Assembly: GCA_038087875.1 (NCBI GenBank)
Contig: JAXLNO010003381.1
Coordinates: 62,001 to 96,975, forward strand
DNA length: 34,975 nucleotides
Source of the DNA: Malacoraja senta
Lineage: Eukaryota
Direction of reading: 5' to 3'
Shown here: positions 1 to 34,975 of the stretch, in pieces
Numbering within the stretch: the first letter of the stretch is position 1
Layout: the number at the start of each line of letters is the position of its first letter
Translations under genes and position numbers: made by a program
Notes under the pieces: generated by a model
What the model saw: the letters and a program-made list of their open reading frames with translations, nothing else
Database searches by the model: none
Told to the model about the DNA's origin: nothing

Positions 1-376
1 TGAGCATGCCTTTTACATGCTGAAGAGAAAACTGAAGGGGACTCGCCCCCAAAACAAGCGTAAGCTAAAGATGGCTGCAACACAGGCCTGGCAGAGCATC
101 ACCAAAGAAGACACCCAGCAACTGGTGATATCCATTAATCGCAGACTTCAAGCAGTGTTCCAAACATTATTGTGCCCTGAAATGGGGGGACTATGTATAA
201 ACACTGCTGGAATTTCTACATGGTGAAACCAAAATGTATAAAAATGGCCTTTATTAATATTTGACAATGTGCACTTTAACCATGTGCTTTTTTTCTATTT
301 CAAATCACAAATTGTGGAATACAGAGACAAATAAATAAATGATGGGTCTTTGTCCCAAACATTATGGAGGGTACTG
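1..376 (+). mobile_element. Tc1/mariner transposon, 3' remnant (transposase C-terminus plus right IR/DR terminal repeat)
   Basis: Encodes ...EHAFYMLKRKLKG..., the post-catalytic-E region of a Tc1 transposase. Bases 156-376 are the reverse complement of the left IR at 10417-10630. Ends ...GGAGGGTACTG followed by TA (377-378). Confidence 0.9.
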
Positions 377-378
377 TA

Positions 379-646
379 GCCAACCAAGTCCGCGACGGCC
401 AATGATCACCCCGTACACTCGCACTGTCCTGCACACGAGGGACAATTTACAATTATACAGAAGCCAATTAACCTACTAAACTACACATCTTTGGATTGTG
501 GTAAGAAACCGGAGCACCCGGATAAAACCCACGCTGTCACAGGCAGAACATACAAACTCCGTACAGACAGCACCCGTAGTCATGATCAAACCCGGGTCTC
601 TGGCGCTGTAAGGCAGCAACTCTACCGCTGCGCCACTGTGCCGCCC
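379..646 (-). mobile_element. tRNA-derived V-SINE (HE1-like)
   Basis: Minus strand has a tRNA-like head (GGGCGGCACAGTGGCGCAGCGGTAGAG), a V-domain-like core (CCGGGTGCTCCGGTTTCTTACCACAATCCAAAGA) and the start of the LINE-type tail. At least six related copies lie in the window. Confidence 0.8.
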
Positions 647-715
647 TGGGTCATTTCCTCGGGTAAAATTTGATGGGAGAGATTATAAACTGCGTTTTAA
701 TTATTATTCAAGGAA

Positions 716-1070
716 AAAACAGCCGAGACCTTGAAGATGAGGTCGGCAGCGGTGGAGGGAGGAGAGGAACAGCGCCGGTGAGCTGGCTGGGTGGGGCCTC
801 ACCTCGCATGGAGACGGCCGTGGGAGGCGAGGGGAAAAGGGTGCGTTAGTGGGTCGATGTGTGTGCGGAATGCGAGTGGGCTGCTGGAGGCCCTGCAGCA
901 GCCGGTGGATCGGGTGCCGCTGGAGGTCCCACAGAGGTCGTGGACGAGCGCGCGGATCGGACACAGCCTGCAGCAGCGGTGGAGGCACCCACAACATCGC
1001 CAGGCCAGGCCGACCCCTGCAACTCCCACCCAGTGCCGTCCCCACGACAACAAGCCTTTAAGCCCAAAAT
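716..1070. other. CpG/GC-rich segment of unknown origin (copy 1; paralog at 12178-12550)
   Basis: Alignable by eye to 12178-12550. Short ORFs in several frames, none recognisable. Confidence 0.5.
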
Positions 1071-1437
1071 AAGACTCTGCTTTTTTTTACCAATTTGATG
1101 TTTAAGAATATAAGATACCACCAGAAATGTGGCAACTCTTGTGTACTGTATCATATAATCTGCTATGAATACAATCTTGTCCTTAGCTTCAGCTGTGCTT
1201 ATATAAAGTAAGATTTTTACTGAATTCTATGCAAAAGAAATTTCACTGTACCCATGTACATGAGACAATAAAGTACCATTGAACCATTGAGCAATGGGGA
1301 TATAAAAACTGTTAATTATTACAAGTATTGAACTGTGGATACGCGTTAGAAGAATAAGATAAAAATTAAGGGGAATCGTTATATCAATATTTTTATTCTG
1401 ATGGAATGACGCCCAATAATCATCGTTTATGTGTGCA

Positions 1438-1556
1438 ACCACTGCAAAGTCGTTTCCTGAGTAAACGGAAATTGACTGTTTGACTTCTGTTGTGAATGAG
1501 GAAGAGGACAACTCAAACGCAGTGCAGGGACCAAACCGATCCAACGTAGCCGAGAC
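1438..1556 (+). promoter_or_regulatory. Putative proximal promoter/5' UTR of gene A, ETS/PU.1-motif cluster
   Basis: TTTCCTG (1453-1459), CGGAAAT (1466-1472) and GAGGAAG (1498-1504) lie directly upstream of the leader ATG. The block is near-identical at about 18995-19113. Function is inferred. Confidence 0.45.
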
Positions 1557-1653
1557 ATGGCGGTGGGACAGGGAGAATTCACCCACCAGAAAAGGCCCAG
1601 ATCCAGGGGAACAGTCGCTCTGTTGGTTCTTGTCGCTGTTGGTCTCACACCAG
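1557..1653 (+). CDS. Gene A exon 1: signal peptide of a CD300/pIgR-like Ig-V receptor
   Basis: Strong Kozak GAGACATGG. Encodes MAVGQGEFTHQKRPRSRGTVALLVLVAVGLTP(G) with a hydrophobic core. Phase-1 donor CAG|GTAAAT matches the phase-1 V exon. Not shown as such in the ORF track. Confidence 0.85.
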
Positions 1654-2379
1654 GTAAATCGTTGTTTTACAAAATGCTCTGTCTTTAGAATTATTTACCA
1701 GCGCCTTGAATTATTTGTAACCACAGACCTCTCTGTACTGTGTGGGGAGCTGATGATCAATTGCTCAACACTCGTTAGTTCCTGTAGAGACTTCCATCAG
1801 CGGTTGTTGTCGTGTTGTGTGCAGCGAAATCGCACACAGTTAGCTCCCTGTGGAGAAGGGAGATAACTATCTAGAGCTTGCCTGGCCTTGTGGACCTCAT
1901 TGAAACTTACCGAATAGTGAAGTTTAATGTTTAATACCGAATAATGATGGCCTGGATAGAGTGGATGGGGTGAGGATGTTTCCACTAGTGGGAGAGTCTA
2001 GGACCAGAGGCCGCAGCCTCAGAATTAAAGTCCGCAGCTGGCCCTGTTAATCTTGGGTGTAGGGGTAACTCTTGGCCCCAGAACAGATAGTTCGCTCCAC
2101 TATTCTGGTGCAAACTATCTACAGGTGAACTTTCTCAGTGACTTGAGAGAGCAGACAGCAGATCAGCTAAATGCCTCGGCAAAGTGACATCACCTCCATC
2201 AGTGGCGATTCCCCTCAGTACCGCACTCCCTCAGTCCTCGAGCTTCGGGAGTGGGAATTGAACCAACGACTCTCTGACTCGGTGACCAGAGTGCCACACG
2301 CTGACCTATCGCTAGATGTCAATGCGGGCCTTTGGTGTGGCTCAGTTAGCCTGGGACAGAAGTTTTCCTCCAATCCCCA

Positions 2380-2620
2380 ACGAGAATTCTGCAACACCCT
2401 CCCGCGCTGTTCCCCTCTGTGATTCCTCCTGCTCTCCGGCTCTGTGATCTACATTTCCTTAACACCATCTGCTTTGATCTGCGTTTTCACGCTTTACCCC
2501 TTGCATACCTCCGCCCCCCGACACTCGGTCTGAAGAAGGGTCTCGACCCGAAATGTCACCCATTGCTTCTCTCCAGGAATGCCGCCTGACCCGCTGAGTT
2601 ACTCCAGCATTTTGTGTCTA
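2380..2620 (+). mobile_element. Penelope-like element terminal repeat containing a minimal hammerhead motif
   Basis: CTGAAGAAGGGTCTCGACCCGAAATGTCACC followed by the abundant ...CTGAGTTACTCCAGCATTTTGTGT terminus. A Penelope GIY-YIG fragment is present elsewhere in the window. Confidence 0.55.
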
Positions 2621-2971
2621 TCAAACACACACGGCACTCGCTCCACGCACTGCAATAGGAAATGTTGAACCTAAACCTTAGCACATTCAAAGATAAAACC
2701 AGCCATTGGGAACAGGCGGGCATCTCAAATGAGGAAGCACCAGAGAGACTGTCCAATTTAGCATTTCGAGAAGTTGTGGTAATCACTCCCTTCTGGGAAA
2801 AAACAGCTGCCTTACAAAACACTCTGCTGCTCGAGCTGTTCTTCACACCGTGCTTTCCCCAGCCTCTGAGTTCTCCTTCAAGGCATTTGTCTTGTGGCTT
2901 GTGAGCAGACCTGGACTGATCTGATGATGTGTCTCCACCCCAGCTCTTGAATCTGCAGAGTTTCACATGTG

Positions 2972-3205
2972 TTAGAGTCATAGGGTGATACAGTGTGGAA
3001 ACAGGCCCTTCGGCCCAACTTACCCACACCGGCCAACATGTCTCAGCAACACTAGTCCCACCTGTCCACGTTTGGTCCATGTCCCTTCAAACCTGTCCTA
3101 TCCATGTACCTGTCCAACTGTTTCTTAAATGATGGGATAGTCCTTGCCTCAACTATTTCCTCTGGCAGCTTCATCCATACACCGACCAGACTTTGTGTGA
3201 AAAAG
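2972..3205 (-). mobile_element. CR1-type LINE 3' end fragment
   Basis: Reverse complement of a CR1-type tail (...GGGCCGAAGGGCCTGTTTCCACACTGTATCACCCTATGACTCT). A paralogous piece lies at about 20630-20725. Confidence 0.6.
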
Positions 3206-3499
3206 ACACCTCAGGATTATTCCAGGTGGACGTGGAGTTTGAAACATCAGTGGCAGATCCAGCTTCTACCTCAGGCCGGGAAGTTTAGTTCAATGGGGCA
3301 CAAAGTGCTGGCGCAACTCAGTAGGTCAGGCAGTATCTCATGGTCTTGAATTGAAAGGTCACCTATCCATGTTCTCCAGAGATGCTGCCTGACCTGCTGA
3401 GTCACCACAGGCAACTGGCTATTCAGCTTCAGTAACACACAAAGTGCTGGAGTAACACTGCAGGTCAAGCTGCATCACTTGGTGACTTTCCTCTAGTGA

Positions 3500-3790
3500 C
3501 TTTAGAGATACAGCACGGAAACAGGCCCTTTGGCCCACTAAATTCCACGCCATCCAGCGATCACTCGGCACACTACCACTATCCTACACACGAGGAACAA
3601 ATTACAATTTTAACGAAAGCCAGTTAACCTACAAACCTGCACATCTTTGGAGTGTGGGAGGAAACTGGAGAAAGCCCACGCTGTCACGGGGAGAACGTAC
3701 AGAATTCGTACAGACAGCACCCGAGGTCAGGATCAAACATGGGTCTCTGGCGCTGTAAGGCAGCAATTCTACCCCTGTGCCACTGTGCCA
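3500..3790 (-). mobile_element. tRNA-derived V-SINE (HE1-like)
   Basis: Same head, core and tail as 379-646. Confidence 0.75.
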
Positions 3791-4349
3791 CCATGTCTCT
3801 ACCCGTAACATTACCTATCCATGTTCTCCTGCGATGTTGCCTGACCCGCTGAGCCATCACAGGCTATTCAGCTTTAGTAAAGCACAAAGTGCTGAAGTCA
3901 GCAGGTCAGGCAGCATCTCTGGAGAACATGGATAGGTGACGTTTAGGGTTGAGATCTGAATATGGGGTAGGCCATTTAGATGAGGAAAAACCTTTTCGCC
4001 CAGAGAGTTCCTCTTTCTCCAGAGATAGTTCCTGACCCGTTGAGTTACTCCAGCACTTTGTGTCCTTCCGTGTATTAACCAGCATCTGCAGTTCCTTGTT
4101 TCTACTAGTTCAATGGGGAAGTGGGTTGTAGTGAGATTGAACACAGGGTGGGTCAGAGTGAGTGACAGGTTGGCTTCCTGTCACATGACCACCACTCAGG
4201 TCAAGCCACGCCCACAGGGAAGGAGGATCTGGGCGCCAGGTGGATTCAGGAGCAGTTCTACTTTCACTGGAACTTGGGGAACAATCCCGGTGAAATGGGA
4301 ATTAACACCAGCGGGGAAGGCATGAAAGTGCAACAGGATCTATGCAAAA

Positions 4350-4529
4350 GAAGAAACACAAAATGCTGGAGTAACTCAGCGGGACGGGCAGCATCTCTGG
4401 AGAGAAGGAATGGGTGAGGAAACATCACCCGTCGGTTTCTCCAGAGATGCAGCCTGTCCCGCTGAGTTACTCCAGCTCTTTGTGTCTATCTTTGGTGTAA
4501 ACCAGCACCTGCAGTTCCTTGCTGCACAT
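4350..4529. repeat. Foldback (palindromic) repeat insertion with about 13-bp flanking direct repeat
   Basis: 48-bp inverted arms at 4356-4403 and 4438-4485. Flanked by GATCTATGCAAAA (4337-4349) and GATCTATGCGAAA (4530-4542). Paralogs at about 22270-22450 and 30815-31000. Confidence 0.8.
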
Positions 4530-4646
4530 GATCTATGCGAAACCATGAACCTGTCTGAACAGCACAAATTACATGTTTTTTTATTGTTAAAACTCAGCTT
4601 GTGCTGCTGCAGTGTGAGTGATCTTTCATCATTAATGTGCCAACAG

Positions 4647-4970
4647 GGTCATGGGGAGTAACTGGAGCTGTGGAGGTGAGGGGAGAGTTGGGGCAGTCGG
4701 TCACTGTGCAATGTCTATATGGTCAGGAATACAGTGACTACAGGAAACTTTGGAGTAAAGGTGATTATTACTCGACATCTTATACCGTGGTTTCTACTGA
4801 TCTCCCACGACAAGGGAGAACATTGATGACTGATGACAAAAGACAACGGATAGTTTCAGTAACCATCGACAACCTGGAGAAGAGTGATGAAGGACACTAC
4901 TGGTGTGTGATAGCAAAGAGAGGACATTCACCCATTGAATCGACCCCCATCTTATTGAAGGTTTCTGAAG
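4647..4970 (+). CDS. Gene A exon 2: Ig V-set domain V1 (CD300/pIgR/TREM-like)
   Basis: Acceptor CCAACAG|, donor GAAG|GTACGT, 324 nt, phase 1-1, no stop. Motifs VRGELGQSVTVQC.Y, K.W.K, GR...D, SVTIDNL..SDEGHYWC, LKVS. Confidence 0.92.
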
Positions 4971-5547
4971 GTACGTTGACGATCTCTCCTCACTCTCCCA
5001 GATGTGAAAATTCGAGCCTGGGAATTCCGGCCTCGGACCTGACGGTGACTCGTTGACTCATCCCCGGGGGTCGGGGTGAGGGGGCGGGGTTGGTAGATAC
5101 CTCATTTACTGGGGTCCCGGCCCGTGGGGCCACACCAAGAGCCCACTGTCCCAGGAGCAGTATGGGGGGGGGGGGGGACTGCCATACACCAGCCCCACGG
5201 AACGTCCCAGCTACCGGCGGTTCTGATGCTGACGGCTCATTTCCCCAAAGACGATCGCTCCGGGACTAGAATCTCTGCCGGCCCTCACAGGGGCACCCGC
5301 CCCCTCCCTCTCTCGTCCTGCCCGTCACTGTCACACCCACCACACACACAACATCTGAAGTAGGATCCCAAGCCTTTACATCGTCAGTTCATTCCTTCCA
5401 CAGATGTTGCCTGACCTGCTGAGTTACTCCAGCACTTTGTGTTTTGCTCAAGATTCCAGCACCTGCAATTCCTTGTGTCTCACAAACCTTAGTGACCCAT
5501 GAGCTGAGTTTACTGTTGTCACCTGTACTGAGGTGACAAATATAATA

Positions 5548-5935
5548 ATGGATACTTTCAAGAGAGAGCTAGATAGGGCTCTTCACGATAGCGGAGTCAG
5601 GGGATATGGGGAGTAGGCAGGAACGGGGTACTGATTGGGGATGATCAGCCATGATCACAATGAATGGCGCTGCTGGCTCGAAGGGCCGATTGGCCTACTC
5701 CTGCACCTATTGTCTATTGTCCGTTGAGTTACAGGAAAAAGCTTTTACCATGTTTCCAATGAGGCCCAAGTCATTGGATATTTTTAAGGTGCAGATTGAC
5801 AGGTTATCGATTAGTACGGGTGTCAAGCGATTTGGGGAGAAGGCAGGAGAATGGGGTTGAGAGGGAGAGATAGATCAGCCATGATTGAATGGCGCTCAAT
5901 GGGCCAATGGCCTAACTCCGCCTCTATCATTTATG
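5548..5935 (+). mobile_element. Two CR1-type LINE 3' end fragments
   Basis: Typical tails ...GATCAGCCATGATCACAATGAATGGCGCTGCTGGCTCGAAGGGCCGA...CCTATTGTCTATTGTC. The second fragment recurs at about 31975-32170. Confidence 0.65.
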
Positions 5936-6165
5936 AACGAAGAACCCGCATGAGCTGAGTGATATAGACTTTACACGGAGCCACACAAACTGTACAAGAT
6001 GAGATACTCAACGGGATGGGCAGCTTCTGTGGAGAGAGAACGAGAGTTAATGTTTCGGGTAGATTCCTTCAACCAAATTGCATTATTTCCAATTCAGTCT
6101 GCGTAACGCAAATAGTCCATGGATCCTCCCGCTCCCAAGTTCTTCTCCAACGTAGAAGACATGTG

Positions 6166-7549
6166 TTGTTCTTTCCCAGCACTAATAGCATGAGGGGAAG
6201 CCTGGCCCCTTCCGGGTATCTCGCCACCTTCGTTTGCGAGGACTCTCTTGAATCCATATGCATGTGCTCCAGTACGTTCCAACATACTTTAGAATTTGAA
6301 GTCAGTTACCCACTGACCACTTGCACTCCCCTCCACAGAGGGGGAGATTCGTAGACAGCCCTGAACAGGTGCTGCCGCAGACCGCTGCCTTGTGGTATGC
6401 TCATCAGCTATACCTCCGATGTCAGAGTCAGAACAAAACTGACTCCTTGTGCTCACCTCCTCCAAGAGGGAGACATCATGCAGCCCTTCTACGGGTGCTG
6501 CTGCCACGGATATAAAGCTCCTCTTGCTGGAGAACATCATGATGGGGCATCCTCTCCATCAGGAGCTCTTTCTAGACAGCCCTTCAACAGGTGCTGCTGC
6601 CACGGGCCCCTGAGGAGACCCGAGGATATAAAGCTCCTCTTGGTGGAGCATATCGTGTAGGAGCACCTTCTCCATCAGGAGCTCTTTCCTGGACAGCCCT
6701 GATATTCTTTTTATTGGCTCACCAGTCCCAGTTGGTATGGCGAATTTCGATGGCATGCCTGGCACCCCTGGTTCTTGGCTTCCATGCCTTGGGGTATGCT
6801 GTTCTGCAATACCTCCAACCTCAGGGTCAGAACAAAACTGCCCCGGTAAGCTCACCTCCTCCATGAGGGAGACACTATGCAGCCATTCTACAGGTGCTGC
6901 TGCCATGGGCCCCCAAGAAGACCCGTGGATATAAGGCTCATCTTCATGGAGCAGATCTTCCCTGTACAGCCCTTGAACAGAAGCTGCTGCCACGGGACCA
7001 TGGATGACCCACGGATATAAAGCTCCTCCTGGAGCATGTCATGATGTCAGACGTCCGCAGACCTTGCTCCTAGTGGGAGAGGAACTCCTGGCTCGACTCA
7101 TCGGAGTCCAAGGGCCTTACTGATTTTTTTGTGACTTACCTCCCCACAGCAGTAGCCACGGTGCTCATAGTCGGCACCCTGGTGATACCACCTTCCTCGT
7201 GGATTTACCCCTCCACGGGAACCACACCGGTCTGGAAGACGCTGACTGCCTTTGTCAGTGACTGGAGTTCCGCGGTCCAGACCGGAGTCTCCCCACAGCC
7301 CAAAGCCGGTTTCCCCGCGGCCCGTCCGGACTTCGCTACAATATCTAGCAGGAAACGTCTGTAAGAAGAGGTTCCTGCAAGAAAACACAACCTGGTAAGA
7401 AATATAAAACTTACCTGTAGGTTTAAACTTACCGCTGGCGGAAGCGACGCGCCTGCCAGTCCGGTGCTTCGCCATGCGAACGACGATATGAAGCGCATGC
7501 GGACTGGCGGGGCTTCTTCACGGAATCACTCACGTGACTCCGAAGTAAA
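6166..7549 (-). mobile_element. DIRS-like (tyrosine-recombinase retrotransposon) 5'/ORF1 fragment with internal tandem duplications
   Basis: Minus strand starts with a TCACGTGAGTGATTCCGTGAAGAAGCCCCGCCAGTCCGCATGCG-type terminus and has ORF1-like peptides (KFAIPTGTGEPI). No RT or YR domain is visible, so the family is assigned from memory only. Confidence 0.45.
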
Positions 7550-8060
7550 TTTACACTGAGTCACACAAACTGTACAAGATGAGATACTCAACGGGTCGGG
7601 CAGCATCTGTGGAGAGTGAACGAGAGTTAATGTTTCAGGTAGCTACCTCCAACCAAATTGCATTATTTCCAATTCAGTCCTGTAACGCAAATAGTCCATG
7701 GATCCTCCCGCTCCCAAGTTCTTCTCCAATGTAGAAGACATGTGCCTAACTCCAGCAGCAGGCAGATAACACAGCCTGTGGGACTCTGAAGGGCATGAAA
7801 GAAGTATCTGAATGCTTGCGACCATCCTGCGGCATCTTAATGGGTGAGCCGCCTGTCTAGATCAAGAGGCTTGGTCCATCTATGGTGGCCTCAGAAGGAT
7901 CCTTGCTCAAATCTCTGGATTGGGATTTGAACCCAGGAATCTCCCCACACAGAGTAAGAGCGCTCCCAACTGAAGCATCTCCCACACCTCACTAAAGTGG
8001 CACAGAACGTGCTTTCAGACATTTAATGTTCAAAAACTTAATTCACTTTATCTCCACAAG

Positions 8061-8202
8061 AGTCTCAAACACGCCGCCCGGATATGGTCACCACCACCTC
8101 TGCAATAATAAGCACAAGGGCTCTGACCACCCTGCCTCAAGATGCACGAACCACCGAGGCAGCAAGTTCCACTGAGGCTTCTGATTCAATACTTCCAAAC
8201 AG
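8061..8202 (+). CDS. Gene A exon 3: Ser/Thr-rich mucin-like stalk
   Basis: Acceptor TTTATCTCCACAAG|, donor AACAG|GTTAGT, phase 1-2. Encodes (E)SQTRRPDMVTTTSAIISTRALTTLPQDARTTEAASSTEASDSILPN. Paralogous to 32689-32845. Confidence 0.8.
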
Positions 8203-8269
8203 GTTAGTAACTCGACGAGCCAACTCAGCCTCACCTGAGAACAAAGTAGTTAAGTTCAATTCAGCCCAG

Positions 8270-8535
8270 TTAAAAGATACAGCGTGGAAATGGACCCTTT
8301 GGCCCACCGAGTCCGCTCTGAGCAGCGATCTCCCCATACACCAGTTCTGTTCTACACACTGGGGGCAATTTACTACAAACCCGCGCATCTTTGGAATGTG
8401 GGAGGAAACTGGAGAACCCACAGTAAACTCTTGCAATCACAAGGAGAATGTACAAACTCTGCACTGACAGCACCGGTAGTCAGGATCAAACCCGGGTCTC
8501 CTGCGCTGTGAGGCAGCAACTCTACCACTGTGCCG
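8270..8535 (-). mobile_element. V-SINE (HE1-like)
   Basis: Same family as 379-646. A copy sits at the equivalent position after the gene B stalk (about 32920-33200). Confidence 0.75.
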
Positions 8536-8763
8536 ACATCTCAATAGGCGAGCCTCATGTCTAGATCAAGGGGCTTGGTCCATCTATGGTGGCCTTGGAA
8601 GGATCCTTGCACAAATCTCTGGATTGGGATTCGAACCAAGAATCTCCCCACACAGAGCGAGAGCGCTCCCAACTGAAGCATCTCCCACACATCACTAAAG
8701 TGGCACAGAACGTGCTTTTAAACATTTAATGTTCAAAGACTTCATTCACTTTATCTTCACAAG

Positions 8764-9200
8764 GGTCTCAAATCTGTCATCCAGATATCCTCACCACTTT
8801 GGTATGGGGGGGGGGGGCATGGTGGTGCAGCGGTAGAGTTGCAAGCCTTACAACGCTTGTAGCGCCGGAGACCTAGGTTCGATCCCGACTATAGGTGCTG
8901 CCTGTACGGAGTTTTTACGTTATCCCCGTGACCGCGTGGTTTTTCTCTGAGATCTTTGATTTCCTCCAACACTCCAAAGACGTACAGTTATGTAAGTAGA
9001 TTGGCTTGGCGTATGTGTCAATTGACCTTAGTGTGTGACGCCTAGTGTTAGTGTGCGAGGATCACTGGTCGGTGCGGACTCCATGGGCCGTAGGGCCTGT
9101 TTCCGCGCTATATCTCAAAGGTGGTCATCCCACCTCAGGAACCACCACATCCACTCTGCCTCCGGAAGCATCGACCACCTGGTTCATCGCCTCGACACAG
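8764..9200 (+). pseudogene. Duplicated, diverged second stalk exon interrupted by a SINE
   Basis: Upstream intron 8549-8763 duplicates 7846-8060. The exon starts |GGTCTCAAATCTGTCATCCAGAT as in the other stalks, is split by a + strand SINE, resumes with T/S-rich codons and ends at ACAG|GTCAGT followed by the same CCAACTCAGCC motif as after stalk 1. Confidence 0.55.
8806..9120 (+). mobile_element. V-SINE (HE1-like) inserted in the second stalk exon
   Basis: Head GGCATGGTGGTGCAGCGGTAGAG, core TTTCCTCCAACACTCCAAAGACG, tail GGGCCTGTTTCCGCGCTATATCTC. Confidence 0.8.
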
Positions 9201-10416
9201 GTCAGTGACTCAAAGGACCAACTCAGCCTTGCACAGCTTCACCACAGTGTCAACGGCTGAAGTGAGCAGCCCATGATTAACAAGAAGGATAAATACAATC
9301 AGCGAGTTTACTGGCGATCGCCGTGGATTATTGTTACTTACTATATAACAGCAGATATTCCCTCCCTCACACATTGTTCAAAAATCATCTTCGTTCCAAT
9401 CTCCACAGCCTGATCTTCCTCTCCTGGTGCTGTCCAGGAAGAGTACAGACCAGGTGGACTTTGCTACATCGGGAGAGGGCAGCATTCCTGCTGCCTGACT
9501 CGCTGAGTTACTCCAGCATTTTGTGACCATCTACAATCTTTCTCAGTTGTGAAAGTTTGAGTAGAGGGGAAACGTATCCTGTTGTCCGTAAAATCAGTCC
9601 CAGTACTTTGAGAAAGCGTGGCTGATCACATTCCAGTCCATTGATAAATACTCCTTGGCCCTGACTAAAGTCCCTCTGTCCTTAGTACACCCAGTGGCCC
9701 TACCATTGTGAATGTCTACCCTTATTTATTGCCAAAATCTAATAACTTCACACTTAGCACGGTTCAATACCTGCTGGCATTGCTCTGCCCAACATGCCAG
9801 TTGCTTCTTATCCCTCCGTGGTCTATGATTATTGTACTATCCAAAATGATACAATTTTGGTGTAATCTGTAAACTCGTTAATCATACTTCCAACATTAAC
9901 ATCTAAGGCCGGCAGATGGGACTAATGTAGATAAAGGCATCTTGGTCGGCGTGGGGAAATTGGGTCAAAGGACATGTTTTCATGCTCTATGTGTGGCCAC
10001 CAACATGAACATCTAAGTTGTTAATGTATGTAGTCATGGAACACCTCCAAGGAATGGGTGCATGTTGCGATATAAACATCTCACCAATGTCTACGCCACA
10101 ACCTTGGATCACACTGAATGATTCCGTGTGCAATATGATGAAAAGAAAATTCCCAGCGTTGATCTGTGATAAATCTATGTGGAAGTAATAATATTTCCTT
10201 GGATTTCCAGGTACATCATGTTGATTGTTTGCCGTGTTTGGGGTGTGTTACGCTGGGTACTCTTTGGAGTTCTGCTTCTCTTCCCGGTTTCCATCAGCTG
10301 TGTGACAACTTTTAAAAGGTAAAAGTTTGCAATCTCTTCACTCTGGTGTTCACATTAAATTCAATTGGAAATGATGGGAATTTACTTTAGAATTCTGGAG
10401 ATAAAGTGTGGACATA

Positions 10417-11837
10417 CAGTGCCCTCCATAATGTTTGGGACAAAGACCCATCATTTATTTATTTGCCTCTGTATTCCACAATTTGAGATTTGTAATAGAA
10501 AAAATCACGTGTGGTTCAAGTGCACATTGTCAAAGGTATTTTTACATATTTTGGTTCCACCATGTAGAAATTACAGCTGTGTTTATACATAGTCCCCCCA
10601 TTTCAGGGCACCATAATGTTTGGGACACATGGCTTCACAGGCGTTTGTAATTGCTCAGGTGTGCTTAATTGCCTCCTTAATGCAGGTATAAGAAAGCTCT
10701 CAGCACCTAGTCTTTTCTCCAGTCTTTCCATCACCTTTGGAAACGTTTATTGCCGTTTATCAACATGAGGACCAAAGTTGTGCCAATGAAAGTCAAAGAA
10801 GCCATTATGAGACTGAGAAACAAGAATAAAACAGTTAGAGACATCAAGTCAAACCTTAGGCTTACTGAAATCAACTGTTTGGAACATCATTAAGAAGAAA
10901 GAGACCACTGGTGAGCTCACTAATCGCAAAGGGACTGGCAGGCCAAGGTAGACCTCCACAGCTGATGATAAAGAAAAATATCATCTATAATAAAGAAAAA
11001 AAAACAAACACCCTGTCCGACAGATCAGAAACACTCTTCAGGAGTCAGGTGTGGATTTGTCAATGACCATTGTCCGCAGAAGACTTCATGAACAGAAATA
11101 CAGAGGTTACACTGCAAACCACTGGTTAGCCACAAAAATAGGATGGCCAGGTTACAGTTTGCCACAAAGTACTTAAAAGAGCAACCACAGTTCTGGAAAA
11201 AGATCTTGTGGACAGATAAGACAAAGATTAACATATCAGATTAATGGCAAGAGCAAAGTATGGAGAAGAGAAGGAACTGCCCAAGATCCAAAGCATACCT
11301 CCTCATCTGTGAAACACGGTGGTGGGGGTGTTATGGCCTGGGTATGTATCGCTGCTGAAGGTACTGACTCATGTATCTTCATTGATGATACAACTGCTGA
11401 TGGTGGTAGCATAATGAATTCTGAAGTGTATAGACACATCCTATCTGCTCAAGTTCAAACAAATGCCTCAAAACCCATAGGCCGGCTGTTCATTCTACAG
11501 GAAGACAATGATTCCAAACATATTGCAAAAGCAACAAAGGACTTTTTCAAAGCTAAAAAATGGTCAATTCTTGAGTGTCCATGTCATTCTGAACCCAATT
11601 GAGCATGCCTTTTATATGCTGAAGAGAAAACTGAAGGCGACTCTCCCCCAAAACAAGCATAAGCTAAAGATGGCTGCAATACAATATAAATACTGCTGTA
11701 AAAATGGCCTTTATTAATATTTGACAATGTGCACTTTAACCACATGTGCCTTTTTTCTATTACAAATGTCAAATTGTGGAGTACAGAGGCAAATAAATAA
11801 ATGATGGGTCTTTGTCCAAATATTATGGAGGGCGCTG
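10417..11837 (+). mobile_element. Tc1/mariner IR/DR-type transposon, defective
   Basis: TA|CAGTGCCCTCCATAAT ... ATTATGGAGGGCGCTG|TA with TA target duplication. About 210-bp IR with inner and outer ATAATGTTTGGGACA repeats. Frameshifted transposase from ATG 10765 (MRTKVVPMKVKEAI..., WTD, QEDND.KH, NPIEH). A 3' internal deletion removes the inner right DR. Confidence 0.93.
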
Positions 11838-11839
11838 TA

Positions 11840-12116
11840 GGCCCTACAGCCAAACAATTCCGCGCCGAGCAATGATCACCCCGTACACTCGCACTATCCT
11901 ACACACGAGGGACAATTTACAATTATACAGAGGCCAATTAACCTATAAAACAACACGTCATTGGATTGTGGTAAGAAACCGGAGCACCCGGATAAAACCC
12001 ACGCTATCACAGGCAGAACATACAAACTCCCTACAGACAGCACCGATAGTCATGATCAAACCCGGGTCTCTGGCGCTGAAAGGCAGCAACTCTACCGCTG
12101 CGCCACTGTGCCACCC
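11840..12116 (-). mobile_element. V-SINE (HE1-like) whose tail is split by the Tc1 insertion
   Basis: Paralog of 379-646. The remainder of its tail (AGATAAAGTGTGGACA) lies on the far side of the Tc1 at about 10399-10414. Confidence 0.75.
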
Positions 12117-12618
12117 AGGGTCATTTCCTCGGGTAGAATTTGATGATAGTGATTATAAACTGCGTTTTAATTGTTATTCAAGGAAAAAAACAGCCGAGAT
12201 CTTGGAGATGGGGTCGGCAGCGGTGGAGGGAGGAGAGGAACAGCGCCGGTGAGCTGGCTGGGTAAGGCCTCACCTCGCATGGAGACGGCGTGGGAGGCGA
12301 GGGGAAAAGGGTGCGTTGGTGGGTCGAGGTGTGTGCGGAGTGCGAGTGGGCTGCTGGAGGCCCTGCAGCAGCCCGTGGATCGGGTGCCGCTGGAGGTCCC
12401 ACAGAGGTCAGGGACGAGCGCGCGGATCGGACACGGCCTGCAGCGGCACGGAGCGGCGGTGGAGGCACCAACAACATCGCCAGGCCAGGCCGACCCCTGC
12501 AACTCCCACCCACTGCCGTCTCCATGACAACGGGCCTTTAAACCCAAAATAAGACTCTACTTTTTTACCAATTTGATCTTTAAGAATATAAAATACCGCC
12601 AGAAATGTGGCAACTCTT

Positions 12619-13131
12619 TATTTTTATTTTATTAGAAGTAAGTACAATTGCATACAATCATATTTTCATAATACCTTTTATGTACAGCTTCTTATTTAAA
12701 TTTTTTTTTGTAATAAAGAAGAAAAAGAGAAAAGTTAGATAATGAAAAATAGAAAAATGTGAGATATATAGTGTGTGAAAAAGAAAAATAGAGAGTGAAA
12801 AAAGAAAGTTGAGACATAGAAAATAGAAGAAAGAGAGTAAAAGAAGAAAAGAGAAGAAAAGAAAATAGAAGTAAGGAGATCATTTATAATCTTGACCATC
12901 CGCAGTCACGGATTAGCTTTTACACTTGTGTTGCACCATATGTTTCCAAAAAGACGACAAATGGAGACCAACTCGTTATGAATTGGTCAAATTTATCTAT
13001 TAGGAGGAATCGCATTTCCTCAAGATGTGCGGTATCCAACATACTTGCAATCCACATTTTGAGCGTTGGTATTGGTGTATTTTTCCAAAATTTCAATATT
13101 AATTTTTTTGCTATTATTAAACCATAATTAA
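12619..13131 (-). mobile_element. 5'-truncated L1/Tx1-type LINE, 7-bp TSD AACTCTT
   Basis: Minus-strand ORF2 C-terminus (IIAKKLILKFWKN...MWIASMLDTAHLEEMRF...FDQFITSWSPF), pyrimidine-rich 3' UTR and A-rich tail. AACTCTT at 12612-12618 and 13132-13138. A single-copy empty site lies at 1133-1139. Confidence 0.85.
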
Positions 13132-13373
13132 AACTCTTGTGTACTGTATCATATAATCTGCTATTAATACACGTGTTTTTAGCTTCGACTGTGCTTATAT
13201 AAAGGAAGATTTTTACTGAATTCTGTGCAAAAGAAATTTCACTGTACCCATGTACATGAGACAATAAAGTACCATTGAACAATGGGGATATAAAAACGAT
13301 TAAATGATTACAAGTATTGAACTGTGGACACGCGTTAGAAGAATAAGATAAAAATTAAGTGTAATCGTTATAT

Positions 13374-13599
13374 TGTAGCGGCGCCACCTAGCGCACGCAG
13401 ATATCGAACCCGGCGTTCGGAAGCCGCGGTCACGTGATCCGGGAGAGGCCGTTGTTTTCGCGCGGTTTTCCCTTGGCGCGAGTTAGTTGAATGCTAACCA
13501 CCGATGTGGTCAGACGTGTTTGACAAACCTGTGTACTGCAACTTACTTTCGAATAAAGTTTTGGTTGAAACTCCAGTAGTCGTTTATCAAACCGCTAAA
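13374..13599 (+). repeat. Gypsy 5' LTR
   Basis: TGTAGCGG...CCGCTAAA. Contains E-box GTCACGTGAT and AATAAA. 221/226 identical to the 3' LTR. Confidence 0.95.
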
Positions 13600-13600
13600 T

Positions 13601-13618
13601 TGGTGACCCCGACGTGAT
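13601..13618 (+). promoter_or_regulatory. Primer binding site complementary to the tRNA-Trp 3' end
   Basis: TGGTGACCCCGACGTGAT is the reverse complement of the vertebrate tRNA-Trp 3' 18 nt (ATCACGTCGGGGTCACCA, from memory). It begins 1 nt after the LTR. Confidence 0.9.
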
Positions 13619-13641
13619 AGCCGTCGTTAGACAGAAGAATT

Positions 13642-14382
13642 ATGCAGGAAGAAGGTCCCTCTGCAGAATCGGCCAGCACGAGGCAAGGCTCACCGGCTTT
13701 CAAACTGCCCGCCTTTTGGACTGATCAACCTCAAGTATGGTTCGCCATTGTGGAAGCGCAATTCCACCTTCATCGTATCGACCACGATGAGACCATGTAT
13801 TTTCATGTGGTAGGAGCGTTACCGCAGGACTGTGCCTCGAGGCTGTTGCCCTTTATCAGAGACCCTCCGTCCAGCGGCAAGTACGAAGGGTTGAAGGCCC
13901 TGTTGTTTCACGCTTATGGTCTGACCCGTAGAGACCGGGCGGCAAGACTGCTGCACATGGACTGCATCGGCGACCGAAGGCCATCGACGATCATGGCCAA
14001 GATGTTGGCCCTGATGGACGTGCATCGACCCTGTTTGCTTTTCGAACAGGCGTTCTTAGAGCAGATGCCTGACGAAGTGCAGCTGATGTTAACAGGAGCT
14101 GATTTCATTGACCCGCAGCGGCTCGCAGAAAGAGCAGATGAGCTCTGGGCGCTCAGACGGCGGGAAGTACACGCCGTCGCCCGCCCCATAGTCACACAAC
14201 ATGTGCAGCCGCTCCGACAACGAGAGGAAGAGACTCAGCCCAGCGTCGAAGACGAAGCGTCGCGGACATCGACCTACTGCCAACGGAGATGGTGCTACTA
14301 CCACCAGCGATACGGGCTCGGAGCCCAAAGATGCCGAAGCCCTTGTGCGTTTCCGGGAAACGCCTCCGCCGATCGTCCATAG
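13642..14382 (+). CDS. gag: Gypsy Gag (246 aa, uninterrupted)
   Basis: N-terminal FKLPAFWTDQPQVWFAIVEAQF. C-terminal C-x2-H-x9-C-x3-C (CYYHQRYGLGAQRCRSPC). Confidence 0.9.
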   Translation: MQEEGPSAESASTRQGSPAFKLPAFWTDQPQVWFAIVEAQFHLHRIDHDETMYFHVVGALPQDCASRLLPFIRDPPSSGKYEGLKALLFHAYGLTRRDRAARLLHMDCIGDRRPSTIMAKMLALMDVHRPCLLFEQAFLEQMPDEVQLMLTGADFIDPQRLAERADELWALRRREVHAVARPIVTQHVQPLRQREEETQPSVEDEASRTSTYCQRRWCYYHQRYGLGAQRCRSPCAFPGNASADRP

Positions 14383-17300
14383 AGGCGAACGCGATCGGCC
14401 CAAACACACGCCTATTCGTCCGTGATCGCCATGCCGGTTACCGTTTCCTGGTAGATTCAGGTGCGCATGTCAGTATCCTGCCTCCACAACACCCGGGACC
14501 TCCGTGCGGGTAAGGTGGGACCTGTGCTCTCGGCCGTAAACGGGAGCGATATTCGCACCTACGGTACGCGGACCGCAAAACTAAATTTCGACTCCCACCA
14601 GTACAGGTGGAAGTTTATCGTTGCTGACGTCGCCCAACCGATCCTGAGCGTCGATTTCTTGCGCGCGTTCTCCCTGTTAGTCGACGTACGGGGTGATCCC
14701 TGCGTCGGGCCCACGCCCTGACACACCGCGCAACCCGTCAACGCCCTCGCAGCAACTATCCGAGGTAGCTGAGATCCAGAAACCTTTCACGACCCTGCTC
14801 GCCGATTTTCCAGGGTTACTCACGCCCCGGTTCGACGGGGCCGCGCCCCGTCATGGCGTAGTCCATCACATTCCCACCGAGGGTCCACCAGTGCACGCCC
14901 GCGCGCGCTGTCTCCCGCCCGATAAACTGCGCATCGCGCGGGACGAGTTCCAGCTCATGGAGGACATGGGAATTGTCCGGCGGTCGGATAGCCCATGGGC
15001 TTCCCCGTTACACATGGTACCTAAAGCGTCCGGGGGTTGGAGGCCTGGCGGCAAATATCGACGTCTAAACGCAATAACCACGGATGACCGGTATCCGGTC
15101 CCGAACATTCAGGATTTCTCGGCCCATTTGGAAGGGGCGACCGTCTTCTCGAAAGTCGACCTCATCCGTGGGTATAACCAAATCCCGGTCCACCCTGACG
15201 ACATCCCTAAGACGGCCACCATTACCCCGTTCGGCCTTTTCGAGTGGCTCAGAATGCCTTTTGGCCTGAAGAACGCAGCCCAGGCATTCCAAAGGTTAAT
15301 GGATCAGGTCGGCCGGGGTTTGCCATTCGTTTTCATCTACCTGGATGACATCCTGGTAGCCAGCCGCTCGGAGGCAGAACATACCAAACACCTCCGCTTA
15401 CTTTTCGAACGGCTGCACGAACACGGGTTGGTAATCAATCCCGAGAAGTGCCAGTTCGGGCTGCGCTCTATCTCGTTCTTGGGGCATAGTATCACTTCCC
15501 AGGGAGCGCAACCCCTGCCCGAGAAAGTTGACGCCATTCGGCAATTCCCCCGGCCATTGTCGTTTAAGGGTCTCCAGGAGTTTATCAGGATGGTTAACTT
15601 CTATCACCGTTTCGTCCCGTCGGCAGCCGCCATCTTGCGGCCGCTATTCCAATGCCTGGCTGGTAAGCCCAAGGACCTAGTTTGGTCTAAGGAGGCACAG
15701 AAAGCTTTTGAAGGGTCCAAGACGGCGTTGGCCAACGCCACAATGCTAGTACACCTCAGGGCTTCGGCCCAATCGGCACTAACCGTAGACGCCTCCGATG
15801 TCGCGGTGGGGGCCGTCCTTGAGCAGCGGGTAGGCAGTCGCTGGGTGCCGCTGCCGTTTTTCAGCAAGCAACTGCGAGCCCCGGAAATTAAATACAGCGC
15901 TTTCGGCAGGGAGCTCCTTGCGCTTTACCTAGCAATCCGCCATTGCCGCTATTTCCTAGAATGGCGAGCTTTCACCGCATTCACCGATCACAAGCCACTG
16001 ACGTTCGCTTTGACCAAGGTTTCCGATCCATGGTCTGCTAGGCAGCAACGGCACCTTGCCTACATTTCGGAATTCACGTTCGACATTCGACATGTGGCAG
16101 GAAAGCTGAATGTCGTGGCCGACACATTATCTCGTCCAGCGCTGCCCGAGGTCTCTGCGCTCAGTCTGGGTATCGATTACCAGGAGTTGGCCGCTGCCCA
16201 ACGGGTATGGGGATTTACCACAAAACTGAATCTGGAGTGAAGCTGGTTGAAGTGCCTTGTGGCGCCTCCAGCGCGTGGGTCCTTTGTGATGTTTCCACCG
16301 GTAAAGCCCGACCAATTGTCCCGGTCGCTTGGCGATGCCGGGTCTTCGACACCATCCATAGTTTAGCGCACCCATCAATTCGCGCTACCTCTGCCCTAGT
16401 CGCTGCGAAGTACGTCTGGCATGGCTTGAGGAAGCAAGTCGCTGCATGGGCTCGTTCCTGTATCCCATGCCAGACCTCCAAAGTGCAGAGACATGTACAC
16501 CCGCCGGTCCAGGATTTCGATGTCCCGGACGGCCGGTTCCTGCACATCCATGTAGACCTGGTAGGTCTCCTACCTTGTTCGCGCGGGGCTACCCACTTAC
16601 TGACTATCGTGGACAGGTTTACCAGGTGGGCAGAGGCCATCCCGTTAGCGGATACCTCCGCCGAGGCATGCGCGAGGGCCATTGTCTCGAATTGGGTCGA
16701 CCGTTTCGGGGTCCCCTCACATATAATGACAGACCGCGGGGCCCAGTTCACATCTTCCCTATGGGGCAGTATGGCGCAGATGTACGGTGCCACGTTACAT
16801 CAAACTACTGCTTACCACCCTGAGTCTAATGGGCTGGTCGAGCGATTCCACAGACATCTTAAGTCGGCGTTAAAGGCACGACTCACCGGCCCTGATTGGG
16901 TCGACCAGTTACCTTGGGTCCTCCTGGGCATCAGGACAACGCCCAAGGAAGACCTCAAAGCATCCTCGGCCGAGTTAGTTTATGGCTCGGTTTTGCGGGT
17001 TCCAGGGGATTTCTTGCCTACCCCCCGGGATCAGGAGAATGCCACCTCGCAGGTGTTGGAGGACCTTCACGAGCGGGCGCGCACTTTGGTCCCAGTCCCA
17101 ACTTCCCGGCACGGTTCATCTTCGGTTCATGTGCCTTCTGTGTTACGGGATTGTTTTTCTCCGTAGAGACGCTCATCGCTCGCCGTTACAGCGGGTGTAC
17201 GAGGGTCCGTACAAGGTGCTCAATGCGGGGGTTTCAACATTCACTTTGGACATGGGCGGCAGAGAGGAGTTTGTTTCTGTAAGCCGCCTCAAGCCTGCAC

Positions 17301-17570
17301 ATGTCGACGAGGATAGCCCAGTGACAGTGGCTACCCCACGGCGTAGAGGACGTCCACCTGCCGTTTTGACACCTTCAACACCCGTTCCCTCCGATCGCGT
17401 TTCTCTGTTCCCCTTTGTTACGCCCGTCCCTCGGTTGCGTTTTTCGCGTCCCTCCGGTCCTGTTGTGCCGGTCCCAAATGTTACGCTCGCCCCACAACCT
17501 CGGACTACACGTTCCGGTCGCACCGTCCGTTTACCCGTGCGTTTCCGTACCGCGGATTTTGGGGGGGGCC
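14355..17570 (+). pseudogene. pol: Gypsy Pol (protease, RT, RNase H, integrase with GPY/F) broken by 4 frameshifts
   Basis: PR FLVDSGA; RT PFGLKNA...YLDD; RNase H DAS, ELLA, TDHKPL, ADTLSR; IN HHCC, VDLVG, TDRGAQF, GLVERFH, YEGPYKV. Spread over ORF-track pieces 14289-14513, 14461-14721, 14693-16240, 16207-17166 and 16982-17635. Confidence 0.93.
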
Positions 17571-17571
17571 A

Positions 17572-17797
17572 TGTAGCGGCGCCACCTAGCGCACGCAGAT
17601 ATCGAACCCGGTGTTCGGAAGCCGCGGTCACGTGATCCGGGAGGGGCCGTTGTTTTTGCGCGGTTTTCCCTTGGCGCGAGTTAGTTGAATGCTGACCACC
17701 GATGTGGTCAGACATGTTTGACAAACCTGTGTACTGCAACTTACTTTCGAATAAAGTTTTGGTTGAAACTCCAGTAGTCGTTTATCAAACCGCTAAA
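17572..17797 (+). repeat. Gypsy 3' LTR preceded by polypurine tract (17561-17568)
   Basis: Direct repeat of 13374-13599, followed by the ATAT TSD. Confidence 0.95.
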
Positions 17798-17949
17798 ATA
17801 TCAATATTGTTATTCTGCTGGAATGACGCCCAATAATCATCGTTTAGCTTATCAGGGCCAGAGTGTTCACCAGTTGGAGATGTACAAATCTCATCACCTT
17901 GATCCTACAGCATCACCACACCACACCTGTGTCCAATTTAACTTGACCA

Positions 17950-18520
17950 CTAGAGGAGGAATTTCTTTAGCCAGAGGGTGATGAATCTGTGGAATTCATT
18001 GTCACAGACGGCTGTGGAGGCCAAGTCAATGGGTATTTTCAAAGTGGAGATTGATTGGGTTTACTCAGGGTGTCAAAGGTTGAGGGGAGAAGGCAGGAGA
18101 ATGGGTTGGAGGGGGAAAGATAGATCATCCATGATTGAATGGTGTAGACTCAATGGAGCAAATGGCCGAATTCTGCACCTATGTTTGCAGACACATCCTG
18201 ATATTCACCCAAAAGACAGCAGTACGTAGACTAGAACTCAAAGCTGGTTCTCCAGAGTGTGAACTTTTAATTTTGTTACCAATTGAATTTTTTGTAAAAC
18301 CCTGCAACATTGAATAATGAATAAAATAATCCAATGTAATAAAAGATGCTGAATTTTTGTCATATGGTCATGTAATAAGAGTAGCATTGGGCCATTCGGC
18401 CCATCAAGTCTCCTCCGCCATACAATCATGGCTGATCTATCTCTCCCTCCTAACCCCATTCTCCAGCATTCCCTCCATAATCTCTGACCTCTATGTACTA
18501 ATTAAGAATCTATCTGGTGT
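17950..18520. mobile_element. Cluster of CR1-type LINE 3' fragments in both orientations
   Basis: About 17950-18185 (+) reads like NLWNSLSQTAVEAKSMGIFK.EID. About 18380-18500 is the reverse complement of a similar tail. The block is absent from the paralogous position near 1430. Confidence 0.6.
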
Positions 18521-19113
18521 TTATCTGGTGACGTGAGTGGACTTACCTGATCACGTTTGGCGTTGTCTAATTTCTCCTGGGTAACGTTTCAACACATGAG
18601 AAGCTGAGGAAGGCTGGACAAATTAGTGACGCGCATTTGGAGGTGGGTAAACAGTTCACAAGGTCACACGTTCCAGGAGTAGAATTTGGCCATTCGGCCC
18701 ATCGAGTCTACTCCGCCATTCAAACATGGCTGATCTCTGCCTCCTAATCCCATACAAGTTCAGACACAGTGTGCCCGCATTTGGGGGAGGGGTTGACGGG
18801 GTGGGCAAGGGAATGTTTGCGGTGGTGGACAGAGCGCCAGTCAAGTGGGCAAATGTCACCAGGATGAACCAGAGCTTCGAGGAGATGCTCCAATCCAGGC
18901 AACTGGAGAGCATTGCAGCCAACTCCTGATAGGTGCATTGTCCGTGGTGAGGAGGCTGGGGGAGGTGGCAAGTGAGTCACCAAGTTAGTCTCGAACCACT
19001 GCAAAGTCGTTTCCTGAGTAAACGGAAATTGACTGTTTGACTTCTGTTGTGAATGAGGAAGAGGACAACTCAAACGCAGTGCAGGGACCAAACCGATCCA
19101 ACGCAGCCGAGAC

Positions 19114-19210
19114 ATGGCGGTGGGACAGGGAGAATTCACCCACCAGAAACGGCCCAGATCCAGGGGAACAGTCGCTCTGCTGGTTCTTGTCGCTGTTGGT
19201 CTCACATCAG
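19114..19210 (+). CDS. Gene B exon 1: signal peptide
   Basis: 94/97 nt identical to 1557-1653. Encodes MAVGQGEFTHQKRPRSRGTVALLVLVAVGLTS(G). Phase-1 donor CAG|GTAAAT. Confidence 0.85.
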
Positions 19211-19469
19211 GTAAATCGTTGTTTTACAAAATGCTCTGTTCTTTAGAATTATTTACCAGCGCCTTGAATTATTTGTAACCAAGGACTTCTCTGTACTGTG
19301 TGGGGAGCTGATGATAAATTGCTCAACACTCGTTAGTTCCTGTAGAGACTTCCATCAGCGGTTGTTGTCGTGATGTGTGCAGCCAAATTGCACACAGCTA
19401 GCTCCCTGTGGAGAAGGGAGATAACTACCGACAGCTGGCCTTGTGGACCTCATTGAAACTTACTGAATA

Positions 19470-19705
19470 ATGCAATGCCTGGATAGAGTGGATGGGGTGA
19501 GGATGTTTCCACTAGTGGGAGAGTTTCGGACCAGAGGTCGCAGCCTGAGAATTAAAGGGCGTTCCTTTAGGAAGGAGATGAGGAGGAATTTCTTTAGTCA
19601 GAAGGTGGTGAAACTGTGGAATTCATTGCCACAGAAGGCTGTGAAGGCCTTCAATAGATATTTCTAAGGCAGAGATGGATCGATTCTTGATCAGTACGGG
19701 TGTCG
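19470..19705 (+). mobile_element. CR1-type LINE ORF2 C-terminal fragment
   Basis: Encodes CLDRVDGVRMFPLVGEFRTRGRSLRIKGRSFRKEMRRNFFSQKVVKLWNSLP. A shorter paralog lies at about 1945-2030. Confidence 0.8.
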
Positions 19706-19977
19706 TTCGCTCACGGCGGCGCTCCCTCCCCTCCAGTCACCGTGCTTCACGCACACAGACCCGGCTCCACCCCTCTCTCTCCCCGGGGAGACGCGGTGAA
19801 AAATACACGGAGGGCTGGGCAGGGGGTTTGAGCAACGTTTACAAACATCGGCCTCAGCTCACACCCGGACCCCAGCATCAGCTCCCGCCGCTGGCCCTCT
19901 CCCTCCCTTCTCTCCTTCCCTCTTCCCTTCCTCCCTTCTTTCCTTCCCTCCCTCCTTCCTCTCTCTTTTCCCTTCTC

Positions 19978-20109
19978 NNNNNNNNNNNNNNNNNNNNNNN
20001 NNNNNNNNNNNNNNNNNNNNNNNNNNNNNNNNNNNNNNNNNNNNNNNNNNNNNNNNNNNNNNNNNNNNNNNNNNNNNNNNNNNNNNNNNNNNNNNNNNNN
20101 NNNNNNNNN
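19978..20109. other. Assembly gap (132 N) between a CT-rich and an AC-rich simple repeat
   Basis: Run of N, inside gene B intron 1. Confidence 0.99.
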
Positions 20110-21250
20110 CCACAGACAACTAACACACACACATAACGCACAGACAACTAACACACACAACTAAGTTAGGATGGGGTAGAGGCCCAAAGGGTAGGATGGG
20201 GCTGAAGCCCAAAATTTAATGCCTGGATTGGTTTTTCACCAATGGTTATTGGTTTTCCAGGATCTATTTAATTAAATTACTTTTTTTTAAAATCATTTCA
20301 CAGTCACTAAAACAAGTGGTATTGTAACTATGTACTTTTCAGAGGTGATCTACACATTTTGTTTGTAGGCTTACATGTATGCAATTTTATATTAATTTTA
20401 TATTAAAATGTCGCTTAGATCAGTTAAAATGTCGCTTAGATCAGTTTGGTCCATTAAGTTGCATGCATTTTTTAAGTGCACATTTTGATTACTTTGCATT
20501 CTACCATAGGGATATAAAGTCTAGAATAGACTTTAATCAAATTTCTATGAATCTACAGACCTTGGCTGGGAACCTGGGGCTCGCCAAAATTGTTCCCAAT
20601 TGGGCCCCGCAACTCCTAAGGCCGGCCCTGCATGTACCTGTCTAACTGTTTCTTAAACGATGGGATAGTCCCTGCCTCAATTACCTCCTCTGGCAGCTTG
20701 TTCCATACACCCACCACCCTTTGTAATTGATGACACATCATAATTATTCCAGGTGGACGTGGAGTTTGAAACATCAGTGGCAGATCCAGCTTCCACCACA
20801 GGCCGGGAAGTTTAGTTCAACGGGGCACAAAGTGCTGGCGTAACTCAGTAGGTCAGGGAGTATCTCATGGTCTTGACTTGAAACGTCACATATCCATGTT
20901 CTCCAGAGATGCTGCCTGACCTGCTGAGTCACCACTGGCACCACAGGCAGCTGGCTATTCAGCTTTAGTAAAGCACAAAGTGCTAGAGTAAGTCAACAGG
21001 TCAGGCAGCATCTCTGGAGAACATCGATAGGTGACGTTTTGGGTTGAGACCTGAATAAGGGGTAGGCCAGATGAGGAAAAACCTTTTCACCCAGAGTTGT
21101 GAATCTGTAGAATTCTCTGCCACAGAGGGCAGAGGAGGCCAATTCACTGGATGTATTCAAGAGAGAGTTAGATATAGCTCTTAGGGCTAATGGAATCATG
21201 GGATATGGGGAGCAAGCAGAACGGTACTGAATTGGGATGATCAGCCATGA

Positions 21251-21830
21251 ACAGTCTGACCTGGTCACAAAACATCGCATCACTAGTTAAGAGAGCGCAG
21301 CAGCGGTTGCACTTTCTGCGCCGGATGAGAAGAGCTCACCCTCCCCATCCCATCCTCACCACTTTCTACAGGGGCACCATAGAGAGCATTTTGACCAGCT
21401 GTATTTCTGTCTGGTCTGGGGACTGCAAAGCCTCCGACTGGAAGTCCGTGCAGAGAGTGGTGAGGACGGCTGAAAAAATCATCGGGACTTCTCTTCCTTC
21501 AATCCGGGACATTGCATGCAAACGTTGATTGTCCAAGGCCAACAGCATTATAAAAGCCCCCACACATCTCCATCATGGACTGTTCACTATGCTGCCCTCG
21601 GGCAAAATATATCGCAGTATAAGGAGCAGAACGGCCAGGTTTTGCAACGGCTGCTACCCCCGAGCCATCAGACTCTTGAATTCCATATAATGTGCCGCCA
21701 CTATTATCTATTTATCTATTTTATCCTTTTGTTATTTTATGTTGCACGGTGAGCCAGATGCAACAAAATTTTGTTCCGACTTGCATTTGTTGGTGTACTT
21801 TTGAATGACAATAAAGTCTTTGATTGAAAA
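21251..21830 (+). mobile_element. Rex1/Babar-type LINE 3' fragment nested in a CR1 tail (about 21070-21910)
   Basis: Encodes KRAQQRLHFLRRMRRA...ILTTFYRGTIESILTSCISVW. It splits the CR1 consensus GATCAGCCATGA|TCATATTGAATGG. Confidence 0.75.
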
Positions 21831-22559
21831 TCATATTGAATGGCAGAGCTGGCTCGAAGGGCCGAATTGCCTACTCCTGCGCCTATTTTCTATGTTTATA
21901 TGTTTCTATGAATCGTCACCTATCCACTTTCTCCAGAGATAGTTCCTGACCCGTTGAGTTACTCCAGCACTTTGTGTCCTTTTGTGTATTAACCAGCATT
22001 TGCAGTTCCTTGATTCTACCAGTTTAATGGGGAAGTGGGTTGTACTGAGATTGAACACAGGGTGGGTCAGAGTGAGAGACAGGTTGGCTTCCTGTCACAT
22101 GACCACCACTCAGTGCAAGCCACGCCCACAGGGAAGGAGGATCTGGGCGCCAGGTAAATTCAGAAGCAGTTCTGCTTTCACTGGAACTTGGGGAACAATC
22201 CCAGGGAACTGGGAATTAACACCAGCGGGAAAAGCATGAAAGTGCAACAGGATCTGTACAAAAGAAGAGACAAAAAATGCTGGAGTAACTCAGCGGGACG
22301 GGCAGCATCTCTGGAGAGAAGGAATGGGTGAGGAAACATCACCCGTCAGTTTCTCCAGCGATGCTGCCTGTCCTGCTGAGTTACTCCAGCTCTTTGTGTC
22401 TATCTTTGGTGTAAACCAGCACCTGCAGTTCCTTGCTACACATGATCTATGCGAAACCATGAACCTGTCTGAACAGCACAAATTACATTTTTTAAATTGT
22501 TAAACCTCAGCTTGTGCTGCTGCAGTGTGCGTGATCTTTCATCATTAATGTGCCCACAG

Positions 22560-22883
22560 GGTCATGGGGAATAACTGGAGCCGAGGAGGTGAGGGGAGAG
22601 TTGGGGCAGTCGGTCACTGTGGAATGTCAGTATGGTCGGAAATACAGTGACTACAGGAAACGTTGGAGTAAAGGTTATGATTTATGGTCATCTGAGACCG
22701 TGGTTTCTACTGATCGCCCACGACGAGGGAGAACATCGATAACAGATAACAAAACACAACGGATAGTTTCAGTAACCATCGACAACCTGCAGAAGAGTGA
22801 TGAAGGACGCTACTGGTGTTTGGTAGAAAAGGAAAGAGATTCACCCATTGAATCAGCCCCCATCTCATTGAAGGTTTCTGAAG
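22560..22883 (+). CDS. Gene B exon 2: Ig V-set domain V2
   Basis: Acceptor CCCACAG|, donor GAAG|GTACGT, 324 nt, phase 1-1, open frame. 79/108 aa identical to V1. Confidence 0.92.
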
Positions 22884-23239
22884 GTACGTTGACGATCTCT
22901 CCTCACTCTCCCAGATGTGAACATGCCAGCCTGGGAATTCCGGCCTCGGTCCTGATAGTGACTCAGTGCCACATCCCCGGGGGTCGGGGTGAGGGGGGAG
23001 GGGACCTCATTTACTGGGGTCCCGGCCCGTGGGGCCACACGAAGGGCCCCACTGTCACAGGAGCAGTATGGGGGGGGGTCGGGGAGATGTCAGACACCAG
23101 CCCCACGGAAGGTCCCAGCTACCGGCGGTTCTGCTGCTGAGGCTCATTTCCCCAAAGATGATCGCTTTACTGGGGAAACCGGCCCCTCACCTGGAGAAAG
23201 GGGTCAAGGGGGGAGGGTAGGGAGCAGGTTAGTAGAAGA

Positions 23240-23420
23240 TACTTAAAATTAGAGAATTCAACGTTCAAACCGTTGGGTTGTAAACTACCTGAGCGTAATA
23301 TGAGGTGCGGTTCCTCCAATTTGCATGTGGCCTCACTCTGGCAATGGAGGAGGCCCGGACAGAAAGGTCAGTGTGGGAATGGGAAGGGACGTGACAGGGT
23401 TGGCAACCGGGAGATCAAGA
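23240..23420 (-). mobile_element. Penelope-like element, GIY-YIG endonuclease C-terminal fragment
   Basis: Minus strand reads SHSHTDLSV/LLHCQSEATCKLEEPHLILRSGSLQPNGLNVEFSNFK (one frameshift). Confidence 0.75.
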
Positions 23421-23624
23421 AGGGTCCTGACCCGTAAAGGACACCTAAAAGGACACCTACAAAACCTGCACATTTCAGTCGTCAAATTTAACTCAGGGTC
23501 CTTAAATTTGTAATGTTCAGCCTTATAGTGTTCTCTCTCTGGAATTCTGGATAACTGGGCCAAAAACACCCCCCCACTATACTAGGGTGGGGAAAAAGCT
23601 CCAGCTCTTCGCACAATCTATAGT

Positions 23625-24020
23625 CTAATATTTCTCTGGCATGTCTTGCACATCATCGTAGTATTCTATCCTCGGGGTCTGCTTCTTAGGGGAAACAGTT
23701 TCACCTTTATCCTGGATCAACGAAAGCTGCTTGGCAGTGGCTCTTACTAGAAAAAAACTAACACAGGGTAAGACACAACATAGCACCACAATAACCCCCA
23801 GCAGTGCAGCTCCAATAATTACCCCCATCTTAGTCAGCCATGCTCCCCAACCGCCTAACATATTTTCCAGCCAACTAAAGACGTCATGTCAAAACCCACA
23901 CTCTGCTTGTTCTCTTTACTCAGATTTCTCAACTTATCCATTGCTTTAGTGGGCTAGTATTATTAGGTATGAAGGTGAAGCATTGTTCCCCAAACAAGAC
24001 ACATACACCCCCTCATTCTG
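23625..24020 (-). pseudogene. env: ERV env TM-subunit remnant
   Basis: GVCVLFGEQCFTFIPNNT (a degenerate CX6CC, 23977-24003), then WLENMLGGWGAWLTKMGVIIGAALLGVIVVLCCVLPC membrane span. Confidence 0.8.
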
Positions 24021-24167
24021 ACCTTATTAACGCCAGTCTTAGGGTCACTAATGTCTCCAAAAACCTCACTTATTATCTTGTTAAAGCTCTGCTCTTCCCT
24101 CACTTCTTTGTCCTCCTGTTCACTTACCTCAGGGCTATTATCGAGTCGTACCTGTGGGTCAGCCCTC

Positions 24168-24169
24168 AT

Positions 24170-24203
<34 letters not shown>

Positions 24204-24748
24204 ATTTTATTTGTATAGCGCTTTTCAAGGACTCAAAGTCGCTTTACATGGAGAGTCAAGAACAAAATAAAATAGAACAAAATAGGGCAGAAAGACAGAG
24301 ATAATAATAATAATAATACATTTTATTTATATAGCGCTTTTCAAGGACTCAAAGTCGCTTAAATGCAAAGGGGAGGGGGACATGGGACTAAGGGTATGCA
24401 GAGGTGAAGATATGGGTCTTGAGGCAGGACTAGAGGATGGTGAGGGACTCAGAATTTCAGATCAATTGTGGGAGGGAGTTCCAGAGCCTGGGAGCTGCCC
24501 TGGAGAAGGCTCTGCATCCCAAAAGTGCAGAGGTTGGATTTCGGAATGGAGAGGAGACCGGCTGATAAGGATCTGAGGGACCGTGAGGGTTGGTAGGGGG
24601 AGAGGAGGTCAGTGAGATAAGGGGGGGCCAAGTGGTTGAGGGCTTTGTAGGTAAGGACCAGGATTTTGTAGATGATCCGGTGGGAAATGGGAAGCCAGTG
24701 AAGTTCTTTGAGAACTGGGGTGATGTGGTGCCATGATTTGATGTAAGG
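24168..24748 (-). mobile_element. L2-type LINE 3' fragment inserted in the ERV integrase tail, with a duplicated (ATT)n tail
   Basis: Encodes HHITPVLKELHWLPISHRIIYKILVLTYKALNHLAPPYLTDLL. The tail unit occurs at 24168-24247 and 24301-24362. Confidence 0.85.
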
Positions 24749-26790
24749 ATTGAGATGGTACCAGGTAGATCGACCTTCTACCTGAACAGCTGTTTCGGAA
24801 AGCTCATACATACACCTTGTCTCCGGGTTTAAAGGGTCCTTCCTCCTGGTCCACCTTCAACTGCTTTTGCTTTGCCTGTGCATAAATAGACTTGTGTATC
24901 ATAATTAACTGTTGCATATACTGCTTAAATTCTACCTCTAACTGTTCCAAACTCAGTCCCTTGTAGGGACCTCTCCATTGTGCCACCGGCATGGGTCGGC
25001 TAGTAAGCATCTCATGTGGTGTTAGGTGGGTTATTCGGTTAGTTTGCATGCAACATCTCTTCAGTGCTAATGGCAGGGCATCGATCTAATTCAACTGTGT
25101 AGTTACACAAATCGTATTTATCTTAGCCTTCAATGTTCCATTTATTCTTTCCACCATGCCCTGTGACTACAGATGGTACACACCCAAATCTTTGTTTTAT
25201 TCTAAGGGCCTGTAGCCCCAGCTTGACTACTCTCTAAATGAAAACCAATCCATTGTCAAAGCTGATTTCTGTAGGTCTACCAAACCTCGGGATTACCTCA
25301 TTCATCAGAAACTTTACTACAGTCCCTGCACCTAAATCTTTGGACAGTACTGCCGCCACCCACGTACTAAATCTATCAATCACTACTAGCATATACCTTT
25401 TTCCTCTTACCTTCTTTATCATGTCCACATAGTCGATCACCAGGTGCCTAAATGGACCTTCAGGCACAGGAATGTGACCTATAGGCGTGATTATTCCCAC
25501 TCTGACATTGTCCTGACCTACTAGCATATACCTTTGTCTGACCTTGTTTTGAGCTCATACTGTGATGAAACGTGGTCCACCGACGCCTGCAAGTAAGGTG
25601 ACCAAAACCCATCCTTTTTTACCTTCCTTATAACTTCCCCCCTTGCACAATAATCTAACCCATGTACTTCTGTCATAAGAATGGTCAGCAATGGTGTGGG
25701 TGCTACCAATAATCCTTCAGTATCCACATGCCCTTCAAGTTCTGCTTAGCTCCCCTTTGTCTCCACATAGTTTACTCTGCTTAGATTACCTTAACTTGCA
25801 TTTGAATTATGTCCTCCTCTGTGGGTTCCAGATCCAAGCTTACCTGAGGCTCATTAACAGCTGATCAGCCTCCAGATGTTGTTCTGACTGCATCGTCTGC
25901 TCTTTGATTTCCCTTTATAATCATGTTGTTTCCCTTCTTATGTGCTTGGCATTTAATGACAGCTAGTGCCCCTGGCTTCATTATTGCCCTTATCAGGTCT
26001 GTACTTTACTGCTAACTTTGCATGGGGTCTCCGTTGCTTTTCTTGAAGCCTTTCTTTTTCCCTACTGCTCCAAACATGTGACAGACCCCATGTGCATATG
26101 CTGAGTCTGTATAAACTTCAGCTATCTCACTTTCCATTAAGTCACATACTGCTCTTAAAGCCTTAATTTCTGCTAACTGAGCTGAGCAAGATTGCAGGCA
26201 AGCTTCCAATTTAATTACCTTAAATTCTAATTCATCCTGTTGCACACTGCAAACCCTGCATACTTGCTATTATGACCCCATTAACAAGAAACATCCACAA
26301 ACAAGACCTTTGTGTCCTCTTCATTCAAAGGCTCTGACTATAAAACATTTCTCAGACTTGTGTGTCCTGCTTCCTTCATTATTTTCCTTAATGGCCTCAC
26401 AATTTCAACATACTTTCCAATCTAGTCTGAACTATATCCTGCCATTCCCAAGATCATCATCATCTGTCCTACTGTCTGAGGTTTGGGAGCTTTAATTATT
26501 GCTTCAATTTGATTCTGCGCTATGGCTTTTACTTCTTTGGATATTACTCGTCCTGAATATTCTGCCTGCTGCTGACAAAACAGCAACTTTTTCCTGGATA
26601 CGTTATGACCTCCTATGCCAGCTTTTCCAAGAGAATTAAAATGTCTAGCTCACATTGCCTCTCACTTGTGGAACAAACCAACAAACCATTCACATACTGT
26701 ATCAAATACTTTCTAAGGGTACACCTTCCAAATCTGCATTTAACATCTCATTAAAAACATGGGGCGAGTATTTAAATCCCTGGGCATCCT
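24749..26790 (-). pseudogene. pol: ERV pol remnant (RT C-terminal half, RNase H, integrase)
   Basis: RT QGFKYSPHVF...QYVNG (decayed YVDD); RNase H SAQLAEI, YTDSAYAHG, KCQAHKK, GNQRAD; IN PFRHLVIDY, IDRFS, DNG, GMVER.NGTLK, TAVQVEGRSTWYHLN. Confidence 0.9.
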
Positions 26791-27049
26791 AGCCTAGGTG
26801 TATTTAATACTTCTTCTTAATGTTCCTATCATAGCTATGTTCACCACTATCTTAATATAATTATTATTATTTCCTGATTACCATACCTGTTCACATCCCC
26901 AACACACCTTATCCATTACCTGCCTCCTTACTCGCCTTACTTAACCTCCTCCTTGAGATCCCTCCCTCCCTTGGGGACCCCAGTCCTGTCTGGGCTTATA
27001 TCCAGATTTATTTCACTCCTGATAAGGCATTTGAGGAAACGCTCCCCCA

Positions 27050-28330
27050 AAGACATTTATTATTAGCATGGAATTCTCTGGACCCTGTTTGGCTCTGTCA
27101 TAGGACTCACTGTGTGTCGGTGCATCACTTATTTCAGTCTTTCCAACCAAGTCTGTTGTTATTGACAACATTGTCTTTCCTTTTTCACGCTTTTTCTTTT
27201 TGAGCTCTTCAAGTTACATTTGCATCACTTTTCTCTGCACCTCTTCCTGCTGGTCTCAAGTCTTTTTTCTATCTTTGCGATATTTCTCGACTGCATGGAC
27301 CAAATGATTGCTGAACCAGGGGTGGGACATAGATGACAATCCCACCATCTCCTCCAATATAGACTTGACTTGAGGAGGCATGGCATCCACCACAGTGGTT
27401 CAGAATATAGTGTTCATTAACTGGTTGCCTTCTATTTCTTGTTCAGTTTCGAGTCTCCAACTTTTCAGCTGGATCTCCAGATAGGCTGCTGGATTCTTGG
27501 AGTTGAGAGGAAACAAAGCATTAAGCATTACCTTACAGCAGAGGGTAGCTGTGCAGAGATTCACCTCCCCCGCTTACAGTTTCTTAAAGGGACACACACA
27601 CCTACCCTTACAACATCTGGTTTACAACAAACAAAGGACTTATCACATATATGAACTTCTGAATTCATTCAAAAACCATTTTTTACACACAAATCACATT
27701 TGTTCGATTCTTACTTCAAAGAAATTATGCCATTTTCTACACATATTAAAGTTTCAAAACACAAATGTATACATTCTTATCTCCTTTTTTTAAGTTAAAG
27801 TAGGATGGTCTAATCCCCTATCAGTCCGTTTCCTGAGCGCTGTGATTGGACATTGATTCAGATTGTGATTAGTCAGACTCACCGTCACTCAAATTCTAAC
27901 CACACCCCACTAAGATCACAACCAATCAGACTCCTAGTCACTCAACATCTGACCACAACCCACTCCCATCAAGCTTCAGACACAGAGCACATTTTCTCCT
28001 TTGTCTCTGTGCAGAGTGGTAGGCAAGTATCTATCTTTTACACAAAGTTTCTATCTTTTAGCAATCATGATTTTTACGCTCTTCTTCCCTCTTTACTTTA
28101 TCTGCTGCGTTACTTCTCTTTTGCTCTGTGCCGTTTAACTCTACCTGATGGATTTAATATTGTTTCTCTGTACTTTCCTACCTCAAACTCCCTTATCTTT
28201 ACCATCTGTTCTTTTAGTCTCCAAACCTGGGAGCACTTCCAGTCCTTATTTCGCCACCGAATTCTCCTTCATTTCTCCCCCTTTCTTTCCTTTTTCATCT
28301 TCCTACCTTTTTAACAGTTCTTCATTCCAT
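27050..28330 (-). pseudogene. gag: ERV gag remnant
   Basis: DAMPPQVKSILEEMVGLSSMSH...NHLVHAVEKYRK at about 27250-27420 resembles fish ERV capsid C-termini. Boundaries are approximate. Confidence 0.6.
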
Positions 28331-29010
28331 GTTCCTTTCCTTTGTTTCCATGTGCCCCCAAAATTTAGGTTACTTTATAACTTACTATTCTAGTTTAAAC
28401 TACTCAATGCTTATTCTCTGAGCTCTTCTTTATCAGCGCTTTCTTTCTCTGCCCTAGCCCGTAACATTTTACCATTTTACACTACCTAATTAACCCCTAT
28501 CCCCCCTGATTTTACATATATACATTATATCCTGTCTGATCAGATTTTCTTCTCTTCTCTAAGAATGGTCACCACAGGATAATACCTGCCATATGCGGAC
28601 CACGCCCCCTTCTCAACAGACTAATCTGCAGGTTTTAGGATGCCTTGCCTAAGCAAACCCCGCGCTCTTCTCAACGGGTGGTATCTGCAAAGTCTTATAT
28701 ACATTCTGTACAAAATACTTATCAGCTTAACTATTTTCTACTTACCCTACTGCGCAGACTTCTCGAGCAATCCTCCACGTCTCCTAGACAATTTAGTGCC
28801 AGATTCTTGGGTCGGAGAGACCTTCTAACTACCTAGGCACAGAAGTGTCCCCAATGGGTTCCCATGTACAACAGGTTATTAGTCCAAATGAAACGGAAAA
28901 CCGCATAATTTTTATGGGTGGCCACCCTTTTTCCTGTTGTCCCTAGGAGCCACAGAGGGGGCAGGGAAGCGCCCTGGGCTGTTTGTCTTTTAATTAACAG
29001 TCTCTTACCG

Positions 29011-29028
29011 ACCCTGCTCGGTGCGCCA
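29011..29028 (-). promoter_or_regulatory. ERV primer binding site, tRNA-Ser(UGA)-like
   Basis: TGGCGCACCGAGCAGGGT matches 17/18 nt of the complement of the vertebrate tRNA-Ser(UGA) 3' end as I recall it (TGGCGCAGCGAGCAGGGT). It lies 4 nt from an LTR-terminal CA (29033-29034), with AATAAA (about 29098) and TATAAAAA (29186-29193) upstream on the minus strand. Confidence 0.7.
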
Positions 29029-29680
29029 ATTATGTTGTGGTTTTCAATACTCAAATTAATTCAGGCCACATGGAGAATTCTTCAAGAAGTTTAAACTTTT
29101 ATTTGCAAACAAAAGTTGGATCCCCCCCCCCCCCACATCATCAGTCCACGTGGAGCTCTCTGACCCACAAACAAAGGATCGTCTCTTTTTATACCATTTT
29201 CAACTCTGCATGCCCTACCCCTGTTACATTTCCATATCCAATCATTTTCTGACATTCCCTCATCATCAGCCAATCACTTGCTCCCACTTATCTCCTCCTT
29301 CCCAGTACATTTCCATATTTGCAACTGATGTAGGTAGTCACATGACTCCCTTTGTGGCCCCTCGCCTGCCATGTGCTCGTAACTTCTTTGTTCAGTCGTT
29401 ACATTCCAACAAAGTGATATCCAAGAAACGTGGACAATTCCCAGAACCCACTTATCAAAATATAAGAGATACAGTGGTCACTCAATTTATATAAACAAGA
29501 CATTGTTCCCATTAAACTCTATACATCTTTGGGAAGAATGTTACCTCTTAAACTACAGATCTAAACACAGGGGGTCTAATGTTTATAATCCTAATTAAAG
29601 CACAATATATTTCCTAGATGGTCTCGTTACAAATCATATCTTTAACTAACATTACCTTGTATTATAAACCTTAAAAGTAT

Positions 29681-29841
29681 TGTGATGTATGTAATATAAT
29701 TAGCATATGTTATGTCTTGTGCAAGGGGACGCATGCGCTAGGGGAGACTCAAGGTGGCGTCATAGAATAAAGAAGCTTGTCAGTTTACTCCTGTATCTGA
29801 GAGTTATTTTGGGTCAGTTCCAAGCACCCACATACACTACA
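29681..29841 (+). mobile_element. 161-bp solo LTR with 5-bp TSD AGTAT
   Basis: TGTGATGTATG...CATACACTACA imperfect terminal inverted repeat, internal AATAAA, AGTAT at 29676-29680 and 29842-29846. Confidence 0.75.
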
Positions 29842-31089
29842 AGTATGAATTTACTCTATCTTTGCAAACACACACATCCTATTCTCGTACAAATGTCACA
29901 CTTGATAAATGATAATTGCTTCTTGGTCAGCTCACACACCCTCCCCTTTCTTGTTATCTCTATGGGATGAAATTCCAAACTCATTGTTAGGCCTCTTTTT
30001 ATGACTCTGCTTTCACACTTATAACATTACTCAAAGGATGTTTACATCTGCAGACCGCCATCTCTATCTCAAAGTATGGCCACCTCAGTTTTCATAAACA
30101 TAAGAAATCCAACATACAAAGGTTACATACCCCTCACCCGAGCACCTTCTGCCCTTCACATATGTCTTATCTCTTATCCCAACATGAGTATAATTAAAGT
30201 AGCTAAAGACTGGATCACAGAATGCAGAGGCGCCCTTCTATCTTAGACAAGTATAAACAGTCATCAGTCGTAAACCCCAAGCTCTTTGTGCTGTAGCAGA
30301 GCTAAGGAATGTGTCATAACGAAAGAGCAAATGGTCTGTGACCAAATGGCCTGTGACCTGAAAACGGGTCCCACTGCCAAACTACTTTTGAATACAGATT
30401 ATATAAGATACATTTAATATAGAAGATAATATTTACTATAATGAGGAAAACCATTTTCACCCAGAGAGTTCCACTTTCTCCAGAGATAGTTCCTGGCCCG
30501 TTAAGTTACTCCAGCACTTTGTGTCCTTCTGTGTATTAACCAGCATCTGCAGTACCTTGTTTCTACTAGTTCAATGGGGAAGTGGGTTGTAGTGAGATTG
30601 AACACAGGGTGGGTCAGAGTGAGAGACAGGTTGGCTTCCTGTCACATGACCACCACTCAGGTCAAGCCACGCTCATAGGGAAGGATGATCTGGCCGCCAG
30701 AGAGATTCAGGAGCAGTTCTGCATTCACTGGAACTTGGGGAACAATCCCGGTGAAATGGAAATTAACACCAGCAGGAAAAGCATTAAAGTGCAACAGGAT
30801 CTATGCAAAAGAAGAGACACAAAATGCTGGAGTAACTCAGCGGGACGGACAGCATCTCTGGAGAGAAGGAATGGGTGAAGAAACATTACCCGTCGGTTTC
30901 TCCAGAGATGCTGCCTGAACTGCTGAGTTACTCCAGCTCTTTGTGTCTATCTTTGGTGTAAACCAGCACCTGCAGTTTCTTGCTGCACATGATCTATGCG
31001 AAACCGTGAACCTGTCTGAACAGCACAAATTACATGTTTTTTATTGTTGCTGCAGTGTGAGTGATCTTTCATCATTAATGTGCCAACAG

Positions 31090-31413
31090 GTTCAAGGGGA
31101 ATAACTGGACCCAAGGAGGTGAGGGGAGAGTTGGGGCAGTCGGTCACTGTGGAATGTCAGTATGATCCGAAATACAAAGACAACAACAAGCTATGGAGTA
31201 AACGTGATTCTTACTGGTCATCTTCTGAGACCGTGGTTTCTACTGATCACCCACGACGAGGGAGAACATCGATGACTGATAACAAAATACAACGGATACT
31301 TTCAGTAACCATCGACAACCTGGAGAAGAGTGATGAAGGACACTACTGGTGTGCCATAGACATAACATTGAACTTCGATGAAAGGACCTCCATCTCATTG
31401 AAGGTTTCTGAAG
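31090..31413 (+). CDS. Gene B exon 3: Ig V-set domain V3
   Basis: Acceptor CCAACAG|, donor GAAG|GTACGT, 324 nt, phase 1-1, open frame. One codon longer in the C' region and one shorter in the CDR3-like loop than V1/V2. Confidence 0.92.
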
Positions 31414-32688
31414 GTACGTTGACTCTCCTCACTCCCCCAGATGTGAAAATTCCAGCCTGGGAATTCCCGGCCTCGATCCTGACGCTGACTCGGTGCCACA
31501 TCCCCAGGGGTCCATCGGCGGGGGAGTTTTGGGGGAGGTGAGAGGGGGGTAGGGGGGGCCCGCTGCATGGGGCCACACCAAGAGCCCACTGTCCTAGTAA
31601 CAGTGTGGGGGGGGGGGCTCATCAATGGGGACCGGCAGTCCTGCTGTGATGGCTCATTTCCCCAAAGACGATCTCTCCGGGACCAGATACTCTGGTGGTT
31701 ACTCCAGCATATCAGGAGGAGGAAACCACCCCCTCACCCTCTCCCCCTGCCCGTCACTGTCACACCCACCACACACACAACATCTGAAGAAGGGTCCCAA
31801 CCCGATACATCGTTTATTCATTCCTTCCACAGATGCTGCCTGACCTGCTGAGTTACTCCAGCACTTTGTGTTTTGCTCAAGATTTGACCACCTGCAATTC
31901 CTTGTGTCTCACAAACTTTGGTGATTCATGAGCTCAGTTTATTGTTGTCGTCTGCGCTGAGGTACAGGAAAAAGCTTTTACCATGTTTCCAATGAGGGCC
32001 AAATCATTGGGTATTTTTAAGATGGAGATTGACAGGTTCTCGATCAGTACGGGTGTCAAGCGATATGGGGAGAAGGCAGGAGGATGGGGTTGAGAGGGAG
32101 AGATTGATCAGCCATGATTGAATGGCGATGTAGACAAAAATGGGCCAAATGGCCTAATTCGGCCCCCATCACATGAACTTGAAAGAAGAATCCTCATCAG
32201 ATGAGTGATATAGACGTTATTCTGAGCCACACAAACTGTATAAGATGAGATACTCAACAGGTCAGGCAGCATCTGTGGAGAGAGAACAAGAGTTAATGTT
32301 TCAGATAGATACCTCCAACCAAATTGCATTATTTCCAATTCAGTCCGCGTAACGCAAATAGTCCATGCATGCTCCTGCTCCCAAATTCTTCTCCAATGTA
32401 GAAGACATGTGCCTAACTCTAGCAGCAGGCATATAACACAGCCTGTGGGACTCTGAAGGGCATGAAAGATGTCTCTGAATGCTTGTGACCATTCGGTGGC
32501 ATCTTAATGGGTGAGCCTCCTATCTAGATCAAGAGGATTGGTCCATCTTTGGTGGCCTCAGAAGGATCTTTGCCCAAATGTCTGGAGTGGGATTCAAACC
32601 AAGAATCTCCCACACACGACAAAAGTGGCACAGAACATGCTTTCAGGCATTTCATGTTTAAAAACTTCATTTTCTTCATCTCCACAAG

Positions 32689-32845
32689 GGTCTCAAACAA
32701 GCCACCCAGATATGGTCACCACCACCTCTACAATAATAAGCACTAGGGCTTCCACCACAACCACTCTGACCACCCTGCCTCAAGGTACACCAACCACCAA
32801 GGAAGCAAGTTCCACTGAGGCTTCTCGTTCAACACTTCCAAAATG
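32689..32845 (+). CDS. Gene B stalk exon (Ser/Thr-rich)
   Basis: Acceptor CTCCACAAG|, donor AATG|GTTAGT, phase 1-2. Encodes (G)SQTSHPDMVTTTSTIISTRASTTTTLTTLPQGTPTTKEASSTEASRSTLPK. 15 nt longer than the gene A stalk. Confidence 0.82.
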
Positions 32846-32919
32846 GTTAGTAACTCGAAGAGTCAACTCAGCCTCACCTGAGAACAAATTAGTTAAGTTC
32901 AGTTCAGTTCAGTTTAAAT

Positions 32920-33200
32920 ATACAGCGTGAAAATGGGCCCTTTGGCCCGCCGAGTCCACTCTGAGCAGCGATCACCCCATACACCAGTTCTGTTCTACAC
33001 ATTGGGAACAATTTACAGAAGCCAATTAGCTTACAAACCCGCACGTCTTTGGAATGTGGGAGGAAACCGGAGAAGCTGGAACAAACTCTTGCGATCACAG
33101 GGAGAACGTACAAACTCTGTACAGACAGCGCCGGTAGTCAGGATCGAACCCGGTTCTCCTGCGCTGTGAGGCAGCAACTCTACCACTGCGACACCGTGCC
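32920..33200 (-). mobile_element. V-SINE (HE1-like)
   Basis: Paralog of 8270-8535. Confidence 0.75.
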
Positions 33201-33452
33201 AACCCTAAATGGTCGGCATGGACACAATGGGCCAAAGGTCCAGTTCCCATGTCATATCTCTAAACTCTAAACTACTTTATAGTTCCTTAAATACCAATAG
33301 AATTATTCATAATGTTATAGAATTTAACCTGCACTGCATTCAAGTATATTTCCACATTTTTACTTTCCGGATCGAAACGCATGGTTCGTTACTGGGGAAG
33401 GAATCAGTCCTATTACCATGAGCTCGTCATTGTTTTTTCTTGTATTTTGCAG

Positions 33453-33568
33453 GGAGGCAGTTACATTTTCATGGCAGGTTGTTCTACCGATTGCCTTGAC
33501 AATTGTCTTTCTTCTGTTCATCACTGCCATTATCCTATGTGTAAAAATGAGGCAGAAAAAGAAAACTG
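33453..33568 (+). CDS. Gene B transmembrane exon
   Basis: Strong acceptor TTTTTTCTTGTATTTTGCAG|, donor TG|GTAAGT, phase 2-1 matching the stalk. Encodes (W)EAVTFSWQVVLPIALTIVFLLFITAIILCVKMRQKKKT(G): an uncharged TM followed by a basic stop-transfer cluster. Not shown in the ORF track. Confidence 0.88.
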
Positions 33569-34659
33569 GTAAGTTCCGTTGAATGTACGTAAATATCAAG
33601 GGGCACTCTTGTTGATAACAAAAAAGGGCATTTCCATCAGAGGTTACTTTCACAAACTCAGACCATTCACCTAGCGTATAACAGCAGGGAAAGATACCAA
33701 GTGCTGGAGTAACTCAGCGGGTCAGGCAGCATCTCTGGAGAACATGGACAGGTGACATTTCAGGGCGACACAGTGGCAAAGCAGGAGAGTTGCTGCCTTA
33801 CAACGTAAGAAACCGGGTTCGATCCTGACTAATGGTGCTGTCTGTATGGAGTTTGCACGTTCCTCCCTGTGAGCGCGTGGGTTTACACCAGAGAGACAGG
33901 CCCTTTGGCCCAACTCGTCCTGACTGATGCCCAAGGTGCTTCCCTATGCTAGTCCCACTTACCTGTGCTTGTCCCACATTACTCTTTAAGTTTTCTTCTC
34001 CATCTATCTCTCCAAATGACTTTTAAATGATGGAATTGTACTTGCCTTTACCACTTCCTCTGTCGATTTGATCCGTGTTATGAGAGTGGGCAAATCTGGG
34101 GTGAATTGACAGGAAGATGGGGCGAATAAAATGGGATTGTGGAGATGAATGGAAATGGATGCTTGATGGGCCAGCATGAGCTCAAAGGGCCAATGGGCCT
34201 GCTTCCATACTGATTGTTCTGTGAAAACCATCTGGTTGGAAGCTGCAATAATATGCAGAAGTGCGTCAGTCTTATCCAGATTGAACAAGAATGTTTTCAT
34301 CTGCAAATGGTACAGAGGTAGTGATGGCCACAGTAAGCCAGGAGACGATTGAGATCTTTCAGAAGCAGAAGGAGCCAAACATATTTACCAACAGGTTCAG
34401 ACATCGACGTCCTGTTATTTAGCATAGTGATGACACGTGAAACCTCTGAATCTCCATGCAGTGAAATTATCCGGAAATTGTAAAGCCGTTTTGAAGTAGA
34501 ACTCTTGAAAATGTCCAGCAGCGATGGATGTAAGATCTGCAGGAGGAAGCCAGGAGAGATGACTGGTGACAACTTTGCTGAATCATGAAGTCATAGAGAC
34601 ATACAACACTGGTAGGAAATAGGCAACGTTTCGGGCCGAAACCCTTCTTCAGACTGAAT

Positions 34660-34975
34660 TGGCTAGGATAGACTGGCAAACTATACTTGACAGTGGAGAT
34701 GCAATGGCAAAGATTTTAAGACCGCAAGGATGAACTCCAGAAATTGTTCATCCCCGTCTGGCGAATAAATAAAACTGGGAAGGTGGCTCAACCGTGGCTG
34801 ACAAGGGAAGTCAAGGATAGTGTTAAATCTAAGGAAGAGGCATACAAATTGGCCAGAAGAAGTGGCAAACCAGAGGACTGGGAGAAATTTAGAACAGAGG
34901 AGGACAAAGGGGGGTGGGGGGGGAGAGCATGAAAAGAAAGCTAGCGGGGAATATAAAAACTGACTGTAAAAGTTT
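34660..34975 (+). mobile_element. CR1-type LINE ORF2 fragment (endonuclease-RT linker), running off the window end
   Basis: Encodes FIPVWRINKTGKVAQPWLTREVKDSVKSKEEAYKLARRSGKPEDWEKFR. Confidence 0.8.

Follow-up and report, generated by a model that had tools for sequence, protein, structure and literature searches.

Two neighbouring receptor genes (A and B) in a 34,975-nucleotide stretch of the genome of the skate Malacoraja senta, here called the window, carry sister immunoglobulin (Ig) V domains, V1 and V2, that differ predominantly by replacement changes. Across a set of 17 skate V exons the nonsynonymous rate exceeds the synonymous rate, and the selected sites are enriched in three loops of the domain. 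Taken as a whole, these data make it quite likely that V1 and V2 are sister domains of neighbouring genes of the skate MDIR type, evolving under positive diversifying selection on ligand specificity.

Gene organization and family assignment

The exons of both genes are listed in Table 1. Reading frames are unbroken across every exon of genes A and B in the window, and V1 and V2 are intact 324-nt exons of phase 1-1, preceded by an AG acceptor and followed by a GT donor, with the codon frame running from the third base of the exon (+2; 4649 and 22562). All 33 residues of the gene A leader are identical to the N-terminus of the Amblyraja protein P0157, and the gene A transmembrane (TM) segment is 77% identical to that of P0002 by tblastn. 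V3 clusters with the Amblyraja second domain in the tree of V exons, and a search for a leader exon between V2 and V3 found none. The assembly gap touches none of the compared exons and, because it is intronic, raises no concern about the reading frame; its flanks are collinear and in the same orientation within the single leader-to-V intron of two other skate loci (L001 and L004), so that the continuity of gene B across the gap is supported, though not proven, by the sequence. Overall, the window is ~90% identical to Leucoraja and Amblyraja loci and ~84% identical to Rhinoraja loci.

Table 1. Exons of genes A and B, homologous intron blocks and the assembly gap, numbered from the first nucleotide of the window
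Feature	Positions	Strand	Character	Basis
Gene A leader exon	1557-1653	+	ATG; 32 codons plus 1 base	GT donor
Intron block 5' of V1	4009-4646	+		Homologous to 21923-22559 (5.3% diverged) and 30470-31089
V1, gene A	4647-4970	+	Ig V-set exon, D1-type, phase 1-1	Pfam, AF2, Foldseek
Intron block 3' of V1	4971-5259	+		Homologous to 22884-23166 (8.6% diverged)
Gene A stalk exon	8061-8202	+	Ser/Thr-rich	tblastn with P0002, P0155 and P0157; splice sites read
Gene A TM exon	10211-10318	+	Arg within TM segment	Splice sites read
Gene A last exon	12183-12252	+	Short cytoplasmic tail and stop	tblastn with P0002 tail, 78%; sequence read
Gene B leader exon	19114-19210	+		Alignment with gene A leader; tblastn
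Assembly gap (N)	19978-20109		Intron 1 of gene B	Between gene B leader and V2
V2, gene B	22560-22883	+	Ig V-set exon, D1-type, sister of V1	Pfam V-set, E 2.6e-13
V3, gene B	31090-31413	+	Second Ig V-set exon, D2-type	Pfam V-set, E 1.9e-14
Gene B stalk exon	32689-32845	+		tblastn; splice sites read
Gene B TM exon	33453-33568	+	Uncharged TM segment	tblastn, 78-86% to P0155/P0157

The three V exons match the Pfam V-set domain with E-values from 1e-11 to 1e-14 (1.8e-11 for V1). The AF2 model of V1 (pLDDT 93.8) has nine strands, and its Foldseek matches at ranks 1-10 are all CD300lf/CD300f, the top match being CD300lf with a TM-score of 0.86-0.91 and ~35% identity. In profile searches against the PDB, pIgR gave the best match (E 1e-80, with all five pIgR domains matching), followed by CD300f (1e-35), CD300a (5e-26), NKp44 (2e-20) and TREM2 (1e-13). 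The nearest matches in sequence and structure are thus CD300, pIgR, NKp44 and TREM rather than antibody or T-cell receptor V domains. The cysteines of the canonical B-F disulfide (C22 and C86) and the strand-C tryptophan (W35) are invariant or almost so in alignment A1. The second intradomain disulfide, which links the W-C of strand C to C', is absent: all 11 skate V domains have W-S, W-R or W-T at this place and contain only two cysteines, and both extra cysteines are kept in 40 of the 46 other family members. The absence is a derived loss inside this family, and members from Pristis and Scyliorhinus lack the bond as well.

The two genes differ in the part that follows the V domains. The TM exon of gene A encodes ...VWGVLRWVLF..., with an arginine in the membrane segment, and its tail exon stops after 22 residues; by these sequence features gene A is an activating-type receptor chassis. 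In gene B the TM segment is uncharged and shows 78% identity to its counterpart in the ITIM-bearing P0155 (motifs VIYTTV and VVYATI). Cytoplasmic exons of gene B were not found within the window, and no ITIM-encoding exon was seen in its last 1.4 kb (33571-34975). Gene B is putatively inhibitory, and both genes are presumably expressed. As judged from their sequences, genes A and B are neighbouring members of the already known skate CD300/pIgR-like (MDIR-type) family.

Divergence of V1 and V2

A sequence-only reading of the window had claimed, from a hand alignment, that V1 and V2 show a strong excess of amino-acid-changing substitutions, and recounting reproduced its figures: 36 of 324 nt differ, affecting 29 replacement codons and 3 silent ones (GCT/GCC, ACT/ACA, TCG/TCA), and the leader exons differ at 3 of 97 nt (two silent changes and one Pro->Ser). 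The ~3:1 ratio of nonsynonymous to synonymous sites that it expected is close to the calculated one of 3.4:1 (N = 247.8, S = 73.2), against which 32 nonsynonymous and 4 synonymous differences (Nd and Sd) are observed. Its proposal that dN/dS exceeds 1 is marginal for the pair alone and strong over the 17 paralogous and orthologous V exons considered below. For V1/V2 the NG86 estimate of dN/dS is 2.5 and borderline (Fisher p 0.05-0.09, two-sided p 0.09), pairwise maximum likelihood (ML) gives an omega of 2.9-3.1 (LRT p 0.02-0.03), and ML over the three window exons V1-V3 gives 2.5 (p 0.01). With just 4 synonymous changes, the exon-only test of the pair is weak.

V1 and V2 group as sisters with 97% bootstrap support, and the promoter and leader of genes A and B are nearly the same, with no divergence over 110 nt and 3% over ~430 nt. 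When the changes are polarised with outgroups, replacements fall on both branches, at 8N:1S for V1 and 13N:2S for V2. The exons are more diverged than the introns around them (11.1% vs 6.3%); pN is 0.129 vs 0.063 for the flanking introns (p 0.001) and pS, at 0.055, lies near the intron value. The two intron blocks of Table 1, with their gene B counterparts, served here as the neutral yardstick, which is unreliable: A-B divergence is uneven, at 3% at the 5' end, 10.6% in mid intron 1 and 5.3% and 8.6% at the V flanks, and the introns have a mosaic history. Were the exon's actual neutral divergence ~10%, dN/d(neutral) would come to ~1.2.

Of the pairs compared, V1/V2 and L001_13613/L004_13968 were the only ones with clean flanks. 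A pooled intron comparison over other independent pairs was discarded, several flanks being non-homologous or mosaic and forced into alignments at 12-33% mismatch. The leader exons were likewise set aside as a control for omega; they are too short and too conserved, with a pooled pN/pS of 1.54 from very few changes.

Codon models over the skate V exons

The wider set comprised 17 intact V exons from the window and three other skate genomes, every one of which retains an open frame, splice sites, both canonical cysteines and the tryptophan. A single-ratio model (M0), fitted like the other codon models with our own code, checked by simulation alone, gave an omega of 2.28-2.32 (LRT 23.7, p 1e-6). 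Site models, which had been suggested together with the initial observation, presuppose a single tree without recombination; M2a was favoured over M1a with an LRT of 118.6, M8 over M7 with 122 and M8 over M8a with 119. Under M2a, 32% of sites have an omega of 6.7, and ~24% of sites have an omega near 0. In 20 replicates simulated under the M1a null the LRT was at most 5.3.

The excess does not depend on a tree. Over eight independent pairs, Nd is 161/1944 and Sd 24/597, a pN/pS of 2.05 (p 3e-4), and pN exceeds pS in all 28 non-Rhinoraja pairs. Omega is 2.78 in the non-Rhinoraja subset, 2.46 (p 0.003) in the D1 clade of four sequences, 1.95 with the CDR3 columns removed and 2.32 with equal codon frequencies. 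Among the Rhinoraja copies by themselves, the exon as a whole has no significant excess (omega 1.5).

These results bear on the idea that V1 and V2 have drifted neutrally under constraint relaxed after duplication (omega ~1), the 29:3 ratio being sampling noise in one pair of 108 codons. Such drift would accord with the two-sided Fisher p of the exon-only test and with the framework sites outside the loops, which lie near the intron rate (pN 0.075-0.099 vs 0.063). Neutrality is nevertheless rejected by ML both for the pair and for the three window exons, and again family-wide and in the tree-free pairs; moreover, all 17 exons and the in-window reading frames of both genes are intact, and about a quarter of sites evolve with an omega near 0. 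We regard relaxed constraint as quite improbable.

Mutational bias might also inflate replacement counts, whether through hypermutable CpG sites in CGN (Arg) codons or through skewed transition/transversion ratios and codon composition. Three of the V1/V2 replacements are CpG transitions (Q/R in columns 26 and 56, H/R in column 84), and these columns rank among the inferred selected sites. When all 41 columns having a CpG in any sequence are removed, however, M0 still gives an omega of 2.12 (p 0.005), and M2a is still favoured with an LRT of 56; furthermore, kappa was estimated, F3x4 and equal codon frequencies yield the same omega, and kappa-weighted site counts increase the ratio. An explanation by mutation alone is thus hardly credible.

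Distribution of selected sites and a possible role of gene conversion

The changes between V1 and V2 had been described as clustered after Cys1, in the C-C' loop and after Cys2, and an excess in the loops is confirmed: 20 of 88 sites in the extended loops are changed vs 12 of 160 elsewhere (p 0.0012), a clearly non-random distribution. Over the family, the selected sites, whose NEB posteriors derive from a small data set, were placed on the predicted structure by means of the DSSP string of the V1 AF2 model, and they fall disproportionately in loops BC, CC' and FG (8 of 19 vs 11 of 88, p 0.005). About a quarter of sites are invariant, in the core strands B, E and F and at the canonical disulfide and tryptophan.

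One of these loops raises the question of whether the signal could be an artefact of recombination, loop patches having been copied from distant paralogues (for example, from V3 into V2) so as to mimic an omega above 1 and the site-model result. A patch in the CC' loop (TGGTCATCT..GAG) is unique to V2 and V3, holds 6 of the 36 V1/V2 differences and may stem from one event; 12 consecutive polymorphic sites agree between the two exons (Sawyer-type run, uncorrected p 0.005), a result that is not significant once corrected for 28 pairs. The heterogeneous A-B intron divergence (3% to 10.6%) and the conflict between upstream and downstream flanks in the A-C and B-C comparisons are also what conversion would leave, and conversion between the paired CD300A and CD300C genes has been reported in primates (PMC12447643). 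On the other hand, the pS of V1/V2 equals the intron value, masking the patch leaves an omega of 1.9 and a significant intron test (p 0.03), and the test over independent pairs, which requires no tree, stays significant. Conversion transfers synonymous and nonsynonymous differences together and therefore cannot alone produce dN > dS. As the whole explanation it is improbable; at least the CC' patch of V2 and V3 may be a product of gene conversion instead of separate point substitutions, and conversion is more likely a contributor, shuffling selected loop variants, than an alternative to selection.

Diversifying selection, the explanation that we favour, has probably operated as follows. V1 and V2 would be the membrane-distal, ligand-binding domains of neighbouring genes and would have arisen as sister exons when a leader-plus-V module was duplicated or exchanged, V1 coming to lie on an activating-type chassis (arginine in the TM segment, short tail) and V2, followed by V3, on one with an uncharged TM segment of the kind seen in an ITIM-bearing skate relative. 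After duplication, replacements have been fixed in both domains at two to three times the rate of silent or intronic substitutions, gathering in BC, CC' and FG, the loops that make up the binding face of CD300-type domains, and the same selection on ligand specificity probably spans the whole skate subfamily. CD300lf, the closest solved homologue, binds murine norovirus through its CC' and CDR3 loops (PMC7162533), which are CC' and FG among the selected loops. The selective agent may accordingly be a pathogen or a ligand that pathogens mimic, and an arms race of this kind is a plausible driver of V1/V2 divergence.

A more speculative extension, which we think unlikely on present evidence, is that cartilaginous-fish innate receptors diversify in the germline by loop cassettes: promoters and leaders would stay nearly identical, sister V domains would be driven apart at an omega of ~3, loop segments would be copied between V exons of one gene and the CC' disulfide would have been lost. 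If this were true, the arms races of decoy and counter-decoy among paired receptors would be older than the split between cartilaginous and bony vertebrates.

Comparison with known receptor systems

Mammalian CD300 molecules (CMRF35-like; CD300lf is also CLM-1) offer the closest structural parallel to V1. They are clustered type I receptors with single IgV domains and include activating members, with a charged TM residue, and inhibitory members, with ITIMs; positive selection has been reported at the CD300 locus (PMC3418551, PMC7162533). CD300 domains keep the C-C' disulfide that the skate domains lack, however, and the number of V domains in a skate gene ranges from one to several; the likeness is one of family. 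The polymeric immunoglobulin receptor, the best profile match, shares the multi-V architecture, and the closest skate proteins carry the NCBI name 'polymeric immunoglobulin receptor-like'. In the skate genes, by contrast, stalk and TM segment are short, an activating or inhibitory chassis replaces the transcytosis tail of pIgR, and the V domains are without the second disulfide.

According to PMC3031540, which cites Cannon et al. (2006, Immunogenetics 58:362), the skate modular domain immune-type receptors (MDIR) are activating and inhibitory Ig superfamily receptors that are encoded by a large multigene family and resemble CD300, TREM/TLT and pIgR. Genes A and B come from the same host group and have the same architecture and paired chassis, a match to that published description rather than to aligned MDIR1-5 sequences. 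In the literature surveyed, we found no documentation of dN/dS above 1 for the family. The present data supply a quantitative case for strong diversifying selection on skate CD300/pIgR-like (MDIR-type) receptors, with an omega of ~2.3 over the whole domain and of ~7 at a third of sites, and they single out individual loop residues, together with a pair of genes of which one is activating-type and the other putatively inhibitory, for ligand-binding work.

KIR/LILR, Ly49 and the teleost NITR and DICP receptors are likewise encoded by clustered duplicates, pair activating with inhibitory members whose ectodomains are almost the same and show an excess of replacements at ligand-contact residues. 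They differ from the skate receptors in Ig subtype or fold and, as families, share no homology with them, so that the parallel is one of analogy only. In receptor families of this kind diversifying selection is expected to show as an excess of replacements in ligand-contacting loops; both the skate family and this mode of evolution were already known, and what we describe is no new kind of system but an extension to cartilaginous fish of the arms-race pattern of mammalian paired receptors.

Gene models

Three Ig V-set exons lie in the window, V1 in gene A and V2 and V3 in gene B; A and B are two neighbouring CD300/pIgR-like receptor genes. All three are 324 nt long, AG/GT-bounded and of intron phase 1-1, and they match the Pfam V-set with E-values of 1e-11 to 1e-14. 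Genes were modelled on skate proteins from an exhaustive HMMER search, the templates being 'polymeric immunoglobulin receptor-like' or 'CMRF35-like' proteins from Leucoraja, Amblyraja, Rhinoraja and other elasmobranchs. The reading frame of gene A is open from end to end and, as predicted from its sequence, the gene is an activating-type receptor; no second V exon of this gene was found in the window. The transmembrane segment of gene B is 78–86% identical to those of two skate templates, P0155, in which ITIM-like motifs are present, and P0157 from Amblyraja. The final 1.4 kb of the window contains no ITIM exon, so gene B is a putative inhibitory receptor; neither its tail exon within the window nor a leader exon between V2 and V3 was found.

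The window's sole run of Ns falls between the leader and V2 of gene B, in intron 1, and therefore touches no compared exon and does not put the reading frame at stake. Its flanks are collinear and in the same orientation within the single leader-to-V intron of the Leucoraja and Amblyraja loci, which supports, without proving, the join across the gap.

Positions of exons and other features in the window
Feature	Gene	Position	Remark
Leader	A	1557-1653
V1 (first V)	A	4647-4970	codon start 4649
Stalk	A	8061-8202
TM	A	10211-10318	Arg within membrane segment
Tail	A	12183-12252	short, stop included
Leader	B	19114-19210
V2 (first V)	B	22560-22883	codon start 22562
V3 (second V)	B	31090-31413	codon start 31092
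Stalk	B	32689-32845
TM	B	33453-33568	uncharged
Identical 110 nt	A / B	1437-1546 / 18994-19103
5' flank, leader, intron 1 start	A / B	1437-1870 / 18994-19428
N run	B	19978-20109
Gap flanks, left / right	B	19211-19945 / 21069-22559
CC' region	A, B	V1 4754-4780; V2 22667-22693; V3 31197-31226
Shared CC' string	B	V2 22682-22696; V3 31212-31229
Palindromic element		4365-4478; 22278-22391; ~30825-30940	last copy upstream of V3
Transposase ORFs	A	~10700-12100	last intron
Tc1/mariner-like copies		239-1140; 11699-12618
Last exon of upstream gene		704-778	within first Tc1/mariner-like copy
Direct repeat, 226 bp		13374-13599; 17572-17797	between genes A and B

Selection on the V domains

Diversifying selection on the V domains, which the sequence-only reading had suggested from a replacement excess between V1 and V2, is supported, modestly for this pair and strongly for the family of 17 exons. 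The original counts are exact: V1 and V2 show 36 nt differences, with 29 amino-acid-changing codons and 3 silent ones, and the leader exons differ at 3 of 97 nt, two of the changes being silent. NG86 estimates (S 73.2, N 247.8, Sd 4, Nd 32) give a dS of 0.057, a dN of 0.142 and an omega of 2.5, with a borderline Fisher test (p 0.053 one-sided, 0.09 two-sided). Pairwise maximum likelihood under a GY-type model, with kappa estimated at about 2, yields an omega of 2.9–3.1 (LRT 4.9–5.7, p 0.02–0.03), and V1, V2 and V3 jointly an omega of 2.5 (p 0.01). The homologous introns flanking V1 and V2 differ at 34/637 positions upstream and 24/280 downstream, 6.3% overall, a value near pS (5.5%) and half as large as pN (12.9%; Fisher p 0.001). 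This yardstick is soft because the intron history is mosaic: A–B divergence is 3% near the leader, reaches 10.6% in mid intron 1 and stands at 5.3% and 8.6% beside the V exon, with upstream and downstream flanks disagreeing in comparisons with V3. Polarised with outgroups, replacements fall on both branches: the V1 branch carries 8 N and 1 S and the V2 branch 13 N and 2 S, with 12 N at hypervariable sites ambiguous.

The family comprises 17 unique intact V exons, three from the window, three from Leucoraja, two from Amblyraja and nine from Rhinoraja. Their tree joins V1 and V2 as a sister pair with 97% bootstrap support, within a 'D1-type' clade, and the Amblyraja second domain groups with V3. 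Site models, run with our own codon-likelihood code, are listed below.

Codon-model tests of selection on V exons
Test	Omega	LRT	p
M0, 17 exons	2.28-2.32	23.7 (vs omega = 1)	1e-6
M2a vs M1a, 17 exons	6.7 at 32% of sites, near 0 at 24%	118.6-118.8
M8 vs M7, 17 exons		122
M8 vs M8a, 17 exons		119
Null: 20 data sets simulated under fitted M1a		at most 5.3
M0, 8 non-Rhinoraja exons	2.78		1.6e-6
M0, D1 clade of 4 sequences	2.46		0.003
M0 without CDR3 columns	1.95		6e-4
M0, equal codon frequencies	2.32		3.3e-7
M0 without all 41 CpG-containing columns	2.12		0.005

After removal of the CpG columns the M2a LRT is still 56. Taken alone, the Rhinoraja exons show no significant excess across the whole exon (omega 1.5) and have a small site class at omega 11. 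In a tree-free sum over eight phylogenetically independent pairs, Nd is 161/1944 and Sd 24/597; the ratio is 2.05, and 2.32 when sites are weighted by kappa (p from 3e-4 to 2e-5), and pN exceeds pS in all 28 non-Rhinoraja pairs.

The BC, CC' and FG loops, assigned from the secondary structure of an AF2 model, are enriched in sites whose posterior exceeds 0.95 (8 of 19 loop residues versus 11 of 88 elsewhere, p 0.005). For V1 and V2 alone, pN is 0.23–0.26 in loops and 0.075–0.099 outside; mean omega is low in the A'B and EF loops, and the domains retain the canonical Cys and Trp. The closest homologue with a solved structure, CD300lf, binds the capsid of murine norovirus through its CC' and CDR3 (FG) loops (PMC7162533). 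A pathogen arms race, the agent originally proposed, may reasonably be inferred.

Gene conversion could also move loop sequence between domains. The CC' loop string TGGTCATCT..GAG is common to V2 and V3 and absent from the other 15 of the 17 exons, which would be compatible with intragenic micro gene conversion within gene B; a Sawyer-type run test yields an uncorrected p of 0.005 and loses significance once corrected for 28 pairs. If a single event, the patch explains about 6 of the 36 V1/V2 differences, and with it masked the V1/V2 omega is 1.9. Conversion probably contributes to loop shuffling, but alone it cannot create dN > dS.

The 5' module and repeats

Upstream of the ATG region, genes A and B share an identical stretch of 110 nt. 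From the 5' flank through the leader to the start of intron 1 the genes are only 3% diverged, against 6–11% in the V blocks and about 16% in the stalk region, and their leaders are 98–99% identical to those of Leucoraja and Amblyraja. This suggests that the promoter-plus-leader module of an activating and a putatively inhibitory gene was recently exchanged or is strongly constrained.

The intron upstream of every V exon holds a palindromic element some 115 nt long (ctggagtaactcagcggg ... cccgctgagttactccag) that resembles a MITE/SINE-type repeat of a kind common in cartilaginous fish; short versions occur elsewhere in the window. Remnants of Tc1/mariner-like transposase ORFs occupy the last intron of gene A. 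The two Tc1/mariner-like copies are 91% identical, and within the first lies the final exon of a further activating-type gene, whose start is upstream of the window. The direct repeats, 97.8% identical and 4.2 kb apart, may be a retroelement LTR pair. In Rhinoraja longicauda (CM130186.1, 32.51–32.65 Mb; loci L002 and L003) nine very similar V exons, each with its own leader, recur every ~11–15 kb within two giant annotated 'genes' (41 and 64 kb), in which the annotation pipeline has probably fused several tandem single-V genes.

Relationship to CD300 and pIgR

A search profile built from 57 V domains matches all five domains of pIgR (E 1e-80) and, next, CD300f (1e-35), CD300a, CD300c, NKp44 and TREM2. 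AF2 models V1 with confidence (pLDDT 93.8), and the structures that match the model best are those of mouse CD300lf (TM 0.86–0.91, 35% identity). Skate receptors of such description have been named MDIRs (Cannon et al. 2006, as cited in PMC3031540), a likeness of description and not of alignment. Whereas the second (C-C') disulfide is a defining feature of CD300/pIgR domains and is kept in 40 of 46 other family members, it is absent in all 11 skate V domains examined, and a cluster of positively selected sites falls at its position. In the CC' region, W-S... replaces the W-C...C typical of CD300/pIgR. Positive selection has been described for the CD300 locus (PMC7162533; PMC3418551); both the family and its evolutionary mode are already known, and the V1/V2 genes add a member.

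Follow-up and report, generated by a model that had tools for sequence, protein, structure and literature searches.

Skate CD300/pIgR-like receptors with serine at both cysteine positions of the second V-domain disulfide

Two disulfides and a YWCR motif are a hallmark of CD300 (PMC3031540), with the Cys36-Cys44 disulfide of mouse CD300lf (CLM-1) forming the floor of a pocket for lipid head groups that is flanked by the C-C' and FG loops (PMC6166816). In CD300 receptors one V-set domain sits atop a Ser/Thr-rich stalk, and a tandem gene cluster encodes both activating members, with a charged anchor, and their inhibitory, ITIM-bearing partners, features shared by the locus described here; unlike CD300, however, some genes of the skate subfamily have two or three V domains. 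Relatives of these genes are automatically named 'pIgR-like', however pIgR proper has a five-domain ectodomain and a long sorting tail, in contrast to the one or two V domains, mucin stalk, activating or ITIM-type anchors, and short or ITIM-type tails seen here, and no sequence feature links the genes to polymeric Ig transport.

The window, the whole 34,975-nt stretch of Malacoraja senta DNA that was analysed, contains three intact V-set exons (V1, V2, and V3) on the forward strand, each 324 nt long and of phase 1-1, with canonical junctions (cag/G ... AAG/gtacg) and a stop-free translation to a 107-aa V-set domain (Pfam PF07686, E 2e-11 to 2e-14). Among solved structures the closest by sequence are pIgR D5, the best match (domain E 7e-8), and CD300lf (phmmer against the PDB). 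An AlphaFold (AF2) model with a pLDDT of 93.4 has the nine strands of a V-set Ig domain, and the residues of the B-F disulfide (Cys22 and Cys86) and Trp35 of strand C are conserved in the sequences. Top Foldseek matches of the model are to mouse CD300lf (TM 0.88-0.92, rmsd 1.7-1.8 Å, 34% identity), followed by pIgR D1, CD300a, and TREM, although AlphaFold is insensitive to disulfides and the model cannot report changed stability or loop geometry. CD300, pIgR, TREM, and NKp44 are therefore closer to these domains in sequence and structure than other V-set families, bearing out the initial annotation of the domains as CD300/pIgR-type. The K-x-W motif and Trp85 (Trp89 of CD300lf) are held in common with CD300lf, as is, in V1 and V2, the K-x-G-x-x-P form of the FG loop.

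The exons belong to two adjoining genes from a multigene family of skates, whose products are CD300/pIgR-like type I membrane receptors with a leader, one or two V domains, a mucin-like stalk, and a membrane anchor (Table 1). The leader of gene A is identical to those of the Amblyraja radiata proteins P0003 and P0157 (33/33 aa, tblastn), and its Arg-bearing anchor and short tail are of a predicted activating type, which would pair with a signalling adaptor. In gene B, which carries V2 and V3, the anchor is uncharged, a type that is followed by a two-ITIM tail in relatives (the tails of P0160, P0159, P0069, and P0058), and the product would be inhibitory; ITIM tail exons of gene B itself were not found within the window. 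Gene models and the anchors and tails of relatives together describe type I receptors with a stalk in paired charged-anchor and ITIM forms, the ITIMs being seen in relatives only. The link between the gene B leader and V2 spans an assembly gap, which lies between CT-rich and CA-rich simple repeats, is crossed by no reading frame, and was left unfilled; the order and orientation of its flanks are the same in the A. radiata and Leucoraja erinacea loci, to which non-coding sequence of the window is 88-97% identical. The cluster is rich in transposon insertions. The V domain was also considered as a module of multi-domain shark proteins, an idea rejected on finding that the 'gaps' in P0015, P0166, and P0168 are membrane-anchor-like segments with no C2 domain; these three models look like fused neighbouring genes.

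Table 1. Positions of receptor gene features and of the assembly gap within the window
Feature	Position	Strand	Evidence
Gene A leader (signal peptide) exon, ATG to CAG/gtaaat donor	1557..1655	+	tblastn
V1 exon, gene A; Ser36 AGT 4754-4756, Ser44 TCT 4778-4780	4647..4970	+	Pfam, translation, splice junctions
Gene A Ser/Thr-rich mucin-like stalk exon, ends approximate	8057..8203	+	tblastn, P0003 stalk, 78% identity
Gene A transmembrane exon, Arg within hydrophobic span, ends approximate	10206..10322	+	tblastn, P0003/P0005, 77-81% identity; frame read
Gene A last coding exon, short tail and stop	12181..12252	+	tblastn, P0005 tail, 78% identity
Gene B leader exon	19114..19212	+	tblastn, A. radiata leaders, 94-97% identity
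Assembly gap, 132 N, gene B intron 1, no exon touched	19978..20109		sequence
V2 exon, gene B first V; Ser36 AGT 22667-22669, Ser44 TCT 22691-22693	22560..22883	+	Pfam, translation, splice junctions
V3 exon, gene B second V; Ser36 AGT 31197-31199, partner Ser TCT 31224-31226	31090..31413	+	Pfam, translation, splice junctions
Gene B Ser/Thr-rich stalk exon, ends approximate	32685..32843	+	tblastn, P0002/P0157 stalk, 77-83% identity
Gene B transmembrane exon, uncharged	33463..33570	+	tblastn, P0157, 86% identity

V1, V2, and V3 all lack the second disulfide, which runs from strand C (Y-W-C) to strand C'. Each reads K-x-W-S-K, with an AGT codon at the position of CD300lf Cys36 and a TCT codon, also Ser, at that of Cys44, and since residues 1-51 align with mouse CD300lf without a gap, the Ser residues sit at these two Cys sites; V3 carries a one-residue insertion in the C-C' loop. 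The initial annotation, which had noted that both cysteines are Ser in all three copies, by codons each one substitution from TGT, and that the canonical cysteines and Trp are kept, is confirmed on each of these points. Being duplicates, V1-V3 count as a single inherited state rather than three separate losses, and the stronger statistic is the contrast between sampled skate domains and the wider family given below. The same AGT and TCT codons occur in A. radiata and L. erinacea; Arg (AGG), Asn (AAT), and a single Cys (TGT) are also encoded at the C-strand site.

The subfamily to which these domains belong is set apart by its score against an HMM of the window V domains (members at least 108 bits, all else at most 85) and is restricted to elasmobranchs. 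'pIgR-like' and 'CMRF35-like' proteins of Mobula, Hemitrygon, Hypanus, Heterodontus, Mustelus, and Carcharodon are members, with 47-57% identity, the same two anchor types, and the V-V-S-T-D and S-D-E-G-x-Y-W-C motifs, and read W-C-[KR] ... C; both cysteines are kept in these six genera and in Rhincodon and Stegostoma, whereas at least one of the two is missing from members in skates, sawfish, electric ray, and catshark. Narcine (electric ray), Heptranchias, and Pristiophorus lack the C' Cys and are left with an unpaired Cys, and in Pristis (sawfish) and Scyliorhinus (catshark) the C' Cys is lost and Arg is found. Tabulation across elasmobranchs shows the C' Cys to be absent from 21/21 domains of skates (three genera and the window) and the C-strand Cys from 20/21, in a sample of 50%-identity representatives and word-index searches that covers the paralogues of each species incompletely, so that Cys-bearing members could exist unseen in skates. 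The sole skate domain with Cys36 is that of P0003, which may be a retention rather than a reversal. In the wider family both cysteines are present in 378/441 domains and one or both are absent in 63/441 (~14%); human pIgR D2 also lacks the C-C' pair, and loss of the disulfide is recurrent. Second domains of sturgeon and paddlefish CMRF35-like proteins have Ser at the same two sites (K-Y-W-S-[KR]-G ... D-S), and belong to a distant bony-fish subfamily (65-71 bits to the window V HMM), so that their loss is independent and convergent.

In our tree the skates form one clade (100/98) inside a larger clade with Narcine and Pristis, all of whose members lack the C' Cys (99/90), and this clade is sister to an all-Cys stingray clade. 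The topology is unchanged when the trait and loop columns are removed (supports 88/97 and 73/87), and one common origin for every C'-less domain of sharks and batoids is not rejected by an AU test (p = 0.084), so that these domains may reflect one loss or several. The grouping of skates, Narcine, and Pristis against stingrays conflicts with the accepted batoid species tree, implying that old paralogy or tree error is involved. As the cysteine pair is kept in shark and stingray members and missing from the sampled skate domains, the loss is, on sequence evidence, derived and older than the duplications; both had been proposed in the initial annotation, and the closest Cys-bearing homologues, the tree, and the occurrence of the state in three skate genera agree. 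Its further suggestion that the loss may define an elasmobranch subfamily stands only in part, with the subfamily being elasmobranch-wide and its shark and stingray members retaining both cysteines; it is the skate branch that the loss characterizes, and related states occur in electric ray, sawfish, and some sharks. Loss probably proceeded in steps. Ser would have replaced the C' Cys first, leaving a free C-strand Cys as still found in electric ray and some sharks, followed by replacement of the orphan C-strand Cys by Ser (AGT), an order that we infer. In the ancestor of skates Ser36 and Ser44 would have replaced the disulfide with the CD300 fold and the B-F disulfide kept, and the C-strand site would subsequently have wandered to codons a single step away (Arg AGG, Asn AAT, Thr, and once Cys TGT).

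V1-V3 differ from each other at 48-70% of the sites in the BC, C-C', and FG loops, but in the framework at 13-18% (Fisher p 3e-3 to 3e-8), with dN/dS values of 2.5, 1.2, and 1.3. The loss had been expected to free the C-C' loop, which was thought to be the most variable part of the domain. Neither expectation holds, with the FG loop more variable than the C-C' loop in skates (entropy 1.58 vs 1.31), and the C-C' loop just as variable in stingray homologues that retain the disulfide (1.35); a rise in C-C' variability caused by the loss is rejected.

Decay of the Ser/Ser exons as pseudo-exons, with the disulfide lost under relaxed selection and a dN/dS near or above 1 reflecting neutrality, would fit the values of 1.2-1.3 for the V1-V3 and V2-V3 pairs and the many transposon insertions in the cluster, however we regard it as very improbable, with V1-V3 all open and bounded by canonical splice sites, substitutions clustered in three loops rather than evenly spread, and Cys22, Trp35, Asp80, Gly82, Tyr84, and Cys86 invariant or nearly so across 55 domains. 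Furthermore, three skate genera have annotated genes with the Ser/Ser state, implying long retention. Descent from a V-set lineage that never had a C-C' disulfide, with the resemblance to CD300 and pIgR reflecting general V-set similarity, is barely credible: whilst many V-set families (Ig/TCR V and NITR) have the B-F disulfide only, and both extra cysteines are absent from ~10% of the domains matched by search, the nearest relatives, from sharks and stingrays, share the same strand motifs and have both cysteines at aligned sites, one-Cys intermediates exist, and the CD300lf alignment has no gap across both positions. Grouping with an ancestrally disulfide-less family, which the initial annotation had named as the outcome that would overturn its reading, is not observed, with the skate clade nested within Cys-bearing lineages.

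Skate modular domain immune-type receptors (MDIR) were reportedly described by Cannon et al. 2006, with MDIR1 said to combine a charged membrane residue with one Ig domain. That the present trait belongs to this family, and that MDIR genes have merely been found again, seems unlikely to us, although MDIRs are likewise paired receptors of skates related to CD300, TREM, and pIgR (PMC3031540). They too form a multigene family with Ig domains like those of these groups and with charged-anchor or ITIM forms. The window genes have one V subfamily and a stalk with no C2 domain, in contrast to the modular V-like and C2-like make-up of MDIR, and no Raja eglanteria protein is among the matches of word-index searches covering proteins of 106-819 aa in a collection of which NCBI nr is part. 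Two Rhinoraja receptors, MDIR-style V+C2 mosaics with ITIM tails that represent this type of receptor in the comparison, read W-C...C in 7/7 V domains and belong to another V subfamily, scoring 44-54 bits against the window V HMM compared with 153-188 for the skate V-mucin subfamily. Public skate proteomes already contain WSK-type domains, in automatically predicted proteins labelled 'CMRF35-like molecule 3' or 'pIgR-like', however no description of the trait was found in the literature searched on MDIR and shark/skate CD300.

Serine at both sites is thus a genuine and ancient trait of a single subfamily of skate receptors, which are a variant on an already known type. The explanation that we favour overall, and consider quite probable, is that of skate CD300/pIgR-like paired receptors with an inherited, stepwise loss of the disulfide and a remodelled pocket. 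As the Cys36-Cys44 disulfide forms the pocket floor in CD300lf, the skate domains are predicted to present a remodelled and more polar pocket. Judged from the alignment, most of the CD300lf pocket residues (PMC6166816) are replaced in V1-V3, with Tyr34 changed to Leu or Arg, Gln41 and Arg42 to Tyr and Ser, and the Ca-binding Asp98 to Ser in V1. By analogy with CD300lf, ligand specificity was likely changed by the loss, and the C-C' and FG loops that would flank the pocket hold, with the BC loop, most of the differences between paralogues, which in a paired activating and inhibitory set suggests diversified ligand recognition. A more speculative and rather doubtful extension is that the loss redirected recognition away from the conserved phospholipid head groups bound by CD300 and towards a diverse range of ligands, some perhaps of pathogen origin, with the C-C', FG, and BC loops serving as contact loops diversified in the germline under positive selection within a large paired activating and inhibitory family, and the electric-ray (free Cys) and sawfish/catshark (Arg) forms representing living intermediates.

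While the skate Ser/Ser domains reveal no new kind of receptor, the C-C' disulfide is regarded as diagnostic of the CD300/pIgR/TREM group, and a whole skate subfamily dispenses with it. Annotation based on the Y-W-C motif will miss or misname such receptors. The subfamily constitutes a natural experiment in how a structural disulfide is lost and in the effect of its loss on a ligand pocket, with the one-Cys and Arg states of other elasmobranchs, and the convergent Ser/Ser of sturgeon, providing additional points of comparison.

The motif K-x-W-S-K occurs three times on the forward strand in a six-frame scan of the window, each time inside an Ig-like open frame, corresponding to the V-set domain of gene A (V1) and the first and second V-set domains of gene B (V2 and V3). 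The three V exons are phase 1-1, with flanking junctions cag|G and AAG|gtacg, and each encodes a V-set domain of 107 residues (Pfam PF07686, E 2e-11 to 2e-14). Of the solved structures, human pIgR D5 gives the best-matching domain, its Y-W-C-K pairing with L-W-S-K of the window, and mouse CD300lf comes next (E 8e-16). The alignment of V1 with mouse CD300lf is gapless over residues 1 to 51, and the two Ser residues therefore occupy exactly Cys36 and Cys44 of CD300lf (the C-strand and C' partner positions, here sites 36 and 44). In all three exons the codon directly 3' of Trp35 is AGT and that of the partner site is TCT, with Cys22, Trp35, and Cys86 retained, bearing out the initial annotation, which placed Ser at both sites of the extra disulfide in three copies and the canonical Cys pair and Trp intact.

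Gene models, built by tblastn with four skate proteins and from splice junctions read in the sequence, give the exon order leader, V1, stalk, membrane, and tail for gene A, and leader, V2, V3, stalk, and membrane for gene B. Relatives with a gene-A-type anchor have short tails and those with a gene-B-type anchor have two ITIMs, the predicted anchors of the two genes representing the usual paired activating/inhibitory layout. Self-comparison of the window places both genes in tandem segmental duplications, with an LTR retroelement among the repeats that interrupt them. The assembly gap in the intron between the gene B leader exon and V2 is flanked by CT-rich and CA-rich simple repeats and is crossed by no exon or reading frame, with the order and orientation of its flanks the same in the Amblyraja radiata and Leucoraja erinacea loci; continuity across it matters only for assigning this leader to the gene of V2.

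Exons of genes A and B and neighbouring features (positions along the window)
Feature	Position	Strand	Basis	Remark
Gene A leader exon	1557-1655	+	tblastn	
Gene A V1 exon	4647-4970	+		324 nt
Gene A stalk exon	near 8057-8203	+	tblastn	Ser/Thr-rich
Gene A membrane exon	near 10206-10322	+	tblastn	Arg within hydrophobic span
Gene A last exon	12181-12252	+	tblastn	short
Gene B leader exon	19114-19212	+	tblastn	
Gene B V2 exon	22560-22883	+		324 nt
Gene B V3 exon	31090-31413	+		324 nt
Gene B stalk exon	32685-32843	+	tblastn	
Gene B membrane exon	33463-33570	+	tblastn	uncharged
Assembly gap	19978-20109			132 N
Terminal coding exon of upstream activating-type paralogue	707-778			short tail ends like that of gene A
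Tandem copy of 11600-23166	1-5259			
Tc1/mariner-like transposase remnant	11309-11602			in last intron of gene A
LTR retroelement	13374-17797			inserted between genes A and B; 226-bp LTRs, 97.8% identical
Long gag, reverse-transcriptase, and integrase frames of the LTR retroelement	13642-14382, 14693-16240, 16207-17166			

An exhaustive profile search with V2 returned 1912 hits, and these separated cleanly when rescored by an HMM built from V1, V2, and V3. Fourteen proteins contain a domain of at least 108 bits, all those nameable being elasmobranch, with all other hits (mammalian CMRF35-like molecules, amphibian and teleost pIgR-like proteins, and sturgeon CMRF35-like molecules) at 85 bits or below. 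Word-index searches added further skate, ray, and shark members of this subfamily of receptors with V domains and a mucin-like stalk (the V-mucin subfamily). Both Cys residues are retained in its members from Mobula, Hemitrygon, Hypanus, Carcharodon, Heterodontus, Mustelus, Rhincodon, and Stegostoma, and only the C' Cys is gone in Narcine (all domains), Heptranchias, Pristiophorus, and one A. radiata domain. Apart from the latter, all skate domains (Amblyraja, Leucoraja, and Rhinoraja; 18 public and 3 from the window) lack both and read Ser, Arg, or Thr at site 36, and both are also gone in Pristis and Scyliorhinus, where Arg is read. Nearly all domains that lost the partner Cys have Ser in its place. 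An A. radiata V exon of the same subfamily that lacks annotation (L001:25388, CM021389.1) has K-L-W-N-K, where site 36 is Asn (AAT) and its partner Ser (TCT). The clusters of this subfamily lie at about 34.4-34.7 Mb of CM021389.1 in A. radiata and near 29.7 Mb of CM054030.1 in L. erinacea. In three public shark 'pIgR-like' models (P0015, P0166, and P0168) what separates the V domains matches profiles of membrane-anchor type and not Ig domains, and these models probably fuse neighbouring receptor genes.

In a maximum-likelihood tree of 68 domains, one clade (100/98) contains all skate domains, nested with Narcine and Pristis in a clade (99/90) devoid of the C' Cys, and the sister of the latter is an all-Cys stingray clade (100/97). 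Shark domains fall outside the batoid clades, with losses of their own. These groups are recovered at lower support (88/97, 73/87, and 100/97) when site 36 and the entire C-C' loop are left out. The tree requires four changes in C' Cys presence, and the AU test does not reject a topology uniting all C'-less domains (p = 0.084). V1 and V2 group as sisters (99/94) and V3 pairs with domain 2 of A. radiata P0157 (92-93/85), and therefore the Ser/Ser state, common to three skate genera, predates the duplications that yielded the three copies, as initially proposed. In the window, A. radiata, and L. erinacea, the site 36 codon is AGT wherever Ser is read, AGG for Arg, AAT for Asn, and TGT in the sole Cys-bearing skate domain, with TCT at site 44 apart from a single GCT. 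AGG, AAT, and TGT each lie one step from AGT, and from TGT to AGG there are two. The simplest reading of these codons and the tree is a three-stage path, in which the C' Cys would have been lost first, the orphan Cys36 would have changed to Ser (AGT) before skates diversified, and site 36 would have been drifting since. The single TGT domain is nested beside an AGT domain, and we consider it more likely a reversal than a retained Cys.

The V1 AlphaFold model (55-sequence alignment; mean pLDDT 93.4) superposes best on mouse CD300lf (TM 0.88-0.92, rmsd 1.7-1.8 Å), in line with the proposed CD300 likeness, followed by pIgR D1, CD300a, TREM, and NKp44. In the structure of CD300lf with phosphocholine, the FG (CDR3) and C-C' loops flank a cleft that receives the head group, with the Cys36-Cys44 disulfide, Tyr34, Gln41, Arg42, Trp89, and Met100 forming the bottom of the cleft, and a Ca ion is coordinated by Lys94, Gly96, and Asp98 (PMC6166816). 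The aligned residues of V1 are Leu34, Ser36, Tyr41, Ser42, Ser44, Trp85, Lys90, Gly92, Ser94, and Ile96; the outline of the pocket is thus retained with a different lining, which may alter ligand specificity.

The initial annotation further held that loss of the disulfide freed the C-C' loop and that this loop is the most variable part. Neither view is upheld, with the mean entropy of the C-C' loop in skate domains (1.31) equalled in disulfide-bearing stingray domains (1.35) and exceeded by that of the FG loop (1.58; BC 1.14). Differences among V1, V2, and V3 affect 48-70% of loop sites but only 13-18% of framework sites (Fisher p 3e-3 to 3e-8), pairwise dN/dS values are 2.5, 1.2, and 1.3, and the V exons diverge more (11-16%) than the upstream intron (4-6%), which together argue for a putative diversified binding face and against pseudogenes. 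The leader exons share 97-100% protein identity with A. radiata genes and the V domains only 57-75%; the pace of change in the V exons is much higher than elsewhere in the gene.

The carp SITR paper (PMC3031540) gives CD300 domains a Y-W-C-R motif along with two disulfides and likens the MDIRs of skates (modular domain immune-type receptors) to CD300, TREM, and pIgR; MDIR2-4 of Raja eglanteria are cited there as ABC86796.1, ABC86797.1, and ABC86799.1. Protein searches returned no Raja eglanteria proteins among their matches, and the comparison with MDIR was indirect, through MDIR-style skate proteins. These differ from the window genes in architecture and V subfamily and retain the Cys pair, which suggests that the window genes form a branch separate from MDIR. 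Two Rhinoraja receptors (V+C2 mosaics with ITIM tails) read W-C...C in 7/7 V domains. The loss is thus restricted to the V-mucin subfamily and does not hold for skates in general.

Among 441 full-length domains tabulated from the profile hits (438 public and 3 from the window), both Cys residues are present in 378, neither in 43, only the first in 14, and only the second in 6. Human pIgR D2, as aligned in the comparison of the window domains with solved structures, is likewise without the extra Cys pair. Ser/Ser at the same disulfide is found in the second domain of sturgeon and paddlefish CMRF35-like molecules (P0036, P0045, and P0057), which belong to a different subfamily, and this replacement is convergent with that of skates. 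WSK-type proteins are already in public databases as automatic predictions, with no paper found that describes the Ser/Ser replacement. The Ser/Ser trait is real and cleanly derived, with informative intermediates, and is older and wider than first annotated, these domains being a variant inside a known kind of receptor in which loss of the C-C' disulfide recurs.

Follow-up and report, generated by a model that had tools for sequence, protein, structure and literature searches.

Two immunoglobulin V exons lie in tandem in the genome of the skate Malacoraja senta, and the locus raises the question of whether they belong to a single receptor gene, gene B, and if so what kind of receptor it encodes and how old the arrangement is. 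The window, meaning the whole stretch of DNA analyzed, comprises 34,975 nt (positions 62,001 to 96,975 on the forward strand of contig JAXLNO010003381.1, assembly GCA_038087875.1). We think it probable that gene B encodes a type I membrane receptor of the batoid CD300/CMRF35-like family, with two V domains, of inhibitory type and of old layout, and the reading we prefer is that of an ordinary member among the multi-V, CD300/pIgR-like immune receptors of skates and rays. A first-pass annotation had already proposed the order leader, V2, V3, stalk and transmembrane segment (TM), with an uncharged TM, and this part of its interpretation stands; its suggestions of a young origin, of an inner-domain mark at the start of V3, and of a pIgR are not supported, as described below. 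The exons of gene B are as follows.

19114-19210, forward strand: leader exon of 97 nt, starting with ATG and ending in phase 1 at donor CATCAG/gtaaat, read from the sequence
22560-22883, forward strand: V2 exon of 324 nt, phase 1-1, acceptor ...gtgcccacag/GG, donor CTGAAG/gtacgt, V-set of membrane-distal type
31090-31413, forward strand: V3 exon of 324 nt, phase 1-1, acceptor ...gtgccaacag/GT, donor CTGAAG/gtacgt, V-set of membrane-proximal type
32689-32845, forward strand: stalk exon of 157 nt, Ser/Thr-rich, phase 1 to 2, AG/GT borders
33453-33568, forward strand: TM exon of 116 nt, uncharged TM followed by KMRQKKKT, AG/GT borders, inhibitory type

Joined at these borders, the five exons (97+324+324+157+116 nt) give one stop-free frame, as the first-pass annotation had it, of 1018 nt and 339 codons, and the open frame runs on beyond the end of the window after the TM exon. 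The computed joins also agree with its statement that V2 and V3, being symmetric phase 1-1 exons, could each be skipped, as the products lacking V2 or lacking V3 both remain in frame. All three V exons in the window (V1 of the neighboring gene A, V2 and V3) match the Pfam V-set model with E-values of 2e-14 to 2e-11. The leader codes for a signal peptide whose hydrophobic core is TVALLVLVAVGL. At 97.8% identity it matches the leader of gene A (1557-1649), and it shares 97% protein identity with the leader of the Amblyraja radiata protein P0155. Searches of the window by sensitive blastn-short and by tblastn with four relatives found just two leader copies (1557 and 19114), two stalk copies (about 8062 and 32689) and one gene B-type TM (33453), and in the V2-V3 intron they found no leader, stalk, TM or additional V, so the claim that one leader precedes both V exons, with no leader, stalk or TM between them, holds. 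V3 starts with GSRG and V2 with GSWG, as had been noted, but GSRG is not supported as the mark of an inner domain, because the first V domains of relatives likewise begin with GSRG.

Three further features accompany these exons.

13374-17797, forward strand: LTR retrotransposon, its 226-nt LTRs 97.8% identical to each other, with target duplication of 4 bp (ATAT)
19978-20109, no strand: assembly gap of 132 N inside intron 1, the sole run of N in the window
22884-31089, forward strand: V2-V3 intron of 8206 nt, homologous to an A. radiata intron of 814 nt

The gap begins 768 nt past the leader donor and ends 2450 nt ahead of the V2 acceptor, and because it is intronic the reading frame of gene B is unaffected. 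Both of its flanks have the order and strand seen in intron 1 of gene A and in intron 1 of the A. radiata locus L001, although continuity across the gap, and hence the link from leader to V2, is dependent on the scaffold. There is no gap from V2 through TM. Within the V2-V3 intron, degenerate retroelement fragments occupy about 23.6-26.3 kb on the minus strand (Pfam rve, E 1e-7; RNase_H, E 5e-5), and positions 30441-31089 are a 650-nt copy of V-upstream intron sequence; to judge from its sequence, this 8.2-kb intron is the 814-nt intron swollen by retroelement debris. The LTR retrotransposon, which lies 1.3 kb upstream of the gene B ATG, has Pfam matches to DUF7041, RVT_1 (E 1e-33), RT_RNaseH and rve, and its empty site is kept in gene A at about 1380. 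Either this element or the tenfold-longer, debris-filled intron could alter the splicing or expression of gene B.

P0155 is a two-V protein of A. radiata named 'CMRF35-like molecule 3' (a RefSeq model on CM021389.1, at L001), and like the other relatives used here it is a computed model and not a cloned cDNA. Residues 1-339 of the gene B model align with residues 1-336 of P0155 from end to end at 76.7% identity. L001 has the order leader, Va (13966-14289), Vb (15104-15424), stalk and TM, with one exon per V domain and the same acceptor flanks, and the window is collinear with it, intron segments matching at 88-95%. The two proteins share distal and proximal V types and an uncharged TM, the TM segments being 88% identical. 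They differ in their V loops, which are strongly unlike, and in the P0155 tail, which is modeled without ITIMs; the loci differ in that 814 nt separate Va from Vb whereas 8206 nt separate V2 from V3, and in that V3 is preceded by an additional 450 nt (30441-30897) homologous to V-upstream sequence, for which the stretch between Va and Vb has no counterpart.

Tandem V domains are also usual among the wider set of relatives. The named ones are skate and ray proteins labeled 'polymeric immunoglobulin receptor-like' or 'CMRF35-like molecule' with 2-5 V domains, and almost all of the best 150 library relatives of V3 contain 2-12 matched V stretches. Leucoraja erinacea P0002 and P0153 have three V domains, Rhinoraja longicauda P0151 and P0152 four, Narcine bancroftii proteins four to five, and Hemitrygon akajei P0017 two. 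These proteins resemble gene B in leader, V type, stalk, the use of two alternative TM types and a variable number of tandem V domains, and differ from it in that gene B has only two V domains and is 50-69% identical to them (65-69% for the L. erinacea and R. longicauda proteins), with the caveat that they are computed models from other species. The gene B stalk is 74-79% identical to those of P0153, P0002 and P0152 by tblastn, and its TM is 77.5% identical to that of P0153. Gene B shares its layout with the batoid multi-V cluster: leader, tandem V domains, stalk rich in Ser/Thr and TM are collinear at high identity, each V has a single phase 1-1 exon, and the exons at the locus follow one order. 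Because of the full-length collinearity with the two-V P0155 and the prevalence of tandem V arrays in the closest relatives, leader-V2-V3-stalk-TM is the best gene model for gene B.

Gene A, the one-V partner of gene B, lies upstream, together with terminal exons of a third paralogue.

704-778: terminal exons of a third paralogue
1557-12249, forward strand: gene A
about 1557-1653, forward strand: gene A leader exon
4647-4970, forward strand: gene A V1 exon
about 8062-8203, forward strand: gene A stalk exon
about 10203-10319, forward strand: gene A TM exon, activating type, with an Arg within the membrane span
12181-12249, forward strand: gene A last exon

The Arg-bearing TM of gene A and the uncharged TM of gene B, the latter matching the TM of ITIM-bearing relatives, make the genes look like a paired activating/inhibitory couple. 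In relatives sharing the gene B TM, the tails are about 70 aa long and carry ITIM-consensus motifs, such as VIYTTV in P0153 and VVYATI/VVYSTI in P0152. The earlier suggestion that an uncharged TM speaks against pairing with DAP12 or FcR-gamma fits this match. The cytoplasmic exons of gene B lie beyond the window, which leaves the homology of its TM exon as the basis for calling it 'inhibitory'. The main product would have a signal peptide, V2 distal and V3 proximal to the membrane, a Ser/Thr stalk of O-glycosylated type and an uncharged TM, both V exons being joined in one mRNA, and by homology an ITIM-bearing tail would be expected just past the window.

The mammalian CD300 genes are clustered and include paired charged-TM and ITIM forms. 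Gene B resembles them in its mucin-like stalk and in V-set subtype (CD300f, E about 1e-13 to 1e-17); its nearest solved structures are pIgR D5/D1, CD300f, CD300a, NKp44 and TREM2, and PDB matches to CD300f, CD300a and CLM-6 (E 1e-10 to 1e-17) place its domains in the CD300/pIgR/TREM V-set subtype. However, a CD300 protein has only one V domain and retains the Cx6-7C pair typical of pIgR, CD300 and TREM (10.1101/2022.04.21.489081), whereas gene B has two V exons with Ser for both Cys: the pair is missing from V1-V3, which have W-S at the site of the W-C found in pIgR and in other batoid relatives, with no second Cys after it. The likeness is one of type, known from sequence similarity, and does not imply orthology.

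That the V duplication is young, as had been suggested, is contradicted by the pairing of V2 with Va and of V3 with Vb in flanks, exon identity and dS. The 3' flank of V2 matches the L001 Va-Vb intron at 90.6% identity and the Vb 3' flank at 52%, and reaches precisely to where homology to the Vb cassette begins; the 3' flank of V3 is 90.3% identical to the Vb-stalk intron, and the V3 and Vb exons are 90.0% identical. At its acceptor, V3 has the same flank as Va and Vb. Synonymous distances set the V1/V2/Va group against V3/Vb, with dS of 0.056 for V3-Vb, 0.057 for V1-V2, 0.086 for V1/V2-Va, and 0.13-0.21 between the two types. In the tree V1 and V2 are sisters (99/92), and the distal-type clade that contains them (94/95) leaves V3 out; a sister relationship of V2 and V3 is not formally rejected by the AU test (p 0.059). 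This pairing places the V duplication before the split of the gene B and A. radiata loci, and the two-V layout is old and common to the thorny-skate gene. Two old V lineages would already have been arranged as Va-Vb in the ancestor shared with the P0155 gene; in M. senta the short Va-Vb intron would have grown to 8.2 kb via retroelement insertions. Gene A, whose TM is the activating type with its Arg, would have lost its proximal V: compared with L001, it lacks the Vb exon through a deletion of about 930 bp.

Both V exons show signs of function. The dN/dS ratios are 2.5-2.6 for V1-V2 and V3-Vb, each excess taken singly having p about 0.09, and about 20 of the 25 amino acid changes between V3 and Vb fall in two loop regions, with invariant frameworks. 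The CDR-like loops of genes A and B seem to be changing fast, as would suit receptors whose ligand itself changes rapidly, and ligand-driven selection may act on them.

Could gene B be expressed with one V cassette usually skipped, so that one-V forms are the main products and the two-V form is minor or absent? The in-frame skip products, the V2-V3 intron enlarged with retroelement fragments, the N. bancroftii RefSeq isoforms that differ by one V domain, and the one-V forms in the family (gene A and A. radiata P0175/P0176) all speak for this, but the V2 and V3 splice sites are intact and near-identical to each other and to those of the A. radiata two-V model, introns of 8 kb are ordinary in vertebrates, and neither exon looks dispensable given conserved frameworks and loop-focused change in both; we regard predominant skipping as unlikely. 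It is more improbable that gene B is silent or decaying, inactivated by the retroelement insertions upstream and in the V2-V3 intron and intact in frame only for want of time. None of the indexed RNA runs contains V2, V3, stalk or TM words, in one poly-A run the depth over V3, stalk and TM is about zero and there are no junctions, the LTR element sits close upstream, and an open frame by itself says little about constraint when divergence is about 10%. However, the poly-A run has almost no power (6% of it read, tissue unknown), the five exons are open with canonical splice sites, and V3-Vb substitutions clustered in loops beside untouched frameworks, at a dN/dS of 2.6, are not the uniform pattern of decay. 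An assembly artefact that joined parts of neighboring paralogues, in the two-V arrangement or in the leader link, might be suspected from the gap in intron 1 and from the repeat-rich tandem array of 85-92% identical units in this region; it is very improbable, since V2 to TM is gapless, the unique segments of introns between 18.5 kb and 35 kb follow the A. radiata order throughout, V2 flank included, and the gap flanks keep the ancestral order.

The proposal that gene B is the missing pIgR of cartilaginous fish, a two-V transcytosis receptor for polymeric IgM, has the least credibility, and as a true pIgR the gene was rejected. It does have tandem V-set domains of the same subtype, its top solved matches are pIgR chains (E 2e-28 to 5e-28), including the teleost two-domain 5f1s, its relatives carry the RefSeq label 'pIgR-like', and teleost pIgR likewise has two V domains, as against four to five in tetrapods (10.1101/2022.04.21.489081 for teleosts). 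Gene B is not a unique gene, however: two paralogues and the terminal exons of a third lie in the window, several more share one chromosome in A. radiata, and this clustered family uses alternative activating- and inhibitory-type TM exons, with short ITIM-type tails in relatives having the gene B TM type. The V domains lack the Cx6-7C pair, and loops with dN above dS are unlike those of a receptor whose target, the Ig/J-chain surface, is conserved. In shark, conservation of the J-chain C-terminus is poor, for which reason mammal-like transport is thought unlikely there (PMC4279169).

On the preferred reading of gene B as a two-V, inhibitory-type CD300-like receptor, it is doubtful, but conceivable, that V2 and V3 act as a switch, regulated skipping yielding inhibitory receptors with V2 alone, V3 alone or both, whose binding loops would differ. 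Even less probable is that a member of the family is a functional stand-in for pIgR in cartilaginous fish. If the switch is real, variation in V number across the skate family would amount to diversification of innate recognition at the level of splicing as well as of genes. Clearnose skate MDIR, a name borne by no match among the database relatives of gene B, is reported (Cannon et al. 2006) to have one to six domains, and these were reportedly classed as I- or C2-set, unlike the V-set domains of gene B.

Within the window gene B has five exons on the forward strand, the borders of which can be read directly:

19114-19210 (+), leader, 97 nt, with GT donor
22560-22883 (+), V2, 324 nt, with AG acceptor and GT donor
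31090-31413 (+), V3, 324 nt, with AG acceptor and GT donor
32689-32845 (+), stalk, 157 nt, with AG acceptor and GT donor
33453-33568 (+), TM, 116 nt, with AG acceptor and GT donor

Joining the five exons gives a stop-free translation of 339 residues, and the joins omitting either V2 or V3 also stay in frame. All three V exons of the window (V2, V3, and V1 of the neighbouring one-V gene A) match Pfam V-set, and no extra leader, stalk, TM or V was found in the V2-V3 interval using blastn-short and tblastn with four relatives. The first-pass annotation of these exons is correct in every detail, including lengths, frame and the empty V2-V3 interval. The sole run of Ns in the window (19978-20109) is in intron 1 of gene B and distant from the exons, and therefore does not affect the reading frame. 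Unique intron segments on either side of this gap lie in the same order in gene A and in the thorny skate locus, and this conserved order supports the join as assembled, short of proof.

The proposed two-V organization is reasonable because gene B is collinear throughout with a two-V RefSeq protein of Amblyraja radiata, 'CMRF35-like molecule 3' (P0155), with residues 1-339 of the model aligning to residues 1-336 of P0155 at 76.7%. Collinearity with the P0155 locus (L001), at 88-95%, extends from 18.5 kb to the end of the window, and comparison of the loci places the following features in L001:

10001, leader
13966-14289, Va, the distal V
15104-15424, Vb, the proximal V
near 16.5-16.7 kb, stalk
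17305-17418, TM

V3 has the same acceptor flank as both Va and Vb, and the donors are likewise identical. The only structural difference is the intron between the two V exons, which is 814 nt in A. radiata and 8206 nt in gene B; the additional sequence contains minus-strand degenerate integrase and RNase H fragments, plus a 450-nt extra copy of the intron upstream of V. A run index queried with V3-to-TM and with the V2 exon returned only DNA-like runs and no RNA run. Reads were mapped to 28976-34975, covering the V3 acceptor, stalk and TM; runs X1, X2, and X4 have even depth across introns and exons in this segment and are DNA, and the poly-A run X3 (tissue unknown, 6% of the run read) has a depth of about zero over the V3, stalk and TM exons and contains no junctions. 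Splicing of V2 to V3 is an inference and is considered probable. Isoform switching by V skipping would be a further possibility; RefSeq isoforms differing by one V exist in Narcine but are computational predictions over repeated exons that are nearly identical.

The duplication giving rise to V2 and V3 was originally proposed to be young, but intron flanks, exon identity and synonymous divergence pair V2 with Va, and V3 with Vb.

Table. Divergence among V cassettes; flank comparisons use 550 nt 3' of the V exons.
V2 vs Va: 3' flank 90.6%; dS 0.086
V2 vs Vb: 3' flank 52%, unalignable
V3 vs Vb: 3' flank 90.3%; exon 90.0%, the best match of V3; dS 0.056
V1 vs V2: dS 0.057
V1 vs Va: dS 0.086
V1/V2/Va group vs V3/Vb group: dS 0.13-0.21

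A protein tree built from 29 V domains joins V1 to V2 as its sister (support 99/92) within a distal-type clade (94/95) to which the first A. radiata and Leucoraja erinacea domains also belong; V3 is outside this clade, with the proximal domains. An AU test rejected neither V2 and V3 as sisters (p 0.059) nor V1, V2, and V3 as one clade (p 0.23), and the argument on age therefore rests on the intron flanks and dS. On all these comparisons, the Va-Vb arrangement is older than the split between gene B and the A. radiata gene. The inference previously drawn from the GSRG start of V3 is not supported.

Self-comparison shows that the window is a tandem repeat of one receptor gene unit, with these correspondences between gene A and gene B:

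239-1384 and 11699-13373, identity about 91%
1437-2030 and 18994-19557, identity 91.6%
3103-4005 and 20631-21096, corresponding segments
4009-5259 and 21923-23166 (V2 cassette), identity 91.7%
3980-5538 and 30441-31966 (V3 cassette), identity 85.5%
5722-8530 and 31955-33188, corresponding segments

Gene B is thus built like gene A, apart from its second V cassette. Gene A is a one-V, activating-type partner:

1557-12249 (+), gene A
about 10203-10319 (+), TM exon of gene A, carrying an Arg
12181-12249 (+), last exon of gene A, ending ...EGGEEQRR

Its single V is of Va type on the 5' side and has a Vb-type 3' flank from 5295/5299, a switch showing that, relative to the two-V gene of A. radiata, the proximal V was lost by a deletion of ~930 bp. 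Gene B still has the old pair of Va and Vb, separated by an intron enlarged by transposons, whereas gene A, with its activating TM, has deleted the proximal V, and although of modest value this provides a clean case of domain-number change in multi-V receptor families. There also seems to be a second stalk-like copy in gene A at about 8733-8798 (7830-8069 and 8534-8772 are 90.8% identical). The window opens with a copy of an activating-type last exon at 704-778 (+), 72% identical to the C-terminus of the L. erinacea three-V protein P0002, which presumably terminates the gene before gene A; the repeat unit would then run from leader to last exon, with genes ~800 nt apart.

Each V exon is bracketed by copies of an 85-nt repeat that are ~82% identical to each other:

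4014-4098, 4436-4521 and 5397-5480, around V1
21928-22012 and 22347-22435, around V2
30475-30559 and 30897-30982, around V3

In A. radiata homology of the Vb cassette begins exactly at one repeat copy, and the repeat may therefore be a substrate for unequal recombination through which V cassettes are gained or lost.

The exons are more divergent than the adjacent upstream intron (84-89% and 93-95% identity, respectively), with dN/dS values of 2.5 for V1-V2 and 2.6 for V3-Vb (each p about 0.09, Fisher test). About 20 of the 25 amino acid differences between V3 and Vb fall in residues 23-46 and 88-99 (CDR1-to-C' and CDR3-like), limits that were drawn after the alignment was seen, while the frameworks, both canonical cysteines and the tryptophan are unchanged. 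The pattern is consistent with binding domains that are functional and under diversifying selection, and it speaks against V3 as a dead exon. Loop-focused amino acid change is common to genes A and B.

With V3 as query, a full HMMER scan identified 2034 relatives, and nearly all of the best 150 have 2-12 matched V stretches; relatives at greater distance that carry many V domains occur across vertebrates. Among named relatives the closest are RefSeq skate and ray models (L. erinacea, Rhinoraja longicauda, A. radiata, Narcine bancroftii, Hemitrygon akajei, Mobula, and Pristis) called 'polymeric immunoglobulin receptor-like' or 'CMRF35-like molecule'. The homology searches flagged no annotated protein belonging to the window itself, and with identities of 57-80% the window is neither the A. 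radiata nor the L. erinacea locus. These relatives share the leader and stalk type of gene B and have 1-5 tandem V domains followed by one of two TM types. The first, to which the gene A exons belong, contains an Arg and is followed by a short ...EEGEEQRR end; the second, to which the gene B TM belongs, is uncharged and in the relatives is followed by K/R-rich residues and a ~70-aa tail with ITIM-consensus motifs (VIYTTV, VVYATI or VVYSTI). In A. radiata the exons for the tail are 1.9 and 2.9 kb downstream of the TM exon, and those of gene B would be expected beyond the window. Gene B is a further member of a fast-evolving multi-V family of paired activating/inhibitory receptors, of a kind already predicted by genome annotation in several skates and rays.

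The possibility that gene B is pIgR-like was raised by its tandem V domains, and the best solved structural matches are indeed to pIgR (D5 and D1, and teleost 5f1s), but also to CD300f, CD300a, NKp44, and TREM2. The resemblance is real but confined to the domain level. What fits a CD300-like paired receptor family, and not pIgR, is that the genes form a multigene cluster, that their TM exons come in paired activating and inhibitory types, that relatives have short tails of ITIM type, that the loops change quickly and that the Cx6-7C pair has been lost. The Cx6-7C motif (described in 10.1101/2022.04.21.489081) is kept in pIgR, CD300, TREM and NKp44 and also in ray and shark relatives at greater distance, whereas V1 (4647-4970), V2, and V3 have Ser at both positions (W-C to W-S). 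The same loss in P0155, P0153 (a three-V L. erinacea protein) and P0152 (a four-V R. longicauda protein) suggests that the change is lineage-wide in the skate family. Shark J chain has a C-terminus of low conservation, so that transport of the mammalian kind is unlikely (review, PMC4279169), and skate MDIRs are described as a multigene family similar to CD300, TREM, and pIgR (PMC3031540). Two tempting readings are thereby corrected, in that gene B is neither a newly made two-domain receptor nor the long-sought shark or skate pIgR. The result could help in compiling inventories of innate immune receptors in cartilaginous fish, and 'pIgR-like' RefSeq names in skates and rays should not be taken as evidence of pIgR function.

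Three sets of transposable element sequences are present around and within gene B:

13374-17797 (+), LTR retrotransposon, almost complete; its LTRs are 226 nt long and share 97.8% identity, and the target site is duplicated as 4-bp ATAT
23625-26245 (-), degenerate retroelement fragments between V2 and V3, comprising an integrase core, RNase H and one short ORF
21247-21525, LINE-type fragment (ALKBH8_N-like domain) in intron 1

The LTR element has open frames for DUF7041 (gag-like), RT/RNase H (515 aa) and integrase (319 aa), and its empty site is kept upstream of gene A at about 1380-1384. Disruption of the gene B core promoter by this insertion was considered and rejected, as the ancestral sequence upstream, common to L001, is still present over 1.3 kb. 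The short ORF at 23625-23861 (-) encodes a hydrophobic span with no Pfam match. Five gene B intron segments (30776-30975, 31776-32175, 32976-33175, 33576-33775, and 34576-34775) have enormous depth in every run mapped, which marks them as very high-copy SINE-like interspersed repeats.
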